A stretch of 64,000 bases of DNA from Longimicrobiales bacterium (GTDB lineage: Bacteria; Gemmatimonadota; Gemmatimonadetes; Longimicrobiales; Gaopeijiaceae). The stretch spans positions 320,001 through 384,000 of the forward strand of contig CBDCKN010000003.1 of assembly GCA_965218295.1 (NCBI GenBank), given 5' to 3'. Positions 1 through 64,000 of the stretch are shown in pieces. How positions within the stretch are numbered: position 1 is the first letter of the stretch; every line of letters begins with the position of its first letter. The notes beneath the pieces were generated by a model, which saw only the letters and a program-made list of their open reading frames with translations, searched no databases and was not told the origin of the DNA. The translations under genes were made by a program, and so were the position numbers.

Positions 1-2121
1 CTCGGGCTCGAAGGCGAAGGGGCCGTCGATGTTGTGATCCTTGATGTCGTGATCCTGACGGAAGGAGAGACCCAGGAACGGATTGCCTCTCCCGGAATAG
101 GCGTACGACAGATCGAGATCCGTCCGGCCGCTCCTCCGGAACACGCCTTCGATAGCGTAGGAATGCCGGCCCACCAGGTCCTGTCCCTCGACGCGCGCAC
201 CGAATCCGGGCTTGAGCACTTCCTTGTCCTGCCGTGTCACGCCCGATCGGATGATCGGCTCCCAGGAGCGCGGCCAGATGGTCTGGAGCGCCCGGTACGG
301 GTGCGAATCGCCCGACACCTGACGGGTGAAGAGCTCCGCGGCCTCCTCCCCCCCGCGTGTGAAGCCCTCCTTCAGCGGGAGCGGATCGAACCAGGAGTCC
401 GGATCGAAGCGGATGCGCTCCACGTCCCAGCCATGGACATGATAGCTGGAGAAGTAGATCCACTCGCCCATGGGATCCACGGAGGGGTACGCACTCCCCC
501 CGAGCATGTTCGTGACTTGGCGGAGGGATCCCGGAGCTCCGGACGTAGGATCGACTTCCACGGCATACAAGTTCGGAATCCCGCTCCGGTCCGACGACCA
601 CAGGAGCCGGTGACCGTCCGGCGTCCAGGCCGCCGTTTGGTCGATGGCCCGGTCGTCGGTGACCTGATGTACGATCCGGCCCGTCGGGTCCAAAACGAAC
701 AGATCGTAGAAGGCGCCCGGCCTCCACCGCGAGGCGGCGATCCAGCGACCACCCGGTGACCAAGCCGGATACGCCCAGTGCTCGTCCGCCACCGACTCGG
801 TAAGAGGCTCGATCGCTCCCGTGGACAGATCCACCCTGACGAGGCGGTTCGTCCCGTCGCCATCCTGCACGGCCACGGCGTATCGACCGTCCGGCGAAAC
901 CGTGGGCTGATCCAGGCGAGCGCCCCGGGTTACCCGGTGCTCGACACCGTCGCTGTCGACGCGCACCAGATCGGACCGTATCCGGTACGGGTCGGTGAAC
1001 TCCTGTTGGGCCACAAGAAGCGCGCCGTCGGGAAGCCAGATCAGGTCCGCGATATTGTTCACGCGTGTGAGCTTACGGCTGTCGGATCCGTCCGGATTCG
1101 CCACCCGTAGCTGGATGTCGCTACGGCCGTCGGAGCGTAGGTAGGCGAGCCGGCTGCCGTCGGGAGAGATCTCCGGGAAGAGCGCCCGGCGCCCTTCCCG
1201 TGCGAGCGGCTTCCCCTTCGTAAGGGGGGCGGCGGCAGCCAGCGAATCGGCCAGGGCACGATAGCCGGCGTCGAGCTCTCGCTCCCACGAGGACCACGCC
1301 TCGCTGAAGCCGGTCCCGAAAGCGTCCTCCGCCCCCGAGTTCACGCGCCACGGGATGATCTGCCGGGCGATGGCCTCCACGAAATCGGCCATGCGCTCCT
1401 CCCCGTACAGGTCCAGCATGTGGTAGAGGAACGACGCACCGTAGACGTACACGCGGCTTCCGGCGGGCCAGTTGGGCGAGAGGCCGGAGACCTGATCCAG
1501 GCCCTCGAACCCGCCCTCGAGGATGGCCGTTCGGAGCACCATGTCGTGGAAGCTCCCCTTCACTCTCCCGGACTCGGTGAGGGCCGACTCGTAGTAGGTG
1601 GCCATCCCCTCGCCGATCCACGTCGGTACGTCGAAGCCCGGAAAAGCCGGCCAGTCCGCCGAGGAGCGTCCCAGCACCGTCCTCACCAGCGACCCGATGG
1701 GTCCCGTGTGGTCGAGATGGAAGACGTGTACCAGCTCGTGGGTGACCACCGTCTCCAACCAGTCGTCGAAGTGGGTGGTGTTGAACCCCTCCAGGGGAGG
1801 CCGGACGAAGACCGTGATCCGATTGAAGGGGAGCGCATTGGTGAAGCCGTTGCTCCGGTCGACGTGATCGGTCAACAGCAGCTCGATGCGGTCGCCAGGG
1901 GGATCGACGAACCTCTCGCTCAGGAGGTCATAAGCGCGTTCCGCACGCTCCCCCGCCCTCCTGGCCAGCGCCTCCAGATCGGCGGGGAAAGTGACGCGAA
2001 AGTGGGTCGTCTCCAGGCTTCGCCAGCGCTCGTCCGGCGGTACTTGCGCCGCCCCCGCGGTCGCCCACAGCACGCAGAGAACGACCGACCAGAGCGTGGT
2101 CGTGACGAGCGACCGGATCAT
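1..2121 (-). CDS. Secreted protein with N-terminal peptidase-MA-like (HExxH) domain followed by TolB/PD40-like beta-propeller repeats; 3' end runs off the window
   Basis: Manual translation from ATG at 2121: MIRSLVTTTLWSVVLCVLWATAGAAQVPPDERWRSLETTHFRVTF...VVTHELVHVFH...WIGEGMATYYES; signal peptide, HELVH motif, later SPDG-type repeats. Not in the ORF track because it has no stop inside the window. Confidence 0.7.
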   Translation of the reverse strand, partial: MIRSLVTTTLWSVVLCVLWATAGAAQVPPDERWRSLETTHFRVTFPADLEALARRAGERAERAYDLLSERFVDPPGDRIELLLTDHVDRSNGFTNALPFNRITVFVRPPLEGFNTTHFDDWLETVVTHELVHVFHLDHTGPIGSLVRTVLGRSSADWPAFPGFDVPTWIGEGMATYYESALTESGRVKGSFHDMVLRTAILEGGFEGLDQVSGLSPNWPAGSRVYVYGASFLYHMLDLYGEERMADFVEAIARQIIPWRVNSGAEDAFGTGFSEAWSSWERELDAGYRALADSLAAAAPLTKGKPLAREGRRALFPEISPDGSRLAYLRSDGRSDIQLRVANPDGSDSRKLTRVNNIADLIWLPDGALLVAQQEFTDPYRIRSDLVRVDSDGVEHRVTRGARLDQPTVSPDGRYAVAVQDGDGTNRLVRVDLSTGAIEPLTESVADEHWAYPAWSPGGRWIAASRWRPGAFYDLFVLDPTGRIVHQVTDDRAIDQTAAWTPDGHRLLWSSDRSGIPNLYAVEVDPTSGAPGSLRQVTNMLGGSAYPSVDPMGEWIYFSSYHVHGWDVERIRFDPDSWFDPLPLKEGFTRGGEEAAELFTRQVSGDSHPYRALQTIWPRSWEPIIRSGVTRQDKEVLKPGFGARVEGQDLVGRHSYAIEGVFRRSGRTDLDLSYAYSGRGNPFLGLSFRQDHDIKDHNIDGPFAFEPE

Positions 2122-2170
2122 TCCGGCCCTCCGACCTTGTCAAACCGCAGCGTCGTCATCACCCTTCGCA

Positions 2171-2218
2171 TAGTGTTCCGTTTCCAAAGTTCGCGAGCCA
2201 CCAAGAGGGCCGGGGCGC
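2171..2218 (+). repeat. Solo left end of the CTAGTG-type MITE family
   Basis: 45/48 identical to 17244-17291. Confidence 0.75.
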
Positions 2219-2262
2219 ACTACGGCCTCCACTCTTCGATCACACTGAGCCCCCCGGGGGGC

Positions 2263-2898
2263 ATGAGCGAATCGTCCAAGAACATCTGGTACCAGCTGGG
2301 CTACGCGCTGGAAACCGCCCGCCAGCATGCTCCTGCCCCGAAGAAGGTACGTAAGAAGCCGGGCAAGGCTGACGATGCGCCTGCGCCTTCCGCCGTAGAC
2401 CAGCTTCTGGCAGCCGGCGGCGGGGCCGTTACACACAGGCTGATCTCCGCCCTTTCGCGACGCCGACCCGGGACGCTGCGCATCGCCCGCGCCGCATTGG
2501 CCGGAGCCGGTGCCGCCTTCGTGTTGAGCCTGCTGCGAATGAGCGCGAACGGCTCGTCCGCCGAGAACGGCGCCGCGCCGGATCCCGCTCTGGAGCTCCT
2601 CATCGGCGCAGCGCGTGGGATCCTGTACGGCTCCGTGCTCGAGCCTCGGCTGCCGGGCTCCTCCATCTTCCGCGGCGCTACTTTCGGGGTCATGGAGTAC
2701 GTGGCCTCTCCCCTGGGCGGCCTTGACGGCATCCTGGGGGCCGCGAGCCCTCACCGGACCATCCCGCTCCTTGCCGTGCTCTTCGCCGGCGACGAGGTTC
2801 CGGCCGGGTCCCTGACCCATCATGTGGCATTCGGCGCAGCCCTGGGTCTCCTCTACGGGGAAGGAAGAGCAAGCAGGGGCAGGCGCGACGTCGTGTAG
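2263..2898 (+). CDS. Hypothetical membrane protein
   Basis: ATG at 2263 (MSESSKNIWYQLGYALE...) in the frame of ORF 1420..2898; several hydrophobic Gly/Ala-rich helices. Confidence 0.65.
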   Translation: MSESSKNIWYQLGYALETARQHAPAPKKVRKKPGKADDAPAPSAVDQLLAAGGGAVTHRLISALSRRRPGTLRIARAALAGAGAAFVLSLLRMSANGSSAENGAAPDPALELLIGAARGILYGSVLEPRLPGSSIFRGATFGVMEYVASPLGGLDGILGAASPHRTIPLLAVLFAGDEVPAGSLTHHVAFGAALGLLYGEGRASRGRRDVV

Positions 2899-4637
2899 GG
2901 AGGCAGGCTCCTCGGCTCGCTTCGGAGCATTCCCTCGGGACATGGCACGATCCCTACGCCCCCCCTCGTGTCGTCCACCGCATCGGCTTCGGTCCTGGTC
3001 GCAACATCGTCGACGATCCCAAGAATCTGCGCGGACGACTCTCCCCTTCCCACCCCTATCAGGCTGCAGAACGCCTCGGGCCGGGCCATCAGCACCGGAC
3101 CGACATACGCGGTCGCCAACCGATCTACCCGGTCGAGCACCACGTAGGAGACACCCGCCGCTCTGGCCTCCTCCAAGAAGCGGTCCGGATCCCGGCTCAG
3201 GGGATAGGTTCGACTCCTGACGCCCGAGAGAGTGTAGAAGATCCGCGGTTTTCGGCTGAACACGCCCGCTCCGTCGGGAGCGTTCTCGCCCAGCCACCGG
3301 GCAGCGGCGACGAACTGCTGGAATCCCTCACTGTAGCACGCAAAGGGGCCGGCGGCCTTGACCACCTCTCGGCACGCCGCCGCCTGACGCGTCACGTCAC
3401 TCCACCCCCGGGCCGAGGGGACGACCAGGAGAGAGATCGCGATCAGCCCAACGACAAGTGGCATTCTGGCGTGCACGCGGGCCGCCCCCGCGAGGAGAGC
3501 TTCACCCGCGTAGAAGAGCAAGAGCGGGTAGAGCGGCAGGGCGAAGCGATCCCCGGACCAAACGGCCGGCCAAAGCAGGATCAGGCCGAAGTAAAGGGGG
3601 AGAAACAGCTCGGCCACAGTGGTTTGCTCCCGGAGGCGCCTCGTCCACCCCACCGCCGCCATCCCCGCCAGCAGGAGGCCGAGCATCATCAAGGGCGCAC
3701 CGGACCAGTTCGTCAGCCCCCCCGGAATGTGGGAGAAGACATAGCCCTGGAGGTTGTCCAGAACGCGGCGGACCAGGTCCGAGACGCCGGCGGTACCAAG
3801 TTCCGGCTGGTACGGATCGATGAGCCAGAACTCGGAGACGTACTGGGCCTGCCCCGCGCCCCGGGAGCGTAGCCACCACGCCAGGCTGGGAATCGCGAAC
3901 GCTGCGGCAAATCCCCCGAGGGCCTTCCAGCGCCGGCCGACCGTCAGGGCCCCACCCATCGCGAGAACGAGCGGGAGGCCGGCCGTGCGCGTGAAAGTGG
4001 CCAGGATGGCCATGAGGCAGCCCGCTGCGATCCAGATCCCGGAGCGCTCCCCATCGTGTGAATCCTCTTCGTCGTTCGAGCGCTCTCCGTCGTGCGAGCG
4101 CTCCCCATCGTCCGAGCGGTGGAAGGCCCACAGACACCCCAGTGTCAGGGCCAGAAAAAGAGGGTCGGAAAGGATCCAATTGCTGGACCACAAAAACGCC
4201 GGGGAGAGGGCCAGGACGGCGGCCACTCCCGTGGCCAACCCGGCCCCGTGTCGGTCCTTCACCCACCCGAACGACAGCACCACTGCCGTCGTCACGAAGA
4301 GGACGGAGAGCAGTTTGAAGGTGAGCCATGCCTCGGCGCCCAGAAGCATGGCACCGGCTAGAATAGCGGGATAGAACGGGGGATACTTGGTGTGGGGGTT
4401 CCCGGCGGGGTCCCACGCCTCCACATAACCGGCCCCCTCGGCCAGCGAGTGCGCCAGCGAGATGTATCCGGCGTTGTCGCCCCCGTTGTGCGGGGCGGGG
4501 CTCAGTGCCGGGAGCACGATGGTGAGGTGGGCCAGAGCCACCACCAGGAGGATCGCCCACATGGGGATCCGGCGGCTGGGCGCCTCGGCGGCTCCGGCGG
4601 CCCGAGCCGATCTACCTTCACCGGACCGGCCGCTCAC
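2853..4637 (-). CDS. ArnT/GT39-like (GT-C fold) membrane glycosyltransferase
   Basis: GGDNAGYISLAHSLAEG and YPPFYP motifs, many TM helices; last gene of the murQ-anmK operon. Confidence 0.7.
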   Translation of the reverse strand: MSGRSGEGRSARAAGAAEAPSRRIPMWAILLVVALAHLTIVLPALSPAPHNGGDNAGYISLAHSLAEGAGYVEAWDPAGNPHTKYPPFYPAILAGAMLLGAEAWLTFKLLSVLFVTTAVVLSFGWVKDRHGAGLATGVAAVLALSPAFLWSSNWILSDPLFLALTLGCLWAFHRSDDGERSHDGERSNDEEDSHDGERSGIWIAAGCLMAILATFTRTAGLPLVLAMGGALTVGRRWKALGGFAAAFAIPSLAWWLRSRGAGQAQYVSEFWLIDPYQPELGTAGVSDLVRRVLDNLQGYVFSHIPGGLTNWSGAPLMMLGLLLAGMAAVGWTRRLREQTTVAELFLPLYFGLILLWPAVWSGDRFALPLYPLLLFYAGEALLAGAARVHARMPLVVGLIAISLLVVPSARGWSDVTRQAAACREVVKAAGPFACYSEGFQQFVAAARWLGENAPDGAGVFSRKPRIFYTLSGVRSRTYPLSRDPDRFLEEARAAGVSYVVLDRVDRLATAYVGPVLMARPEAFCSLIGVGRGESSAQILGIVDDVATRTEADAVDDTRGGVGIVPCPEGMLRSEPRSLPPYTTSRLPLLALPSP

Positions 4638-5800
4638 CGACTCGCCCCCGGCGTGAACGAGCCCAGGACCCTAGGGCCACGTGCCCCCGTGGCGTCGGGC
4701 GCGTTGGATGCCACTCCGTGCAGATGTGCCCACGTGAGCACCGCAAAGGCGAGGGCTTCCCAGGCGTCCGGGTCGACGCCAAGCTCTCCCCCGTCCTTCA
4801 CCGGGAGGGGGGCCAGCTCCTCCCGGATCGCCTCCGCCAGCACCGGGTTCCTGGATCCGCCTCCCATGAGGAACACCTCGTCGATCCCTCGTGGGAGGAC
4901 CCACTTGCGGTATGCGGCTCCGATGGTTCGGGCGGTCAGGGCCGTGAGCGTGGCGATGAGGTCGCGCCAGCCCGCTTCGTCGGAGCCGGGGGTCAGGCCC
5001 TCCGCCAGCCGATCCACGTAGGCGCGACCGTACCGCTCCCGGCCGGTGGTCTTGGGAGGCTCCGCCCGGAAGTAGTCGTCATCAAGGAGGCGAGCCAGGA
5101 GGTCCTCGTCGACCCGCCCGCGCCGGGCCAGCCCGCCGTCCACGTCGAAGGGGAGCTCACGGTTGGTGGCGCGTCTGGCGGCCTCGTCCACCAGGGCCGT
5201 TCCCGGGCCCGTGTCGAAAGCCAGAAGCGGCTCGGCCAACCCCGACGGGGGAAGCCACGTCACGTTGGACATGCCACCGATGTTGTGCAGGGCCCGCCGG
5301 TGCTGCGGCACGGAGTAGAGCAGCCAGTCCGGCCAGGTGACCATGGGGGCTCCATGGCCCCCGGCGGCCACGTCCCGGCTCCGGAAGTCGCTGACGACCG
5401 CCACCCCCGTGACCTCGGCCACGGTGGCCGGATCGCCGAGTTGGAGGGTCGATCCCCGCGCCCCGTCATCCGGTGGAACGTGCCAGATCGTGTGGCCGTG
5501 GCATCCCACGGCGGCCAGGTCCGCCGGGCTCAGCCCGGCCCCTTCGCACACCCTCAGCACCGCCGCGGCCATCCACTCTCCCAGGGAGGCGTTCAGCCGG
5601 CACAGCCCCTCCGGCGTGCCCTCCTCCATACCCTTCAGAAGCAGCGCCTGGCGATCCGGCTCATAGGGCGTGCTCTCGAAGGCGAGGAGTGTCCACGTGA
5701 AGTCCTCAGGAGAGCTCCCCCCGAAGCGCACCAGAGCGGCGTCGATCCCATCCAGGGAGGTCCCTGACATGAGGCCCACCACAAGCTCTCCCGAGCTCAC
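4634..5800 (-). CDS. anmK: Anhydro-N-acetylmuramic acid kinase
   Basis: GLMSGTSLDGIDAAL, HGHTIWH, DFRSRDVAAGGHGAP, NIGGMSN, FDTGPG motifs; GTG start at 5800 overlaps the murQ stop. Confidence 0.93.
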   Translation of the reverse strand: MSSGELVVGLMSGTSLDGIDAALVRFGGSSPEDFTWTLLAFESTPYEPDRQALLLKGMEEGTPEGLCRLNASLGEWMAAAVLRVCEGAGLSPADLAAVGCHGHTIWHVPPDDGARGSTLQLGDPATVAEVTGVAVVSDFRSRDVAAGGHGAPMVTWPDWLLYSVPQHRRALHNIGGMSNVTWLPPSGLAEPLLAFDTGPGTALVDEAARRATNRELPFDVDGGLARRGRVDEDLLARLLDDDYFRAEPPKTTGRERYGRAYVDRLAEGLTPGSDEAGWRDLIATLTALTARTIGAAYRKWVLPRGIDEVFLMGGGSRNPVLAEAIREELAPLPVKDGGELGVDPDAWEALAFAVLTWAHLHGVASNAPDATGARGPRVLGSFTPGASR

Positions 5801-6711
5801 CCGGTGGGATCCTCGGTGAGGTCTCCGAGTACGCGCGCCAAGACGCCGTCCGCCGCTTGGAGCATCCGAGTCGCCTCGTCCAGCTCGACCCCCCGATGTC
5901 CCATGACCAGGGCCGCCTTCACGTGCCCGCCTGCCGCCTCCAGGAGTGCCGAGGCCTGGGTCCGGTCCACTCCCAGAGTCTTCATGAGGATCCTCTCCCC
6001 GCGGTCCTGGAGCTTCTCGCATGTGGCTTGGAGGTCCACCATGAGGTTCCCGAACACCTTCCCGATCCGGATCATGGCCCCCGTGGTGATGATGTTCAGG
6101 ACCATCTTGGTGGCGGTCCCGGCCTTCATGCGCGTGGACCCGGTGACCACCTCGGGCCCAACCAGGGGCGCGATGACGACGTCGTGAGTGTCCACCAGCT
6201 CGGGCGTCGGATGGGTGCAGAGGAGGAAGCCGGTGCGGGCGCCCCGCTCCCGGGCCCGGGCGAGAGCACCGTGCACATAGGGCGTCGTCCCCGAGGTGGC
6301 AATCCCCAGGACGAAGTCGCTCGGCCCCACGTTCCTTTCGTCGATGGCGCGGGCACCGTCGTCGGGGCTGTCCTCGGCCCCCTCCTGTGAGCGGACCAGG
6401 GCCTCGAAGCCGCCGGCGATGATGCCCTGGACCAGGACGGGGTGGGTGCCGTAGGTCGGGGGCATCTCGGCCGCGTCCAGCACCCCCAGCCGCCCCGACG
6501 TGCCGGCGCCCACATAGATCAGGTGTCCGGCCCCCTTGAATGCCTCCACCACCATGTCGATGGTCCTAGCGATGGCCACCCGCTCCTCGGCCACGGCGTC
6601 CGCCACCATCCGGTCTTCGGCGTTGATGAGATCCACGATCTCGACGGACGAGAGGGCGTCGATGCGCGTGGAACGCGGGTTCCTCTGCTCTGTAAGGCGG
6701 TCATCGAGCAT
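5797..6711 (-). CDS. murQ: N-acetylmuramic acid 6-phosphate etherase
   Basis: TEQRNPRS, YVGAGTSGRLGVLDAAEMPPTYG, GPEVVTGSTRMKAGTATKMVLN motifs; ATG at 6711. Confidence 0.95.
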   Translation of the reverse strand: MLDDRLTEQRNPRSTRIDALSSVEIVDLINAEDRMVADAVAEERVAIARTIDMVVEAFKGAGHLIYVGAGTSGRLGVLDAAEMPPTYGTHPVLVQGIIAGGFEALVRSQEGAEDSPDDGARAIDERNVGPSDFVLGIATSGTTPYVHGALARARERGARTGFLLCTHPTPELVDTHDVVIAPLVGPEVVTGSTRMKAGTATKMVLNIITTGAMIRIGKVFGNLMVDLQATCEKLQDRGERILMKTLGVDRTQASALLEAAGGHVKAALVMGHRGVELDEATRMLQAADGVLARVLGDLTEDPTG

Positions 6712-6851
6712 GAATGGTCCTGGCCGCTCCTCAGTGGATGTGGGCCGAGGTGTGTACACCCCTCGCTTGCGGTATCTAGTACCGGCGAACAAGCTAACCT
6801 TCGTATTTTTCCGACAGCAACCGAAGATCGCATACACCGAGGGCATACACT

Positions 6852-8060
6852 TTGAACCTTCTCGAGCAGGCCAGAGCCATGGCCCCCGATCTGGTGGAGA
6901 TACGCCGCGACCTGCACCGGCATCCGGAGCTCTCCTTTCTGGAGGTGCGCACCGCCGGCATCGCGGCGAGAGCCATGGAGGCCCTGGGTTGCCGGGTCCG
7001 AACCGAGGTAGGCATCACGGGAGTGGTGGCCGACCTCGACAACGGCGCGGGTCCCATGGTCGCCCTCCGGGCCGACATGGACGCTCTCCCCATTCACGAG
7101 ACGAACACCCACGACTTCGTCTCGGAGAATCCCGGAGTCATGCACGCTTGTGGCCACGACGCCCACGTGGCGGGACTAATCGGGGCGGCAAGGCTGCTGG
7201 CTCGGGAGCGTGACGAGGGCCGGCTCCCGCCGGGCTCCGTCCGGTTCCTCTTCCAGCCCTCCGAGGAGCGGACGGACGAGGAGGGCAAGAGCGGCGCGGC
7301 GCGCATGGTGGACGAGGGAGTCATGGACGGGGTCGCCGCCGTCACCGGGCTCCACATCGCGTCGGTGCTCCCCTCGGGGAAGCTCTTCTTCCGGGTGGGC
7401 CCTCTGATGGCGGGCACCGAGGAGATTCAGGTGGAGGTCCGGGGCGAGAGCGGCCACGCCGCTCGGCCCGACCTCGGTGTGGACGCGCTCGTGCTGGCGG
7501 CCCAGGGGATCGTCACCGCACAGCAGGCCGTCTCCCGCGGCCTCTCGCCCACGGAAGCAGGCGTGCTCACCTTCGGCCGCATCGAGGGGGGCACTGCGAA
7601 CAACGTGTTGGCCGACCTGGTCACGATCGAGGGGACCATGCGGTTCTTCTCCGAGGACGTGCGGGATCGGCTTTGCCGCCACCTGAAGGCATCCTTCGGC
7701 ATGCTCGAGGCCCTCGGGGCCAAGGTGACGGTCCGCATCGGCCCCGGTTATCCGCCTGTGGTCAACGATGCCCGGATCACGGAGTGGGTGCAGGCAGCCG
7801 CCGTCGACCTCGTGGGCGACGACGCCACGCTGCCCATCGAGCCGACGACCCTTGCGGAGGACTTCTCCTTCCTGGCGCGCGAAGCACCGGGCACCTTCTT
7901 CTTGCTGGGAGCCGCACCTCCCGAGCCGCGGATGCACCACCGGCCCGACTTCGATATCGACGAATCTGCCATCCCCCTGGGCGCCGCCACGCTGGCCGCC
8001 GGCGCCGTCCGACTCCTTCGTGAGATGGCCGGAGGTACTGACACCGAGGAGGATGACTGA
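6852..8060 (+). CDS. M20D family amidohydrolase
   Basis: RRDLHRHPELSF, LRADMDALP, MHACGHDAH, FQPSEE, EDFSF motifs. Confidence 0.92.
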   Translation: MNLLEQARAMAPDLVEIRRDLHRHPELSFLEVRTAGIAARAMEALGCRVRTEVGITGVVADLDNGAGPMVALRADMDALPIHETNTHDFVSENPGVMHACGHDAHVAGLIGAARLLARERDEGRLPPGSVRFLFQPSEERTDEEGKSGAARMVDEGVMDGVAAVTGLHIASVLPSGKLFFRVGPLMAGTEEIQVEVRGESGHAARPDLGVDALVLAAQGIVTAQQAVSRGLSPTEAGVLTFGRIEGGTANNVLADLVTIEGTMRFFSEDVRDRLCRHLKASFGMLEALGAKVTVRIGPGYPPVVNDARITEWVQAAAVDLVGDDATLPIEPTTLAEDFSFLAREAPGTFFLLGAAPPEPRMHHRPDFDIDESAIPLGAATLAAGAVRLLREMAGGTDTEEDD

Positions 8061-8062
8061 AG

Positions 8063-9886
8063 ATGAAGGAGCTCCGCACCCTCCTGCCGTACTTCCGGCC
8101 GTACCGGAAGGGTGTCGTGGCGGGGCTCGTTCTGGTGGTGATCAGCAACCTCTTCACCGTGGCCATCCCCTACCTCGTGAAGCTGGCCATCGACGGTCTG
8201 GGTGATCTCGAGGTGGCGGCTGCTCGGATCACCACCTACGCGCTGCTGATCGTCGGGGTGGCAATCCTCGGAGGGGCCGCAAAGTTCGGGATGCGTGAGA
8301 TGCTCAATGGGCTGAGCCGCCGCATCGAGTGCGATCTCCGGAATGACTTCTTCAAGCACCTCCTACGGCTGGACGCCGCATTCTACGGGTCAGTCCGCAC
8401 CGGCGACCTCATGGCGCGGGCGACCAACGACACCCTGGCGGTTCGCATGGCCGCAGGCCCGGCCATCATGTACTCGGTGAACACGGTGGTGAGCTTTCTC
8501 CTCGCCCTGGGCTTCATGCTGTGGATCAGCCCGCGCCTCACGGTCTACGCGTTGATCCCGATGGTCGTCCTCCCTCCTGTGGTCTTCGCGTTCGCTCGGG
8601 TCATCCACGCCCGGTTCGAGGAGATCCAGGAGCAGTTCTCCACCCTTTCGACGATGGTGCAGGAGAACCTGACCGGCGTGCGAATCGTCCGGGCTTACGT
8701 GCAGGAAGAGTCTCAGGCGCAGCACTTCGACGAGCTCAACCGCCAGTACATGGGACGGAACATGGGCCTGGCGAAGGTGGCGGGTCTCTTCCACCCGATC
8801 CTCGCCCTCTTCTCGGGCGCGGGCATGGTGATCGTGCTCTGGCTCGGCGGACTGGAGGTTATCGCCGGCCGCCTCACCATCGGCGCCTTCGTGGCCTTCC
8901 AGATCTATCTGGTGCTTCTCATCTGGCCACTCATCGCCCTGGGGTGGGTGGTGAACCTCTACCAGAGGGGCGCCGCAAGCATGGGCCGCATCAACAAGAT
9001 CCTGTCCACCGAGCCCGATATCCGGGCACCGGAGCATCCCACTCGCCTCGAGAAGCCTCGGGGGGAGATCGAGTTTCGGAACGTGTTCTTCCGGTATCCG
9101 GGCACCGAGCGTCTGGTCTTGGAGGACGTCTCCTTCGTGACGAAGCCCGGTGAGACCGTGGCCGTGGTAGGCCCGACCGGCGCGGGAAAGACGACCCTCG
9201 TCTCACTGATCCCGCGGATCTATGACGCCACCGAAGGCGACGTGCTGGTGGACGGGATCGGGGTCACAGAGCTGGACCCGGACGAGCTGCGCACTTTCAT
9301 CGGCATGGTGCCTCAGGAGCCGTTCCTGTTCTCCACGACGATCGAGGAGAACATCGGACTGGGCCTTCCGGGAGACGAGTGGGCGCTGGAGGAGCCCCAG
9401 GTCCACGATGCCCCGGAGGGACCGCTCGAAGATCCGGACGAGGCCGTTGCCGAAGCGGCTCGCATCGCCCAGCTCGACGAGTCGATCCGGGGCTTCCCGA
9501 AGGGCTACGGGACGTATCTGGGTGAGCGGGGCATCAATCTCTCAGGAGGACAGAAACAGCGCGCGACCCTGGCCCGTGCCGTGGCTCGCGACCCTACCAT
9601 CCTGATTCTCGACGATGCGCTGAGCACGGTCGACACCCACACGGAAGCCCTTATCCTGGACGATCTGGCTCGGGTGATGGCCGGACGGACGTCATTCATC
9701 ATCAGCCACCGGGTCTCGGCGGTCATGAACGCCGACCTCATCCTGGTCCTCGACGACAGCCGGATCGTCGAGCGGGGCCGGCATGCGGAGCTCATGGCCC
9801 TGGGCGGCACCTACGCGACACTCCTCCGCCGGCAGATGCTGGAGCAGGACATCGAGTCCACCGTGGTGGGGACCGGCGGGGACTAG
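8063..9886 (+). CDS. ABC transporter, fused permease/ATP-binding (MdlA-like)
   Basis: TM domain, Walker A GPTGAGKT, LSGGQKQR signature, ILILDD Walker B. Confidence 0.92.
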   Translation: MKELRTLLPYFRPYRKGVVAGLVLVVISNLFTVAIPYLVKLAIDGLGDLEVAAARITTYALLIVGVAILGGAAKFGMREMLNGLSRRIECDLRNDFFKHLLRLDAAFYGSVRTGDLMARATNDTLAVRMAAGPAIMYSVNTVVSFLLALGFMLWISPRLTVYALIPMVVLPPVVFAFARVIHARFEEIQEQFSTLSTMVQENLTGVRIVRAYVQEESQAQHFDELNRQYMGRNMGLAKVAGLFHPILALFSGAGMVIVLWLGGLEVIAGRLTIGAFVAFQIYLVLLIWPLIALGWVVNLYQRGAASMGRINKILSTEPDIRAPEHPTRLEKPRGEIEFRNVFFRYPGTERLVLEDVSFVTKPGETVAVVGPTGAGKTTLVSLIPRIYDATEGDVLVDGIGVTELDPDELRTFIGMVPQEPFLFSTTIEENIGLGLPGDEWALEEPQVHDAPEGPLEDPDEAVAEAARIAQLDESIRGFPKGYGTYLGERGINLSGGQKQRATLARAVARDPTILILDDALSTVDTHTEALILDDLARVMAGRTSFIISHRVSAVMNADLILVLDDSRIVERGRHAELMALGGTYATLLRRQMLEQDIESTVVGTGGD

Positions 9887-10611
9887 ATCCTCTCCAGCAC
9901 CCACTCCGGTGTGAAGCGCACCAAGTACGAGCTCAAGATCGTGAACGAGCCCGTCGCCAGCAGCAGCCCCAGGATGATGAGCATCGCACCCGAGGCCTTC
10001 TCCACGACCGGAAGGAAACGCCGGAACCTGGAGAACGCCCCCAGAAAGAGGTCCAAAGCCAGGGCAGAGATCAGGAAGGGGATGGCCAGTCCCAGGGAGT
10101 ACACGCTCAGGAGAATCACCCCCGACCAAACCGTGTCCTGCGTGCCCGCCAGGGTGAGGATGGCGCCGAGGACCGGACCGATGCAGGGCGTCCACCCTGC
10201 TCCGAAGGCAGCGCCGACACCCAGCGTGCCCACGTATCCGGCCGGCTTGTCGTTCACGTGAACCCGCCGCTCGCGCATGAGCAGAGCGATGCGGAAGACG
10301 CCTATGAGGTGGAGTCCCAGAATGATGATGAGGACGCCGCCGATTCGGGCGATCCACACCTCATAGTAGCGGAGGAACACCCCCAGGAACGAGGCCGAGG
10401 CCCCCAGCGTGATGAAGATGATGCTGAAGCCCGCCACGAAGAGAAGGGAGTGGATGAGGGTCGCCTTGCGATCCACACCCTCCTGGAGGTCCTCCAACGA
10501 CATCCCCGTCACGAACGACAGGTAGCTCGGCACCAGTGGCAGGACACACGGTGACAGGAACGACAAGATTCCCGCCATCAACGCAACGACAACACTAACC
10601 GATCCGGTCAT
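9883..10611 (-). CDS. ccdA: Cytochrome c biogenesis protein CcdA / DsbD TM domain
   Basis: GILSFLSPCVLPLVPSY and GWTPCIGPVLG motifs. Confidence 0.92.
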   Translation of the reverse strand: MTGSVSVVVALMAGILSFLSPCVLPLVPSYLSFVTGMSLEDLQEGVDRKATLIHSLLFVAGFSIIFITLGASASFLGVFLRYYEVWIARIGGVLIIILGLHLIGVFRIALLMRERRVHVNDKPAGYVGTLGVGAAFGAGWTPCIGPVLGAILTLAGTQDTVWSGVILLSVYSLGLAIPFLISALALDLFLGAFSRFRRFLPVVEKASGAMLIILGLLLATGSFTILSSYLVRFTPEWVLERI

Positions 10612-12262
10612 CTATCTTCCTGGTGCTTCCACTCTCGATGGGCTCGGAAGCCATGTCGTCCGCACCCTCGGCAGCCACGTATCGGGCACGCATCCGGTGC
10701 CAGATGGCCCGAACACCCGTGACCACCCCCAGCCACAACAGTACGAACGCCCCGGCCCACCCGAACGCTCTCGGGAAGAAGCCGACGATGGCGGCGGCCG
10801 AGATCGCCATGACCGAGACGGTCCCGAGGATTGTGCGATCCTCCCGCCCCAAGGTGCGGTGTCCGGCCAGAGCTCCGCCGAAGGAAGCGCCGGCGCGCAT
10901 GAAGTGGGCGAGCCGCCACGGTCTGGTGGTGCGTCCCGTCTCCATCAGGGCTTCGAGCCGCCGAGTCAGTCCTCCCTCAGGCTCGAGCGAGGTCTGGGGA
11001 ATCCCGCTGAGTGTGGGTAGGTGCTCGGCCTGCGTAACGGTGTGTATGCTTCGACTCCCGGGGAGCACGATCTCGGACGAAGACGCCAGGTCCGCGAGGA
11101 ACAGGCCCTCGAGCTGCCCGGCAAGTGACGCATCCATAACGCCGACGTCTATCTCCCAGTTCCCCAGGAGACTCCAGGCGTTCAGGTTGCTGGAGCCCAC
11201 GCGACACCAGAGTCCGTCGGCCACTGCGGTCTTCGCGTGGATCATGGGACCCTGCCACTCGAAGAGGCGAACTCCGTGATCCAGCAAGTGACGGTATCCG
11301 GCCCTCGACAGGCTTCCAACCAGAGGCCAGTTGTTGTTCGCAGGCACCAGTAGCCGGACGTCGACTCCCGCGTGGGCCGCCTCGGTCATGGCCTCGGCGA
11401 CGATGCCTGGAGCCACGAAGTAGGGATCCGTGATCCACAGGCGCTCCTGGGCCATGGCGGCCACGAGGGTGAGGGTCCGCATCACCCGGCTTCGCCGGGG
11501 CTCGCCCTCGATCAGCCAGACGGACGTGTCCCCTGCCGGGTCCGTCCGCCCCTCCAGGGCATGGCTCGGGAGGGGCTCCCCCATGACGTCCCATATGCGC
11601 CCGAAGGCCCGGGCAGCCACCCCGGCCGCCGGTCCTCGGACCTCCACCCCGGTGTCACGCCAGGGAGGCTCGTCACCACTGCCCGCCCACTCCTGGCCCA
11701 CACAGAAGCCCCCGGCGAATGCCACCTCGCCATCCACGACCACTAACTTCCGGTGATCCCGCTGGAAGATGCCGTAGGGGTCACGAACGGACGGGCGGTT
11801 GAAGGCCCGAACCTCGATGCCCGCCTGCCGGAACGGCTTCCAATAGCGGCGAGGCGTCGCCCAGCAGCCCAACCAGTCGTAGAGCAACCGGACTTCGATG
11901 CCCTGCCGTGCCTTCTCGATCAGGACGTCACGGAAGACCCGTCCGACGTTGTCGTTCCTGAGGATGTAGTTCTCGAAGTGGACGTACCGCTTGGCGCCCT
12001 CGATGGCTTCGATCCAGGCATCGAACGTGGCGGGGCCGTCGAACTGGAGCCCCACTGCGTTTCCCGCGATCTCCGGCGATCCTGTGGCACGGGCGAGCAT
12101 GTCCGCACTCATCCCCGGCAAACCACCTCTTGCGGAGGCCGAGGATTCGGCCACGGGCTGGCGTGACGCTCCACCCCCGGTGGGGGCAGGCCCTTCCGGC
12201 ATTGACGGGATCGCGGTGTCCTCAGGTGGATTCATCGAGACCGTTGGTTGACGGATTGTCAC
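10595..12262 (-). CDS. cls: Cardiolipin synthase-like phospholipase D
   Basis: Two HKD motifs (HRKLVVVD, HAKTAVAD), WRDT, GSSNL; C-terminal TM segments. Confidence 0.85.
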   Translation of the reverse strand: MTIRQPTVSMNPPEDTAIPSMPEGPAPTGGGASRQPVAESSASARGGLPGMSADMLARATGSPEIAGNAVGLQFDGPATFDAWIEAIEGAKRYVHFENYILRNDNVGRVFRDVLIEKARQGIEVRLLYDWLGCWATPRRYWKPFRQAGIEVRAFNRPSVRDPYGIFQRDHRKLVVVDGEVAFAGGFCVGQEWAGSGDEPPWRDTGVEVRGPAAGVAARAFGRIWDVMGEPLPSHALEGRTDPAGDTSVWLIEGEPRRSRVMRTLTLVAAMAQERLWITDPYFVAPGIVAEAMTEAAHAGVDVRLLVPANNNWPLVGSLSRAGYRHLLDHGVRLFEWQGPMIHAKTAVADGLWCRVGSSNLNAWSLLGNWEIDVGVMDASLAGQLEGLFLADLASSSEIVLPGSRSIHTVTQAEHLPTLSGIPQTSLEPEGGLTRRLEALMETGRTTRPWRLAHFMRAGASFGGALAGHRTLGREDRTILGTVSVMAISAAAIVGFFPRAFGWAGAFVLLWLGVVTGVRAIWHRMRARYVAAEGADDMASEPIESGSTRKIDDRIG

Positions 12263-13236
12263 TCGCCTTCGAAGCGGTACCCAATGAGCTTATACACCAG
12301 CTTGGCCACCAGGAAGTCCGGGGCGTGCACGCCGGGAGTGGGGGCGAGCTCCACCACGTCGCAGGCGACGACTCTTCTCTCGCGGAACACGCGCCTCAGG
12401 AAGCGGAGGGTCCGATACCAGTCCCCTCCCCCCGGCTCCGGAGTTCCCGTGGAAGGCACCAGGGAGGGGTCGAAGTAGTCCACGTCGAAGGTCAGGTAGA
12501 CCGAGTCGCCCAGGGCTGCCAGGGCGCGATCCATCCAGGCGTCATCCTCCCACATCTCGTCGGCCCAGATCAGGGTGATCCCCTCGTTGGCGTCGGCCAC
12601 CTCCACCTCTTCCTCGCTCACCCCCCGGACTCCCACCGACACCACGTCCGCCACGTCCAGGACGCGGGCCATGGCGCAGGCATGCGAGTGGGCCGAGCCT
12701 TCGAACTCGGCTCGGAGGTCCGCGTGTGCGTCGAGCTGAAGGACGTTGAGGCGCCCAACCCGAGCGGCCTGGGCTCGGATGGCCGGAGCGGAGACGGTGT
12801 GTTCCCCGCCGAGCATGATCAGGAACCGGTCCTGGGCTACTTCCGCCACTCGGGCGTACGCGCTCCCCAGCTCGGCCATGGCGGCAGGGGCACCGTCACG
12901 GCTCAACTCCAGAGCCGGAAGTGTATGGATCCCCACCGTCGAAGGGTTAGTCCCGAGCTCCTGGTCGAAGAGCTCTATGTACCGTGACGCCTCGATGATG
13001 GCGCCGGGCCCGCTTCGTGCTCCGCCCCCGTAGCTGGTCGTGGTCTCGCAGGGGACGGGTAGGATCACGGCCCTGCACTTCCCGAAGTCGGTGGCCTCCT
13101 CGTCCAGCCCCAGGAAGGTGTGCGGCAGCTCCCACGGTAGATCCAAAAGCCCCGGAGGCAGCCGTCCTGGCTGCTCTGGATCGCCCTCGGGCTCGAAGCC
13201 TCGACCGGGAGTTCGGAAAGATCGGCGATTGGGCAC
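12259..13236 (-). CDS. speB: Agmatinase (start uncertain)
   Basis: GGEHTVS, LDAHADLR, TFDVDYFDPS, TGTPEPGG, DVVELAP ureohydrolase motifs. Confidence 0.88.
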   Translation of the reverse strand: MPNRRSFRTPGRGFEPEGDPEQPGRLPPGLLDLPWELPHTFLGLDEEATDFGKCRAVILPVPCETTTSYGGGARSGPGAIIEASRYIELFDQELGTNPSTVGIHTLPALELSRDGAPAAMAELGSAYARVAEVAQDRFLIMLGGEHTVSAPAIRAQAARVGRLNVLQLDAHADLRAEFEGSAHSHACAMARVLDVADVVSVGVRGVSEEEVEVADANEGITLIWADEMWEDDAWMDRALAALGDSVYLTFDVDYFDPSLVPSTGTPEPGGGDWYRTLRFLRRVFRERRVVACDVVELAPTPGVHAPDFLVAKLVYKLIGYRFEGE

Positions 13237-13258
13237 GGAAGGGATGTGGTGGGTGCTG

Positions 13259-13759
13259 CTACAGGGCCTCGATGGGGCAGGACAGCCCCTCGGGCGTGAG
13301 CTCGATCCCGGCCTCCGAGCACTCTTTGCAGAGCCCGTAGATCTCCAGCTTGTGGTGGGCGGGCCGAAAGCCGTGTCGTGCGGTGACGAGGGCCTCGATC
13401 CGGGGAAGATCCGGGCTCTGGAACTCGAGGACCCTGCCACAGTTGAGGCAGATCAGATGCTCGTGAATCGGCTGCGGCGAAAGGCGGTGCTCGTACCGCT
13501 TGAAGCCCTCTCCGAAATCATGCTCGGCCACCAGCTTGCTCTTCACGAGCAGGTCCAGCGTCCGGTAGATGGTTGCCTTTCCGATGCGCTGCCCGCTCGA
13601 GCGAAGGACTCGCTCGATCTCGTCCACCGAGAGGTGCTCGTCCGAGCCGAAGACGACCTTCGCCACAGCCTCCCGTTGAGGTGTGACGGGCAGGCCCTGC
13701 TCCCTCAGGTAGCGTCCGAAGAGTCGGACGAAGGGTGACGGATCGTGGAGCGTCTTCAC
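13259..13759 (-). CDS. fur: Fur family transcriptional regulator
   Basis: TPQR, HLS, ATIYRTL, HEHLICLNCG, GLCKEC. Confidence 0.88.
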   Translation of the reverse strand: MKTLHDPSPFVRLFGRYLREQGLPVTPQREAVAKVVFGSDEHLSVDEIERVLRSSGQRIGKATIYRTLDLLVKSKLVAEHDFGEGFKRYEHRLSPQPIHEHLICLNCGRVLEFQSPDLPRIEALVTARHGFRPAHHKLEIYGLCKECSEAGIELTPEGLSCPIEAL

Positions 13760-14232
13760 GTCTCACTGTTCTCCAGAAGCGACGGGTCGAACTCGTTCAT
13801 CAACTCCTGAAACTTGTCGGGGTCGCCGGCGATCTCCACCGTCCGCGGCTCACCGAGGTCGACTTGGCTTCTCCGTACTACCCCGATCATGACCCGGGGG
13901 AGCCGATCGGGCGGTGCCTGGCCTTCGTCAGCCATCCCCGCGTCCACGGTAAGGCTCGTTCCCGATCTCTCCGCCGAGTACTGGGCCGTGTAGAGGCGCC
14001 TCGCGCCGCCGTCGGCGAAGCAGCTGGCGGCAACGAGGCCCCATTCCTTCCTTCCGCGAATCAGCGGAGGGAATACCCAGAGGCGGTCGATCTCTCCGGC
14101 GCCCAGGCTGCGAGCCACCAACTGTAGCGTCCTCGGGATGGCCTCCGGCACTCCCGGACCACGATCATCCTTCACAAAGTCTCTCCACGCTGCATGCCCG
14201 GGGAGACGCGGCTTCCACCGGGGAGGCGACAT
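13756..14232 (-). CDS. Hypothetical protein
   Basis: ORF packed between nrnA and fur with a 4-bp overlap. Confidence 0.6.
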   Translation of the reverse strand: MSPPRWKPRLPGHAAWRDFVKDDRGPGVPEAIPRTLQLVARSLGAGEIDRLWVFPPLIRGRKEWGLVAASCFADGGARRLYTAQYSAERSGTSLTVDAGMADEGQAPPDRLPRVMIGVVRRSQVDLGEPRTVEIAGDPDKFQELMNEFDPSLLENSET

Positions 14233-14253
14233 TGCCCGGCTAACGCTTATATC

Positions 14254-15279
14254 CTACCCCTCGGCGCCCAATAGCTCCACGGCCGCGAGGGTCGCGGCTA
14301 CGACCTCGCTGCGGACCTGCTCCAGCTTCCCCTCCACCAGCGCCCCGGAAGCGCGGACGTGACCGCCACCCGCGAAGCGGCGGGCCAGCTCGTTCACGTC
14401 CACTGCTCCGTTGGAGCGGAACGAGACCTTGATACCACCTTTGGTCGTTCTCCGGAAGAGGAGACCGACCTCCACCCCCTCCACGGAGCGTGGGTAGTCC
14501 ACCAGTCCCTCGATGTCGTCGGAGGTGGCGCCCAGCTCCTCGTAATCCTTGGACGGCACGGTCATCCATGCGACTCGGGAGCCGGGGTCGACTTCGAGCT
14601 CTCCGAGGGCACTCTGGAGCAGCCGCAGCCGTCGAGGCGAAGAGGTACCGTAGACACGGCGGTACGTGTCCTCGGGGCTCACGCCCCGCTGGAGAAGCTC
14701 GGCCACGATGTTGTGGCTCGCCGGAGTGGAGTTGCTGAAGCGAAACGATCCGGTGTCGGTGAGGATGGCCACGTACACGGCCAGGTCGGCCGCAGCGGGC
14801 CACGGTCCCCCGGCCCTCAGGATGATATCGAACACGAGCTCGCCCGTGGCGCACGCAGTGGGATCGCGGAACGAGACCCCCGCGATGGGCTGATCTCCGG
14901 GAGGGTGGTGGTCGACGACGATCGTGGTGAGCCCGTCGATGAGCGGCTTTACTCGCCCGATGCGCGGCGCCTCACCCGTGTCCAGCACGAGGGCTACGTC
15001 GGCGCCGTCACAGAGCTCCCGAGCCTCCGGTGCCGACGGATTCACCACCCACGACTCGTCCGGGACGACGAAGCGGAGCGACTGCGGCACCGGGGTCGGA
15101 TTCACGATATGCGCTTCGGTCCCCCGGGAGCGCAGCCAAGCAGCCAGCGCAACCTCGGATCCGATACCATCCCCGTCAGCGTTGATATGCGTGGTGAGGA
15201 TGGCCGTCTCTATTCCGTCCAAGGCGTCCAGGACCGCCTCGACGGCTGTGGACCTGGATTCTGGAGTCTGGTAGGTCAT
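14254..15279 (-). CDS. nrnA: DHH/DHHA1 phosphoesterase (nanoRNase/pAp phosphatase)
   Basis: HINADGDGIGS, VDHH, TDTGSF, SFRS, GGGH motifs. Confidence 0.9.
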   Translation of the reverse strand: MTYQTPESRSTAVEAVLDALDGIETAILTTHINADGDGIGSEVALAAWLRSRGTEAHIVNPTPVPQSLRFVVPDESWVVNPSAPEARELCDGADVALVLDTGEAPRIGRVKPLIDGLTTIVVDHHPPGDQPIAGVSFRDPTACATGELVFDIILRAGGPWPAAADLAVYVAILTDTGSFRFSNSTPASHNIVAELLQRGVSPEDTYRRVYGTSSPRRLRLLQSALGELEVDPGSRVAWMTVPSKDYEELGATSDDIEGLVDYPRSVEGVEVGLLFRRTTKGGIKVSFRSNGAVDVNELARRFAGGGHVRASGALVEGKLEQVRSEVVAATLAAVELLGAEG

Positions 15280-15289
15280 GGACCGATCG

Positions 15290-17179
15290 CTATCCCGAGA
15301 AGGGCAGTCGCTTCCTCACATTGGCCCACGTGGAGGCCAGGTGCACGGACCAGGGAGTCGTGACACCGCTGATTCGCGCCCCCGCCAGGGCTTCCAGGAA
15401 GGCCGCCGGCTCGTTCGGATGATCCGCCACTTCCACGAACGCCCCCGCAACCTCGCCCACGGTGTGAGCGTCGGAGCCGGCCCCCCTCGCCTTGTCCCAA
15501 CGGGCCGCCAACTCCTCTCCGGGCTCGTTCAGCCTGCCCGGGTGAAGCCGCGCGTTGAAAACCTCGACCACATCGACCAATGGAGCAAGCTCTTCGGCGT
15601 AGCGGCCCGATGCGCCCTTGCCGCGGGCGTAGGGGTGCGGGAGGTACACGATGCCCCCCTGCTCACGGACCAGACGGCAGACCTCCCTGGCGGACATCCC
15701 TTTGGGAATCTCCTCCCGGAGGTAGAGACCGATCACGTCGATCCCCTCGGCTGTCTTCACCTCCTCGCCGGGGATCACCGCATCCGGAAACGCCTTCGCC
15801 ATCTCCAGCGCCAGGGCCAGGCGGTTGTGATCGGTGATGGCGATGCGCTGAACCCCCTTCGCTCTGGCCGCGTCGATGACCCGGCGCGGATCGGAGAGAC
15901 AGTCGAAGGAGGCCCGCGTGTGGAGGTGCATGTCGATCCTGATGCGTCCCGAGGGCGGGCTCTGCCCCGCTCGGGCCTCCTTCCGCATCCGAGCCAGGAG
16001 CCGGGAAGCCGAGTCCTCCAGCTCGTCGAGCGTGCCCTCGTTGACCAGCACGTGATCGGCCCTGTCTCGCTTGAGGCCGGGCTCCATCTGGCTGGCCATG
16101 ATGCTGCGTGCTTCCTTGGCGTCGAGGCCTCGCTCGCCGGTGAGCCGAGCGAGCCGCACGTCTTCCGGAGCGTCCACCAGGACGGTCACGTCGAAGTCAT
16201 CTTCGAGGCCGGCCTCGAACAGGAGGGGTACCTCCGATACAGTGAGCGAGGCGCCCTCCGCGAGCCGTTCCCTCATCCACCGGTCCCGCAGCACCCAGAT
16301 ACGTGGATGGAGGATCGCTTCGAGGGTGGCTCGCGCCTCCTCGTCCTGGAACACTCGGGCCCCGAGGGCGGTCCTGTCCAGGGAGCCGTCTTCATTCAGT
16401 ACTCCTTCCCCGAAGACCTCCACGACGGCCGCCAGGCCCGGGCTCCCCGGCTTCACCGCCTCCCGGGACAGCTCGTCGGCGCTGATCACGGGCACTCCAT
16501 CCTCCGCCCAACACCCGCCAACCGCCGACTTGCCGGCCGCAACGTTTCCGGTGAGCCCGATGGACACCGGGCCCGGGGCGCTCGACGACCCGAGGACGCG
16601 ACCCTTGACCGCCAGAAACAGCACCACCGCGATGACGGCCACGATGGCAGCCCATCCCATGCCCAGGAATTCTACGCTCACCTGCCAACCCCGCGCGGCG
16701 CCAAAGGCGAAACCCAAGCCCAAGACCCCCCAGGCGGCGATGCCCAGGAAGTCGAACACGAGAAAGCGCCGATAGGAAATTCGTGTCGAGCCGGCGGCCA
16801 GGGGCATGAGGGTGCGTGCGAACGGGATAATGCGGGCGAGGCTGATGGAGAGCACGCCGTGCCTCTCGAAGAGGGCCGAACTCCGATCCTGGTGGCGCCG
16901 GGCGCTCCTGGCCAGACGGCCTTTGCTCCGCAAGAAGCGACGACCTCCGAAGCGTCCCAGCATGAAACCGCATGAGTCACCAAGTGCGGCGCCCACCAGG
17001 GCGGCAACCACCACCGCCCCGAAGCTGAAGTGACCCTCGAGGGCGAAAGCCGTGGCGACGATGATGGTCGGCTCCGCCGGCAGAACGAGACCGATGATGA
17101 GAGCGGTCTCGAACATGGCCATGGCTCCCACGAACAGAGGACCGTAGACCGCCATATTAGCGCCGATCCACTCGATCAT
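15290..17179 (-). CDS. coaE: Three-domain fusion: DedA/VTT + dephospho-CoA kinase + PHP phosphoesterase
   Basis: DedA (ETALIIGLVLP, LGDSCGF, ARIIPFART), CoaE (IGLTGNVAAGKS, LDRTALGARVF, EVPLLFE), PHP (DMHLHT, AITDHN, PGEEV, GSDAH) in one ORF. Confidence 0.85.
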   Translation of the reverse strand: MIEWIGANMAVYGPLFVGAMAMFETALIIGLVLPAEPTIIVATAFALEGHFSFGAVVVAALVGAALGDSCGFMLGRFGGRRFLRSKGRLARSARRHQDRSSALFERHGVLSISLARIIPFARTLMPLAAGSTRISYRRFLVFDFLGIAAWGVLGLGFAFGAARGWQVSVEFLGMGWAAIVAVIAVVLFLAVKGRVLGSSSAPGPVSIGLTGNVAAGKSAVGGCWAEDGVPVISADELSREAVKPGSPGLAAVVEVFGEGVLNEDGSLDRTALGARVFQDEEARATLEAILHPRIWVLRDRWMRERLAEGASLTVSEVPLLFEAGLEDDFDVTVLVDAPEDVRLARLTGERGLDAKEARSIMASQMEPGLKRDRADHVLVNEGTLDELEDSASRLLARMRKEARAGQSPPSGRIRIDMHLHTRASFDCLSDPRRVIDAARAKGVQRIAITDHNRLALALEMAKAFPDAVIPGEEVKTAEGIDVIGLYLREEIPKGMSAREVCRLVREQGGIVYLPHPYARGKGASGRYAEELAPLVDVVEVFNARLHPGRLNEPGEELAARWDKARGAGSDAHTVGEVAGAFVEVADHPNEPAAFLEALAGARISGVTTPWSVHLASTWANVRKRLPFSG

Positions 17180-17242
17180 GGCGCGGGAATCACCGGGACC
17201 GGGTCCGGGCGGGTCGGGCGAATAGGGCGGCCGGTGAAGCCG

Positions 17243-17410
17243 CTAGTGTTCCGTTGCCGAAGTTCGCGAGCCACCAAGAGGGTCGGGGCGCCGTGGGATC
17301 AAGGCGGGACGACGCGGCGCAGCGCAAGCTACGGCAAGGAGTCCCAACGCCGAGCCCACGGATGCACCGTGCCCTCGACTGGCCGAGATACTTCGGCAAC
17401 GGGACGCTAG
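17243..17410. mobile_element. 168-bp non-coding MITE-like element bounded by CTAG
   Basis: 21-bp terminal IRs, 19/21 match (CTAGTGTTCCGTTGCCGAAGT / ACTTCGGCAACGGGACGCTAG); right CTAG contains the stop codon of the adjacent gene. Confidence 0.75.
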
Positions 17411-17778
17411 AACGGGCGGCGCTTGGAGACGCGAAGGTCGTCTTGGCTCCCTATCTCCCCGTCCGGCCCGTAGGAGTGGATCGCGAAAGAGTCGGCCCAC
17501 GACTGGTAGCTGTAGGCCCGTCCCCAGGGATCGATGCCAGCGTCTCCGGAGAAGTTGGTCTCCAGCCAGGCACTCCACTCGCGGCGATTCGGAAGTCGAT
17601 ACGTCTCGCGCTGCTGCCTCCGGACGGCTCTGGACAGATCCTCCATCTCCCGCTCCGCATTCCAGACGAGAACGGGTTGGAGAACCGGCATGGCCTTGTC
17701 GATCATCGCCTGGCGACTGTCGGGAAAATACAACGCCGCGACGAAGCCGAAGATGACCATGAGAACGAGTTTGCTCAC
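17407..17778 (-). CDS. Small membrane-anchored protein with GspG-like C-terminal motif
   Basis: N-terminal TM helix; DPWGRAYSY...SYGPDGEIGSQDD resembles the T2SS GspG C-terminus. Confidence 0.65.
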   Translation of the reverse strand: MSKLVLMVIFGFVAALYFPDSRQAMIDKAMPVLQPVLVWNAEREMEDLSRAVRRQQRETYRLPNRREWSAWLETNFSGDAGIDPWGRAYSYQSWADSFAIHSYGPDGEIGSQDDLRVSKRRPF

Positions 17779-18071
17779 GGCGCCGTCTTCACTTTCATGC
17801 GCTTCCGCTTCCTGCGCTTCCGCATCTCAGACCCCCAGCGGATATACCGCTCCATCTCTGCCAGGGGAGGCACCGCCTCCGCATCCCCGTATGCGGTCTC
17901 CATCCGCCATTTCATGTAGCTTCTCGGCGGAATGGGGAGGAAGGGGGGCCGCAAGTACCATCCATTCGACCGGAACGCCCAGGCTGTGCCCAGAAGTCCC
18001 TGGATGAGCAAAGGCTTTCGAATCGCTGCCTTCGCCAGCCGTATGTATATCGATTCCAAGCGGATTCTCAC
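17775..18071 (-). CDS. Hypothetical protein (start uncertain)
   Basis: PPFLPIPPRSYMKWRMETAYG; 4-bp overlap with the downstream gene. Confidence 0.6.
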   Translation of the reverse strand: MRIRLESIYIRLAKAAIRKPLLIQGLLGTAWAFRSNGWYLRPPFLPIPPRSYMKWRMETAYGDAEAVPPLAEMERYIRWGSEMRKRRKRKRMKVKTAP

Positions 18072-18264
18072 GGTTGCGGAGCCGTCGAAAACGCGTCCGT
18101 AAACATTTGATACAAGAATCTACGTGCGCCCCAGAACGAATTCAACGATCATAGTTCCCGAGAAGCTCCCCCGCTTGCCGGGAAAGCCGTGAGCTTTCTG
18201 GGGTAGGTGGCCTGATCAAGCGGCCTCGACTAAGGTGTCTTCTCGTCAGAGCCCGGGAGTCCCA

Positions 18265-20340
18265 GTGGCCAATCGCCTGTCTCAAGAGAGCAGTCCCTAC
18301 CTCCTCCAACACGCCGAGAACCCGGTGGACTGGTATCCTTGGGGGGATGAGGCCTTCACCCGAGCCAGGGAGCGGGACGTTCCCATCCTCCTTTCCATCG
18401 GTTACTCGGCGTGCCACTGGTGTCACGTCATGGAGAGGGAGTCGTTCGAGGATCCGGCCACCGCCGAGATCATGAACCAGAGCTTCGTGAACATCAAGGT
18501 GGACCGGGAAGAGAGGCCCGACATCGACTCCGTATACATGCGGGCCGTTCAAGCCATGTCGGGACAGGGGGGGTGGCCGCTCACGGCGTTCCTCACACCA
18601 GAAGGCGAGCCCTTCTACGGAGGCACGTACTTCCCGCCCGAGCCCCGCCACGGATTGCCGTCTTTCCGTCAGATCCTCGGCGCCATCCAGAACGCCTACG
18701 GGGAGAGACGAGACGAGGTGTTGAAGAACGCCGGCGAGCTCCGAGGGATCCTGGAGCGCAGCACGGCCGAGGTGGGTGAAGGGCCGCTGACCAGCGACGG
18801 CGAGACGCTCGCCGGTGCGGGCCTCCTCGACCACGCGTACCGTTTTCTCTCCTCCCGCTTCGATCCCACCCACGGTGGATTCGGTGGCGCGCCGAAGTTC
18901 CCCCAGCCCGTGACCCTCGAGTTCGCCCTGAGAGTCCACGCCCGGACCGGCGACGACCAGGCTCTGGGCATCGTCACGCATACGCTGCGCAAGATGGCCG
19001 GTGGGGGCATGCACGACCACCTGGCGGGCGGGTTCCACCGATATTCGGTGGATGCACGCTGGCTGGTGCCCCACTTCGAGAAGATGCTCTACGACAACGC
19101 CCTCCTCGCGCGGGTCTATTTGAACGCCTTCCAGGCCACCGGCGACACCGACCTGAGGGACGCGGCCGAGCGGACCCTGGATCACATGCTGAGGGACATG
19201 CGCGACCCCGAAGGGGGCTTCTACTCCGCCCTCGACGCCGATTCCGAGGGTGAGGAGGGCATCTTCTACGTGTGGACCCCGGCTCAGGTCCGGGAGGTGC
19301 TGGACAGCGACCTGGCCACCCTCTTCGAGCGCTGCTATGACGTCAGCGACGCCGGGAACTTCGAGGGAAAGAGCATCCTGCACCTTCCCCACGACCTGGC
19401 GGCCGTCGCTCGAAGCGAGGGTATGGAGTCGGAGCAGCTCCGGGAGCGGCTTCATGAGGCGAGAGACCTGTTGCTGGAGGCTCGGAATCTCAGGGAGCCC
19501 CCCTTCCGTGACGAAAAGATCCTGGCGAGCTGGAACGGCATGGCGTTCAGGACGATGGCGGAGGCCGGGGGAGCCCTCGGACGCGAGAGTTACCTGCAGG
19601 CCGGCGTCTCCGGACTCGACTTCGTGCTTTCGAAGATGCGACGGGACAACCGGCTTCTCCGGTCATACAAGGACGGCGTGTCGCGCATCGACGCCTTCCT
19701 GGAGGACTATGGAGCGGTCGGGAACGCCCTCGTCACAGTGTACGAGGTTACCCTCGAACCGCCCTGGCTGGACGAGATCCGTTGGACCACCGACCGGATG
19801 ATCGAGCTCTTCTGGCATGCAGAGGTGGGCGTCTTCTATGACGCCCCGTCGGATGGAGAGGACCTGATCGTCCGGCCCCGTGACATCATGGACAACGCTA
19901 CGCCGTCCGGGAATTCCCTGGCCGTGGAGCTCCTCCTCAGGACGGCCCACCTCTTTGGCGATGACAGACATCAGGAGATCGCCGAGCGGGCTCTCGGCCG
20001 CGAGGCCGGGTCCATGGCACGGTTCCCCTCGGCATTCGGCCGACTCCTCTCGGCTCTGGACCGTAAGGTGGCAGCGTCCGTTGAGATTGCCATCGTCGGA
20101 GAGCGGGATGATCCCGCGACGGGCGATCTGCTCCGGGCGGCGCTGACGCCGTACCTTCCGAACCGGACCATGGCAGGGGTGGCCCCAGGGGAGGTCCTCG
20201 ACCACGCCATCCCGCTTCTGGAGGATCGAAAGGGACAAGACGGCAGGCCCACGGCCTACGTCTGCGAGGGCTACGCCTGTCGCGCACCGGTCAACGATCC
20301 CGACGCCCTGACGGAGCAGCTGCGTACGCGAACCGGATAG
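18265..20340 (+). CDS. Thioredoxin-domain protein, YyaL/SSP411 (DUF255) family
   Basis: [50 protein letters not shown]. Confidence 0.92.
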
Positions 20341-20402
20341 CGGTCGTAGGGCGTTTGGCTATCTTATCGCCTGTCCGACCGAACCCTGATGCGCCGGAAT
20401 AG

Positions 20403-22539
20403 ATGGCAACGAAAGAGAAGGAGATCATCACGACACCGGACGAGCCGGGCATCAACCCCGACTGGTTACTAGACGCATACCGAACCATGGTCACCGCCCG
20501 GCGGGTGGATGACCGTGAGATGGCCCTCAAGCGCCAGAACAAGATCTTCTTCCAGGTCTCGGGTGCCGGACACGAGGCCATTCAGGTTGCGATGGCCGCC
20601 CACCTGAACGGCGGTTACGACTGGTTCTACCTCTACTACCGCGACCGGGCGCTAGCCCTCGCCATCGGGCAGACGCCCCTCGACCATCTCCTCGGGGCCG
20701 TGGGGGCACACGACGATCCGAACAGCGCAGGCCGGCAGATGCCGTCGCACTTCGGAGACGTACGGTTCAACATCGCCAGCGCATCGTCGCCCACTGCTAC
20801 CCAATTCCTCCCGGCCGTGGGAGCCGCCGAGGCCGGGCAGCACGTCGGGCGAGTTCCGGAGCTCGAGGACAAGGTCACCGGATTCCGGGAGGACGAAGTC
20901 GTTTTGGTCTGTGCAGGGGATGGAGCCACCTCGGGGGGTGAGTTCTGGGAGGCACTGAACGTCTCCTGTAATCTCAAGCTCCCAATCGTGTTCCTGATCG
21001 AGGACAACGGGTATGCCATCTCGGTTCCCGTGGAGGTCAACACGGCGGGCGGGAGTATCTCCAAGCTCGTCGAAGGCTTTCCGGATCTTCTCATTCGAGA
21101 GTGCGACGGCACCGACGTGGTGGACAGCTACATGGCTGCCGGGGAGGCCGTGGCGCACTGTCGCTCGCGGAAGGGGCCCGCGCTCGTCCACGCGCATACG
21201 ATCAGACCATATTCCCACTCGATGTCGGACGACGAGCGGACGTATCGGCCCGAGGCCGAGCGAGCGGAGGAGGCCAAGCGAGATCCACTCCTGAGGACAC
21301 GGGCGCTCCTCATCGACCGGGGGATCTCGACGCCCGAAACCCTCGACGCTCTCGAGGAGGAGATCCAGGCGTTGGTCGCGGCCGACGCCGACGAGGCCGC
21401 GAGTCATCCGCAGCCGGCCCCCGAAACGGTGTTGCAGCACCTCTACTCAGAGGACGTCGACCCCGCGGGACCCGACTTCGACAACGAGGATTCGCCCGAC
21501 TTCACGGGACGATCGAGATCTGACCGTCGTCGATCTCCTGAACGCCTGCATGCGCGACGAGCTGGAACGGGATCCCCGAATCCTCGTCTTCGGGGAGGAC
21601 GTGGCGGACGCTTCTCGGGAAGAGATCCTGTCCGAGGTGAAGGGCAAAGGGGGTGTCTTCAAGGTGACCCACGGCCTCCAGCGCCGTTTCGGAGGCCAGC
21701 GGGTCTTCAACACTCCCCTTGCCGAGGCCAGCATCGTGGGTCGGGCGATCGGGATGGCCCAGCGCGGCCTCAAGCCCGTGGTCGAGATCCAGTTCTTCGA
21801 CTACATCTGGCCGGCGTTCATGCAGATCCGGAGCGAGCTGGCCATCATGCGATACCGGACGGCTGGGGCCTTTTCGGCTCCGGTCGTGATACGTGTTCCG
21901 TACGGGGGATACTTGAAGGGTGGCGGTCCCTACCACTCACAGACGGGGGACACGCTCTTCACGCACACACCCGGCCTCAGGGTGGTATTGCCGTCCAACG
22001 CCCTGGATGCCAACGGGCTCCTGAGAACGGCCATCCGCTGTGACGACCCCGTCATCTTCCTGGAGCACAAGCACCTCTACCGGCAGGTCCACAACAAGGG
22101 CCGGTATCCGGGCAAGGACTTCATGATCCCCTTCGGCAAGGCGAAGGTGGTCCGCCCAGGCTCGGATCTGACCATCGTGACGTGCGGCGCCCTGGTGAAG
22201 CGCTCCATGGACGCCGCGAAGACAGCGGCGGACCAGCACGGCATCGACTGCGAGGTCATCGATCTACGAACGCTTTCGCCCTTGGACATGGAGTCTGTGG
22301 CCGCGTCGGTAAAGAAGACCAACAAGGTCCTCGTCACCCACGAGGATTCCCTCTCCTGGGGCATCGGCTCGGAGATCGTGGCCCGCATCGCGGACGAGCT
22401 CTTCCCTTGGTTGGACGGACCGGTGCGGCGAGTGGCGTCGATGGACACCTGGGTCGCCTATGCGCCGCAGCTGGAAGAAGTCATCCTCCCCCAGGCCAAA
22501 GACGTCCTCGAAGGAATCCTGGACCTGGCGAAGCACTAG
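20403..22539 (+). CDS. 2-oxoacid (probably branched-chain) dehydrogenase E1 alpha/beta fusion with a +1 frameshift near 21510
   Basis: Alpha: [33 protein letters not shown]. Beta: [32 protein letters not shown]. Removing one base near 21510 gives a continuous [22 protein letters not shown] linker. Confidence 0.85.
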
Positions 22540-23829
22540 TCTTTGGATTCCGGTTGGGTGCTCTCCGGCGGTCCCCTGGCGGCTTCGGGCAGGATCAGAC
22601 GGACTGCTCGCCGATAGAAAACGTAGTTCCAGGCCCAGTTCACCAGGACCAGCGCGCGGTTGCGGAATCCGATGAGCCAGGCCAGGTGGATCGTCAGCCA
22701 CAACACCCACGCAGAAAAGCCCGTGAAGGATCTTCCCCGGACGCTGGCGACCGCGGCGTTGCGCCCGATCACTGCCAGCATTCCAAGGTCCTTGTAGACG
22801 AACGTGCCGGGCGCCTTGCCGGCGATGAGCCTTGCGATGCTGTCCGCCGCCGAGCTCCCCTGCTGAAGGGCGACCTGAGCCACCTGTGGCAACGGTTTCC
22901 CTTCCACCTCGAGAAAGGCCAGGTCCCCTACCACGAACACCTCCGGGTGGCCCGGCACCTGTAGTGTCGGCTCCACCGGCACGCGTCCGGACGGTCCCGC
23001 CGGAAGCCCCCACCGGCCCATCGCCGGATCACCCTGAACTCCCGCCGCCCACACAACCGTGTGGGTCGGGAGCTCTCCCTGGGCACTCGTCACGGCTGCG
23101 TCCGGTCGGACTGCCAGGACCCGCGAGCCGAGCCGGACCGTCACGCCGCGTTTCTCCAGGCGGGCGCACGCATACTCCTGCAGGCGTCCCGGCATGCCCG
23201 GAAGAAGGCGCTCTTCTCCCTCCACGAGAATCACGTCCACTTCATCCGGAGAGATGTCCCCGTAGTCCTTCAGCAGGGGACCGTAGATCAGCTCTGCCAG
23301 CGCCCCGGCATACTCCACTCCGGTGGGGCCCCCACCGACGATGGTGAAGCGAAGTAGGGCGCGACGCTCCTCCGGGTCCGATGCCTGGGCCGCCCGCTCG
23401 AAGCAAGCCAGCACGTGGTAGCGGAGGGGGATGGCGTCGTCCATCGTCCGGAGCGGGAAGGAATGGCGGGCAGCACCCTCGACATCGAAGAAGTTCGGGA
23501 CGCTGCCCGGAGCGAGGACCAGATAGTCGTATTGCAGGGAGTCGCTCTCGGTGACGACACTTCTCGACTCGAGGTCGAGCTCGCGCAGCTCCGCCTTCCG
23601 GAAGTCGACCAGCGGCTCTCTTCGGAAGAGACTCCGTATGGGGTAGGCGATCTCTCCCGGACCGAGCTCGGCGGCGGCCACCTGGTAGAGGAGCGGGAAG
23701 AAGGTGTGATAGTTATTGCGGTCGAGCACGATCACCCGCAGCCCGTGCCGGGACGAAGCGCCTCGCCGCCCACAGGCCCCCGAAGCCTGCTCCCACGACC
23801 ACGATCCGAGGATGCGATGGAGGGTCCAC
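22536..23829 (-). CDS. ndh: Type II NADH dehydrogenase with a +1 frameshift near 23754
   Basis: GTG 23829 frame gives [17 protein letters not shown] (first GxGxxG); the ORF-track frame continues [36 protein letters not shown]. Confidence 0.85.
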
Positions 23830-24060
23830 GGACTAGAGGCCTGTTGAGGAAGTGGGGCGAGCCGCGTTAGGAGCGCCACGGGGCCAGACCCTAGGCGGCG
23901 CCCCGAAGGCATAGCAATAGCTACGTCGAGGGGCGCCAACAACGGGGGCACCGCGCGAAGCGTGGTCGGCCCCGTGCCGCCCTAACCGGGCACCGACAGG
24001 GCGCCAGCCCTGTTGGTCGGGCGAAGGGGGGTTGCGGGCCCATAGCGCGTCTCTCTTCCT

Positions 24061-25438
24061 GAGGTTGGGTCAATAGGTGTGTAAACGTATTAGGCGGCGT
24101 TCTTCCGCTGTTGGTGTGAGACGGGCTTTCCGTCTTCGAACTTTCTTCCTTCAAATACGTCCTTGAGGAGGTGAGGAGCGTCGAGCCTTCGGAACCGCTT
24201 CTCAGCCACCAAGAGCAACTTCCAGATTAGCGCCGTAGCGCTCTCGACCCGCTTGAACCGCTTCGCTGCTGTCGTCCTGAGCCGTACCGCGGCGAACGGG
24301 CTCTCGACCACGTTCGTCGTGCGTAGATGCTTCCAGTGGTCCTCGGGGAAGTCGTAGAACGCTACCATCCGCTCCCAGTCGTCCTCGAGTACGTCCACTG
24401 CTTTCGGATACCACGGCCTATAGCGTCGGGCGAACACCTCGCGGGCCTTCAGGGCCTCGGCCCGGCTCGGTGCGTAGACCACGGCCCGGAGAAGATCCTT
24501 CGCCTCGCCCTGCTCCCGCTGAGGTAGTCGGTCCAGCACGTTCCTCATCTTGTGGTTCCAGCACCGTTGCTCACCCGCCTCAGGCCATACCTGCCGTACT
24601 GCGCCCCAGATCGCAGCGTTACCGTCCGCCATCAGAAGCCGGGGCGCCTCGATGCCGCGTGCCTTCAGGTCCCGCAACACCTCGGACCAGGACTCGACCG
24701 ACTCTCGGTAGCCCGCTCTCAGGGCCAACACCTCTTTCGTCCCGTCTCGCATGGCACCCAGCACCACCAGCAGCGCCGCTTTGTCCCGCTCCAGCCCTGC
24801 CTTCACATAGATCCCGTCCGCCCACACGTAGACGACCTCACGACCCTCCAGGCGACGCTGGCTCCATTCCTCGAACTCCGCCGTCCATCCCGCCCGCAGC
24901 CGCCGAATCGAAGACTTCGACAGCGGTGCCCCCTCGCCCAGCAGGCCCCGCATCGCCAACTCGAAGTCTCCCTCCGCCAGTCCGTGCAGATACAGCTCCG
25001 GAAGCAGAGCGCCCAGCTCCTTCGTCCGCCTCGCGAACAACGGCAGCACGCGGCTCTCGAACCGCTCCTCAAGGCCTCGAACTCGAGGGCGTCGGAGTGT
25101 GATCGTGCCCGAGCTCATCGCCAGCCGCCTCGGCTTGCCGTATCCGTTGCGGTAGCCCTCGGTCGCGTCCACCACCCTCCTGCGCTCTGACTTCTCTCGC
25201 CCTAGCAACTCCGTGACTTCCTCCTCCAAGATCTGTTGAATGAACTCCTGCGCCTTCTCCCGAACCACTTCTTCCAGAACTTCCCACACGGGCGTCCTGG
25301 ACTCACCCTCGGGTCCCACCGTATTCTTCCTCACGAGGCGTCGTTCCTTTCCCCCGGGCTGTCACCCGGAGTTCGCTGGTTATTACTCAGCGGAAAGGTA
25401 CGTCGCCTCTCTTTTTACACACCCTTTGATCCTAGCTC
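24061..25438 (-). mobile_element. IS256-family element, copy 1 (1378 bp)
   Basis: Imperfect TIRs GAGGTTGGGTCAATAGGTGTGTAAA / GAGCTAGGATCAAAGGGTGTGTAAA; 8-bp TSD CTCTTCCT. Confidence 0.93.
24090..25334 (-). CDS. IS256 family transposase
   Basis: YRNGY, YVWADG, MADG, QRCWNH, RTTNVVES. Confidence 0.93.
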   Translation of the reverse strand: MRKNTVGPEGESRTPVWEVLEEVVREKAQEFIQQILEEEVTELLGREKSERRRVVDATEGYRNGYGKPRRLAMSSGTITLRRPRVRGLEERFESRVLPLFARRTKELGALLPELYLHGLAEGDFELAMRGLLGEGAPLSKSSIRRLRAGWTAEFEEWSQRRLEGREVVYVWADGIYVKAGLERDKAALLVVLGAMRDGTKEVLALRAGYRESVESWSEVLRDLKARGIEAPRLLMADGNAAIWGAVRQVWPEAGEQRCWNHKMRNVLDRLPQREQGEAKDLLRAVVYAPSRAEALKAREVFARRYRPWYPKAVDVLEDDWERMVAFYDFPEDHWKHLRTTNVVESPFAAVRLRTTAAKRFKRVESATALIWKLLLVAEKRFRRLDAPHLLKDVFEGRKFEDGKPVSHQQRKNAA

Positions 25439-25624
25439 CTCTTCCTCGCCGTAGCGCTGCTACGCCTCGTCATCGTTCGTTCTTCGCCTTCGGCTCAGGT
25501 GTCGCGGAACACCACTGCGCACGCCGAACACCAGGTCCACGACGTTCTCTGGTCACCGCAAGACCGGGGCACCCGCGCCGTAGGCGTGGGTCGCGCGGCC
25601 GCACCCCACTTCCTCAACAGGCCT

Positions 25625-26821
25625 CTAGTACTTCGGGAGGCTCGGGTCGATCTCGTCCACCCAGGCGAGGATGCCTCCTGTGAGGTTGTCCACACGCCTG
25701 AAGCCCGCGTCCACCAGTGCGCCGGCGGCCATGAGGCTACGCGCACCGGACCGGCAATACACCACGATCTCTCGATCCCGGGGCAGCTCGTTCATCCGAT
25801 CGGGTAGCTCGCCAAGGGGGATCCGCACCTCCCCATCGGCATGAACGCTCACGATATCCCACTCGAAAGGCTCCCTGACGTCGAGAAGCAGCGGTGGCTC
25901 GGCGTCGGCGAGACGCTCCTTCAGTTCCCTGGGGCCAACCTCGCCGATGCCATTCGGGGGCTCTTGTTCCGTCTCTCCAGCCCCCGCCGCGCCTTCATCC
26001 TGCGAGCGGAGTCCGCAGAAGTCCTCGTAGTCGATGAGACTCGTCTGGGTCGGCACGTCTCCACATACCGGACAGTCCGGGTTCCGGCTCAGCGCGACCT
26101 CTCTCCAGGTCAGGTCCATGGCATCGAAGATGAGGAGCCGCCCGCTGAGGGTGTTGCCCTTTCCAAGGACGAGCTTGATGACCTCCAAGGCCTGAAGCGA
26201 ACCGATGACCCCCGGGAGGACTCCCAACACGCCGGCTTCTGCGCAGTTGGGCACGAGGCCCGGAGGGGGCGGCTCACGGAAGAGGCAGCGGTAGCAAGGC
26301 CCGTCATCGAGTCCGAAGACCGAAACCTGCCCTTCCCAGCGGAAGATCGAGCCATAGACGTTGGGCTTGCCCAGGAGCACGGATGCGTCGTTGACCAGAT
26401 AGCGCGTCGGGAAGTTGTCGGTACCGTCCACCACCACGTCGTACGGCTCGAGAATCTCCAGGGCGTTGTCGGAGCTCAGTCGTACGGGGTGTGCGACCAC
26501 GTCCACGTGCGGATTGATGTCCGCCAGTCGGTCCTTCGCCGATTCGAGCTTGTGCCGCCCAATGTCCTTGGTGCCGTGCAGGATCTGCCGCTGGAGGTTG
26601 CTGGCGTCCACCTCATCGAAGTCCACCAGACCCAGTGTGCCGATTCCGGCGGCGGCCAGGTAGAGGGCCAAGGGTGAGCCGAGGCCCCCCGCACCCACCA
26701 CCAGCACCCGAGCCTCCTTGAGGCGTTGCTGGCCCTCTAGTCCCACCTCGGGAAGCGACAGATGTCGGGCGTACCGGGTCAGCTCCGCCGGCTCCAGCTC
26801 AGGATTGCGACGCTCTGCCAA
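25625..26821 (-). CDS. moeB: Molybdopterin-synthase adenylyltransferase MoeB/MoeZ (ThiF + rhodanese)
   Basis: RYARHL, GAGGLG, SNLQRQ, DGTDNF, PCYRC, CPVC, C-terminal YCRSGARS. Confidence 0.92.
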   Translation of the reverse strand: MAERRNPELEPAELTRYARHLSLPEVGLEGQQRLKEARVLVVGAGGLGSPLALYLAAAGIGTLGLVDFDEVDASNLQRQILHGTKDIGRHKLESAKDRLADINPHVDVVAHPVRLSSDNALEILEPYDVVVDGTDNFPTRYLVNDASVLLGKPNVYGSIFRWEGQVSVFGLDDGPCYRCLFREPPPPGLVPNCAEAGVLGVLPGVIGSLQALEVIKLVLGKGNTLSGRLLIFDAMDLTWREVALSRNPDCPVCGDVPTQTSLIDYEDFCGLRSQDEGAAGAGETEQEPPNGIGEVGPRELKERLADAEPPLLLDVREPFEWDIVSVHADGEVRIPLGELPDRMNELPRDREIVVYCRSGARSLMAAGALVDAGFRRVDNLTGGILAWVDEIDPSLPKY

Positions 26822-26860
26822 GGTCGAGTCTCTGTCGTGAAAGGGGGCGCGATCTAATGT

Positions 26861-26915
26861 GTGGTGTTACAGAAGTGTCTCGACCATTCGAGCTCGCGAA
26901 CTTCTGTAACACCAC
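26861..26915. repeat. Minimal palindromic member of the CTAGTG-type family; possible terminator
   Basis: 16-bp perfect IR GTGGTGTTACAGAAGT / ACTTCTGTAACACCAC around a small inner hairpin; shares AAGTTCGCGAGC with the 2171 and 17244 copies. Confidence 0.65.
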
Positions 26916-26977
26916 TCTAGCGAACTTGCACCCCCTCGTGGGATTCGGGTTCCCCGGCCGGGAAGGCGATGAAGTCT

Positions 26978-29164
26978 CTATTGCTCAGAGGACAGGTAGC
27001 GGAGGCCTCCCAGGGCCGTCGTGCGGAAAGCGGCGGCCTCTTCGGCCAGGTCGTTCACCTCCTCCGTGGCCACTCCGGCGATGGCCGCGGCGTCGGCAAG
27101 CTGAACGAACAGGAACTGATAGTGGAGCGGGATGTTCAACGTGCTGCGATCCTGCCAGATGTCCCGGTCCCGGATCCCTCGGTACTGATAGACGTCGCGC
27201 ACCAGGGTGAGATTCCGGTCGAGGTCGAACCACTGGCCACCCATTCGATCGCTTCCCTGCACCAACCCCTCCGGGCGCTCCTCGTTCAAGTTCCGCATCA
27301 CCAGCTTCGTCGTGAGGCCGTGACGGATCCCCCAGTCCTGCAGGCCGAGGTCTCCCAGCAGGCCAGCGGAGCTCGCGAAGTAGACGGGACGCTGTCCGAT
27401 GGAGTCGTGGATGAAGCTCAGAGCCAGGCGATGGCCGCGGTCCAGGTACGTCCCCGCCGGATACGTTACCACCACGGCGCCGAGCGGTAGGTCCAGATCG
27501 TCGGGAATCCTCCCCGACCCCACGGCATCGAGGATTTCGTCGCTGGCTCCCGTGATGGCCGAGTCCGGGATCGGGGTGGCAGGATAAAGGCCCACGGCGA
27601 ACTCCTCGCTGAACGCCCTCTGCCGCTCCGGCTCCGTCATGTCCCGGAGCTGCTTGGGATACCAGTCCGTGTAGAGGTATTGGAGGACGATGACGCTCAC
27701 ATCCTTCCGAATTCCCTCGATCTCCTGCAGGTACCAGAGCGGGAAGGTATCGTTATCCCCATTCGTGAAGAGGATCCCGTACGGCTCGACGCTCATCAGA
27801 AGATCGTAGGCCCAATCACGCGGGGCGTAGTCCCCCGCCCGGCTGGCCCAGGCCCAATTGTAGGCCAACGGGATCAGGGCGACGATGAAGATCGGAGCTG
27901 CCCACCGATATGCCGCTCCGCCACCCCAGTGGTCCGAGAGTGCCGACCAGAACCCCGCGAGACCGAGCCCGGCCAGGTTGCCCCACAGAATGAAGCTGGC
28001 CACGAAGAAGTAGTCTCTCTCACGCACCTCGTGGGCCAGCCGATCCGTTACGTGGGGGGCGAGTGAGAATCCGTATTCGAAGTTCAGATAGACGACCAGG
28101 CCAAGCGTGACTGTGGCCGTCAGAGTCACCATGTACGCGAAGATGTACCGATCCGCTCGCCACACGACGAGAAAGCCCATGAACCCCATGGCCATGAACA
28201 GCACGGTCGCCGGCAGACGGGCGCCCATGGGCAACGACCCGAGATCGGCTCCTCTCGCCCACTGCCAGTCGAAGTACTGGAAGTAGTTGAGCAGCTGATC
28301 CCGGAACGGTGCCTGCCGTTCGCCGAGGGGGGGCTTGGCGTACTGCTCCCGACTCAGGGACGAGGCCAGAGCCGGGCAGCCGGCCTTGCCGTTGGTGTAG
28401 ATGGCCACGGCCACCCCACCGGCAGACGTACAGGTAGGATCGCCCTCGTTTATTATCGGATCCTGGGCCGCGCGAATGGGCAGGAAAACGCTGAACGACA
28501 GCCCCAGAACCACCAGGGGAACGGCACGGATCCAGAATCCCTTGCGCAACAGGACCGCTGGACCCGCCAGAAGCACGAAGAGACCGAAAGCAGGCAGCGG
28601 AAGCACCGACATGAGATGGTTGGCAGCCCCCAGAACCATAACATATAGGGCTCCAAGTAGCGCCCTCAGGCCCGCCGGCTCGTCCTGCTGGTCATACCAA
28701 CGGAGCAGCAGCCACGACGCAGCGGCCACGATGGCCACACTCACCGTATAGACCTTCTCGTTCGCGTTCGACTGATTCCACACGGTGTACGCCGTAGCCC
28801 CCATGAGGGCCCCGGACGCGGCACCCACGATGGCCATCCAACGCTCTTCGAGCACCGCCGAGAGGATCCGGTGGCCGATCATGAAGAAGAAGAACGTGGC
28901 CGTTGCACTGGTGAAGGCGGCCAAGAGGTTGATGCGGACGGCCACGGGCAACCCAAGCGGCGCCAGCAGCAGGCTCCACGTGCGGGCCAACGACACGAAC
29001 AGCGGATTCCCGGGCGGGTGAGGGATACCCAGCAGGTGCCCCGTAGTGATGTACTCGCTGGCGTCCCACCACGCCGTCGTGGGTGCCAGGGTCCACACGT
29101 AGAGCGCGAAGATCGCCGCTCCCACGAGAGCGCCGGCTCGGTACGGCGGTCGATATCCCGTCAT
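26978..29164 (-). CDS. DUF2723 / TMEM260-like membrane glycosyltransferase
   Basis: TLAPTTAWWDASEY, GIPHPPGNPLF, EVRERDYFF, FTNGDNDTFPLWYLQE. Confidence 0.85.
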   Translation of the reverse strand: MTGYRPPYRAGALVGAAIFALYVWTLAPTTAWWDASEYITTGHLLGIPHPPGNPLFVSLARTWSLLLAPLGLPVAVRINLLAAFTSATATFFFFMIGHRILSAVLEERWMAIVGAASGALMGATAYTVWNQSNANEKVYTVSVAIVAAASWLLLRWYDQQDEPAGLRALLGALYVMVLGAANHLMSVLPLPAFGLFVLLAGPAVLLRKGFWIRAVPLVVLGLSFSVFLPIRAAQDPIINEGDPTCTSAGGVAVAIYTNGKAGCPALASSLSREQYAKPPLGERQAPFRDQLLNYFQYFDWQWARGADLGSLPMGARLPATVLFMAMGFMGFLVVWRADRYIFAYMVTLTATVTLGLVVYLNFEYGFSLAPHVTDRLAHEVRERDYFFVASFILWGNLAGLGLAGFWSALSDHWGGGAAYRWAAPIFIVALIPLAYNWAWASRAGDYAPRDWAYDLLMSVEPYGILFTNGDNDTFPLWYLQEIEGIRKDVSVIVLQYLYTDWYPKQLRDMTEPERQRAFSEEFAVGLYPATPIPDSAITGASDEILDAVGSGRIPDDLDLPLGAVVVTYPAGTYLDRGHRLALSFIHDSIGQRPVYFASSAGLLGDLGLQDWGIRHGLTTKLVMRNLNEERPEGLVQGSDRMGGQWFDLDRNLTLVRDVYQYRGIRDRDIWQDRSTLNIPLHYQFLFVQLADAAAIAGVATEEVNDLAEEAAAFRTTALGGLRYLSSEQ

Positions 29165-29258
29165 CCCCTACCCTGGTGTGAGAAGTGATGCACGTGACCG
29201 GACTCGCACGACCTTGTAGCCCGTCCGCCCTCCACGGTTCCGCCTACCGCCTGTGAGG

Positions 29259-30530
29259 TCAACCGTCGGACGGCAGTCCCTCCCGGCCCGCGCTGTCCAG
29301 AAGCTCCAGGACCCGGTCCAGATCTGAAGGGCGATTGTAGATGTGGGTGGACAGGCGCATCCAACCGTAGTCGTACTCTCCAATCACCCGCGTGCGGATC
29401 TTGGCGGTGCGGCTCAAGTGGGCCTGGAGCGCCAAGGAGTCGATACCCTCCATCCGGAACGACACCATTCCGGAAGACAGCTCGTCGCCCTCCGGAGACA
29501 CGATCTCAACGCTCGGCAGGCTCTCCAACTCGGCCCGCAGCAGTGCACGGAGATAGCGCACCCTGGCCTCGATCCGGTCGACCCCCAGCACGCCATGGAA
29601 CTCCACCGCCGCCAGGAGACCGGCGAGGCGGGACTCATCAAAGGTCCCGAGGTGGTTGAACCGCTGGGCGCCCAGATCGAGATCATCCCAGCCACCCGAG
29701 GCGAGGGTCGGCCAGAGCCGGGTCCGCCATTCGCTCGTCATGTAGAGCAGCCCCGTCCCCTGTGGCGCGAGCAGCCACTTGTGGGGTGAGGATACGTAGA
29801 AGTCGCCGCCCAGATCCCGGAGGCTGACCCGAAACATGCCAGGGGGTTGCGCGCCGTCCACCGCGAAGACGATGGACCGGTCACGGCAGACCTGGGCCAG
29901 CTCGGCGATGGGCAGTACGGTGCCCGTCGTGAACGTGACGTGGGAGAGGGCCAGCACACGGGTACGAGGCGTGAGGGCTCCCACCACGGCGTCCAGAAGC
30001 TCACCGGACGAGCGGGCAGGCGTCGGAAGGCGAGCGGTCTCCAGCGAGGCTCCGCGACGCGCGCACACCAGCTCCCAGGGCTTGTACCCGCCGATGTGCT
30101 CATGGTCGGTGACGACCACCTCGTCGCCCACCTCCAGCTCGAGGCCGTTGGCCACGAAGTTCATGGCTTCCGTCGTGTTCCTCGGGAACACGAAGCCCTC
30201 CGGGTCGGCATCCAAGAGCGCTCCCATGGCCCCCTTGAGATCATCCCAGCAGACACCAGGTGGGTAGGTGGCCGCCACGCGTCGCGCGTGCTCGGCAACC
30301 GCCTCCACGACCACCCTGGGGGACGGCCCCAAAGTCCCGTTGTTCAGGTAGATACGATCGCTGGGGATGAGGAACTGACTTCGGACGAAACCCCAGAACT
30401 CCTCGTCATCGGGAGTCCCACCCACCTGGAGGTCGCGACCGAGGGCGGCAACGGCGTGAGGCCAAGCCAGGGCCGCCGCCCCGGCGGCGTGAAGAAAGTT
30501 GCGTCGTCCTATGCTCATCGGTCGGATCAT
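29259..30530 (-). CDS. Tat-exported class V PLP aminotransferase (isopenicillin N epimerase/cysteine lyase-like)
   Basis: GRRNFL Tat motif, YLNNGTLGPSP, DGAQ, SPHKWLLAPQGTG. Confidence 0.85.
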   Translation of the reverse strand: MIRPMSIGRRNFLHAAGAAALAWPHAVAALGRDLQVGGTPDDEEFWGFVRSQFLIPSDRIYLNNGTLGPSPRVVVEAVAEHARRVAATYPPGVCWDDLKGAMGALLDADPEGFVFPRNTTEAMNFVANGLELEVGDEVVVTDHEHIGGYKPWELVCARRGASLETARLPTPARSSGELLDAVVGALTPRTRVLALSHVTFTTGTVLPIAELAQVCRDRSIVFAVDGAQPPGMFRVSLRDLGGDFYVSSPHKWLLAPQGTGLLYMTSEWRTRLWPTLASGGWDDLDLGAQRFNHLGTFDESRLAGLLAAVEFHGVLGVDRIEARVRYLRALLRAELESLPSVEIVSPEGDELSSGMVSFRMEGIDSLALQAHLSRTAKIRTRVIGEYDYGWMRLSTHIYNRPSDLDRVLELLDSAGREGLPSDG

Positions 30531-30609
30531 GTTCGCCCCCCCAGACGAACGCAAGCGCGTGGGATGCGGCTGGCGGCCCCCTCCGCCCCACTCGTAGCTT
30601 CATCGATCT

Positions 30610-31707
30610 ATGCGCACAGTCAGAACGTTCCGCTCCGTGAGGAGCTGGCTTACCGGCAAGGCCGACACGAGTGAGTACGAGACGCTCTTGAACCGAGGCG
30701 ACAGAGAGGTCCCGGCCTCGGTGATCGTTCCGCGCGCGGCGGGCCGCAAGCTGCCGGGGTGGATCGTCCTCCACGGCCTCACCCGACCGGGCCGATTCCA
30801 CCCCACTCTACTTCGCTTCGTACGGGCTCTCGCGTCATCCCAGGCTGCCGTGCTCGTCCCCCAGGTGCCCGAGTGGAAGAACCTCCGTCTTGCCCCCGAG
30901 TACACACTCCCTACTGTACGGGCCGCCCTCGAGGGGCTCCGCCGCCTCGACGCCACTGACGATGGTCCCTACGGGATCATCGGCTTCTCGTTCGGAGCCC
31001 CCCAAGTCATGATCGCGGCTTCCCACGAGGACATCGCCGAGCAGCTAGGAGGTGCCGTGGGCTTCGGGGGCTACTGCGACATAGAACGCATGGTGCGATT
31101 CCAGATGACGGGCGAACATGAATGGGGGGGAGTCACGCACCGCGTCCGGCCGGATCCCTACGGGCGATGGATCCTCGGCGGAAATCACCTGGTCTCCATT
31201 CCCGAGTACCGTGACTCACAGGATGTCGCCGACGCGCTGTGGCGCCTTGCCGTGGAGGCCGGTGAGCGGCGCATCCTGGCGTGGGATCCCTCGTTCGATG
31301 CCCTGAAGAACGAGCTCAGGAGGCAGGTGGTGCCGGAGCACACGTGGTTGTTCGACCTGTTCGCCCCTCCCTCGGACCGTGAGCCGGACATGAGCGGATC
31401 CGAGGACATCGCCAAACGGCTGGCTGAAGCCGTCACGGAGTCGGTACCCCTCATGGACCCCAAGCCCTACCTCGCCCGAATCCGCACGAAAGTCCAGCTA
31501 ATACATGGAGAGGACGACCGGCTCATCCCCTACACCGAGACCTTGAGGATGCAGGCGTCGTTCCCGACGGAACGGCGCGTCGACACCACCATCACAGCCT
31601 TCTTCGCCCACTCCGATCAAGGAGGGCGTCTCTCGTCACTCCGGCACGAGTTTCGTGAGGGTCTGAAGCTGGCGCGGACACTGGGTCGCGTGCTGGGGAT
31701 CGCCTAG
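30610..31707 (+). CDS. Alpha/beta-hydrolase fold protein
   Basis: LHGLT, GFSFG nucleophile elbow, IHGEDDRLIP. Confidence 0.7.
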   Translation: MRTVRTFRSVRSWLTGKADTSEYETLLNRGDREVPASVIVPRAAGRKLPGWIVLHGLTRPGRFHPTLLRFVRALASSQAAVLVPQVPEWKNLRLAPEYTLPTVRAALEGLRRLDATDDGPYGIIGFSFGAPQVMIAASHEDIAEQLGGAVGFGGYCDIERMVRFQMTGEHEWGGVTHRVRPDPYGRWILGGNHLVSIPEYRDSQDVADALWRLAVEAGERRILAWDPSFDALKNELRRQVVPEHTWLFDLFAPPSDREPDMSGSEDIAKRLAEAVTESVPLMDPKPYLARIRTKVQLIHGEDDRLIPYTETLRMQASFPTERRVDTTITAFFAHSDQGGRLSSLRHEFREGLKLARTLGRVLGIA

Positions 31708-31735
31708 TGTCCCGTTACCAAAGTCTCGGCGAGCC
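31704..31735 (+). repeat. Solo end of the CTAGTG-type MITE family at a TAG stop codon
   Basis: CTAGTGTCCCGTTACCAAAGTCTCGGC resembles the reverse complement of the right end of 17243-17410. Confidence 0.6.
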
Positions 31736-31750
31736 GTGTAAGGTCGGATC

Positions 31751-33158
31751 CTACCTGGCGGCGAGAATCTGTTGAACCACCACCCGAACGTCGGGGTCCT
31801 TGTCGCCCTTGGCGGCCTCGACGACGCTCATGGCGTGGGGAGTGCCGATGGAGCCGAGGGCCGAGAGCGCGGCCACACGGACCCCGGGAGAGGGCTTGTA
31901 GAAGAAGGATCCGACGGCTCGCTTCTCGATGAGGGGGACGGCCGCGGGATCTCCGAGCTGTCCCAGAGCCCGAAGCGCCTGCTCGATCACGGAATCGTCG
32001 TCGCCGATTTGGAGGATGCCCAGGAGCGGCTTGAAGGCGCGCTCGGCCTTGAGAACCGAGACGGCTCGGGCGGCGGCGGTTCGAACGTCGGCGTACGAGT
32101 CGTTCAGCATTCCCACCACCAACTGAGCCGCATCCTCTCCCCCGATCTTCGCCAGGGAGAGCACGGTCTCGCGACGTACTCGCATGTCCTCGTGGGCCAG
32201 GGTGCCCGTGAGGTGGGCGATGGCCGTCTCTCCGCCACTCTCGCCGAGGACCGCTACCCCGTTCCTGACCACGAACCACCGCGAGTCCTCGAGCATCTCC
32301 TCGACGACCCTCATACCGGACTGCCCGAGGGCCACCAGAGCACCCACGTAGATCTTCCGGGCCAGCCGATCATCGGTCTCGGTAAGCGCATCGGCGATGG
32401 CGGTGGCCATGGGGTCACCCAGCTTGGCGTAGGCATCCACGAGGGCCAATCGCTCGCGCTCGTCCCGGATACTCCCGAGGCGGATGGCCATTCGTATCTG
32501 TAGGACCGCGTTCATGAGCTCGCCCGCCAACGCCTCGGCGTCGGGGTCCGGCACCGGCTGGACCAGGAGCGCGTTCATGGCCCTGGCCAGGCCGTCCAGA
32601 GCGTTGGCGGAGCGGGCCTCTTCCACTGCCGCCCGCAGCGGTTCCGTTAGCGACTGGCGCTGATCGGAGGTCGCCATCAAGTAGCGGGAGGTGGCCTCCT
32701 CAAGCTGCAGCTCCACGGGTGAGCGGGGCTCCTCCTCGAGTTCCTCAGGAGCGGCGTCGGCGGCTTCCACCACTGCCTCCGGCTCCGCTGAGAGTTGGTC
32801 GACCTCGTCCGCCTCGGAGACGGCCTCGAGCTCGATCTCGGGAACCGTCGCCAGCTCCTCCGTCTCGACCTCCGGCTCGGGGAGCTCGACCTCCGGCTCG
32901 GGAGTAGGCGCCTCCGCCTCGGGCTCAGCGGATTCAAGGGCCGGCTCGGGGGCAGGCGCCTCTGCATCGGGCTCGGCGGATTCGAGGGCAGGCTCGGGCT
33001 CAGGCGCCTCTGCCTCCAGCTCGGGCTCCGGTGTGGGCTCGGGCTCCTCCGGGCTGGCGGATTCGTCCACTACCACGTCTTCCTCCTCCAACTCGGCGAA
33101 GAGGGAGTCGATGGAGCGTGCCCAGCCCTTGAGCTCGCGGTCGTCGTCTTGGGGTCAT
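31751..33158 (-). CDS. HEAT-repeat protein with acidic E/P/A-rich N-terminal linker; +1 frameshift in the C4 run just after the ATG
   Basis: WFVVRNGVAVLG and VRRETVLSLAKIG HEAT repeats; ATG 33158 minus one C reads MTQDDDRELKGWARSIDSLFAELEEED into ORF 31751..33091. Confidence 0.75.
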
Positions 33159-33272
33159 GTGGGCGTCGGGGGGAAAAGGGATCGATTGGCCGGTTTCGCC
33201 CAATTTATGCCACGCCCCGGCGAGGCGCGAGAATAATTCGGTGGGGCGGGACGCCGATGACCCCGCTCATCG

Positions 33273-34241
33273 TCAGATTTCCACTGTGGCCCCGAGACCC
33301 ATCCGCTCGGCGGCATCCAGGATACGACCGGCCGCGGCCACGTCCTGAGCGGCGCTCCCGACGGACTTGAAGAGCGTCACCTCGCCCGCGCTCTGACGTC
33401 CCGGACGATCGCCGCTCACCACCTCTCCGAGCTCCGCATGAATCCGGTCCATGGAGAACGCACCCTCGCTGATCGCTTGAACCAGATCGCCGGCTTCCGC
33501 CATGACCGTGGCCCGCGAATCCACCACCACCTTAGCACGCGCGACGAGCACTGCGTCCAGCTCCCTCATGCTCGGCGTGAAGGCACCAACGGCGTTGACG
33601 TGCGCTCCCGGCTCCACCAGCTCGCCGGGAAATACGGGCTCGAGGCTGTCGGTAGCGGTCACGATCACGTGTGCTCCCGCTATGGCGCCACCCGGATCGT
33701 CGAATAGGCTCACCTCCACACCCTCGAGCTCCTCGGCCAACGCCTCTGACTCGGGGACCGACAGAGAGACGATACGGACCTGTCGTATGGGCCGCACTGT
33801 GCGGACCGCCTCGATCTGAGTGCGCGCCTGGGGGCCGGCTCCGAAGACCGCCAGCACGGAGGACTCGTCGACAGCGAGAACCTCGGTCGCCAGGCCACTG
33901 GCGGCCCCCGTCCGGAGGGCGGTGAGGTACGTGCCGTCCATGAGGGCTACGGATAGGCCCGTCTCGCTGTCCAGAACCAGAACCACCGCATTGATGACGG
34001 GCAGTTCCCGGGCTCGGTTGTCCGTGAACACCGAGACGACTTTGGCCGCCAGGTGTCCACCCTCCGGCAGATACCCGGGCATGAACAGGCTCACACCCTT
34101 CTCGGTTGATACCGCCACTCGATCGGGCACCACGGCGTCCCCCGACGAGAGCTGGGTGAAAGCCGTCCTCATGGCGTCGATGGCCCCGCGCATGTCCAGG
34201 CACGCGCGTATGTCGGCCGCCGTCAGGATCCGTAGTTGCAT
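33273..34241 (-). CDS. Ornithine cyclodeaminase / mu-crystallin family protein
   Basis: LTALRTGAASG, FGAGPQA, HVNAVGA, FKSVGSAAQD. Confidence 0.9.
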   Translation of the reverse strand: MQLRILTAADIRACLDMRGAIDAMRTAFTQLSSGDAVVPDRVAVSTEKGVSLFMPGYLPEGGHLAAKVVSVFTDNRARELPVINAVVLVLDSETGLSVALMDGTYLTALRTGAASGLATEVLAVDESSVLAVFGAGPQARTQIEAVRTVRPIRQVRIVSLSVPESEALAEELEGVEVSLFDDPGGAIAGAHVIVTATDSLEPVFPGELVEPGAHVNAVGAFTPSMRELDAVLVARAKVVVDSRATVMAEAGDLVQAISEGAFSMDRIHAELGEVVSGDRPGRQSAGEVTLFKSVGSAAQDVAAAGRILDAAERMGLGATVEI

Positions 34242-34336
34242 GACATCTGTCCCGGAAGAAGGTTGGGAAAGGTCGTCCGTCCGCGGCCATTCAGCCAGGA
34301 CCTCCAGCACACACCCTCTGACCGGGACTCATCAAG

Positions 34337-35506
34337 GTGGAACGTAGCGCGGTGGTAGTCGTCGGCGGGGGCGTGTTCGGGGCCACTGCCGCCCTGGAGC
34401 TACGGGCCCGCGGGCACGCGGTGACGCTCCTGGACCCGGGGCCCCTTCCCCATCCCGACGCCAGCTCCACCGACATCAGCAAGGTCATCCGCGCCGAGTA
34501 CGGCCCGGACACCTTCTACGCCCGGCTGGTCCGGCAGTGCATCGACAGATGGCACGAGTGGAATGCGGAGGCCGGCCGGACGCTCTATCACGAGACGGGG
34601 TTTCTCGTCCTGGCGCGGGAGGAGATGCGGCGCGGTGGCTTCGAGCACGAGAGCTGGGAGGTGCTGGCCGAGCTGGGGCATCCGATCGAGAGGCTGGCCC
34701 CCGGAGAGTTCACCCGTCGCTTCCCGGCCTGGAAGGAGGACTGTTACGCGGACGGGTACTTCAACCGCCGAGCCGGGTGGGCGGAGAGTGGCAGCGTGGT
34801 TTCGTGGCTCCTCACCAAGGCCCGGGACGCCGGTGTGCGCATCGTGGAGGGCCAGACCATGGAGGCCCTCCGGGAGGACGGCTCACGCGTCTCGGGCATC
34901 GTTACCGACGGCGGCGAAGAGCACTCCGCCGATGTGGTCGTGGTTGCCGCGGGCGCGTGGACACCCACGCTGCTTCCATGGCTGACCGATGTGCTCAGGT
35001 GCGTGGGGCAACCGGTCTACCACTTCCGACCGCCGGATCTGGAGCCGTTCCGCCCGGAGCGCTTCCCACCCTGGTGCGCAGACATCGCCAACACGGGCTG
35101 GTACGGCTTTCCCGTACAGCCCGACGGGACCTTGAAGATCGCCAATCACGGCGACGGAATCCGGATCGATCCCCGCAGCGAAAAGGTGGTCCCACTGGAG
35201 AACGACGAGAAGTTTCGAGGCTTCCTGCGCGAAACGTTCGAGGGGATCGCCGACGCCCCGATCCTCAAACGGCGCCTCTGCCTCTACTGCGACACGTGGG
35301 ACGGCGACTTCTGGATCGACCGGGATCCCGATCGTGAGGGACTGGTCGTGGCCGCCGGCGGTAGCGGTCACGGTTTCAAGTTCGCCCCGATGCTGGGCGA
35401 GATCATCGCGGATGTCGTGGAGGGCAAGGAGAATCCGTGGGCCTCACGCTTCCGCTGGAGGACTCCCGGTGAGCTCAAAACCGAGGCGGCGCGATACACG
35501 AGCTGA
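34337..35506 (+). CDS. FAD-dependent amine oxidase (sarcosine/pipecolate/fructosyl-amine oxidase family)
   Basis: VVGGGVFG, ASSTDISKVIRAEY, AAGAW, CLYCDT, GGSGHGFKFAP. Confidence 0.85.
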   Translation: MERSAVVVVGGGVFGATAALELRARGHAVTLLDPGPLPHPDASSTDISKVIRAEYGPDTFYARLVRQCIDRWHEWNAEAGRTLYHETGFLVLAREEMRRGGFEHESWEVLAELGHPIERLAPGEFTRRFPAWKEDCYADGYFNRRAGWAESGSVVSWLLTKARDAGVRIVEGQTMEALREDGSRVSGIVTDGGEEHSADVVVVAAGAWTPTLLPWLTDVLRCVGQPVYHFRPPDLEPFRPERFPPWCADIANTGWYGFPVQPDGTLKIANHGDGIRIDPRSEKVVPLENDEKFRGFLRETFEGIADAPILKRRLCLYCDTWDGDFWIDRDPDREGLVVAAGGSGHGFKFAPMLGEIIADVVEGKENPWASRFRWRTPGELKTEAARYTS

Positions 35507-35532
35507 CCGGTCGGGAGCTACCTGAGAACGCT

Positions 35533-35593
35533 GAGGCCTGCTGAAGCAGTACAGTGGGTCGCGCACAGGCGCTGTACTCCTTCAGCAGGCCTC
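35533..35593. repeat. Short palindrome with GAGGCCTG(C/T)TGA ends between convergent genes; possible bidirectional terminator or MITE remnant
   Basis: GAGGCCTGCTGAAG...CTTCAGCAGGCCTC; same end motif as 23833-25628; abuts a TAG stop. Confidence 0.6.
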
Positions 35594-38208
35594 TACGGAA
35601 CCGTGATCCACGCCCAGTCCCAACTCTCGAGACCCCTTCGATTGACGGCCTTCACCCCGATCTGCGAACCGGTCAGGACGTCTTCCAGGAGAGCCCGGGG
35701 AGCCTCGCCGGCGAGCATCGTGACCTGCTCCTCCGCCTCGGATCCATCTGCCCGCGTATACCGGAGGCGGTAGTCCTCGACGCCGCTCTCGGCCGCCGCC
35801 GCCCAGGTCAGCTGCACTCCTACACGACTCCGCCGCACCTCGAGTCCGGAGAGACGAGCCGGACTCGACGCCAGCAGCATGATGGTGGCGACGGTGGTCC
35901 GGCTCACCTCGGCCACGAGCTGGTGATTGATGGTGGAGAGGCGGTCCGAGGCCTCGTGGTAGTTAGGGTTGCCCAGCACGGGATACGACCCGATCCCTCC
36001 GACGATGTCCCCGTAGACTTCGTAATAGGAGTGGGCGTCGGTGTTCTTGTAGTAGAGGGCGTCGTAGGTGATGAGGTCGGAGAAGAGGGCCGCAGCGGCG
36101 TGCTGAACGTCACGGATACCCGGGTTCGAGTAGCGAATCGTGTTGTCCAATCGGTGGTCGTTGGCCCAGCCGATCATGTCGTTGTTCAGGGCGCAGACGA
36201 TCTGCTTCTCGTCCTCCACGGCCCTTCGCACATACTCCCGGCTCCCCAGGAGTCTCGCTTCCTCTCCCGTGAAGAATGCCAACTCGATGGATATGGGGAG
36301 CGCCCTGCCCGCCAGCACCCTGGCCACCTCGATAAGCGCGGCGGCGCCCGAAGTGTTGTCGTCGGCCCCAGGCCCCCTGCGTACCGAGTCGAAGTGGCTG
36401 CTCACCACACACACCAGCTCGGGATCGGTGCTGCCCTCGATACGGACGATGACGTTGGCGCTGGTGACTCCGGGCTGCGGCTCGAACCACTGGAGCTCCG
36501 GGCTGTAGCCGAAGCCCTCGAGGGTGGTGGTGAGGTAGTCGATGGCCTGTGCGTTTCCGGGCTCGGTGATGTACTTCGACCCGAAGGCGAAGAGACCCGC
36601 TTCGTAGCGATAGATACGGTTCACGGAGATCTGGTCTGCGACCGCCGCGATGTCGTCGCGAACGGAAGCGAACATCATCTCACCGTGGGCCATGAGCCGT
36701 CGCTCGGCCGCCAGATTCCGCTCGAGCCTCTCGCGCACGGCCTCCTTGGTGACGGTACGGGCGAGGTCCACCACATAGACTCCCCGCTCCGGCGATACCG
36801 TATCGCCGTCCCTCTCCGACACGATCACAACCTTGCTGCCGCCTCCTCCTACCTCCCACTCGTACTCGGGGGCGATGGTACGCACCGTGTTGTTGTGAAA
36901 GAGCTTGGTCACCGACCCGTTTCGAAGGTCGTAGATGAAGGAGCGCCGGTGCCGGCCTTCTCCCTTGGCCGCCAGGATGCGATTCCCGCTCAAGAACCGG
37001 GGGAAGAGGTCGTGTTGGATCTCGCTGGAGACCTGCCACTCCTCCATGGAGCCATCGGTGGGCGACACGAAGATCTCCCAGTTCTCGTGGACCCGCTTCT
37101 GGTACGCGATGAGGCTGCCGTCCAGTGACACAGCCAGGCTGGTAATGGGACTCGAGGATCGCAGCACGACCGTGGTGGACTGCATGGCGCGCCTCGGGGC
37201 GACCGTCATCGGCTCGACCGAGGCCGCCTCGATGGTCCAGCTGTCGCTCCCCTGGGTCATGAACGCCAGGACGGTGCCCGAGGCCGAGTACACGGGCCCG
37301 GTCCCGGCGAAGCCGTAGACCTCTTCTTCCTGCAGATCGACCAGGGCAAAGCCTCCTCCCTCATCGTCCGCGAATCGCTCGGTTCCCGGCGCCTGCGGTA
37401 GAGGATTCTCGGACGGACGCTGGTAAAGCAAGTAGCGGCCGCCAGGGATCGCCTGCGGCGACGCCTTGAAGCCTCGACCGGCGAGGGCGGTCTCGGGCAC
37501 GAGCCGGAACGCCCGGACCGTGTAGATGTCGTTTGTCCGATTCTCCCCCAGACGCCCTGCGGCCAGGAACAGAGTCCGACCGTCTGATGAGTAGGTCATG
37601 CCCACCGGGACGATATCGCCCAGGAACACCTCTCGCTCCGTGCCGGTCTGAATGTCCCGAATCCAGAGGGACGTGTTGAGAGCCTCGATCCAGCGGATCT
37701 CGGCCTCGGCCTCCAAGAAGGCGGCCCGGTCGCCCCGTGCCCCAGAGGCGTCCAGCAGGGCCTGTTGTGCGGCGGCCATGTCACCGGTGCGTTCGACCCG
37801 GAGGAAAGCAACGGTCCCGATAGACGACATCGTCGGGCTGTGACCCTCAAAGGTGGATAGGACCCTGGGCGTATCTCCCAGCTCGAAGAGGGCGATGCTG
37901 GGCTCCGTGCCGCGGCCCACCGCGTACGTCCCATGCCGCCCATCGGGGCTCACCCGGATGTCCGATCCGGCGTCCGTGAGCTCCGTCACCTCGTAGAGCT
38001 CACCGGTGAGCAGCGCAATCCCGTCCTTCAGGCGATCGCCGGCCCGGCCGTTTAAGGCCGCTAGATACCCCTCCAGGGCCGCCACATACTCCCCTCGGTC
38101 CCAGGCGTAGTACGCCTCCTGGAGCTCAGGGGAGACGGTCTGGGCGTGGGTGGGCGCACCAACCACGGAGACCAGCAGAGTGACGAGCAGTGCGGTCCCG
38201 AATCTCAT
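35593..38208 (-). CDS. Secreted M28 family peptidase with TolB-like propeller N-terminus
   Basis: Signal peptide; SHFDS, GADDNTSG, FTGEEARLLGS, LNNDMIG, YHEASD. Confidence 0.85.
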   Translation of the reverse strand: MRFGTALLVTLLVSVVGAPTHAQTVSPELQEAYYAWDRGEYVAALEGYLAALNGRAGDRLKDGIALLTGELYEVTELTDAGSDIRVSPDGRHGTYAVGRGTEPSIALFELGDTPRVLSTFEGHSPTMSSIGTVAFLRVERTGDMAAAQQALLDASGARGDRAAFLEAEAEIRWIEALNTSLWIRDIQTGTEREVFLGDIVPVGMTYSSDGRTLFLAAGRLGENRTNDIYTVRAFRLVPETALAGRGFKASPQAIPGGRYLLYQRPSENPLPQAPGTERFADDEGGGFALVDLQEEEVYGFAGTGPVYSASGTVLAFMTQGSDSWTIEAASVEPMTVAPRRAMQSTTVVLRSSSPITSLAVSLDGSLIAYQKRVHENWEIFVSPTDGSMEEWQVSSEIQHDLFPRFLSGNRILAAKGEGRHRRSFIYDLRNGSVTKLFHNNTVRTIAPEYEWEVGGGGSKVVIVSERDGDTVSPERGVYVVDLARTVTKEAVRERLERNLAAERRLMAHGEMMFASVRDDIAAVADQISVNRIYRYEAGLFAFGSKYITEPGNAQAIDYLTTTLEGFGYSPELQWFEPQPGVTSANVIVRIEGSTDPELVCVVSSHFDSVRRGPGADDNTSGAAALIEVARVLAGRALPISIELAFFTGEEARLLGSREYVRRAVEDEKQIVCALNNDMIGWANDHRLDNTIRYSNPGIRDVQHAAAALFSDLITYDALYYKNTDAHSYYEVYGDIVGGIGSYPVLGNPNYHEASDRLSTINHQLVAEVSRTTVATIMLLASSPARLSGLEVRRSRVGVQLTWAAAAESGVEDYRLRYTRADGSEAEEQVTMLAGEAPRALLEDVLTGSQIGVKAVNRRGLESWDWAWITVP

Positions 38209-38281
38209 GTCATCGGCTCCTGGAGGAAGCCCCTGTAGTACGCCTCATGCTCTGACGGGCTCGGTCTTCCGATGAGTGGGG

Positions 38282-38575
38282 TCATCGTGAGCTCCTCGTG
38301 AAGATCAACGTGTTGCCGGATGGGAATGCCAGGGTAAGCCGGTGGCCTTCGACGTATGCACTGGCAGGCTCCTCAGACGCGTCTTCCAGATCGCGGTAGA
38401 CCATTCGGAGCGGCGCCTCCTCGAGCGCCTCCATGGCCTCACCGGTGGAGAAGTTGTGAAGGTGCCAGAAGGTAAGCGCGTCCCCTTCGAGGGTATAGGT
38501 GCCTCCCTCGGCCGAGCCTCTCTTGATCTCACCCTCCTCGTCGACCACGAAGAACACGACCTGCCAATCGGACTA
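38282..38575 (-). pseudogene. 3' fragment of a hypothetical beta-rich protein
   Basis: WQVVFFVVDEEGEIKRGSAEGGTYTLEGD...; in-frame stop just upstream, no plausible 5' end. Confidence 0.4.
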
Positions 38576-38589
38576 TACGAAGACGTTTC

Positions 38590-38788
38590 ACATGCGATTG
38601 TACGGCTCGCCGGCTACGTCACGGGTACGGACGAGGGCCCCACAGACCAGGCTCGAGAGGTGTTCGATATGCTCCGGAGTGAGCTGGAGGACTACCAGCG
38701 GCAAATGGAGGCCCTCTCGGTGGAGGACGTCGCTCGTTTCAACCGGCTCCTGGACGACCGGGGGATCGAGCCTATCGGCCAGAACTAG
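38590..38788 (+). pseudogene. C-terminal fragment resembling the tail of VPS10/BNR-repeat glycosyl hydrolases
   Basis: LAGYVTGTDEGPTDQAREVF...DVARFNRLLDDRGIEPI; no 5' part present. Confidence 0.45.
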
Positions 38789-38820
38789 CCGCCGGTCGAA
38801 AGGGGGAGGCGGATAGGCTC

Positions 38821-39045
38821 CTAGCGTCGCCTGAGCAGTACCGAAAGGACGATGCCGGCGGCGATGGCCAATCCGAGTACGGTCTTCGCCGTCTCGCTGA
38901 GCCGGTCCTCGAGCTCCTCGATGGCCTCACGGCCGGTGGGAGCCGACGGGTCCTGACTGATATGCACCGCGCAGAAGTCGGAGCCCTCGAGGGCGTTGAG
39001 CCGACACTGCGTCCCCTTCTTCGTCGTAGCGTTACAGCGTGCCAC
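38821..39045 (-). CDS. Small Cys/His protein with C-terminal TM anchor (DUF5763-like)
   Basis: RCNATTKKGTQC...FCAVH; GGAGG RBS upstream. Confidence 0.7.
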   Translation of the reverse strand: MARCNATTKKGTQCRLNALEGSDFCAVHISQDPSAPTGREAIEELEDRLSETAKTVLGLAIAAGIVLSVLLRRR

Positions 39046-39176
39046 CGACCAACCTCCTCACCCTGTCAGGCGTTCTCGACGCCCGGTGTCAGTATTCCCA
39101 CATCAAACATACGTACGACTCGAAGGTCCTGATTCATCATGACGTGATGTGAGGTGGTGGGAAAGGGCCCAAATCC

Positions 39177-40763
39177 CTACGAGCTGAACTCGATTCCCTG
39201 GGCCAAGGGCAACTCGGTGCCCCAGTTCACCGTGTTGGTCTGGCGGCGCATGTACGCCTTCCAGGCATCGGAGCCGGACTCCCGACCGCCACCCGTCTCC
39301 TTTTCGCCCCCGAAAGCGCCGCCGATCTCGGCGCCGCTCGTGCCGATGTTCACGTTCGCGATCCCGCAGTCGCTCCCTCGGTGCGACAGGAAGTACTCGG
39401 CCTCGCGAACGTGGTCCGTGAAGATCGCCGAGGAGAGCCCCTGGGGAACGCCGTTGTGGATGTCCATGGCTTCGTCGAGCTCGTCCACCGCCTCCCCGGG
39501 AGACGAAGACGCATCGCCGTAGCCGATGATGTAGAGAATTGGAGCGAAGGTCTCTTCCTGGATGATGTCGTACTCGTTCTTGGCGGTGGCGATGCAGGGG
39601 GTCACGTAGTGCCCGCCCGGGTATTCGTCTCCTTCCAGGCGCTCGCCACCGTAAAGGATCTCCCCACCTTCCTCCTGCACGCGCTGGACGGCACCTTCGA
39701 GATCGTCCACGGCTCCTCGGTTCACGAGCGGCCCCATGAGCGTATCGGCCTCCCGCGGGTCTCCGATCCGGACTCCGTCGTAGGCGCGCGTGAGCCGGGC
39801 CACAAGCTCCTCACGCACGGACTCGTGGACGATGATGCGCCGCGTGCTGGTGCAGCGCTGCCCGGCAGTACCCACCGAGCCGAAGAGGATACCGGACAAC
39901 GCCAGGTCCAGGTTGGCATGAGGGGTCACGATGATGGCGTTGTTGCCGCCGAGCTCGAGGATGGTGCGTCCCAGCCGCTTGCCGACGACCTCGGCCACCC
40001 GATAGCCCACGGCGCAGCTTCCGGTGGCAGACACCAGGGGCACTCGGCGATCATGGAGAAGCCGGTCACCAACGGTCGCCCCCTTCCCCACCGTCAGGGA
40101 GAAGATGGCCGGGTCGACTCCGTTCTCCTCACAGACCGCCTGGGCGATCGTCGTCACGGCGATGGCCGTGAGGGGCGTCTGGCTGGCCGGCTTCCACAGG
40201 ACGGAATCACCACAGACGGAGGCCAGGGCCGCATTCCAGCTCCACACGGCCACCGGAAAGTTGAAGGCGCTGATCACGCCCACCACTCCCAGCGGATGCC
40301 ACTGCTCCATCATGCGATGGTCCTGGCGCTCCGACGCGATGGTGAGCCCGTAGAGCTGCCGGGAGAGTCCCGTGGCGAAGTCGCAGATATCGATCATCTC
40401 CTGGACCTCACCCTCACCCTCGGCCTGGATCTTGCCCATCTCCAGGGTGACCAAGGCACCCAAATCGGACTTCAGCGCACGGAGTCGCTCTCCCAACTGC
40501 CGGACGAGATCGCCCCGCCTGGGTGCCGGCACGGTCCGCCAGTGGAGGAAGGCCTCATGGGCCCGGTCCACGATCCGGTCATATTCGTCCTCGGTGACCT
40601 GCTGAACGGTCGCGATGACCGATCCATCGATGGGAGTTGTGACCTCGAGCTCGGGGCCCGAGCCCATCCATTCTCCGCAGAATCCGCCGAGGTTGCGCTC
40701 CTCGATGCCGAGGCTCTTCAGGACATCTCTCATCGGTTTTCCTATATGGATATGGCCGGTCAC
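39177..40763 (-). CDS. ALDH7-type aldehyde dehydrogenase (piperideine-6-carboxylate/aminoadipate semialdehyde); alternative start 40733
   Basis: ISAFNFPVAVWSWN, LELGGNNA, GTAGQRCT, GSDCGIANVNIGTSGAEIGGAFGGEKETGGGRESGSDAWK. Confidence 0.9.
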   Translation of the reverse strand: MTGHIHIGKPMRDVLKSLGIEERNLGGFCGEWMGSGPELEVTTPIDGSVIATVQQVTEDEYDRIVDRAHEAFLHWRTVPAPRRGDLVRQLGERLRALKSDLGALVTLEMGKIQAEGEGEVQEMIDICDFATGLSRQLYGLTIASERQDHRMMEQWHPLGVVGVISAFNFPVAVWSWNAALASVCGDSVLWKPASQTPLTAIAVTTIAQAVCEENGVDPAIFSLTVGKGATVGDRLLHDRRVPLVSATGSCAVGYRVAEVVGKRLGRTILELGGNNAIIVTPHANLDLALSGILFGSVGTAGQRCTSTRRIIVHESVREELVARLTRAYDGVRIGDPREADTLMGPLVNRGAVDDLEGAVQRVQEEGGEILYGGERLEGDEYPGGHYVTPCIATAKNEYDIIQEETFAPILYIIGYGDASSSPGEAVDELDEAMDIHNGVPQGLSSAIFTDHVREAEYFLSHRGSDCGIANVNIGTSGAEIGGAFGGEKETGGGRESGSDAWKAYMRRQTNTVNWGTELPLAQGIEFSS

Positions 40764-41199
40764 GAACCCGTGTCCGGCCCAGTCGACTCAGGTGAGAGGG
40801 AGCAGGTAAGATCGCCCGATCCCGGCGGGGTGTCTATCTGAGCGAATCGAGGAGCCGGCCAGCCTCCTCCGTTGCCAGCGCGAGGGCCTCCAACAGCCGG
40901 TTCCGCTCTCGCACCAGAGTCGTTTCGGCGAAGAGCTAGCGATCGCTGGCCGGATCTTCCTCCGCCAGGATCTCCACCGGCGCCAACCGGGTAGCAGGCC
41001 CACGGCGAAGCCGGGATCCGGATGGAACGGGTCCGCTGGAAGTGATCCCCCGACGGCTTCGAACTCCGGCGCTTCACTACGGTATGACAGGCGTCGCCGC
41101 CCAAGGGGGCAAGTGGAATCGCCGGCCGAAGGGACGGGGAGAGGGGTGGCCCGGAGGGTGGATCTCGGAGCCCCTCGAGAACTCGAAGGAGGGGTAAAC

Positions 41200-42384
41200 G
41201 TGAAGACAGAATCCAGGACCCTGAACACCGCGTCCATTCACGCCGGCTCGCGGCGACCTCGATTGGACGGTGCGGTCGTGATGCCCGTGTTCCGCTCGAG
41301 CACGTACGAGTATCACGGGGAGAGCTACCACGACGTGGGGTACCTCCGCCTGAGCAACAGCCCGAACCATCGGGTTCTCCACGAGCGGATCGCGACCCTC
41401 GAGGGCTCGGAGGACGCCCTGTGCACCGGGAGTGGGATGTCGGCCATCTCGGCTGCACTGCTCACCGTCCTCTCCACAGGCGATCATCTGCTGGTTCAGG
41501 ACTGCTTGTACGGGGGCACCACGGGCCTGCTCCAGAACGACTTCCCCCGCTGGGGCATCGGTCACACGGCTATCGATCCGCAGGATCCCGGCTCGTGGGA
41601 GGCGATGCTGCAGCCGAACACCAGGGTCATCTACGTGGAGACGCTGACCAACCCACTCGTCCAGGTCGCGGACCTGGAGGCCGCGGTGCGCTTCGCCCGG
41701 GAGCACCACCTCTTGTCCATCATCGACAACACCTTCGCCAGTCCGGTGAACTTCCGCCCGGTCGAGCACGGCTTCGACCTGTCCGTGGAGAGTTGTACCA
41801 AGTACATGAACGGGCACAACGACATCGTGGCAGGCTCGATGGCGGGCTCGGCGGACCTCGTCCGGCGAATCAAGCACACGCTCGACCACCTTGGAGGGAC
41901 CCTGGACCCCGACTCGTGCTTCCTGCTGGAGCGGGGTCTCAAGACGCTGGCGCTCAGGGTCGAGCATCAGAACGCCAGTGCCATGGAGATCGCGGAATTC
42001 CTGGAGCAGCACGCTGCGGTCTCACGTGTGCACCACCCGAGTCTGGCGTCCCACGCGCAGCACGACCGTGCGGCTCGGTTGTTCGAGGGATTCGGCGGCA
42101 TGCTCTCCTTCGAGCTGGCGGGCGGAGTCCGGACCGCCGAAGATTTCCTCGGAGCCCTGACAATTCCAGCCGTGGCAGCCTCGCTGGGTGGGGCCGAGTC
42201 GCTCATCGTGCGGCCCGCCACGGCCATCCACGGAGCCCTCTCTCCCAAAGAGCGCGCCAAGAGCGGAGTCACCGACGGGCTGATTCGCTTCTCGGTGGGC
42301 CTGGAGGGGTCTTCAGATCTGATCGCGGACCTGGAGCAGGCCCTGGAGGCGGCTGCGGCGACCCCGTCCGTCGCCAAGCGATGA
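41200..42384 (+). CDS. Cys/Met metabolism PLP enzyme (cystathionine/methionine gamma-lyase family)
   Basis: YLRLSNSP, SGMSAI, DNTFASP, SCTKYMNGHND, SLGGAESL, RFSVGLE; AAGGAGG RBS. Confidence 0.9.
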   Translation: MKTESRTLNTASIHAGSRRPRLDGAVVMPVFRSSTYEYHGESYHDVGYLRLSNSPNHRVLHERIATLEGSEDALCTGSGMSAISAALLTVLSTGDHLLVQDCLYGGTTGLLQNDFPRWGIGHTAIDPQDPGSWEAMLQPNTRVIYVETLTNPLVQVADLEAAVRFAREHHLLSIIDNTFASPVNFRPVEHGFDLSVESCTKYMNGHNDIVAGSMAGSADLVRRIKHTLDHLGGTLDPDSCFLLERGLKTLALRVEHQNASAMEIAEFLEQHAAVSRVHHPSLASHAQHDRAARLFEGFGGMLSFELAGGVRTAEDFLGALTIPAVAASLGGAESLIVRPATAIHGALSPKERAKSGVTDGLIRFSVGLEGSSDLIADLEQALEAAAATPSVAKR

Positions 42385-42575
42385 TCCCCCCCTGGCTCGA
42401 GACCTTCGCAGCCGATCTTGTGGACTGTATCGAGCTGGGCCTCGAAGGGGACTGGAGCGCGACGGTCAGGACGGTCTGGTCCCGCGACCAGGGCTTTCTG
42501 GGTTTCGACGGCCCGGCGACCGAGCACACGGACTTCAGGCCCGCACTCGAGCTCTACTACTGTCACGTTGAGCAT
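42381..42575 (+). pseudogene. 5' fragment of a hypothetical gene fused to an attC half-site
   Basis: ATG overlaps the upstream stop; frame runs into the attC-family repeat and stops at 42611. Confidence 0.4.
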
Positions 42576-42640
42576 CGCGCTCGCGCGCTGCGCACGCGGT
42601 CGGCATCTTGATCGCGCACTAGAATCGCGAGCCGTTAGAA
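42572..42640 (+). repeat. attC-like site, right half only (R' GTTAGAA)
   Basis: 37 bp identical to 63734-63770; aligns with 52196-52241; ends AGAATCGCGAGCCGTTAG. Confidence 0.7.
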
Positions 42641-42792
42641 CGCGCGTGATCGGCCATGATTGGAGAAGGTGACGGGATGTATGGCACGAGTCCTCATGCA
42701 CGGCACGAGCCAATCGCACTGGCACAGCTCCCCACGGCCGCGGCGGAGTGCTTGGCGCCGAAGGGTCGGTGCGCGACGAGGCCCACAGGCAA

Positions 42793-44361
42793 ATGACTGA
42801 CTGGCCGAATCGCAAACCGCGAGTGGGCGCGCCGGCGATTATGGCGTGCGGCAATCTCGTCCTGAGCCTCTTTCTCGCGGTGTTCTTCTTCTGGTGGCCG
42901 CTCGGCGCCGTCGTTCGCGGGCTCGGGATGCTGCGAGACCCCGCGACCATCCCGGAGTTCGCCTTCGAGTGGCACAGGACCCTGTCACCGCGGATCGAGG
43001 AATGGGCTCAGCGTCGGGTCGCCTCCGGCCGGGCCTCAACGCTCGCGATCTCGCAGGTGGCTGCGACCGAGTGGCCTGTCTTCGGGTCGGTCTTCTATCT
43101 CTGGGCTACGGAGGCACTTCACGATTATCGAGATGGGGCCGGGATCAGAGTTGGAGACGAACTGCCGATATCGTATGCGCGGGGTGCGATCGAGGCCTCG
43201 GCCGCCCTGATAGTCGATCCAGGGCATGCCAAATGGGTCATCGATCACTGGGGCGAGGACTACCTCAGTCGCGAAAACGTGTTCTATCGGCTCCTGATCA
43301 TCGGGGGACTCACAAGTTATCAGCGTCTCACCGGCTCTACCCGTTACGAGAGTCTCCTACGCGACCAGACCAACTCGCTTGCAGCCGAGTTGGACGCGTC
43401 GCCCGTGGGGCTTCTGGACGACTATCCGGGAGAGAGCTACACGGTTGACGTTCTGCCGGCATACGCCATGATCCGGCGAGCCGACGCTTTGCTCGGCACC
43501 GATCACTCCGAGGAGCTCGAGCGGGCAAGACGCGCCTTCTCCGGCGGGCGTGTGGATCCGGAGACAGCGCTCCCCGCGTACAGGGTCGACTCACGAACCG
43601 GCGAGGCGATCGGCCCATCCAGGGGAGTCGGGGTCTCCTACATGCTGATATGGGCCCACGAGCTTTGGCCGGACAGTGCAAGGGCCTGGTATCCGCGATT
43701 TGAAGAGCACTTCTGGCAGGAAGGTCGTTTCCTCAGCGGGTTCCGGGAGTTCACTCGATCGGAAGGGGCCGGTGAATGGCTCGTGGAGGTGGACACGGGG
43801 CCGGTCTTGGCCGGGTTAGGAACCTCCTCGAGCGGTTTCGGAATGGCAGCGGCGAGAGTCCACGGACATTCGAGGCACGCCTACGCGTTAGGCTCTGAAG
43901 CGCTTGCTGCTTCGTGGCCCCTCCCGGACGGCTCTCTCATAGGGGGACGGCTCTTCTCGAGCATGAGCGACGCGCCATTCCTGGGAGAATCGATCCTCCT
44001 CTTCGGCTTCACTCGGACCGGGCTCTCGCGGGGAAGGGAAAGCGTCGACCTTTCCCTTCCCCTTTTCGTCCCACTAATGCTCGCCGTGTTGGGCGTCGGC
44101 GGCCTGCTTTACCTAGGGGCAGGCGTGAGCAGCTACCGACGACACTCCAGTCCCATCTCGACAGTCCGATACCCCAAAGCACAGCTGACGACTTGGGCGA
44201 GCCTCCTCGTCCTCGGAGCCCTCGCCTCCTTCGCTTCGGACGATCCCTTGAGGGTCCTGCTCGTGCTCACCCTCCCTCTGCTGCTTCCTCGCGGTGGGGC
44301 GACGGCGGAACGAGCCGCAGTCGAGGCGGTGCGATCGCAAAGTGCCGGATCGCCCGTCTAG
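42793..44361 (+). CDS. Membrane-anchored hypothetical protein, possibly linalool dehydratase/isomerase-like
   Basis: Long ORF with N- and C-terminal TMs; LLDDYPGESYTVDV and GFREF motifs; family call is by recognition only. Confidence 0.55.
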   Translation: MTDWPNRKPRVGAPAIMACGNLVLSLFLAVFFFWWPLGAVVRGLGMLRDPATIPEFAFEWHRTLSPRIEEWAQRRVASGRASTLAISQVAATEWPVFGSVFYLWATEALHDYRDGAGIRVGDELPISYARGAIEASAALIVDPGHAKWVIDHWGEDYLSRENVFYRLLIIGGLTSYQRLTGSTRYESLLRDQTNSLAAELDASPVGLLDDYPGESYTVDVLPAYAMIRRADALLGTDHSEELERARRAFSGGRVDPETALPAYRVDSRTGEAIGPSRGVGVSYMLIWAHELWPDSARAWYPRFEEHFWQEGRFLSGFREFTRSEGAGEWLVEVDTGPVLAGLGTSSSGFGMAAARVHGHSRHAYALGSEALAASWPLPDGSLIGGRLFSSMSDAPFLGESILLFGFTRTGLSRGRESVDLSLPLFVPLMLAVLGVGGLLYLGAGVSSYRRHSSPISTVRYPKAQLTTWASLLVLGALASFASDDPLRVLLVLTLPLLLPRGGATAERAAVEAVRSQSAGSPV

Positions 44362-44454
44362 TCGAGTCCAAAGCTCACAAGATGCCCCCCGGCAGCGAGA
44401 GCGGAGTTGTCGTCTCCCTCTGGACCTGCTGACCGGCGCCTCAATCTGAACGTA

Positions 44455-45659
44455 TGAACAGCGCACCTGATGGTTGACACAATGGTGCCAGCTGATGGTT
44501 AACAGATTGGGTTACGTCCTGTGTTGCCGTGGGTGTCGAAAATGACGAAGAGTTCTTCGTCAAACCACCCGAGGGTAATGGGTCCGAAGTAGATTTGCCA
44601 CAGAGCGGGACCGATGGGTTCGAGCCCGATGAACTCGTTGCCGAGCGCCGAGCTGATGTTGATCCAACGCGAGTGCCAGCGGATGCCTCCGTTCGTAGAG
44701 ACCTTACGGACCTCGAAGTGCTCGGGGTATTCGATAGGCGGAAGGACATCGGGGTAGGCTCTAAGAGCCGATCGGTAGACTGAATCGGGCGTCGCATCGT
44801 CGAGCGCCTCATGCGGCCGGATGGAATTGAAGGTGCGGCGGAAGTGGTTGAAGTGACGCTGCTGGGCACGGAGGTTGGCCTTCGGCGGCCGAGTGGCTTC
44901 GCGCTTGAGGGTTCGGTGCATGCGTTCGTGACGGCCATTCTGCTGCGGCTTACCAGGCTCGATGGTCTCAGGACGGATGCCGAGCCGGATCCACCAAGCG
45001 CTGAGGCGTGTGAGCCGAGCGAGGCCGATGGAAGCGAAGGGCGTGCCGTTGTCGGAGCGGATGACGGCGGGAACGCCGAACTCACGGAAGACCTTGATGA
45101 ATACGGGCTTGGCGAGCTCGATCGACGTGGAGTACAGCCCTCTGCACTCGAGCAGGAATCGGCTGAAACCGTCCTGGATGGTAAGGGGATAGCAGTAGCG
45201 GCCGTTGAGCATCTTGAACTGGCCTTTGAAGTCGACCGTCCAGACCGCATTGGGCTCGTCCATGGGGGTGAGTGGCTTACCGGGATGGCCCGGCTTACCG
45301 GAGCGTCGGCGCTTCTTCGTGATCAGGTCGTGACGCTCGAAGATACGGTCGATCGTCCTGCGAGCTGGTGCCTCGCCGAACTTCTCAGCTGTGAGTTTAC
45401 GGATCTTGCGTGATCCCCACCCGTAGCGCTGACGCAGATCCACGACGTGTTCCACGACACCTTCCGCTACGGCATGCGGGCAGTGGTGGGGCCGGTGAGA
45501 GCGGTCGTGGAGTCCCTCGAATCCCTCCGCGAGGAACCGTGTCCACCACTTGTATCCGGCGGCCCTGCTGATGCTGTAGCGCCTACAGGACTCGGCGAAA
45601 CTGAAGGTGCGTTGCTGAACTTCGAGGATGAAACGTACTCTTTGCTCGTACATGGTCAA
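44455..45659 (-). mobile_element. IS481-family element type B, copy 1; 5' end missing
   Basis: Repeated TGT(C/T)AACCATCAG motifs at the 3' end; 5' end fused to a truncated cupin gene. Confidence 0.8.
44499..45659 (-). CDS. IS481 family transposase (probably missing the first codons)
   Basis: HTH; WTVDFKG, DGFSR, RSDNGTPF, QNGRHERMHRTLK, RPHEAL. Confidence 0.88.
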   Translation of the reverse strand: MTMYEQRVRFILEVQQRTFSFAESCRRYSISRAAGYKWWTRFLAEGFEGLHDRSHRPHHCPHAVAEGVVEHVVDLRQRYGWGSRKIRKLTAEKFGEAPARRTIDRIFERHDLITKKRRRSGKPGHPGKPLTPMDEPNAVWTVDFKGQFKMLNGRYCYPLTIQDGFSRFLLECRGLYSTSIELAKPVFIKVFREFGVPAVIRSDNGTPFASIGLARLTRLSAWWIRLGIRPETIEPGKPQQNGRHERMHRTLKREATRPPKANLRAQQRHFNHFRRTFNSIRPHEALDDATPDSVYRSALRAYPDVLPPIEYPEHFEVRKVSTNGGIRWHSRWINISSALGNEFIGLEPIGPALWQIYFGPITLGWFDEELFVIFDTHGNTGRNPIC

Positions 45660-45921
45660 GGCACGTGAAGAAAGGTGCCAGTGTTAGCCTCGATCTCGTC
45701 TCCGTCCACCCAAAAAGTGACTGTTCCTTCTAAGATGTAGAATCCTTCTTCTTCCCGCGTCTGGATGTGGGGGGGGGGCCTCCGCCTGGCGGGACGAGCC
45801 CCTCCATAATGAAGTAATGGCCGTCGGTTTCCTCCCCAGTCGCCAGGTATCGGTATTCATCGCCGGCCCCCTGGATGGTCTCTCGATCATCCTGCGGGCG
45901 CACCACAATGGCCTTTCCCAT
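45660..45921 (-). pseudogene. Cupin-domain protein, truncated at the IS481 junction and frameshifted in a G run
   Basis: MGKAIVVRP...VPPGGGPPP then, after the shift, HIQTREEEGFYILEGTVTFWVDG...GTFLHVP. Confidence 0.75.
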
Positions 45922-46005
45922 GGATCGTCCTCATATGAGAGCGGAATTCGGTCCCGGTGGTCCCACCTGCTCCGAAATGATGGGCCCGTAATGTCATGGG
46001 GGGAA

Positions 46006-46029
46006 GCTGCCTAAAAGGAGTTATACAGC
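46006..46029 (+). other. Cassette start core site GTTATAC (46020), in a possibly attI-like context
   Basis: GTTATACAGC is the reverse complement of GCTGTATAAC at the cassette end; preceded by GCCTAAAAGGA. Confidence 0.6.
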
Positions 46030-46047
46030 GCTCTCCGACAATGACGC

Positions 46048-46076
46048 TGGACGTTAATAGCGCGATACGTTATGGT
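46048..46076 (+). promoter_or_regulatory. Sigma70-type promoter of the higBA cassette, probably leaderless
   Basis: TGGACG-17bp-TATGGT, ending 5 bp before the GTG start. Confidence 0.6.
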
Positions 46077-46081
46077 TAGCG

Positions 46082-46363
46082 GTGATCAAGAGCTTCAAGG
46101 ATCGAGACGCCGAGCGGCTCTTCCATCGTAGGCCGGTCAGGCGGCTGGGCACCGATGTCCAGCGTACCGCCCTTCGGAAGCTCCGCATGCTCGACGCTGC
46201 GACGACGCTCGATGACCTACGCATACCCCCGGCGAACCGACTGGAAAAGCTGAAGGGGGACCGAGCGGGGCAGCATAGCATCCGCGTCAACCGACGGTGG
46301 CGGATCTGCTTTCGGTGGCGTTCGAGCGACGCGCACGACGTTGAGATTGTCGATTACCATTGA
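46082..46363 (+). CDS. higB: HigB toxin (RelE/ParE superfamily)
   Basis: MIKSFKD, PPANRLEKLKGDRAGQHSIRVNRRWRICFRW, VEIVDYH. Confidence 0.93.
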   Translation: MIKSFKDRDAERLFHRRPVRRLGTDVQRTALRKLRMLDAATTLDDLRIPPANRLEKLKGDRAGQHSIRVNRRWRICFRWRSSDAHDVEIVDYH

Positions 46364-46372
46364 GGGAATGCC

Positions 46373-46684
46373 ATGGCCACGACGACGCTAACGCCAATCC
46401 ACCCTGGTGAGGTCCTGCTTGAGGAGTTTCTCGAGCCTATGGGCATCAGCCAGTATCGTTTGGCGAAGGACATCAGTGTATCTCCACGCCGCATCAATGA
46501 GATCGTGCATGGCAAGCGCGCCGTGACGGCCGACACGGCACTCCGGTTATCCCGATACTTCGGAACGTCGGACAAGTTCTGGCTCAATCTCCAGACGGGT
46601 TATGATCTCGATGTCGAACGCGATCGGCTTGGAGACCGACTGGAAGCCGAGGTCCTACCCCGCGCTGCTCGGGATCAACTTTGA
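46373..46684 (+). CDS. higA: HigA antitoxin; last codons replaced by the IS30 end
   Basis: PIHPGEVLLEEFL, RRINEIVHGKRAVTADTALRL, FWLNLQ; original end VLPRAV-TAA lies at 52163-52170. Confidence 0.93.
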   Translation: MATTTLTPIHPGEVLLEEFLEPMGISQYRLAKDISVSPRRINEIVHGKRAVTADTALRLSRYFGTSDKFWLNLQTGYDLDVERDRLGDRLEAEVLPRAARDQL

Positions 46685-46956
46685 AGTGCAACAGGGGCTA
46701 GGCTTTTGAGTTGAGTTCATAACAATCCTTGGGGGTGAGGAAGCCGAGTCGTTTACGAGGTCGGTTGTTGAGTTTGTGAGCGATGCGGTTGCAAGCATGC
46801 TGGGTGATGTGAGCCATGCTGGTACGCTTCGGCAGATACTGACGGATCAGGCCGTTCGTGTTCCGGAACCTGTCAACGCCAGTGAGACACTCTTGGAAAT
46901 CAATTAGAGAGCAATCTCCTGTGTAGTGAGGGATGGGGTGGGAGGATTGATCCAGA

Positions 46957-48187
46957 TGTACAGAGATGGTAATGACCTGACAGTTGGCCCTCGCCGGAGC
47001 TGTGTCTAGGCTGCCTTCGTCTTAGCCTCCTCCTTCCTGGCCTTTGCGGCCTTCCTGGCGTCGGTGAGACCGGCCTTGAAGACCTGATAGGGCGTGCGGC
47101 CCTCCATGGCTCGACCGCGGTGCGGCCGCTTCCGGTTGTAGGTCTCCAGATACGCCTCGAGGTCCTGCTGCATCTCCTCGACGGTCTCGTACCAGGTGGT
47201 GCGGCCCTTCACCCTCAAGTGCTCGTCGAGGAGCGTGCGGTGGAAGCGCTCGATGAAGCCGTTGGACTGGGGCCTGCCCACCTTCGTCGTGCGGTGCTCG
47301 ATGTCCTCGAGCTGAAGGAACAGCTCATATGGGTGACGGTCCGGACGGCCGCAGAACTCGCGGCCGTTGTCGCTGAGCACGGTCTTCACCCGGACCCGGT
47401 GCTCATCGAAGAACGGCAACACGTCGTTATTCATCACCTGCACCGCCGTGAGCGGGAGCTTGCTCGTGTAGAGCCGGCCCCAGGCGTAGCGGCTGAAGCA
47501 ATCGAGCACGGTCTGCAGGTACACCTTGCCGACCCCCTTCAGCGTTCCGACGAAGAACGTGTCCACGGCGACGAGGTCGCCCGGGTAATGGACTTCGATG
47601 TGGCGCTCCCGGAACTCGGGACTGAAGCGCTCCAGCAGCTCGATCTGCTCGTCGGTCAGCTTCAGCTTCCGTTCCCTGGCCGTCTCTTCGAGCCTGAGCA
47701 GCCGTTCGTGCTTCGTGGTGAGGCCATGCCGGCTCCACACGCCCCGTACGCCTCCTGAGCTCACCTGGATCCCTCCGAGCAGCAACTCGTCCGCGACCCG
47801 CTGAGCTCCGTGCGTCGGAGCCTCCAAGGCGTGGGCCAAGACCGCCTGCTCAATCTCTTCACTCACCCGGTTCGGGTGCGGTCCCTTCGGCCCCGGAAGC
47901 TGGTCGATCAGCCCCTCGGCCCCGTAAAGCTGGAAGTTCCTCCTGATCTCGTAGAACTGCTGCCGGCTGTAGCCCACGATCTTGCACGCCTTGCTCACGT
48001 TGCCGAGCTCCTGGGCCAACTGTAGCAGGCTCAGCTTGCGGCGCGCTATCTTCTCCCCCTGGACGGTGGTCATCTTCTCTCCCGTGCTAAGTGAGTGACT
48101 TCGACATCTCTCAATTAGCTCCGGCGAGGGCGGCTGGCCACCGTCCTCTCTCGTGGTCAACTGTCAGGTGAATACCGTCTCAGCACA
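46957..48187 (-). mobile_element. IS481-family element type A, copy 1 (1231 bp)
   Basis: TGT...ACA TIRs (TGTACAGAGATGGTAATGACCTGACAGTTG / TGTGCTGAGACGGTATTCACCTGACAGTTG); 7-bp TSD ATCCAGA. Confidence 0.92.
47006..48073 (-). CDS. IS481 family transposase
   Basis: GNVSKACKIVGYSRQQFY, DTFFVGTLKGVG, SDNGREFCG, NGFIERFHRT. Confidence 0.92.
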   Translation of the reverse strand: MTTVQGEKIARRKLSLLQLAQELGNVSKACKIVGYSRQQFYEIRRNFQLYGAEGLIDQLPGPKGPHPNRVSEEIEQAVLAHALEAPTHGAQRVADELLLGGIQVSSGGVRGVWSRHGLTTKHERLLRLEETARERKLKLTDEQIELLERFSPEFRERHIEVHYPGDLVAVDTFFVGTLKGVGKVYLQTVLDCFSRYAWGRLYTSKLPLTAVQVMNNDVLPFFDEHRVRVKTVLSDNGREFCGRPDRHPYELFLQLEDIEHRTTKVGRPQSNGFIERFHRTLLDEHLRVKGRTTWYETVEEMQQDLEAYLETYNRKRPHRGRAMEGRTPYQVFKAGLTDARKAAKARKEEAKTKAA

Positions 48188-49144
48188 ATCCAGACGGCCT
48201 CCGGGAGTGGTTTAGGCTTCGGCTCACCGGAGACGAAGCGCTCGGGATGAGCGGCCCATGCCTCACGGAGCACGGCCTTCCTGCAGGCGATGATCCGATC
48301 GGCGTGACCGAAGTGGACCTGTTCGGGGGTCAGCATCGAGATGCCGCCATGGCGGTGCTCGGCATTATACCAACGGAAGAACGAGCGACAGAAGGTCTTG
48401 GCTTGCCCCTGATCCCCGAACCGGCCGGGAAACGAGGGATGGTACTTCAAGGTCTTGAACTGAGCCTCGGAGAACGGATTGTCATCCGAGACCTGGGGTC
48501 GGCCCAACGAGCGGGTCACGCCGAGATCGGCGAGTAGTTGAGCCGTGCATTGGCTCGTCATCGGAGCCCTCGATCGGAATGCAGGGTCAGGAGGTGGGGC
48601 TGGACGCCATGCTTCAAGCAACTCTGCTGGATCAGCCGGCTGGCCAGGGCAGAGTTCTCCCGATCCGCCACCATCCATCCCACGACGTAGCGGCTGAAGA
48701 TGTCCAGGATCACGTAGAGGTAGAAGTAACTCCACTTCTTCGGCCCCAGCAGCCGGGTGATATCCCAGGACCAGACCTGGTTCGGGCCCCTCGCCATCAA
48801 CTCGGGTTTCTGGTATTTGGGATGACTCCGCTGCGCTCGACGCTCCTGAACCGGCACCTGGGAAGCCAGAACGCGATACATCGTACGCTCGCTGCACAGG
48901 TAGACGTCCTCGTCGAGCAGCGTCGCCACCACCTCGGCTGGGGACCGGTCCACGAACCGCTCCGAACACAGCGTGTCGAAGACCTTGTCTCGTTCCTTCT
49001 CGCTTAAGGCCCGGGCGGGGGTCGGGCGGGGCTGCTGATGCCCGGTCGATGGCCTCCGACGACGGTAGAACGTGGCTCGCGGCACCCTGAGCGCATCGCA
49101 CGCGGGCTTCACCCCTACGTGCTTGGCTAGCTCCTGGGTCGCCT

Positions 49145-49594
49145 TCATGAGTTCGTCCCGTCCTCGAGGCTCAATCCCAGCAGCCCTGCAACTTTTCCCT
49201 GGACGTCGATGATCAAGTGCGCCTTCTGGAGCTCCTTCTCGAGGCGAGTGTTCTCGCGCTCCAGCTTGCGCACCTTCTCCTCCAGCGGATTGCGCTCGCG
49301 CTTACGGCCTCGTTTCTTCGACAGCGCTTTCAGGGACCCGCTATGCGCCGCCTTGCGCCATGTCGTCAGGTGCGACGAGTACAAGCCCTCCCGCCGTAGG
49401 AGTCGGCCAACCTCTCCGGGCTCCGTGCACCGGTCCGCTTCTTCGACGATCCGCAGCTTGTACGACGGAGCGAACCGCCGGCGCAGCGGCCTATCTACCA
49501 CCTCCGAGTCCGCAGGAGCTGCCGCGCTTCGCTTACCGTCCCAGGTTGGTGGGGCTATTCCATTCTCTTTCATTCTCTCTCGGTGTCTCAGCAT
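49145..49594 (-). CDS. IS3-like OrfA
   Basis: RRRFAPSYKLRIV, LLRREGLYSSHLTTWR, leucine zipper. Confidence 0.85.
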   Translation of the reverse strand: MLRHRERMKENGIAPPTWDGKRSAAAPADSEVVDRPLRRRFAPSYKLRIVEEADRCTEPGEVGRLLRREGLYSSHLTTWRKAAHSGSLKALSKKRGRKRERNPLEEKVRKLERENTRLEKELQKAHLIIDVQGKVAGLLGLSLEDGTNS

Positions 49595-50293
49595 CCTCGG
49601 TTTCTCTGCCTTCGCCCTACTCTAATTCCTTAGCTGCTCCGTGTCTCACGTAAGTTGGCAGAGAGGGTTCTCGCTGGTCCCCCTTTCCCAAGAGTGGTAG
49701 GGGGTGGCGAAGTAGAATTTCGATCCGGTTTCTGCTTCGATCCCTCGCCCCATAGCCGTGGAACTCAGTTCCGTTGTCGGCCGTGATGGTGTGAGTGGGG
49801 CGAGCGGCAGTCTTGATCAGACGAACGGCTCGACGGTTCGTAGCCTCGACGGTACGAGCCTCGAGCTTGCCGATCATCACGTAGCCCGTCTTATGATCGA
49901 CGAAGGTGAGGACGCAGTGCTTGTCGGAGCTGGTACCGATCACGGTATCGGCTTCGAGGTGGCCGACTCGGCTTCGGTTCTGTGCACCAGCTGGGCGCTC
50001 AGATATCGGCCGTTTGCCGGCCAACCGACCTCGGGAATCATAGGATCCGTACCGTTTTCGGCGTTGCTTGGGCGAACAGTGCAGATGCAGATACAGGCGG
50101 CCACCGCGCTTTCGGTCGCGCCAGATGTGGCGGTAGATGGTCTCGTGGCTGATCGAGAGCCGAGCCTTGCGCCGTAACCAGCCTGCGGCTTGCTCAGGGC
50201 TCCACTGTTGCCTGAGGCACGCCTCCACCATTCGCCAGTCCGATGCACCGAAGCGGAGCCTGTCAACGCCAGTGAGACACTCTTGGAAATCAA

Positions 50294-51301
50294 TTAGAGA
50301 GCAATCTCCTGTGTCGTGAGGGAGGGGGTTGGAGGATTGATCCAGACGGCCTCCGGGAGCGGTTTGGGCTTCGGCTCACCGGAGACGAAGCGGTCGGGAT
50401 GAGCGGCCCAGGCCTCGCGTAGCACAGCCTCCCTGCCGGCGATGACCTGATCGGCGTGACCGAAGTGGACCTGTTCGGGGGTCAGCATCGAGATGCCGCC
50501 ATGGCGGTGCTCGGCATTGTACCAGCGGAAGAACGAGCGACAGAACATTTTGGCCTGGCCCTGATCCTCGAACCGTCCAGGAAACGAGGGATGGTACTTC
50601 AAGGTCTTGAACTGGGCCTCGGAGAACGGATTGTCATCCGACACCTGAGGTCGGCTCAGCGAGCGGGTCACCCCGAGATCGGCGAGGAGCTGAGCCGTGC
50701 ATTGGCTCGTCATCGGAGCTCCTCGATCCGAGTGCAAGGTCAGGACCTGGGGCTGGACGCCATGCTTCAGGCAACTCTGCTGGATCAGGCGCCCGGCCAA
50801 GGCCGAGTTCTCCCGATCCGCCACCATCCATCCCACGATGTAGCGGCTGAAGATGTCCATGATGACGTAGAGGTAGAAGTAGCTCCACTTCCTCGGCCCC
50901 AGCAGCCGTGTGATATCCCAGGACCAGACCTGGCCCGGGCCCGTCGCCATCAACTCGGGTTTCTGGTATTCGGGATGACTCCGCTGCGCTCGGCGCTCTC
51001 GAACTGGCACTTGGGAGGCCAGAACGCGATACATCGTACGTTCGCTGCACAGGTAGACGTCTTCGTCGAGCAGGGTCGCCACAACCTCGGCCGGGGACCG
51101 GTCCACGAATCGCTCCGAACACAGCGTGTCGAAGACCTTGTCTCGTTCCTTCTCGCTCAAGGCCCGGGCTGGGGTCGGGCGGGGCTGCTGATGCCCGGTC
51201 GATGGCCTCCGACGACGATAGAACGTGGCTCGGGCGACCCTGAGCGCATCGCACGCGGGCTTTACCCCTACGTACGTGGCCAGCGCCTCGGCCGCCTTCA
51301 C
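50294..51301 (-). CDS. IS3-like OrfB (DDE integrase core)
   Basis: WSWDIT, DIFSRYIVGW, HSDRG, DNPFSEAQFKTLK. Confidence 0.88.
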   Translation of the reverse strand: MKAAEALATYVGVKPACDALRVARATFYRRRRPSTGHQQPRPTPARALSEKERDKVFDTLCSERFVDRSPAEVVATLLDEDVYLCSERTMYRVLASQVPVRERRAQRSHPEYQKPELMATGPGQVWSWDITRLLGPRKWSYFYLYVIMDIFSRYIVGWMVADRENSALAGRLIQQSCLKHGVQPQVLTLHSDRGAPMTSQCTAQLLADLGVTRSLSRPQVSDDNPFSEAQFKTLKYHPSFPGRFEDQGQAKMFCRSFFRWYNAEHRHGGISMLTPEQVHFGHADQVIAGREAVLREAWAAHPDRFVSGEPKPKPLPEAVWINPPTPSLTTQEIAL

Positions 51302-51750
51302 GAGTTCGTCCCGTCCTCGAGGCTCAATCCCAGCAGCCCTGCAACTTTTCCCTGGACGTCGATGATCAGGCGCGCCTTCTCGAGTTCCTTCTCCAGGCGA
51401 GTGTTCTCGCGCTCCAGCTTGCGCACTTTCCCCTCCAGCGGATTCCGTTCGCTCGGCTTTCGACCTCGTCTCTTCGACAGCACTCTCAGCGACCCACTCC
51501 GCACCGCCTTGCGCCATGTCGTCAGGTGCGACGAGTACAAGCCCTCCCGTCGCAGGAGTCGCCCTACCTTCTCCCGGCTCCGTGCACCGGTCCGCTTCTT
51601 CGACGACCCGCAGCTTGTACGACGGACTAAACCGTCGGCGCGTCGGCTTATCTACCACCTCCGGTCCGGAGCAGCTGCCGCGCTTCGCTTACCCTCCCAG
51701 GTTAGTGGGGCGATTCCATTCTCTTCCATTCTCTCTCGGTGTCCCAGCAT
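51298..51750 (-). pseudogene. IS3-like OrfA with a 1-bp insertion near 51570
   Basis: Homologous to 49145..49594 but split across two frames. Confidence 0.75.
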
Positions 51751-52164
51751 CCTCGGTTTCTCTGCCTTCGCCCTACTCTAATTCTTTACTCGTTCCGTGT
51801 CTCACCTAAGTTGGCAGAGAGGGAAGCGCTCATTGCGGCGCGATCTGCCTCGTCTCCACCGGGCGTAGTCATCGGCCAGGTCCGGTCGATAGGCCCGGCC
51901 CTGACGATCCTTCGAGTTGCGGCGCACCTCACGGCTGATCGTACTTCGATGTCGGCCCAGTGCTCGAGCGATCGCAGCTTGGTTGCATCCTTGTTTTCTG
52001 AGCGCAGAGAGCGCATATCGCTCACCAGAGGTGAGCTGGCGATACCTGTTCATGAACTTCCTCCTTTTCGTCGAGAAGGAAGGTCTAGGGCGTCCCAGCT
52101 CGCCTCAACTTCTTTGTGGAGTTCGGTCGGGTGGTTTGTTGCACTTACTATATGAATCCAAGCT

Positions 52165-52242
52165 GTATAACAAGCGATTGCTGCAGTCGCGGTAGGCATC
52201 AGGGTCGCGCGCTTCGCTTGCGGTCACCATTGTTGTCGCGCA
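52165..52242 (+). repeat. attC of the higBA cassette, left part
   Basis: GTATAAC AAGCGATTGCTGCAGTCGCG...; pairs with 58970-58993 to give an imperfect palindrome of about 100 bp. Confidence 0.8.
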
Positions 52243-52646
52243 CCTATAAAGCGGACCCGGTCAATAGGACGCACGCCACCTAGGGCCTGCGCGAGCAGGC
52301 CATCGTAGGTGTTCTTCAGATCCTTCAGCATCCCCAAGTCTCCTGCGGCGTGATGTTGAGAAGTGGTTGGATCACGCGACCGATCGAAGGCGAGTCTTGT
52401 CAGGGACTCGAGCACCTATTCGGGGTTCGGCCTCTGTAGCGTGGCACGTCCCATCCCTCTCTGCCAACTTACGTGAGACACAGAGCAGCTAAGGAATTAG
52501 AGTAGGGCGAAGGCAGAGAAACCGAGGATGCTGAGACACCGAGAGAGAATGAAAGAGAATGGAATAGCCCCACCCCTCTCTGCCAACTTACGTGAGACAC
52601 GGAGCAGCTAAGGAATTAGAGTAGGGCGAAGGCAGAGAAACCGAGG

Positions 52647-53096
52647 ATGCTGAGACACCGAGAGAGAATGAAAGAGAATGGAATAGCCCCACCAACCTGG
52701 GACGGTAAGCGAAGCGCGGCAGCTCCTGCGGACTCGGAGGTGGTAGATAGGCCGCTGCGCCGGCGGTTCGCTCCGTCGTACAAGCTGCGGATCGTCGAAG
52801 AAGCGGACCGGTGCACGGAGCCCGGAGAGGTTGGCCGACTCCTACGGCGGGAGGGCTTGTACTCGTCGCACCTGACGACATGGCGCAAGGCGGCGCATAG
52901 CGGGTCCCTGAAAGCGCTGTCGAAGAAACGAGGCCGTAAGCGCGAGCGCAATCCGCTGGAGGAGAAGGTGCGCAAGCTGGAGCGCGAGAACACTCGCCTC
53001 GAGAAGGAGCTCCAGAAGGCGCACTTGATCATCGACGTCCAGGGAAAAGTTGCAGGGCTGCTGGGATTGAGCCTCGAGGACGGGACGAACTCATGA
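52647..53096 (+). CDS. IS3-like OrfA
   Basis: Same protein as 49145..49594; G-GGA-AAA slippery heptamer at 53042. Confidence 0.87.
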   Translation: MLRHRERMKENGIAPPTWDGKRSAAAPADSEVVDRPLRRRFAPSYKLRIVEEADRCTEPGEVGRLLRREGLYSSHLTTWRKAAHSGSLKALSKKRGRKRERNPLEEKVRKLERENTRLEKELQKAHLIIDVQGKVAGLLGLSLEDGTNS

Positions 53097-54100
53097 AGGC
53101 GACCCAGGAGCTAGCCAAGCACGTAGGGGTGAAGCCCGCGTGCGATGCGCTCAGGGTGCCGCGAGCCACGTTCTACCGTCGTCGGAGTGCATCGACCGGG
53201 CATCAGCAGCCCCGCCCGACCCCCGCCCGGGCCTTAAGCGAGAAGGAACGAGACAAGGTCTTCGACACGCTGTGTTCGGAGCGGTTCGTGGACCGGTCCC
53301 CAGCCGAGGTGGTGGCGACGCTGCTCGACGAGGACGTCTACCTGTGCAGCGAGCGTACGATGTATCGCGTTCTGGCTTCCCAGGTGCCGGTTCAGGAGCG
53401 TCGAGCGCAGCGGAGTCATCCCAAATACCAGAAGCCCGAGTTGATGGCGAGGGGCCCGAACCAGGTCTGGTCCTGGGATATCACCCGGCTGCTGGGGCCG
53501 AAGAAGTGGAGTTACTTCTACCTCTACGTGATCCTGGACATCTTCAGCCGCTACGTCGTGGGATGGATGGTGGCGGATCGGGAGAACTCTGCCCTGGCCA
53601 GCCGGCTGATCCAGCAGAGTTGCTTGAAGCATGGCGTCCAGCCCCACCTCCTGACCCTGCATTCCGATCGAGGGGCTCCGATGACGAGCCAATGCACGGC
53701 TCAACTACTCGCCGATCTCGGCGTGACCCGCTCGTTGGGCCGACCCCAGGTCTCGGATGACAATCCGTTCTCCGAGGCTCAGTTCAAGACCTTGAAGTAC
53801 CATCCCTCGTTTCCCGGCCGGTTCGGGGATCAGGGGCAAGCCAAGACCTTCTGTCGCTCGTTCTTCCGTTGGTATAATGCCGAGCACCGCCATGGCGGCA
53901 TCTCGATGCTGACCCCCGAACAGGTCCACTTCGGTCACGCCGATCGGATCATCGCCTGCAGGAAGGCCGTGCTCCGTGAGGCATGGGCCGCTCATCCCGA
54001 GCGCTTCGTCTCCGGTGAGCCGAAGCCTAAACCACTCCCGGAGGCCGTCTGGATCAATCCTCCCACCCCATCCCTCACTACACAGGAGATTGCTCTCTAA
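53093..54100 (+). CDS. IS3-like OrfB transposase
   Basis: DDE motifs WSWDIT, HSDRG, SEAQFKTLK. Confidence 0.9.
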   Translation: MKATQELAKHVGVKPACDALRVPRATFYRRRSASTGHQQPRPTPARALSEKERDKVFDTLCSERFVDRSPAEVVATLLDEDVYLCSERTMYRVLASQVPVQERRAQRSHPKYQKPELMARGPNQVWSWDITRLLGPKKWSYFYLYVILDIFSRYVVGWMVADRENSALASRLIQQSCLKHGVQPHLLTLHSDRGAPMTSQCTAQLLADLGVTRSLGRPQVSDDNPFSEAQFKTLKYHPSFPGRFGDQGQAKTFCRSFFRWYNAEHRHGGISMLTPEQVHFGHADRIIACRKAVLREAWAAHPERFVSGEPKPKPLPEAVWINPPTPSLTTQEIAL

Positions 54101-54140
54101 TTGATTTCCAAGAGTGTCTCACTGGCGTTGACAGGTTCCG

Positions 54141-54483
54141 GCTGCGCCGGCGGTTCGCTCCGTCGTACAAGCTGCGGATCGTCGAAGAAGCGGACCGGTG
54201 CACGGAGCCCGGAGAGGTTGGCCGACTCCTACGGCGGGAGGGCTTGTACTCGTCGCACCTGACGACATGGCGCAAGGCGGCGCATAGCGGGTCCCTGAAA
54301 GCGCTGTCGAAGAAACGAGGCCGTAAGCGCGAGCGCAATCCGCTGGAGGAGAAGGTGCGCAAGCTGGAGCGCGAGAACACTCGCCTCGAAAAGGAGCTCC
54401 AGAAGGCGCACTTGATCATCGACGTCCAGGGAAAAGTTGCAGGGCTGCTGGGATTGAGCCTCGAGGACGGGACGAACTCATGA
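54141..54483 (+). pseudogene. 5'-truncated IS3-like OrfA of copy C
   Basis: Resumes mid-orfA directly after the right end of copy D. Confidence 0.8.
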
Positions 54484-55487
54484 AGGCGACCCAGGAGCTA
54501 GCCAAGCACGTAGGGGTGAAGCCCGCGTGCGATGCGCTCAGGGTGCCGCGAGCCACGTTCTACCGTCGTCGGAGTGCATCGACCGGGCATCAGCAGCCCC
54601 GCCCGACCCCCGCCCGGGCCTTAAGCGAGAGGGAGCGGGACAAGATTTTCGACACCCTGTGTTCGGAGCGGTTCGTGGACCGGTCCCCAGCCGAGGTGGT
54701 GGCGACGCTGCTCGACGAGGACGTCTACCTGTGCAGCGAGCGTACGATGTATCGCGTTCTGGCTTCCCAGGTGCCGGTTCAGGAGCGTCGAGCGCAGCGG
54801 AGTCATCCCAAATACCAGAAGCCCGAGTTGATGGCGAGGGGCCCGAACCAGGTCTGGTCCTGGGATATCACCCGGCTGCTGGGGCCGAAGAAGTGGAGTT
54901 ACTTCTACCTCTACGTGATCCTGGACATCTTCAGCCGCTACGTCGTGGGATGGATGGTGGCGGATCGGGAGAACTCTGCCCTGGCCAGCCGGCTGATCCA
55001 GCAGAGTTGCTTGAAGCATGGCGTCCAGCCCCACCTCCTGACCCTGCATTCCGATCGAGGGGCTCCGATGACGAGCCAATGCACGGCTCAACTACTCGCC
55101 GATCTCGGCGTGACCCGCTCGTTGGGCCGACCCCAGGTCTCGGATGACAATCCGTTCTCCGAGGCTCAGTTCAAGACCTTGAAGTACCATCCCTCGTTTC
55201 CCGGCCGGTTCGGGGATCAGGGGCAAGCCAAGACCTTCTGTCGCTCGTTCTTCCGTTGGTATAATGCCGAGCACCGCCATGGCGGCATCTCGATGCTGAC
55301 CCCCGAACAGGTCCACTTCGGTCACGCCGATCGGATCATCGCCTGCAGGAAGGCCGTGCTCCGTGAGGCATGGGCCGCTCATCCCGAGCGCTTCGTCTCC
55401 GGTGAGCCGAAGCCTAAACCACTCCCGGAGGCCGTCTGGATCAATCCTCCCACCCCATCCCTCACTACACAGGAGATTGCTCTCTAA
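54480..55487 (+). CDS. IS3-like OrfB transposase
   Basis: Two amino-acid differences from 53093..54100. Confidence 0.9.
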   Translation: MKATQELAKHVGVKPACDALRVPRATFYRRRSASTGHQQPRPTPARALSERERDKIFDTLCSERFVDRSPAEVVATLLDEDVYLCSERTMYRVLASQVPVQERRAQRSHPKYQKPELMARGPNQVWSWDITRLLGPKKWSYFYLYVILDIFSRYVVGWMVADRENSALASRLIQQSCLKHGVQPHLLTLHSDRGAPMTSQCTAQLLADLGVTRSLGRPQVSDDNPFSEAQFKTLKYHPSFPGRFGDQGQAKTFCRSFFRWYNAEHRHGGISMLTPEQVHFGHADRIIACRKAVLREAWAAHPERFVSGEPKPKPLPEAVWINPPTPSLTTQEIAL

Positions 55488-55621
55488 TTGATTTCCAAGA
55501 GTGTCTCACTGGCGTTGACAGGTTCCGCATGATCTCCTGTGCGAGGTGGGGGGCTCAGTCAGCAGAAGAAGGTCGTCGAACGACATGCGCGACCAGGAGC
55601 TCACCCCGTGGATCCTGAACC

Positions 55622-56169
55622 TCAAGCGACATGGCGCCACGCCTCACCTGTGCGAAGCATCGCGTGCACCGCACGAGCGAGCTTGCGTGCGGTGGCGATG
55701 CGAGCGACACGCCAATCGAGCCGATCCTTGAGCCGGTCGTAGTACTGGCTGAGCCAGCTATCGGGAGATCGGCCATGATGGATGACGACGGTCTGGACGA
55801 AGGCATTACGGAGCCAGCGGTTGGCACCGGCCGGGATCGGCCCGTAGCGGACGGTCATCCCGGAACGAGAGGAACGAGGAGCGAGTCCTGCATAGCTCAC
55901 GAGGTGCTTCGGGCCTCGGAAGCGCTCGATCGGCAGGGTCTCGGTGGCGATCAAGAGGGCGCGGTAGGGTCCGATGCCGGGAACCGTGCGAAGGAGTTCG
56001 ACGGCCGGGATCTCGCGGCCGACCTCGAGGATGCGACGGTCGAGCGACTTGATCATGTCCTTGAGTTCGTCTGCGATGCGCTCATGCGTGCAGATGAGTC
56101 GTTGCTGCTCGGGCCCCATGCGGGGCCAGGCGATGGTATGGACCCAGCCACGTCCCTCGGCGGTGAGCA
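55622..56169 (-). pseudogene. C-terminal half of the IS110 recombinase
   Basis: Near-identical to the 3' half of 57859..58878. Confidence 0.85.
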
Positions 56170-56346
56170 CCTATAAAGCGGACCCGGTCAATAGGACGCA
56201 CGCCACCTAGGGCCTGCGCGAGCAGGCCATCGTAGGTGTTCCTCAGATCCTTCAGCATCCCCAAGTCTCCTGCGGCGTGATGTTGAGAAGTGGTTGGATC
56301 ACGCGACCGATCGAAGGCGAGTCTTGTCAGGGACTCGAGCACCTAT

Positions 56347-57724
56347 GAGGTTGGGTCAATAGGTGTGTAAACGTATTAGGCGGCGTTCTTCCGCTGTTGG
56401 TGTGAGACGGGCTTTCCGTCTTCGAACTTTCTTCCTTCAAATACGTCCTTGAGGAGGTGAGGAGCGTCGAGCCTTCGGAACCGCTTCTCAGCCACCAAGA
56501 GCAACTTCCAGATTAGCGCCGTAGCGCTCTCGACCCGCTTGAACCGCTTCGCTGCTGTCGTCCTGAGCCGTACCGCAGCGAACGGGCTCTCGACCACGTT
56601 CGTCGTGCGTAGATGCTTCCAGTGGTCCTCGGGGAAGTCGTAGAACGCTACCATCCGCTCCCAGTCGTCCTCGAGTACGTCCACTGCTTTCGGATACCAC
56701 GGCCTATAGCGTCGGGCGAACACCTCGCGGGCCTTCAGGGCCTCGGCCCGGCTCGGTGCGTAGACCACGGCCCGGAGAAGATCCTTCGCCTCGCCCTGCT
56801 CCCGCTGAGGTAGTCGGTCCAGCACGTTCCTCATCTTGTGGTTCCAGCACCGTTGCTCGCCCGCCTCAGGCCATACCTGCCGTACTGCGCCCCAGATCGC
56901 CGCGTTGCCGTCCGCCATCAAAAGCCGGGGCGCCTCGATGCCGCGTGCCTTCAGATCCCGCAACACCTCCGACCAGGACTCGACCGACTCTCGGTAGCCC
57001 GATCTCAGGGCCAACACCTCCTTCGTCCCGTCTCGCATCGCGCCCAGCACCACCAGTAGCGCCGCCTTGTCCCGCTCGAGCCCTGCCTTCACGTAGATCC
57101 CGTCCGCCCATACGTAGACGACCTCACGGCCCTCCAGGCGACGCTGGCTCCATTCCTCGAACTCCGCCGTCCATCCCGCCCGCAGTCTCCGAATCGAAGA
57201 CTTCGACAGCGGTGCCCCCTCGCCTAGCAGTCCCCGCATCGCCAGCTCGAAGTCTCCCTCTGCCAGTCCGTGCAGATACAGCTCCGGAAGCAGAGCGCCC
57301 AGCTCCTTCGTCCGCCTCGCGAACAACGGCAGCACCCGACTCTCGAACCGCTCCTCGACGCCCCGAACCCGAGGGCGTCGGAGTGTGATCGTGCCCGAGC
57401 TCATCGCCAGCCGCCTCGGCTTGCCGTATCCGTTGCGGTAGCCCTCGGTCGCGTCCACCACCCTCCTGCGCTCTGACTTCTCTCGCCCTAGCAACTCCGT
57501 GACTTCCTCCTCCAAGATCTGTTGAATGAACTCCTGCGCCTTCTCCCGAACCACTTCTTCCAGAACTTCCCACACGGGCGTCCTGGACTCACCCTCGGGT
57601 CCCACCGTATTCTTCCTCACGAGGCGTCGTTCCTTTCCCCCGGGCTGTCACCCGGAGTTCGCTGGTTATTACTCAGCGGAAAGGTACGTCGCCTCTCTTT
57701 TTACACACCCTTTGATCCTAGCTC
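56347..57724 (-). mobile_element. IS256-family element, copy 2 (1378 bp)
   Basis: Same TIRs as copy 1; 8-bp TSD GCACCTAT. Confidence 0.93.
56376..57620 (-). CDS. IS256 family transposase
   Basis: Two amino-acid differences from 24090..25334. Confidence 0.93.
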   Translation of the reverse strand: MRKNTVGPEGESRTPVWEVLEEVVREKAQEFIQQILEEEVTELLGREKSERRRVVDATEGYRNGYGKPRRLAMSSGTITLRRPRVRGVEERFESRVLPLFARRTKELGALLPELYLHGLAEGDFELAMRGLLGEGAPLSKSSIRRLRAGWTAEFEEWSQRRLEGREVVYVWADGIYVKAGLERDKAALLVVLGAMRDGTKEVLALRSGYRESVESWSEVLRDLKARGIEAPRLLMADGNAAIWGAVRQVWPEAGEQRCWNHKMRNVLDRLPQREQGEAKDLLRAVVYAPSRAEALKAREVFARRYRPWYPKAVDVLEDDWERMVAFYDFPEDHWKHLRTTNVVESPFAAVRLRTTAAKRFKRVESATALIWKLLLVAEKRFRRLDAPHLLKDVFEGRKFEDGKPVSHQQRKNAA

Positions 57725-57858
57725 GCACCTATTCGGGGTTCGGCCTCTGTAGCGTGGCACGTCCCATGATCTCCTGTGTGAGGTGGGGGGCTCAGTCAGC
57801 AGAAGAAGGTCGTCGAACGACATGCGCGACCAGGAGCTCACCCCGTGGATCCTGAACC

Positions 57859-58878
57859 TCAAGCGACATGGCGCCACGCCTCACCTGTGCGAAGCATCGC
57901 GTGCACCGCACGAGCGAGCTTGCGTGCGGTGGCGATGCGAGCGACACGCCAATCGAGCCGATCCTTGAGCCGGTCGTAGTACTGGCTGAGCCAGCTATCG
58001 GGAGATCGGCCATGATGGATGACGACGGTCTGGACGAAGGCATTACGGAGCCAGCGGTTGGCACCGGCCGGGATCGGCCCGTAGCGGACGGTCATCCCGG
58101 AACGAGAGGAACGAGGAGCGAGTCCTGCATAGCTCACGAGGTGCTTCGGGCCTCGGAAGCGCTCGATCGGCAGGGTCTCGGTGGCGATCAAGAGGGCGCG
58201 GTAGGGTCCGATGCCGGGAACCGTGCGAAGGAGTTCGACGGCCGGGATCTCGCGGCCGACCTCGAGGATGCGACGGTCGAGCGACTTGATCATGTCCTTG
58301 AGTTCGTCTGCGATGCGCTCATGCGTGCAGATGAGTCGTTGCTGCTCGGGCCCCATGCGGGGCCAGGCGATGGTATGGACCCAGCTACGTCCCTCGGCGG
58401 TGAGCAACCGACCGCGGGGCAGGCAGAAGCCCAGAGAGTGGAGCTCGGCATGAATGCGCGACGCCGAGGAGGTCCGCATCCGGACGAGTCGGGCCCGGTG
58501 CCGGACGAGGGTGGCCTGCTCGCGTTGGCTGATGGGTTTGCAGTAGACCTCAGGGATGAGGCGCACGAGTTGCATGCGAGCGAGCAGCGTGGCGTCGATC
58601 GCATCGTTCTTGTAGTTGGCCTCGGCGATCGCACGCAGCTTCTTCGCGTGGGCGAGCACGAAGCGACAATCCGGTCCGTTGAGCAACTCGTATAGCCAGG
58701 GCCAGGACGGACTCGTCTCGACGACGACCTCGAGCGGCCGATAGGCATTCAGCAGCTCAACGAGCCGGTCGGACTCGGTGTTGCGGATGCGGAGCGGCTT
58801 TTGGACGAACGCTCCGTCATTGCTCACGACCGCGACGACGAGGTACGTTGCGTGAGCATCGATTCCTGCGACATACAT
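57859..58878 (-). CDS. IS110 family DEDD recombinase (IS1111 type)
   Basis: AGIDAH, VVET, KNDAIDA, LRTVPGIG, SYAGLAPRSSRSG, ATARKLAR; GGAGG RBS. Confidence 0.92.
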   Translation of the reverse strand: MYVAGIDAHATYLVVAVVSNDGAFVQKPLRIRNTESDRLVELLNAYRPLEVVVETSPSWPWLYELLNGPDCRFVLAHAKKLRAIAEANYKNDAIDATLLARMQLVRLIPEVYCKPISQREQATLVRHRARLVRMRTSSASRIHAELHSLGFCLPRGRLLTAEGRSWVHTIAWPRMGPEQQRLICTHERIADELKDMIKSLDRRILEVGREIPAVELLRTVPGIGPYRALLIATETLPIERFRGPKHLVSYAGLAPRSSRSGMTVRYGPIPAGANRWLRNAFVQTVVIHHGRSPDSWLSQYYDRLKDRLDWRVARIATARKLARAVHAMLRTGEAWRHVA

Positions 58879-58969
58879 GATGGCCTCCTGGTGGTTGGCA
58901 GCCGCAGGTTACTTGGGGAAGTGCCAGCGTAGTGCGCCGGCCGTTGGGAGGCCATCCGCTTTATAAGGT

Positions 58970-58993
58970 CAGCAGAATCGCGAGACGTTAGGA
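58970..58993 (+). repeat. attC of the higBA cassette, right part (L' and R' GTTAGGA)
   Basis: CAGCAGAATCGCGAGACGTTAGGA is complementary to the left arm at 52165-52190. Confidence 0.8.
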
Positions 58994-59027
58994 AGCACTT
59001 ATCCCACCGAAAATCTGGCAGCACTAC

Positions 59028-60254
59028 GTGAAGAAGTTGCGGAGCAGAAACCCGTGGGGATTTAGGGTCGCCTTCTGGGCTTGCCTGACGCTTGTGGCAT
59101 GCGCCCCGAGTGGCGAACCGGACCGAAGGGGTGGTGACGATGCCAACCAAGCAGCGGCGTATGGGCACCCGGATAGCGTACTCTTCTGGACCCCGGAGCA
59201 GCAGCTCGCCGGGTTCCCGAACTACGACCGAATCTTCGAAACCCGAGCGATTCCGGCCGGCTCTGACCCCTTTCCGCTCCCTCGGCGGTTGCGAGATTTT
59301 AGTGGGCTCAGCTACAAGGTCGAAGAAAGAAGCTACGATCTTGAGGCTTTCTTAGAGCATAATCGGGTCGCGGGTCTCCTCGTTCTCAAAGAAGGCTCGA
59401 TCGTCCTGGAGGAGTACCGACTCGGCCACAGACCTGAGACGCTGTGGGTCTCGTACTCGGTGGCGAAGTCCGTCGTTTCATTGCTCATAGGCGCCGCGAT
59501 CCGCGACGGCTACATCAACGGCATCGGCGAACCCGTTACGCAGTATCTCCCGGTCCTGCGCGGCACTTCATACGAGGGCGTGACGATCGGCCATGTCCTA
59601 CAGATGGCCTCGGGCGTGGAGTGGAACGAGGACTACACTGATCCCACCGCCGACGTCAGCCTCGAAATCGGCATGACCAACCAAGAGCGGCTGAGCTTTC
59701 TGAGCAGCAAGAAGCGCCTAGTCGACCCAGGTGTTCGCTTCAACTACAACACCGGTGAGACGCACCTCGCAGGAGCGGTACTGGGGGCCGCGATCGGAAA
59801 CCACCTGGCGACATACCTTGGCTCGAAGATCTGGCAGCCGTTCGGTATGGAGCACGACGCCAACTGGAGGCTCGTTGAGCCGGGAGGCGCGGAGCACGGC
59901 GGTTGCTGCATCAGCGCGACGCTCCGTGACTACGGCCGACTCGGCATGTTTGCACTTCGAGCGGGTACACTACGCAATGGCGACCAGACCCTCCCTCCGG
60001 GCTGGATGGACGCGTCCAAGGCCCCGTCCGCAGGGAATCCAGGCTATGGCTACCTCTGGTGGCTCGGCGACGGTCAGTCGTACGCGGCAAGAGGAATCTT
60101 CGGGCAAGGGATCTTCATCGATCCCTCGGACAACGTCGTGATCGTCACGCACAGCGCGTGGCCCGTCCCGACCGGGACGGAGTTCTCAGCGCACAGAGAC
60201 GCACTGGTCGCTGCGCTGAAACAAACCCTGAATGAGACGGGGGCCGACGAGTAG
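59028..60254 (+). CDS. Serine hydrolase, beta-lactamase/NylB-like family, probable lipoprotein; gene cassette
   Basis: SVAK (SxxK), LQMASG, FNYNTG, DYGRLG, YGYLWW, ARGIFGQ; LVAC lipobox. Confidence 0.88.
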   Translation: MKKLRSRNPWGFRVAFWACLTLVACAPSGEPDRRGGDDANQAAAYGHPDSVLFWTPEQQLAGFPNYDRIFETRAIPAGSDPFPLPRRLRDFSGLSYKVEERSYDLEAFLEHNRVAGLLVLKEGSIVLEEYRLGHRPETLWVSYSVAKSVVSLLIGAAIRDGYINGIGEPVTQYLPVLRGTSYEGVTIGHVLQMASGVEWNEDYTDPTADVSLEIGMTNQERLSFLSSKKRLVDPGVRFNYNTGETHLAGAVLGAAIGNHLATYLGSKIWQPFGMEHDANWRLVEPGGAEHGGCCISATLRDYGRLGMFALRAGTLRNGDQTLPPGWMDASKAPSAGNPGYGYLWWLGDGQSYAARGIFGQGIFIDPSDNVVIVTHSAWPVPTGTEFSAHRDALVAALKQTLNETGADE

Positions 60255-60274
60255 TGTTCGGACCCTGCGTGCTT

Positions 60275-61383
60275 CTCGGGATCAACTTTGAAGTGCAACA
60301 GGGGCTAGGCTTTTGAGTTGAGTTCATAACAATCCTTGGGGGTGAGGAAGCCGAGTCGTTTACGAGGTCGGTTGTTGAGTTTGTGAGCGATGCGGTTGCA
60401 AGCATGCTGGGTGATGTGAGCCATGCTGGTACGCTTCGGCAGATACTGACGGATCAGGCCGTTCGTGTTCTCGCTGGTCCCCCTTTCCCAAGAGTGGTAG
60501 GGGGTGGCGAAGTAGAATTTCGATCCGGTTTCTGCTTCGATCGCCCCATAGCCGTGGAACTCAGTTCCGTTGTCGGCCGTGATGGTGTGAGTGGGGCGAG
60601 CGGCAGTCTTGATCAGACGAACGGCTCGACGGTTCGTAGCCTCGACGGTACGAGCCTCGAGCTTGCCGATCATCACGTAGCCCGTCTTACGATCGACGAA
60701 GGTGAGGACGCAGTGCTTGTCGGAGCTGGTACCGATCACGGTATCGGCTTCGAGGTGGCCGACTCGGCTTCGGTTCTGTGCACCAGCTGGGCGCTCAGAT
60801 ATCGGCCGTTTGCCGGCCAACCGACCTCGGGAATCATAGGATCCGTACCGTTTTCGGCGTTGCTTGGGCGAACAGCGCAGATGCAGATACAGGCGGCCAC
60901 CGCGCTTTCGGTCGCGCCAGATGTGGCGGTAGATGGTCTCGTGGCTGATCGAGAGCCGAGCCTTGCGCCGTAACCAGCCTGCGGCTTGCTCAGGGCTCCA
61001 CTGTTGCCTGAGGCACGCCTCCACCATTCGCCAGTCCGATGCACCGAAGCGCTCATTGCGGCGCGATCTGCCTCGTCTCCACCGGGCGTAGTCATCGGCC
61101 AGGTCCGGTCGATAGGCCCGGCCCTGACGATCCTTCGAGTTGCGGCGCACCTCACGGCTGATCGTACTTCGATGTCGGCCCAGTGCTCGAGCGATCGCAG
61201 CTTGGTTGCATCCTTGTTTTCTGAGCGCAGAGAGCGCATATCGCTCACCAGAGGTGAGCTGGCGATACCCTGTTCATGAACTTCCTCCTTTTCGTCGAGA
61301 AGGAAGGTCTAGGGCGTCCCAGCTCGCCTCAACTTCTTTGTGGAGTTCGGTCGGGTGGTTTGTTGCACTTACTATATGAATCC
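60275..61383 (-). mobile_element. IS30-family element, copy 2 (last 3 bp of one end lost)
   Basis: Same TIRs as copy 1; abuts the IS481 type B end. Confidence 0.88.
60305..61277 (-). CDS. IS30 family transposase with a +1 frameshift near 61269
   Basis: WSPEQ, SHETIY, HLEADTV, DNGTEF, WERGTSENTNGLIRQYLPK; one extra C relative to copy 1. Confidence 0.87.
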
Positions 61384-61802
61384 TGAACAGCGCACCTGAT
61401 GGTTGACACAATGGTGCCAGCTGATGGTTAACAGATTGGGTTACGTCCTGTGTTGCCGTGGGTGTCGAAAATGACGAAGAGTTCTTCGTCAAACCACCCG
61501 AGGGTAATGGGTCCGAAGTAGATTTGCCACAGAGCGGGACCGATGGGTTCGAGCCCGATGAACTCGTTGCCGAGCGCCGAGCTGATGTTGATCCAACGCG
61601 AGTGCCAGCGGATGCCTCCGTTCGTAGAGACCTTACGGACCTCGAAGTGCTCGGGGTATTCGATAGGCGGAAGGACATCGGGGTAGGCTCTAAGAGCCGA
61701 TCGGTAGACTGAATCGGGCGTCGCATCGTCGAGCGCCTCATGCGGCCGGATGGAATTGAAGGTGCGGCGGAAGTGGTTGAAGTGACGCTGCTGGGCACGG
61801 AG

Positions 61803-63033
61803 TGTACAGAGATGGTAATGACCTGACAGTTGGCCCTCGCCGGAGCTGTGTCTAGGCTGCCTTCGTCTTAGCCTCCTCCTTCCTGGCCTTTGCGGCCTTC
61901 CTGGCGTCGGTGAGACCGGCCTTGAAGACCTGATAGGGCGTGCGGCCCTCCATGGCTCGACCGCGGTGCGGCCGCTTCCGGTTGTAGGTCTCCAGATACG
62001 CCTCGAGGTCCTGCTGCATCTCCTCGACGGTCTCGTACCAGGTGGTGCGGCCCTTCACCCTCAAGTGCTCGTCGAGGAGCGTGCGGTGGAAGCGCTCGAT
62101 GAAGCCGTTGGACTGGGGCCTGCCCACCTTCGTCGTGCGGTGCTCGATGTCCTCGAGCTGAAGGAACAGCTCATATGGGTGACGGTCCGGACGGCCGCAG
62201 AACTCGCGGCCGTTGTCGCTGAGCACGGTCTTCACCCGGACCCGGTGCTCATCGAAGAACGGCAACACGTCGTTATTCATCACCTGCACCGCCGTGAGCG
62301 GGAGCTTGCTCGTGTAGAGCCGGCCCCAGGCGTAGCGGCTGAAGCAATCGAGCACGGTCTGCAGGTACACCTTGCCGACCCCCTTCAGCGTTCCGACGAA
62401 GAACGTGTCCACGGCGACGAGGTCGCCCGGGTAATGGACTTCGATGTGGCGCTCCCGGAACTCGGGACTGAAGCGCTCCAGCAGCTCGATCTGCTCGTCG
62501 GTCAGCTTCAGCTTCCGTTCCCTGGCCGTCTCTTCGAGCCTGAGCAGCCGTTCGTGCTTCGTGGTGAGGCCATGCCGGCTCCACACGCCCCGTACGCCTC
62601 CTGAGCTCACCTGGATCCCTCCGAGCAGCAACTCGTCCGCGACCCGCTGAGCTCCGTGCGTCGGAGCCTCCAAGGCGTGGGCCAAGACCGCCTGCTCAAT
62701 CTCTTCACTCACCCGGTTCGGGTGCGGTCCCTTCGGCCCCGGAAGCTGGTCGATCAGCCCCTCGGCCCCGTAAAGCTGGAAGTTCCTCCTGATCTCGTAG
62801 AACTGCTGCCGGCTGTAGCCCACGATCTTGCACGCCTTGCTCACGTTGCCGAGCTCCTGGGCCAACTGTAGCAGGCTCAGCTTGCGGCGCGCTATCTTCT
62901 CCCCCTGGACGGTGGTCATCTTCTCTCCCGTGCTAAGTGAGTGACTTCGACATCTCTCAATTAGCTCCGGCGAGGGCGGCTGGCCACCGTCCTCTCTCGT
63001 GGTCAACTGTCAGGTGAATACCGTCTCAGCACA
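61803..63033 (-). mobile_element. IS481-family element type A, copy 2 (1231 bp)
   Basis: TGT...ACA TIRs; imperfect 7-bp TSD CACGGAG/CCCGGAG. Confidence 0.92.
61852..62919 (-). CDS. IS481 family transposase
   Basis: Same protein as 47006..48073. Confidence 0.92.
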   Translation of the reverse strand: MTTVQGEKIARRKLSLLQLAQELGNVSKACKIVGYSRQQFYEIRRNFQLYGAEGLIDQLPGPKGPHPNRVSEEIEQAVLAHALEAPTHGAQRVADELLLGGIQVSSGGVRGVWSRHGLTTKHERLLRLEETARERKLKLTDEQIELLERFSPEFRERHIEVHYPGDLVAVDTFFVGTLKGVGKVYLQTVLDCFSRYAWGRLYTSKLPLTAVQVMNNDVLPFFDEHRVRVKTVLSDNGREFCGRPDRHPYELFLQLEDIEHRTTKVGRPQSNGFIERFHRTLLDEHLRVKGRTTWYETVEEMQQDLEAYLETYNRKRPHRGRAMEGRTPYQVFKAGLTDARKAAKARKEEAKTKAA

Positions 63034-63733
63034 CCCGGAGGTTGGCCTTCGGCGGCCGAGTGGCTTCGCGCTTGAGGGTTCGGTGCATGCGTTCGTGACG
63101 GCCATTCTGCTGCGGCTTACCAGGCTCGATGGTCTCAGGACGGATGCCGAGCCGGATCCACCAAGCGCTGAGGCGTGTGAGCCGAGCGAGGCCGATGGAA
63201 GCGAAGGGCGTGCCGTTGTCGGAGCGGATGACGGCGGGAACGCCGAACTCACGGAAGACCTTGATGAATACGGGCTTGGCGAGCTCGATCGACGTGGAGT
63301 ACAGCCCTCTGCACTCGAGCAGGAATCGGCTGAAACCGTCCTGGATGGTAAGGGGATAGCAGTAGCGGCCGTTGAGCATCTTGAACTGGCCTTTGAAGTC
63401 GACCGTCCAGACCGCATTGGGCTCGTCCATGGGGGTGAGTGGCTTACCGGGATGGCCCGGCTTACCGGAGCGTCGGCGCTTCTTCGTGATCAGGTCGTGA
63501 CGCTCGAAGATACGGTCGATCGTCCTGCGAGCTGGTGCCTCGCCGAACTTCTCAGCTGTGAGTTTACGGATCTTGCGTGATCCCCACCCGTAGCGCTGAC
63601 GCAGATCCACGACGTGTTCCACGACACCTTCCGCTACGGCATGCGGGCAGTGGTGGGGCCGGTGAGAGCGGTCGTGGAGTCCCTCGAATCCCTCCGCGAG
63701 GAACCGTGTCCACCACTTGTATCCGGCGGCCCT

Positions 63734-63795
63734 GCGCTCGCGCGCTGCGCACGCGGTCGGCATCTTGATCAGGCAGCAGAATCGTGAGACGTTAG
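63734..63795 (+). repeat. attC-like site, right half
   Basis: ...GCAGCAGAATCGTGAGACGTTAG; 37 bp identical to 42577-42613. Confidence 0.75.
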
Positions 63796-64000
63796 CAACT
63801 GTGTTGGAAACGGAGCTGATCGATGGGGATCGCTGGGTCCCACTTCCGACCGTCGCGGATCATGGCGTTGAGGATGATGAGCAGCTTCCTCATGCAGGCG
63901 ACGTGGGCCACCTTGGGAGACTTCCCGCGGTCGCGTAGCCGGCGATAGAACACCCGGATGACAGGGTTCCATTTCGAAGCGCTCAAGCTGCTCATGAAGA
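63792..64000 (-). CDS. IS110-group recombinase, C-terminal end (partial); different from 57859..58878
   Basis: NPVIRVFYRRL...GKSPKVAHVACMRKLLIILNAMIRDG; ends QHSC-stop at the element end. Confidence 0.85.
   Translation of the reverse strand, partial: FMSSLSASKWNPVIRVFYRRLRDRGKSPKVAHVACMRKLLIILNAMIRDGRKWDPAIPIDQLRFQHSC

Follow-up and report, generated by a model that had tools for sequence, protein, structure and literature searches.

The insertion sequence (IS)-laden cassette cluster in the window, a 64,000-nucleotide stretch of a Longimicrobiales contig, is very probably the remnant of its lineage's chromosomal integron. The integrase gene, intI, was deleted, and the remaining attC sites are held by three IS lineages, each at one fixed attC position, which likely freeze the array and draw in more IS copies. 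As read from sequence, this view appears well founded on synteny with a congener across both flanks, a deletion junction, three insertion registers, empty sites and an attC bias of the IS30 clade in other phyla. G000 denotes the genome of the window, G001 and G002 its congeners, and G011 a further relative. IntI was called with TIGR02249 (cut-off 265 bits) and IS30 elements with NF033563 (cut-off 80). An attC HMM was trained on sites from G001 and G011 alone, with none from G000, and a family-specific attC covariance model (CM) was applied to the window, where an Rfam scan gave no matches. The features of the locus are as follows.

41113..42384, +, metB/cystathionine gamma-synthase-like gene (PF01053), anchoring the integron locus on its left
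42382..42557, +, 5' part of a small ORF whose G002 counterpart precedes intI; 3' side apparently lost with the intI deletion
42558..42640, +, attC-a, missing R'' and ~14 nt at its start; R' at 42634-42640
42748..44361, +, 537-aa ORF in cassette position, no attC behind it
44455..45657, -, IS481-like element A, start lost to deletion
45658..45923, -, 5' half of a cupin-like gene, truncated by the same deletion as IS481-like A
46002..46022, +, attI-like core, left crossover of the higBA cassette
46020..46667, +, higBA toxin-antitoxin cassette (PF05015, TIGR02607)
46668..52162, -, IS30-family copy 1, 3-bp target site duplication CTG, abutting R'' of attC-b
52165..52242, +, left part of attC-b (R'', L'' and variable terminal structure; HMM and CM)
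52243..58969, -, IS1111-type element (NF033542) at the core CA of attC-b
58970..58993, +, right part of attC-b; R' at 58987-58993
58987..60274, +, serine-hydrolase cassette, beta-lactamase fold (ORF 59028-60254; PF00144)
60275..61383, -, IS30-family copy 2 (NF033563, 269 bits)
61384..63733, -, IS481-like element B, enclosing another IS481 (61803-63033); truncated on the right by a deletion into attC-c
63734..63795, +, right half of attC-c; R' starts at 63791
63796..64000 and on to position 384966 of contig C3, -, IS110-group element, AG core inside R' of attC-c

What we take to be a DUF2867-like cassette follows the IS110-group element, and then a degenerate attC arm. A sequence-only reading had described an array under about 20 kb of nested IS elements; the nesting is as described but the size is not, as IS DNA makes up 16,884 of 21,224 bp. 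That reading did not recognize that the cluster arose by deletion of intI, that an attI-like site and internal deletions are present, or that three of the ISs are attC-specific.

The integron locus and its missing integrase gene

The metB-like gene is 92-93% identical to the gene directly upstream of intI in G001 and G002; intI adjoins the metB orthologue in both congeners (2/2), and each encodes an IntI above the cut-off, as do 73 of the 301 family genomes. The gene order in G001, metB–intI–attI–cassettes–DUF2867–hlyIII, is syntenic with the window locus on both flanks (92-97% identity), and the attC family forms there a same-strand array of 12 hits, ending at the DUF2867 and hlyIII genes that also follow the window. 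Similarity to G002 stops at 42557, exactly where attC sequence starts. This suggests that a deletion from 42557 into an attC took intI, the original attI and an uncounted number of cassettes. The proposal of an integrase-less attC cluster is supported by the intI-bearing congeners and by the genome-wide search that its author had suggested: in G000 the best IntI match scored 85.8 bits, and none of its 28 tyrosine-recombinase matches is IntI-grade. The genome is 90.7% complete, so that intI could still lie elsewhere in it.

Three attC sites on the same strand in the window, a degenerate arm beyond it and no integron integrase nearby make the locus a CALIN, the 537-aa ORF without a site of its own being the exception, and intI at the same locus in related species points to a sedentary chromosomal integron as the ancestral state. 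With intI lost by deletion, the CALIN would be one formed by integrase loss, a known kind. Deletion junctions lie at 42557, 45657/8 and 63733/4, and the pieces of the array were thus not all adjacent originally. In the proposed course, IS3, IS481 and IS256 copies would have inserted inside the attC-sited elements once these were in place, and later deletions would have erased attC arms.

The array shares with described degraded chromosomal integrons, in the parts of the reports cited here (Cury 2016, PMC4889954; Treponema phagedenis, PMC3607928), an attC cluster that lacks intI, is syntenic with intI-bearing relatives and is associated with ISs. It differs from known CALINs in that the deletion junction and three attC-specific ISs can be read base by base, which makes it a clean, base-resolved case of a CALIN born when intI was deleted at a syntenic locus, a route that has been among those debated since 2016. 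A GTTA core lies behind intI at 23 of 34 IntI loci, as compared with 3 on the canonical side, and the integrase is co-oriented with the cassettes, as in Treponema (the integron description in PMC3607928).

Elsewhere in G000, contig C9 carries the 3' end of a G001-type intI plus its attI, and eight more solitary attC pieces were found, which suggests a contribution from a further platform or from off-site insertion. We think it very improbable that the cluster was built de novo from cassettes at secondary (attG) sites, at a locus that never had an integrase. Such insertion has been shown experimentally (within the portion of bioRxiv 10.1101/2022.09.11.507474 that is cited here), and both the eight solitary pieces and the site at 46020, which follows the cupin gene and not intI, would fit it. 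However, both flanks are those of the G001 intI locus, the left flank is also that of G002, and the 42557 junction cuts the ORF that precedes the G002 intI. Synteny thus appears to have largely refuted this origin. Against the deletion origin, 68 kb of sequence surrounding the G002 intI yielded no attC of the window's family.

The attC sites

The sequence-only reading had joined 52165-52242 to 58972-58993 into a palindromic attC of about 100 bp. The junction is correct: rebuilt around the shared core CA, attC-b is a 100-bp site that, once the ISs are excised as its author proposed, matches the relatives-only HMM over its full length at 94.7 bits, as compared with 71.1 bits unjoined and 102.7 bits for an intact site on contig C1. 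The IS1111-free junction occurs naturally in three public runs (X18, X19 and X20), in which the right part of attC-b is joined to an intact attC arm. Half-sites that had been placed at 42572 and 63734 were recovered as CM matches on the same strand, namely attC-a (~42558-42640; CM 50.1 bits, HMM positions 17-102 at 50.5 bits) and the right half of attC-c (63734-63795; CM 31.7 bits, HMM 37 bits).

The boxes of attC-b, GTATAAC at 52165 and the complementary GTTAGGA at 58987, correspond to the R'' (RYYYAAC) and R' (GTTRRRY) cores, of which AAC and GTT are invariant in 19 of 19 family sites. Constrained and free folds and covariation all revealed an L''/L' stem; the R'' arm carries the extrahelical bases, and the central spacer is unpaired. 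Across the family 91.5% of cells are paired, with two-sided changes in 8 of 22 pairs; none of 500 shuffles reached this level of pairing and slid controls gave 23-53%. When folded freely, the rebuilt attC-b does not exceed shuffles in stability (z = -1.08; the intact C1 site, z -3.24), and the minimum is 1.0 kcal/mol below its recombinogenic fold. The two bulged bases reported earlier are present; they are G and T on the top strand and so read C and A on the bottom strand, where G would be canonical. The first extrahelical base of attC-b is C in place of G, and a G-to-C change is tolerated according to the section of PMC2727003 cited here.

That the repeat is a REP-like palindrome, with the nesting partly a product of misassembly, is hardly credible. 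Single copies are scattered in G000 and there are odd partial duplications at 52455-56346. Nevertheless, the repeat forms same-strand, one-gene-per-repeat arrays behind intI in G001 and G011, the organization that the sequence-only reading had expected of it, the AAC/GTT cores are conserved with covariation, and the junctions across 58948-60304 recur in contigs of other runs, one of them possibly the source sample. The REP reading of the repeat is already refuted.

Insertion sequences at fixed attC positions

Three IS lineages have invaded the array and sit at three fixed attC positions: IS30 at the 5' edge of R'', the IS1111 type at the core CA and the IS110 group inside R'. IS30 copy 1 has 25-bp imperfect inverted repeats and a CTG duplication (46665-46667/52163-52165), and is interrupted by IS3 (46864-49666 and 50256-51822) and IS481 (46957-48187). 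Copy 2 has lost its last 3 nt and its transposase frame is broken near the start; it would occupy the same register at R'' as copy 1. Family membership follows from NF033563, at 269 bits in the window and 283 bits in an intact relative (genome G139, locus L097). Both intact left ends in G000 (in the window and at C1:80243) abut an R'' box, and in G188 an IS30 lies at the identical point after higA.

Across several phyla, AAC lies at one exact offset from 53 of 70 distinct ends of this clade, which are non-independent with several per genome, versus 4 of 47 at the other end. A strict attC hairpin was found at 24 of 70 ends, whereas random TAAC sites had one in 3 of 408 cases and shuffles in 5 of 265; a lax test separated poorly (35/70 versus 111/414). 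In two Vibrio replicons TAAC adjoins the element at 10 of 14 copies and at 7 of 7, respectively, the latter with 4 distinct flanks. Of the 17 ends (out of 70) without AAC, 10 are within 2 mismatches of YYTAAC, and only 24 of the 47 copies having both ends carry matching 3-bp duplications. Ends with and without AAC are intermixed in the tree (13 changes, no clustering), so that the targeting is a clade-wide bias with misses. The clade separates from 6 other IS30s with a support of 98 (FastTree), which is weak evidence because membership was defined by similarity to the query element. The R'' target was not seen at the three readable outgroup ends (IS4351, IS1112a and one more).

The IS30 transposase likely reads linear YYTAAC(A) on one side only and would insert 3 bp upstream with the same end always adjacent. 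It is unlikely, although conceivable, that it instead reads the folded hairpin or mistakes R'' for its own inverted-repeat tip. Targets are mostly attC although little is shared past YYTAAC, and CCTA, the consensus tip of the right end, resembles CCTA at the start of the target; against this, the element inserts outside the hairpin, and its off-target sites resemble the target in sequence but have no hairpin. Targeting by end mimicry was rejected, as ends and targets do not covary (123 own-end/own-target matches versus 123.1 in shuffled pairs, p 0.57).

The nearest named elements, ISVa6 and ISVvu6 (names from RefSeq products), likewise match NF033563, with ~25-bp imperfect inverted repeats, 3-bp duplications and a length of ~1.1 kb; ISVa6-type proteins are 58-59% identical and also sit at Vibrio attC R''. 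ISVa6 has been named without a target (PMC4572688). In contrast to the IS30 family at large, the window clade has a one-sided, oriented attC target. Group IIC-attC introns also insert between cassette gene and attC with the site intact (in the part of PMC8876359 cited), but are retroelements, whereas this IS30 is a DNA transposon. No description of IS30 insertion at the R'' position was found in the article texts searched.

The IS1111-type transposase (57859-58878) belongs to an element that is partly duplicated and holds IS3 copies (52455-55527) and an IS256 (56347-57724). It has subterminal inverted repeats, and the non-coding region downstream, ~306 nt long, contains two 8-nt matches to the target; CA plus an R'-like GTT follows 12 of 17 ends. 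With its IS110-family transposase and fixed attC position, it has the features of the IS1111-attC group, for which Tetu and Holmes (2008) and Post and Hall (2009) are reportedly the sources. Described members (ISPst6, ISKpn4, ISPa25), in the seekRNA account as far as cited (PMC11187229), share a DEDD transposase, subterminal repeats, a long downstream non-coding region with short target matches and one fixed attC position, a likeness of features. The window IS30 differs from this group in being of DDE type, with a target duplication, no guide-length non-coding region and attC unbroken.

An empty site of the IS110-group element is present in G001. GTT precedes the core at 36 of 40 ends and an attC-arm motif occurs at 16 of 40 versus 10 of 773 in the background; only 5 of 38 sites pass the strict hairpin test (control 6/263). 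In run X17 a copy lies in R' of attC-b. GTTAG at 63791 was rejected as the element's end, being target sequence. With a CT core on its own strand, the element has an upstream non-coding region with target loops (6-nt left and right guides in an internal loop) and donor loops (left guide 7-nt, right with one mismatch), LTG/RTG and LDG/RDG; the overall fold is unexceptional (z -0.92). A bridge RNA is predicted. IS621 targets REP. The 63796 element resembles the IS621-type bridge recombinases in these upstream target and donor loops, as far as cited from PMC11208160; unlike a REP-type target, its predicted guides spell the attC R' box and cassette start, and the supplementary target lists of that report may bear on this claim. 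The IS1111-type and IS110-group elements are each predicted to find their target by a guide RNA that they encode. Insertion of the IS1111 type would split the attC hairpin, and that of the IS110 group would keep GTTAG beside the hairpin and push the downstream cassette away.

IS30 leaves attC whole, so that a cassette excised by an integrase would carry the element along. We favor, with fair but not strong confidence, the view that the IS30 clade, which spans phyla and takes in Vibrio ISVa6 and ISVvu6, represents an undescribed class of integron parasite: these DDE transposons would read R'' and insert just outside it in one orientation, leaving the site recombinable, so that as cassette cargo they are shuffled and spread by integrases. 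Together with the RNA-guided IS1111 and IS110 elements the clade would partition attC into three niches, and pile-up, not neutral decay, would make chromosomal integrons fossil clusters. Beyond the IS1111 group and the group IIC introns of the literature searched, attC sites would be targets of further transposon families. An R''-side IS30 would hitchhike on cassettes and make annotation separate genes from their attC sites; in large arrays, e.g. those of Vibrio, it would also give rise to nested insertions and deletions. Its short, one-sided target makes recognition directly testable.

The cassettes and the attI-like core

The higBA cassette comprises higB (46082-46363) and higA, which starts at 46373 and, with IS30 discounted, ends at 52170. 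Removal of IS30 with one CTG restores the higA stop inside GTATAAC, as had been claimed: HigA then ends ...RAV-stop, with TAA within the box, and homologous higBA cassettes in relatives end likewise. Of 24 homologues, 5 have a family attC behind them. The cassette start at 46020 is, again as first noticed, the reverse complement of the higA end, over 12 bases. A sigma-70 scan upstream of higB found no promoter; relatives share a conserved TTGACG...TATG motif accompanied by a palindrome, which has one change in the window copy, and the cassette likely has its own promoter. It would help to keep the segment in place.

Position 46020 is preceded not by attC but by an attI-like core (CTAAAAGGA then GTT), with no intI upstream. 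It has 9 contiguous bases in common with a site 204 nt behind the G002 intI, the presumed attI, against a background of ≤4 bases at 737 other GTTA[GT][AG] sites of G000. A 13-mer attI motif in G011 was rejected as attI, since it is a phage ribosome-binding site, and the motif can thus arise by chance. The remnant before the core, which we take to be a cupin gene from a motif with no library match, matches loci of G001 and G011 at 73-76% DNA identity and is probably frameshifted in a G run; full copies of the adjoining IS481-like A on contigs C10 and C12 run beyond 45657.

A mosaic is a serious possibility, to which we give slightly less than an even chance: the ends would come from the resident integron and the cupin–attI–higBA–hydrolase block from a second platform, or a truncated-attI (ΔattI-type) cassette boundary would be present. 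This would account for the attI-like core lying in mid-array, with its resemblance to G002 ending after ~20 nt, and is consistent with the unexplained 45657/8 junction, which has no target duplication, the platform remnant on C9, the IntIs of G001 and G002, only 41% identical at one locus, and ΔattI cassettes as described in the cited part of PMC12901181. Conversely, cupin lies beside higBA in none of the 301 genomes, and the 13-mer has its chance counterpart in the G011 phage. The mosaic is compatible with the deletion origin and does not exclude it.

The serine hydrolase scores far under every named beta-lactamase cut-off. Of the R'' said to close its cassette GTGCTT is present, but the remainder is gone, cut after GTGCTT, and can only be presumed. 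The 537-aa ORF has no Pfam or NCBIfam family and is carried by 0 of 200 family genomes; its Atlas matches are hypothetical clusters (0.98) and Ldi (0.87, on 32% of members), a weak lead toward a linalool-dehydratase-like protein.

The integrase-less array and its origin

The stretch 42572..63795, read from sequence alone as a hidden integron-type cassette array beneath about 20 kb of nested insertion sequences, was parsed by BLAST against the host's own genome and by coordinate-level dissection, with IS family labels taken from Pfam and NCBIfam.

Insertion sequences in the region (window coordinates)
44455-45657, IS481-A
46668-52162, IS30 copy 1, containing two IS3 and one IS481
52243-58969, IS1111-type element, partly duplicated, containing IS3 copies and an IS256
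60275-61383, IS30 copy 2
61384-63733, IS481-B, containing another IS481
from 63796, IS110-group element

The IS total had been overstated, as the elements from IS481-A to IS481-B account for 16,884 of 21,224 bp. Two further deletions, at 45657/8 and 63733/4, mean that neighbouring pieces may not be original neighbours. The IS load is very high genome-wide, with dozens of near-identical IS3, IS481 and IS256 copies.

No IntI was found in the host genome (G000, with the window at C3:320001-384000; 3.57 Mb, 65% GC, 90.7% complete), where the best match scored 85.8 bits against a cut-off of 265; tyrosine-recombinase matches numbered 28. A covariance model built from 19 attC sites, none of them from the host, matched three window positions on one strand (52.6, 50.1, and 31.7 bits). 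In two congeners, G001 and G002, intI comes directly behind the counterpart of the metB-like gene (41113-42384), to which it is orthologous. On its single contig, G001 has metB followed by intI, an inferred attI and 12 attC hits on the same strand, and then three right-flank genes, DUF2867-like, hlyIII-like, and glyoxalase-like, to which the genes after the window are 95-97% identical. Similarity between the window and G002 ends at 42557, in the small ORF preceding intI, and attC sequence starts immediately. Because this break leads directly into attC at a locus where the congeners carry intI, a deletion must have removed intI, attI, and some cassettes.

The absence of IntI from the assembly, the same-strand attC matches and the congeners' intI at the syntenic locus bear out the hidden, integrase-less array. 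Objects of this type are already known; what sets this one apart is how clearly its origin can be read. Such clusters (CALINs) are traced in PMC4889954 to loss of the integrase and to rearrangement by IS, among other sources, and PMC3607928 describes in Treponema phagedenis a syntenic array that, like the window locus, has no intI. Of 301 family genomes, 73 have an IntI above the cut-off. A GTTA core lies behind intI at 23 of 34 loci and on the canonical side at three, and all four attC hits (4/4) were co-oriented with intI. Judged from these positions, IntI in the host's family faces its own array, the orientation also reported for Treponema integrons (PMC3607928).

Within the array, 42748-44361 encodes a 537-aa protein whose ends are predicted membrane regions. 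None of 200 family genomes has it; it matches unnamed clusters common in Verrucomicrobiota, and a linalool dehydratase/isomerase lead is weak.

The rebuilt attC site and the higBA cassette

Joining the two parts of the attC site split by the IS1111-type element (attC-b, 52165-52242 and 58972-58993) gave a 100-bp site. It matched from end to end, at 94.7 bits, an HMM for which G001 and G011 (a relative of another genus) supplied the 16 sites; the unjoined site reached 71.1 bits and an intact sister on contig C1 reached 102.7. Contigs from three public sequencing runs (X18, X19, and X20) carry an unbroken attC arm followed by the hydrolase cassette and diverge from the window exactly at 58970; this is the natural empty site of the insertion. 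At window position 60268, 6 bp upstream of where IS30 sits, the same runs have a different IS end that breaks the hydrolase cassette and also occurs behind the G002 attI.

Support for the attC structure comes from 91.5% of cells being paired and from two-sided changes in 8 of 22 pairs (0 of 500 shuffles as high), figures that kinship can inflate. Counting against it, the free fold of rebuilt attC-b is no more stable than shuffles (z -1.08), although its recombinogenic fold is only 1.0 kcal/mol costlier. The bulged bottom-strand bases are C and A; a G to C exchange of the first bulge was tolerated in an experiment (PMC2727003). The genome contains eight further solitary attC pieces, some of which may reflect off-site insertion at secondary attG sites, a process described in bioRxiv 10.1101/2022.09.11.507474. 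An intact attC of the family, at G000:C1:80246-80346 in the host genome, has the same IS30 end before it and what looks like the start of a cassette gene behind it.

As proposed, removal of IS30 copy 1 with one CTG restored a HigA end with its stop inside GTATAAC, and the cassette start at 46020 is the complement of that end over 12 bases. Among 24 homologous loci, a family attC stands behind higBA in five and in front, on the same strand, in four; one, in genome G188, has this IS30 inserted at the identical base. The site before higBA matches the inferred G002 attI over nine contiguous bases versus at most four at 737 background sites. Against this, it stands behind a cupin fragment, and its 13-mer recurs in G011 as a phage ribosome-binding site. 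A true attI remnant is a reasonably probable reading of this site, and truncated attI sites within arrays are described in PMC12901181.

Ahead of higB, 46040-46081 resembles a promoter and operator, with TTGACG ... TATG and an inverted repeat. Judged by eye, 23 of 24 homologues keep this motif, and the window copy differs by one change in its -35. In G011 (locus L066, C1:3567541), the GTTAGAC of the higBA cassette immediately follows the end of another IS110-family element.

IS30 insertion beside the R'' box

Both intact left ends of IS30 in the host genome lie 3 bp from an R'' box, and a third, truncated end fits that register by complementarity. Sampling of 29 family loci and the best 80 of 387 GTDB loci yielded 70 distinct readable left ends, which are non-independent; six ends too close to a contig end and one duplicate were dropped, and loci with no recognisable end were uncounted. 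AAC occurred at a single offset in 53 of 70 left ends (TAAC in 47); of 47 right ends, 4 had it. Three readable outgroup ends gave TAAC at the offset in none (0/3). Of the 70 ends, 24 passed a strict hairpin test, which random TAAC sites passed in 3 of 408 cases and shuffles in 5 of 265. A lax version discriminated poorly (35/70 versus 111/414). The logo of the targets carries signal on one side only, and 10 of the 17 misses differ from YYTAAC at no more than two positions, which favours reading of the target sequence by IS30. Matching target-site duplications were present in only 24 of 47 copies, the mismatches probably arising from later recombination between copies.

Hosts of the clade span Gemmatimonadota, Verrucomicrobiota, Acidobacteriota, Myxococcota, Chloroflexota, and Pseudomonadota, and its closest named members are ISVa6 and ISVvu6. 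TAAC is at the offset in 10 of 14 and 7 of 7 (four distinct) copies of two Vibrio records, and one further copy lies at a Vibrio repeat whose core is degenerate. Taken together, the insertion positions place the window IS30 in a widespread attC-homing clade.

In the literature searched, with most subscription papers and ISfinder outside it, we found no description of IS30 targeting of attC, integrons, superintegrons, or VCRs, including for ISVa6 and ISVvu6, nor of attC targeting by the IS110 group. Passages of PMC4572688 name ISVa6 with no target, and those of PMC8876359, PMC12444791, and PMC3971601 mention at attC only IS1111-attC elements or introns.

Other attC-associated elements and integron platforms

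Two of the elements are of the DEDD type. The IS1111-type one carries subterminal repeats and, downstream, ~306 nt of non-coding sequence in which two 8-nt segments match the two target strands; both matches take in the core, as reported for seekRNAs (PMC11187229). CA and an R'-like GTT follow 12 of 17 related ends. The IS110-group element is inserted at the AG core inside R', at a site that is empty in G001, and in sequencing run X17 a copy occupies R' of attC-b. Internal loops of its upstream region hold predicted guides that match target and donor, as in IS621 (PMC11208160). GTT precedes the core in 36 of 40 close ends and the attC-arm motif is present in 16 of 40 versus 10 of 773 background sites; only 5 of 38 sites pass the strict hairpin test. 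The target is a sequence typical of attC, not attC exclusively.

A 3' end of a G001-type intI, a spacer, an attI-like site and a first cassette are found at G000:C9:259174-258942, with the remaining intI missing; this is a second dead platform in the host genome. The G001 (C1:3441723) and G002 (C3:382059) integrases occupy the same chromosomal locus with only 41% identity and different attI regions, and G001 IntI is 88% identical to the enzyme of G011, which suggests platform replacement at this locus.

At the G|TT crossover, many attC sites (L080, L081, L083, and L084 of G011; L074:3728 of G001) continue into one identical sequence starting GTTCTATGAAAG, which looks like a fourth element specific for attC. 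Near such sites G011 also encodes a 297-aa recombinase, in seven copies.

Follow-up and report, generated by a model that had tools for sequence, protein, structure and literature searches.

The window analysed here is a 64,000-nucleotide stretch of a Longimicrobiales genome, the right part of which carries toxin-antitoxin genes, a cassette gene, remnants of two attC sites and three primary insertion sequences (ISs) – an IS30, an IS1111-type IS110 (IS110a) and an IS621-like IS110 (IS110b) – with further ISs nested inside them (Table 1). The three primary transposases are all encoded on the minus strand, antisense to the cassettes. A sequence-only reading of this DNA had spoken of three unrelated IS types, which is overstated, since the proteins of IS110a and IS110b share 26% identity when aligned and are distant homologues. 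Its placing of IS3-like, IS481 and IS256 copies inside the primary ISs agrees with the positions found here, as does its statement that the cassette genes are spared apart from the last higA codon. Five IS30-derived codons now stand in place of that codon, and the present C-terminus is PRAARDQL*; judging from the 3-bp duplication of IS30, the ancestral gene would have ended PRAV*. The serine hydrolase falls far under all class C beta-lactamase cut-offs, and an Rfam search of positions 42000-64000 gave no match.

Table 1. Features in the right part of the window
Feature	Position	Strand	Remarks
higBA toxin-antitoxin genes	46082..46684	+	
IS30 copy 1	46668..52162	-	~1.1 kb unit split by two IS3-like insertions; right IR 46668-46692, left IR 52138-52162
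Nested IS3-like element	46864..49666	-	IS481 element inside (46957-48187)
Nested IS3-like variant	50256..51822	-	91% identity to main type
attC 1, left part	52165..52242	+	R'' 52165-52171 (GTATAAC), L'' 52177-52184, loop, CA core 52241-52242
IS110a	52243..58971	-	IS1111-type; 1.4 kb unit with internal partial duplication and nested ISs
Nested IS3-like pieces	52455..55527	+	Partial, full, partial
Nested IS256	56347..57721	-	
Predicted IS110a target-guide loop	57797..57831	-	3' of transposase stop; guide-target covariation among relatives
IS110a DEDD transposase	57859..58878	-	339 aa, open frame; NF033542
attC 1, right part	58972..58993	+	L' 58972-58978 (GCAGAAT), R' 58987-58993
Cassette gene, serine hydrolase	59028..60254	+	PF00144 family
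IS30 copy 2	60275..61383	-	Last 3 bp of left IR gone; neither junction looks original
Truncated IS481, second type	61384..63735	-	Nested IS481 at 61803-63033
attC 2, right half only	63736..63795	+	L' 63776-63782, GTTAG 63791-63795, AG core 63794-63795
IS110b	63796..64000, on to C3:384968	-	IS621-like IS110, 1173 bp; 327-aa open frame

attC sites and insertion sequences at the locus

The attC sites have an R'' box (RYYYAAC), an R' box (GTTRRRY) and paired L''/L' arms. They were called with a rule devised for this analysis that was widened once, after it had missed an intact site on contig C1 (score 8.5, the right spacer range being too narrow), and recalibrated; the C1 site now scores 11 and folds. 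Rebuilt without its IS, attC 1 scores 10.5 and spans 101 bp, with an R'' one base off the consensus and a predicted arm pairing of 0.0 even when empty, and the IS-free allele of its junction is present in 4/4 public runs from 4 studies. There are 13 remnants of the attC family in the 3.57-Mb genome, putting the chance match of one exact base and orientation at ~2e-6 per insertion; the caller misses decayed sites, so some sites counted as off-target may be old attCs. No intI (TIGR02249) scores above cut-off in this 90.7% complete genome. The gene is present in both same-genus genomes, and in a relative (G584) the same attC family adjoins a full intI in an intact integron.

IS30 copy 1 is flanked by a CTG duplication (46665-46667 and 52163-52165), which together with its terminal IRs and DDE transposase assigns it to the IS30 family (the transposase of copy 2 scores 269 bits against NF033563, cut-off 80). 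It ends 2 bp before R'' of attC 1, and a third copy (C1:80243) has the same offset from the intact attC, such that 2/2 copies with an intact left end in this genome stand at the R'' offset; all three copies are broken. The claim that IS30 lies immediately 5' of R'' twice in the window is borne out for copy 1 only, the left arm of the attC of copy 2 being deleted. Copy 2 adjoins the truncated IS481 at 61384, and the deletion fuses that IS481 to the middle of attC 2; other sequencing runs carry on into IS481 sequence at position 63735. The other junction of copy 2 also seems to have been rearranged, as IS-free alleles depart from it at 60268, which is 6 bp short of the element.

IS110a ends directly before L', bearing out the description of an IS1111-type IS110 in the right arm beside that box, and 3/3 copies in this genome are at the L' edge. 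The IS1111 assignment follows from its DEDD transposase, its subterminal IRs of 10 bp (at 52246-52255 and 58955-58964, extended by 3 bp and 7 bp), and a 240-bp non-coding region downstream of the gene. In the predicted guide loop, one segment matches bases 5' of the core and the other bases 3' of it. IS110b starts right after GTTAG (insertion GTT-AG), in R' as the sequence-only reading had placed it, and is IS621-like in its DEDD recombinase, its CT core, its target guides and a predicted two-loop RNA region – a putative bridge RNA upstream of the gene, beyond the window end.

The nested ISs are without attC direction: none of 119 insertion points of IS3-like, IS256 and IS481 copies in this genome lies within 30 bp of an attC remnant, so that their pile-up is not directed by attC. 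The three primary ISs carry 4 insertions of these three abundant families in 10 kb (0.40/kb, versus 0.06/kb in other repeats), all 4 of them in this window only; for comparison, one non-attC IS481 had 2 nested insertions in 6 kb. Among other families, two copies are inserted directly in the C1 IS30 and one stands at the end of IS30 copy 2, and bigger repeat nests without attC also occur. The nested ISs would be a side effect of ISs multiplying in dispensable DNA.

Target preferences among relatives

A comparison of flanks among relatives and controls, the check proposed with the sequence-only reading, gives fixed, element-specific offsets at attC for all three elements. The outcome named there as counting against attC targeting – most other copies at non-attC sites, or random offsets – occurs in part for IS30: in six multi-copy genomes 11/33 readable sites are called attC (0/6 in one of them, G350), but the spacing between element and motif is non-random.

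We counted 54 distinct IS30 sites, leaving out 26/80 loci for lack of a left IR, a short or duplicate flank or, in 2 cases, failure of the IR pattern. TAAC stands at +6 in 39/54, as against 2 TAAC over all other offsets from 1 to 30, and 33/54 have an attC call of at least 9, compared with 6.7% of 3806 genomic TAAC. Near-identical copies in three genomes (G584, G585 and G527) are at the offset in 8/10 cases, and members of the clade in a Vibrio campbellii record in 10/14 and in a V. vulnificus record in 7/7 (4 distinct flanks); among more distant IS30-family copies 1/6 is at attC, and of the outgroup ISAs2 0/11 copies are at the attC offset. In a quick tree the sequences form one clade of 63 rows versus 9 outgroups (SH-aLRT 97), and the single-base register is kept across different attC families and at least 6 phyla.

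The target motif is one-sided, the opposite flank showing only a G beside the duplication, and it persists away from attC. A distal matrix trained on attC sites gives 1.71 for the 25 IS30 sites without TAAC and without a hairpin call (-3.14 +/- 0.74 when placed at other offsets), and sites within ordinary genes without a hairpin call still have both motifs in register. That copies outside attC keep the distal motif points to one-sided sequence readout and not to hairpin recognition, and IS30 is likely steered by a protein that recognises a bipartite DNA motif. It would read, on the left-end side only, a linear motif with a proximal part (T)AAC(A), from +6 to +10, and a distal part GC/CG-x-GAC, from about +21 to +27, for which attC left arms would be the best natural match, with look-alike sites also used; movement would be by copy-out/paste-in, as known for E. 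coli IS30. Mimicry of the IRs by the targets was considered and rejected, target-IR similarity being at background.

Alternatively, the IS30 clade could recognise attC through its folded bottom strand, or through IntI attached to that strand, with the distal motif incidental. Strict orientation and a one-sided motif would fit a strand-specific structure, bottom-strand insertion is reported for group IIC-attC introns (PMC3001079), and about half of the IS30 sites are full attCs (33/69). We nevertheless regard this as quite unlikely, given the register of both motifs at the gene-internal sites and the presence of IS30 copies at the motif in genomes with mostly non-attC sites.

For the two IS110 elements, guides and targets covary. 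Among IS110a relatives, 12/24 have R' at the expected distance, 5/29 loci without a readable junction having been left out, and several bear guides for other targets. Guide and target match at 87/100 and 63/75 bases versus 48.8 +/- 5.7 and 40.6 +/- 4.9 under permutation, counts that overstate significance because the relatives are not independent. No IS110a was found in viral contigs, and a sample of the phylum has matches in 2/300 other genomes. Among IS110b relatives of at least 70% identity, 28/30 have GTT before the core, and an attC call of at least 10 was obtained for 12/25, compared with 4/281 genomic CGTTAG and 1/29 distant relatives; 14/80 loci were left out before these counts. The left guide matches its own target at 66/80 bases (47.0 +/- 3.3 permuted) and the right guide at 46 (36.6 +/- 2.5), with the same overstatement of significance. 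A second full IS110b copy (C13) has a near-perfect guide match at a site that is not an attC, and elsewhere (L139) a single intact attC has IS30 on one side and IS110b on the other. From these sequence patterns, each element is likely steered by its own guide RNA: in both, a non-coding RNA would base-pair with the target through two guide segments, IS110a recombining at the 2-bp CA core at the L' edge and IS110b at the AG core in R'.

The same patterns bear on a further explanation, in which specificity is loose, selection purges other copies and inter-copy recombination spreads one attC-flanked configuration. The 3-bp duplication matches at 21/38 two-ended IS30 sites, so many flanks have been reshuffled, and a 2931-bp unit of IS30, IS110 and attC occurs twice in G584 at 99.8% identity. 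Such a process is very improbable in the face of a single-base register over different attC families and phyla, of guides that covary with their targets, and of abundant ISs of the same genome (0/119) and ISAs2 that are not at attC. The duplication in G584 was also considered as proof of cassette mobility by IntI and rejected, since the repeat has different genes on both sides.

Three IS lineages thus stand at a fixed attC base and orientation, and probably each evolved independently to read one conserved box; the RNAs, the protein readout and the activity of the elements we infer.

Occupancy and use of attC sites

The sequence-only reading took attC to be a safe-harbour landing pad, shared and divided among the elements, whose occupancy would freeze cassettes in place. 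The sparing of cassette genes and the three non-overlapping positions in the window fit a shared harbour, and in the intact integron of G584 9/16 attC left arms are occupied, IS30 being on 5/16 and a fourth IS110 lineage on 6. A partition is unsupported: the fourth lineage has its insertion point within the IS30 motif, 5 bp away from where IS30 inserts, and both elements are on 2 left arms versus 1.9 expected if independent. The different insertion positions follow from convergence, and an evolved partition is not needed.

Freezing is likewise unsupported. Neither IS30 nor IS110b separates the boxes, since the first inserts outside R'' and the second leaves GTT in place, and 4/5 attCs flanked by either kept a predicted arm pairing of 0.65-0.87. 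Only IS110a splits the attC hairpin, with arms at least 1.4 kb apart, and at split sites in two relatives predicted pairing dropped, in one from 0.83 to 0.50 and in the other from 0.52 to 0.01, in line with freezing. Folding is mixed overall, in that one site (L128) did not fold and 2/4 IS110a-split sites as well as attC 1 of the window were unfolded even when empty. The lack of an intI above cut-off in this genome also speaks against freezing, and overall we consider the divided and frozen landing pad unlikely. IS30 and IS110b likely leave attC usable, and IS110a alone likely blocks it, reversibly.

A wider proposal, which we advance only tentatively, is that at least four IS lineages target attC in this bacterial family, one per conserved box; that the IS30 clade consists of DDE elements working by protein alone, with single-base, one-orientation targeting via a 27-bp one-sided motif; and that attC stays usable with IS30 or the R'-targeting bridge recombinase in place, so that IntI would carry both between arrays inside cassettes.

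Comparison with known attC-targeting and related elements

As far as our literature search reached, attC targeting has been published only for the IS1111-attC group and for group IIC-attC introns, and none of the IS30, IS110a and IS110b lineages was found described in print. The locus would add three lineages to these, all on one attC family and one being an orientation-specific DDE transposase that includes named Vibrio elements. This bears on one-sided target reading by IS30 transposases, on the reprogramming of bridge and seek RNAs to integron boxes, and on whether cassettes carry such elements along or are blocked by them; annotation is affected as well, because the insertions split attC sites or move attC away from genes.

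The IS1111-attC group (ISPa21, ISPst6, ISKpn4, ISPa25) was reportedly described by Tetu and Holmes in 2008 and by Post and Hall in 2009. IS110a resembles it in its 7-bp/3-bp extended subterminal IRs, a downstream non-coding region with two putative guide segments, the absence of any duplication outside the core, and antisense insertion into an attC target. A transposase-bound seekRNA with two target-matching segments is known in the IS1111 family, where subterminal IRs are usually 11-13 bp (PMC11187229), compared with 10 bp in IS110a. According to PMC3001079 the described elements lie near the 5' end of attC motifs, whereas IS110a occupies the L' edge of the right arm, with sister elements inserted 3 bp further in. 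The best 40 of 2824 plasmid matches to IS110a have at most 35% identity, versus 86-90% shared by ISPst6, ISKpn4 and ISPa21, and none of these 40 is named as a member of the group. Group IIC-attC introns are likewise antisense at attC and part a gene from its site (PMC3001079), but are retroelements without homology to any of the three ISs; none was found among the ORFs scanned here.

IS110b matches IS621 and ISCro4 (PDB 8wt6 and 9t56; E 2e-35 and 1e-40) and shares with them a CT core (read on the strand of the element), a two-loop fold in the non-coding region upstream, and left and right target guides. IS621 targets REP elements (PMC11208160), whereas the guides of IS110b spell the integron core CGTT-AG-RY; about half of its close relatives are in called attCs and the rest in look-alikes or decayed sites.

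E. coli IS30 inserts into nearly palindromic hot spots or its own IRs with 2-bp duplications (PMC9333248). The clade described here shares NF033563, a length of ~1.1 kb, 25-bp IRs ending AAGTGC(A/G)AC and a short duplication, but makes 3-bp duplications, uses one orientation and has a one-sided two-part motif in place of a palindromic or own-IR target. Its nearest named members, by RefSeq product name, are ISVa6 and ISVvu6, and copies like these (58-59% identity) fall inside the clade and lie at the same attC offset.

Integron remnants and anatomy of the locus

The two integron sites of the window (attC 1 and attC 2), whose boxes R'', L'', L' and R' have the names and spacing of attC sites generally, belong to a genome of 3.57 Mb (G000; 65% GC) in which repeats account for 14% of bases; the window spans C3:320001-384000 of it. 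With a profile derived from six natural sequence stretches, 13 remnants of one attC family were recovered in G000, mostly decayed. No integron integrase exceeded the cut-off in this 90.7% complete genome, and one is present in 2/2 genomes of the same genus. Another remnant, lacking its left arm, lies at window positions 42557-42638 ahead of an unannotated 537-aa ORF (42748-44361) without a Pfam or NCBIfam match. Directly beyond the window, after IS110b, the genes at G000:C3 384990-387550 look cassette-like, with no attC called between them; we take their products to be a 260-aa unknown, a membrane protein, and glyoxalase-like and TIR-like proteins. Two large repeat nests with common flanks (G000 C13:526498-540068 and C3:230016-242434) look like one segmental duplication.

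Primary elements and cassette features (window positions unless a contig is given); the transposases of all three primary elements are antisense to the cassettes
Feature	Position	Orientation	Remark
higBA			followed by IS30 copy 1
IS30 copy 1	46668-52162	antisense to cassettes	duplication CTG
attC 1 R''	52165-52171		
attC 1 split point	after CA 52241-52242		split by IS110a
IS110a	52243-58971	antisense to cassettes	last base abuts L'
attC 1 L'	58972-58978		
attC 1 R'	58987-58993		
Serine-hydrolase cassette gene			between attC 1 and IS30 copy 2
IS30 copy 2	60275-61383	antisense to cassettes	
Truncated IS481 nest			between IS30 copy 2 and attC 2 right half
attC 2, right half	63736-63795		
IS110b		antisense to cassettes	inserted at AG of GTTAG, after attC 2 right half
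475-aa IS110 element (L362/L363/L365)	G584:C7 ~228-270 kb; G584:C3 ~129.5-131.3 kb		

Four public runs from four studies carry the serine-hydrolase cassette behind an unsplit attC, which fixes the IS110a junction. Because the IS-free alleles in these runs diverge from the window at 60268, the junction of IS30 copy 2 with the serine-hydrolase gene is probably secondary, and with the attC left arm also lost this copy counts neither way on targeting. The sequence-only reading, which had placed IS30 immediately 5' of R'' twice in the window, is therefore confirmed for copy 1 but not for copy 2; a third copy (C1:80243) has the same offset as copy 1 from an intact attC that is ~9% different from attC 1.

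Target sites of the IS30 clade

Sites were called as attC where AAC and GTT lie 40-150 bp apart with pairing arms, a rule with a background of 6.7% (score at least 9) and 1.4% (at least 10) at 3806 genomic TAAC sites. The closest named carriers of the window's IS30 are Gemmatimonadota, which makes its host probably a member of that phylum as well. Among 80 GTDB loci (56-80% identity), 54 distinct left-end flanks were readable. TAAC occurs at +6 in 39 of these flanks, as against 2 at every other offset from 1 to 30 combined, and 33/54 and 27/54 reach scores of at least 9 and 10. Hosts of these relatives include Gemmatimonadota, Verrucomicrobiota, Acidobacteriota, Pseudomonadota, Myxococcota and Chloroflexota. 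The offset fits in 8/10 copies, from three related genomes, whose left ends are 97-99% identical, and in 10/14 and 7/7 ISVa6/ISVvu6-like cases; it does not fit the pJM1 copy of this type, nor any of 11 ISAs2 copies. A quick tree places the relatives, ISVa6/ISVvu6-like elements included, in a single clade apart from nine outgroups (SH-aLRT 97). The fixed offset proposed earlier is supported as a single register repeated among relatives. Two counts speak against strict targeting: attC was called at only 11/33 readable sites in six multi-copy genomes, and matching duplications are kept at only 21/38 two-ended sites.

At 25/69 distinct IS30 sites, TAAC at +6 and a hairpin call are both absent. On a matrix of distal positions 20-28, trained on 33 attC sites, these 25 score 1.71 in register, compared with -3.14 +/- 0.74 (maximum -1.24) at 110 other offsets, and 13 of them have GAC or ACG at +23 to +25 (mean elsewhere 1.4). 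The opposite flank shows only a G adjoining the duplication, and the targets do not resemble the element's own IRs. From this pattern we infer that the clade reads a one-sided, two-part sequence to which attC left arms are the best match.

Two further loci bear on cassette arrays. The 'plasmid' record NZ_CP016323.1 (L203/L204) holds a Vibrio cassette array in which segments recur and ISVvu6-like elements are present seven times, and its DUF3265 ORFs appear to overlie attC repeats. In a related genome, a split intI lies beside four intact attCs of the window's family (L367; G527:C3:428000-440000), one carrying IS30 at the usual offset.

Predicted guide segments of the IS110-group elements

IS110a (IS1111-type) and IS110b (IS621-like) share 26% protein identity. 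All three IS110a copies in G000 end at the same CA of attC-family sequence, two of these sites being decayed. Relatives occur in 23/313 genomes of the family, and in 12/24 readable junctions GTT lies 13-17 bp past the core, which places the insertion either at the edge of L' or 3 bp deeper. Two segments directly 3' of the stop codon agree with the flanks of the element that carries them: the first at 87/100 bases against 48.8 +/- 5.7 (distinct guides, 48/55 against 25.4 +/- 4.6), the second at 63/75 against 40.6 +/- 4.9. Relatives with other guides occupy other targets. In a sister IS1111-type lineage (L296, L297, L299, L301, L302, L311, L316, L318) the guides are offset by 3 bases and insertion is within L' rather than at its edge, a natural reprogramming inside one attC family. 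L293, L294 and L315 share an alternative guide pair and similar non-attC flanks; their target may be another repeat family. At 55528-56346 IS110a is partly duplicated, the second copy beginning at CA 56168-56169 within the gene of the first, with a poor guide match; the remainder of the first copy is missing.

IS110b is related to ISCro4 and IS621, and the region upstream of its gene is predicted to fold into two loops. Among 80 metagenome loci, GTT precedes the core in 28/30 junctions of close relatives (at least 70% identity). Scores of at least 10 were reached by 12/25 close relatives with enough flank, compared with 4/281 genomic CGTTAG sites and 1/29 distant relatives. Between the left guide and the target of the same element, 66/80 bases agree (permuted 47.0 +/- 3.3; 0/20000), and the right guide beyond GTT scores 46 (permuted 36.6 +/- 2.5). 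A second full copy in G000 has a near-perfect guide match at a non-attC site, as expected of sequence guidance. In the IS110b relatives L135 and L145 the left guide ends in AT rather than CT, and the junction core of L145 is also AT, possibly a natural core change. A left-end fragment (L012; G000:C15:425884-426087) keeps the predicted bridge RNA ~100 bp from a tRNA-like gene.

Probable convergence on attC and comparison with described elements

Three lineages do converge on attC within a single family of sites, and each offers a testable targeting mechanism. The proposal that the elements partition attC is not supported. One intact attC (L139) is flanked by IS30 and IS110b. In the related genome G584, where attCs of the window's family are arrayed next to a full intI, IS30 occupies 5/16 left arms and a fourth element, a 475-aa IS110-family transposase, lies at CT of R'' in 6/16 attCs; both occupy 2/16 sites (1.9 expected), so that elements with overlapping positions coexist, and convergence on conserved attC boxes explains the offsets. 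The fourth element, not found in G000, has one further copy on another G584 contig, is stacked between IS30 and TAAC three times, and has a target-matching segment upstream of its gene.

Freezing of cassettes is likewise not borne out: IS30 lands outside R'', IS110b leaves GTT intact, and IS110a alone splits one arm from the other. Predictions of folding are mixed, leaning toward disruption by IS110a only. IS110b falls downstream of the integron crossover position. Nor is the pile-up of nested elements attC-directed, as 0/119 insertion points in G000 (54 IS3-like, 43 IS256, 22 IS481) are at attC.

A full-text literature search, at the level of titles and abstract openings, returned no description of attC targeting by the IS30 clade or an IS621-like element. 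The comparison drew on PMC11187229, PMC11208160, PMC9333248, PMC3001079, PMC11616780, PMC12444791 and PMC8876359; PMC11208160 mentions attC twice, one of the mentions being a reference entry. IS110a shows the IS1111 features given in PMC11187229: IRs that are subterminal, extensions of 7 bp and 3 bp, and a non-coding region downstream of the gene. It lies at the right-arm L' edge, whereas the IS1111-attC elements are described in PMC3001079 as inserting close to the 5' end of attC. Best plasmid matches to IS110a reach at most 35% identity. In its predicted mode of action IS110a resembles the IS1111-attC group, but it probably lies outside that group. The IS30 clade, with its one-sided motif, differs from E. 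coli IS30, which makes 2-bp duplications and targets its own IRs or hot spots that are nearly palindromic (PMC9333248).

Follow-up and report, generated by a model that had tools for sequence, protein, structure and literature searches.

An IS1111-type element at the L' box of attC in a Longimicrobiales bacterium and the predicted RNA that likely guides its recombinase

The window, by which we mean the whole stretch of DNA analysed (64,000 nucleotides from a Longimicrobiales bacterium, GCA_965218295.1, CBDCKN010000003.1:320001-384000), carries an IS1111-type element at the inner edge of the L' box of an attC site, and a guide RNA predicted downstream of its recombinase gene likely steers the enzyme by base pairing, a reading to which we give a probability of about 90%. 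The initial annotation had already proposed an IS1111-type, RNA-guided recombinase programmed against an attC family, and this proposal draws support from the covariation of target guides and targets, a covarying RNA fold, the attC architecture of the insertion site, and the attC sites found beside the integron integrase of a relative.

Organization of the element and its copies

The features of the locus, counted from the first nucleotide of the window, are as follows.

52165-52242, plus strand: 5' part of the target attC, with R'' GTATAAC (52165), a 5-bp spacer, L'' ATTGCTGC with an extrahelical G, and the central region
52241-52454, minus strand: right end of a truncated copy, at a true target junction (core 52241-42), with a pile of IS30-end and IS3 pieces between there and 55524
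55524-56169, minus strand: truncated second copy, with the 3' half of tnp (aa 158-339) and the target loop
56168-56169, plus strand: CA where the right end of copy 2 meets the middle of tnp in the truncated copy
56170-56346, minus strand: remaining part of the non-coding end together with the right end, including a hairpin (56336-19), a stem partner (56312-09), a -35 box TTGACC (56191-86) and the subterminal repeat (56182-73)
56347-57724, minus strand: IS256 (NF033543; 8-bp duplication; second copy at 24060) that splits the RNA gene and cuts the donor guide off from the rest of the donor module
57726-57732, minus strand: left donor guide, repeated at 56346-56340 as part of the IS256 target-site duplication
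57767-57772, minus strand: AGATCA, a candidate right donor guide or, more likely, the 5' strand of a stem closing the donor multi-loop
57785-57844, minus strand: target-binding loop, with an outer stem (57844-34 / 57793-85) and an inner hairpin (57821-09); covarying pairs in 29 homologues
57797-57804, minus strand: left target guide (bottom-strand match), ending in the TG core; covariation
57823-57832, minus strand: right target guide (top-strand complement), the core complement plus 7-8 nt; covariation
57859-58878, minus strand: intact IS110/IS1111 recombinase gene, 339 aa (PF01548 and PF02371; NF033542 200 bits, cut-off 140)
58879-58971, minus strand: left end, with the TG core (58971-70), a 7-bp extension, the 10-bp subterminal repeat (58964-58955) and a ribosome-binding site (58889-58884)
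58972-58993, plus strand: 3' part of the target attC, with L' GCAGAAT (58972-78), an 8-bp spacer and R' GTTAGGA (58987-93)

Both junction strings on which the initial annotation was built, GTCGCG-CA-CCTATA at 52241 and TATAAGGT-CA-GCAGAATCG at 58970, were located in the window, as were TTCTGCTG at 57804-57797 and ATAGGTG at 57732-57726 on the tnp strand. The two junctions belong, nonetheless, to two nested copies inside a pile of insertion sequences and not to one. Copy 2 (56170-58971) keeps its enzyme gene intact and has the IS256 (56347-57724) just 3' of its donor guide; at the CA of 56168-69, its right end runs into the middle of tnp in the truncated copy 1 (52243-52454 plus 55524-56169) and not into target DNA. 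Copy 1 is itself split by the IS30-end and IS3 pieces, and its uninterrupted form occurs in the public contigs X2 and X5. Four copies are present in the genome, namely the two in the window, an intact one of 1414 bp (C9:433064-434477) and a 5' half on C2. The C9 copy is 99.6% identical and shows the same two types of junction as the window. Copy 2 in the window retains the enzyme and target loop, its continuous donor module having been lost to IS256, and the C9 copy is complete; the window copy could still make the enzyme and a target-only RNA, and a full donor module would need the C9 copy.

Several further observations concern the locus itself. The CA inside tnp is a breakpoint in two rearranged copies, at 56168-56169 of the window (right end joined) and at C2:63497 (attC left half joined), the latter junction being also present in the public contigs X1. 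These breaks are possibly one-ended recombinase events, with microhomology as an alternative for C2. One-ended donor transfer is described for another IS110 element in the part of a preprint devoted to it (10.1101/2025.10.25.684509), and the right end of copy 2 at the internal CA of 56168 would, by analogy, resemble such a transfer. At 57779, in a near-invariant RNA scaffold motif, copy 2 has a T where C9, copy 1 and the contigs of X1 and X4 have a C, which is either a private mutation or an assembly error. Between 44450 and 64000, copies of IS3, IS30, IS256, IS481 and a second type of IS110 are densely piled on a decayed cassette array, whose remnants include attC halves (42555-42639 and 63738-63795) and a toxin-antitoxin-like gene pair (46082-46684); one IS481 of the pile has some twenty copies across the genome. 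This suggests an expansion of insertion sequences together with an integron integrase that was lost or not assembled. The cassette-like gene that follows R' (59028-60254) encodes a serine hydrolase with a beta-lactamase fold (PF00144), far under any named beta-lactamase cut-off.

Recombinase and family assignment

In an alignment of 37 homologous sequences, the residues D7, E54, D92, D95, and S260 are invariant, and they align with catalytic residues in IS621 and ISCro4; these two were the sole matches in a comparison with PDB sequences. The enzyme has both the DEDD RuvC-like domain and the Tnp domain with catalytic serine that are features of the IS110 superfamily. Moreover, the ends carry a perfect subterminal repeat of 10 bp, set 7 bp inside the left end and 3 bp inside the right end. 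The relevant passages of Siddiquee et al. 2024 (PMC11187229) give as the IS1111 rule subterminal inverted repeats of usually 11-13 bp, with a 7-bp left and a 3-bp right extension, and hence the 7+3 geometry is that of IS1111 with a repeat of 10 bp. Two other IS1111 features are the larger non-coding region downstream of tnp (about 305 nt, vs about 94 nt upstream) and the order of the guides, with the top-strand complement (57830-23) before the bottom-strand match (57804-797), as reported for IS1111 seekRNAs in the same passages.

The enzyme is about 27% identical to TnpEc11 of ISEc11, and none of the plasmid records exceeds 35% identity to it. Our tree includes only three plasmid IS110-family proteins, on a long branch and with 24-27% identity. 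An ISKpn4-type element was sought in six plasmid loci, and since all six proved to be other IS110 members, ISKpn4 is absent from the tree. Three loci came from a metagenome search, and six distant ones from a viral search. Among distant relatives from archaea and Armatimonadota (L064, L068, L079, L080, and L084; 27-33% identity), the long non-coding end lies upstream in several cases, and the TG core and subterminal repeats are as in the window element.

The core dinucleotide and the attC target

Only CA, which is TG on the tnp strand, is common to the left and right junctions, so that the core is the 2-nt TG, as first proposed, and the GCA core offered as an alternative reading is excluded. 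In all 35 homologues, left target guides and donor guides end in TG, though at the element ends themselves the TG is partly there by construction, as the end-finding motif contains it.

When the outer flanks of the two copies are rejoined, a textbook attC of 100 bp results, in which the core directly precedes L'. Sites of this kind are built as R''-5 bp-L'' with an extrahelical base, followed by a central region and L'-spacer-R'. Here, besides this box architecture, the site lies after and before cassette genes, and IntI is found in the lineage; the element stands antisense to the cassettes. The same attC family has an empty site on C1 and about ten decayed sites dispersed over the genome. No integron integrase exceeded the TIGR02249 cut-off in this genome (90.7% complete), and a search of it with a relative's IntI returned a generic tyrosine recombinase only. 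An integron integrase over the cut-off was present in all five related genomes tested, and of the four flanking regions with clear matches, three (L119, L125, and L127) have attC arrays. In fact, two attC sites beside the integrase of L127 match both target guides without a mismatch over 15 nt.

The cassette arrays of L119, L125, and L127 lie downstream of the integrase gene and on its strand, an inverted integrase arrangement, and the attC sites of L125 measure about 175 bp. At C9:270330-270397, where the element is absent, an attC-family half stops exactly at the CA core and is followed by unrelated sequence. The left flank of the C2 copy is not attC, yet the left guide matches it for exactly 8 nt. 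This flank (C2:64143-64170) is a terminator-like hairpin with a T run, a natural off-target site.

Target guides

The left target guide at 57804-57797, recognised from the outset, tracks its own flanks across homologues and is unpaired in the consensus fold. The right-hand guides had at first been left without a confident assignment, which now holds for the donor side only, where the candidate shows no covariation with the donor; the right target guide is assigned to 57830-57823 (GTCGCGCA), 5' of the left guide across a small hairpin, and matches the C9 site over 10 nt. Another stretch considered as right target guide, TCGCACAG at 57782-75, was rejected as a near-invariant scaffold motif. When the 285-nt non-coding end was shuffled 20,000 times by dinucleotides, the 8-mer of the left target guide arose 161 times and the 7-mer of the left donor guide 99 times, and both together never.

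To follow the guides through the family, we started from 66 locus rows with at least 45% identity. Removal of 13 duplicates left 53, among which a right end could be recognised in 35; nearly all are from Gemmatimonadota records. Guides were read from the alignment columns of these 35 homologous non-coding ends. The right guide agreed with its own right flank at 5.88 of 7 positions, against 2.62 for non-cognate flanks (34 of 35 RNAs usable), and the left guide at 4.36 of 5, against 1.66 (25 of 35 usable). Because kin are not independent, the test was repeated on collapsed, distinct guides, with means of 5.67 vs 1.96 on the right (n=15) and 4.08 vs 1.33 on the left (n=13). For neither guide did any of 20,000 permutations reach the observed agreement. 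The homologue alignment that had been suggested as a check on guide-target covariation has thus come out in favour of both guides, and covariation of the left and right target guides with the target (LTG and RTG) is what is expected of bridge RNAs. Agreement falls off after +7 and -5, which places the working guide lengths at about 5 nt on the left and 7 nt on the right. The misfits are L048 (0/7), L030 (2/7, guide deleted), and L018 and L055 (4/7 each) for the right guide, and L042 (2/5) for the left.

Fold of the predicted RNA

It had been stipulated that matches falling in stems would speak against guides. In a consensus calculated with RNAalifold on 29 of the 35 sequences, all guides are unpaired, and the fold covaries: in the 26-pair model, 93% of cells are paired and 12 of the 26 pairs show two-sided changes, a result that none of 500 shuffles gave, while the same model slid along the alignment leaves 27-47% paired. 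As counter-evidence, the two target guides pair partly with each other when the C9 end is folded as a single sequence. A second hairpin near the right end, containing TCGCGCAG, is not conserved in homologues and is not a guide. Inspection for handshake pairing, between the base after each right guide and the opposite DNA, gave no consistent pattern, and the C9 non-coding end had no match in Rfam at E values up to 1. In L006:2563-3110 (identical to L059), a relative's right end is joined right after its own left target guide, with the 3' part of the RNA gene duplicated, an apparent insertion into the element's own guide-encoding DNA.

Donor guides and junction promoter

The left donor guide proposed at 57732-57726 lies within the IS256 target-site duplication (56339-46 / 57725-32), so that its match to the donor could have been a by-product of that duplication. 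We rejected this origin, as the guide is native: both 52419-13 and C9 carry it, and 34 of 35 homologues have it with no more than one change. Just before the core, the donor base and its counterpart in the guide (n=35) are G/G in 21 cases, A/A in 12 that form one group, C/C in the distant L052, and C/G in L026; hence, as expected of the left donor guide (LDG) of a bridge RNA, 34 of 35 agree at the variable position, with one exception. On the tree, these amount to about two independent coupled changes, and support for the donor guide is therefore moderate. Besides L026 (donor C, guide G), the misfits are L022/L028 and L058, whose donor guides are altered.

As for a right donor guide, AGATCA is complementary to the commonest donor. 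It stays fixed, however, while donor positions +2 to +4 vary, and 8 of 26 are mismatched at +2, the window element among them. A complement to the GATC of this motif occurs 4-8 nt past the last hairpin in 26 of 29 sequences, against 5% in shuffles, and both sides are changed in L048, so that a stem closing the multi-loop is the better reading of AGATCA. Multi-branch donor loops are noted for IS1111 orthologues in the pertinent section of PMC11208160.

The right donor pattern fits a circle-junction promoter. TTGAC stands at a fixed distance in all 35 right ends, and across the junction, 17 bp further downstream, GAnnnT is present in 26 of 26, its last T having belonged to the end-finding motif; from these boxes, promoter activity is predicted. 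No end-to-end circle junction was found in the contigs of four public runs, where contigs drop rare forms.

Proposed mechanism and alternative explanations

With IS621 as the model (relevant parts of PMC11208158), the element would work as follows. Circle formation would bring together the right end's -35 box and the left end's GAnnnT -10 box and turn on tnp and the RNA, as extrapolated from IS621 and ISEc11/ISKpn4, and RNA and enzyme would then form a complex. The target loop would pair with both strands around TG, by about 5 nt on the left and 7 nt on the right, and the left donor guide would pair with the element's own right end within the multi-branch loop. The DEDD and serine sites would then exchange strands at the core, the target bases not being duplicated.

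The serious alternative concerns the donor side. The RNA might pick the target only, as a seekRNA, with the protein recognising the ends via the subterminal repeats and the donor-like 7-mer being a conserved scaffold element or relic that stays unpaired in the reaction. For ISEc11, a short target-only seekRNA was enough for movement, according to the corresponding part of PMC11187229; further, no right donor guide covaries, its candidate having a better-supported stem partner, and donor-guide mismatches are tolerated by L026 and L022/L028. We still consider this reading doubtful, since the donor guide changes with the donor both in the 12 members of the A/A group and in L052, a distant relative (C/C), terminates in the core in all 35 homologues, and is unpaired in the consensus, and since an IS110 element needed the full RNA for circle formation and LD-side transfer in the section of the preprint concerned (10.1101/2025.10.25.684509).

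Two further explanations are far less probable. That the protein recognises the folded, single-stranded attC hairpin by its structure, guide matches being secondary, would agree with the attC-associated subclade, in which the position relative to R' is kept while the sequence changes. It is nevertheless very improbable, as relatives use three attC positions (the inner edge of L', inside L', and 36 bp before L') and in each case match the site with their own guides; below 60% identity, none of 15 relatives lies near an R' box and their guides still match their flanks; and the C2 flank is no attC. The least credible of all, with next to no probability in our estimate, is that the matches arose by chance or from a repeat-rich assembly. 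The region is indeed a pile of IS3, IS30, IS256, and IS481 copies, and no contig of the four public runs spans the stretch. Against this reading, which the homologue series already contradicts, stand 0 of 20,000 in shuffles and permutations, an intact C9 copy, and an architecture that recurs in 35 loci from many genomes.

Comparison with known systems and evolution

RNA-guided targeting of attC has already been published for ISKpn4, ISPst6, and ISPa25 (Siddiquee et al. 2024, pertinent part of PMC11187229), and targets of the IS1111-attC group (ISKpn4, ISPst6, ISPa21, and ISPa25) are listed in Table 1 of PMC13604230, with further material in portions of PMC3001079. The window element shares with these four a downstream non-coding region, 7+3 subterminal repeats, an enzyme of about 340 aa, a top-strand complement before the bottom-strand match, and attC insertion antisense to the cassettes. 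In contrast, their published insertions lie towards the 5' end of attC (target GGCTTGAA*CGAATTGTTAG, R''/L'' arm, bottom strand), whereas the window lineage enters the 3' arm at its L' box, with TG as the core, and does not share the R''/L'' position. Thus, being attC-targeting on the other arm, it works like the IS1111-attC elements and lacks one defining feature of the group. Its enzyme also appears distant, with at most 35% identity to plasmid records and 27% to TnpEc11. Given that ISKpn4 is absent from the tree, an independent origin is likely, not proven.

Resemblance to IS621 and ISCro4, as described in parts of Durrant et al. 2024 (PMC11208160) and Hiraizumi et al. 2024 (PMC11208158), extends to the DEDD and serine sites, a 2-nt core in each guide, separate target and donor modules, and the junction promoter. 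The window RNA differs in lying downstream of tnp and in its reversed guide order; its donor guide, moreover, sits in a predicted multi-branch loop, and its right donor guide and handshake bases are not identifiable. The natural reprogramming pair ISEc11/ISXne4 (likewise treated in part of PMC11187229) is similar in its close enzymes, conserved RNA stems, and swapped guides and targets, but here the series comprises at least 15 distinct right guides, and several of these are retargeted to different attC families without a change of position.

In the tree, built without five rows that contain stops, the attC-associated elements make up a supported subclade that is nested within relatives using other targets, and attC targeting is seen only inside this one Gemmatimonadota subclade. 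Of the 24 left flanks with at least 60% identity, 10 have an R' box at 12-16 nt from the core, and of the 15 below that value none has one. L014, L016, and L017 (74-79%) and L022, L028, and L055 (66-68%) occupy the same place in other attC families with rewritten guides; a 65-67% group uses the attC family of the window element 3 bp further into L'; and L026 is inserted 36 bp before L'. On balance, we lean towards a Gemmatimonadota IS1111-type lineage that acquired attC homing independently of the proteobacterial group, on the opposite arm, and whose guides have been repeatedly rewritten beside L' while the donor guide co-evolved with the element end. Under this somewhat favoured reading, that co-evolution would make the RNAs true bridge RNAs, with three and possibly four guides, instead of target-only seekRNAs, the right donor side having been freed to serve as a -10 box. 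While the principle, attC targeting included, is known, the lineage and the landing arm are new; literature on IS110/IS1111 with attC, bridge RNA or Gemmatimonads, with subscription journals mostly outside its coverage, contained no description of the lineage.

For the family, these elements provide a natural reprogramming series with readable guides, useful for setting guide lengths around a TG core, as well as comparative evidence on whether IS1111-type RNAs read their own donor end, and they add another candidate bridge recombinase with a TG core, sharing only about 27% identity with ISEc11. For the integrons that they enter, they represent a likely second origin of attC homing, and, with the site split next to L', cassette excision would be blocked.
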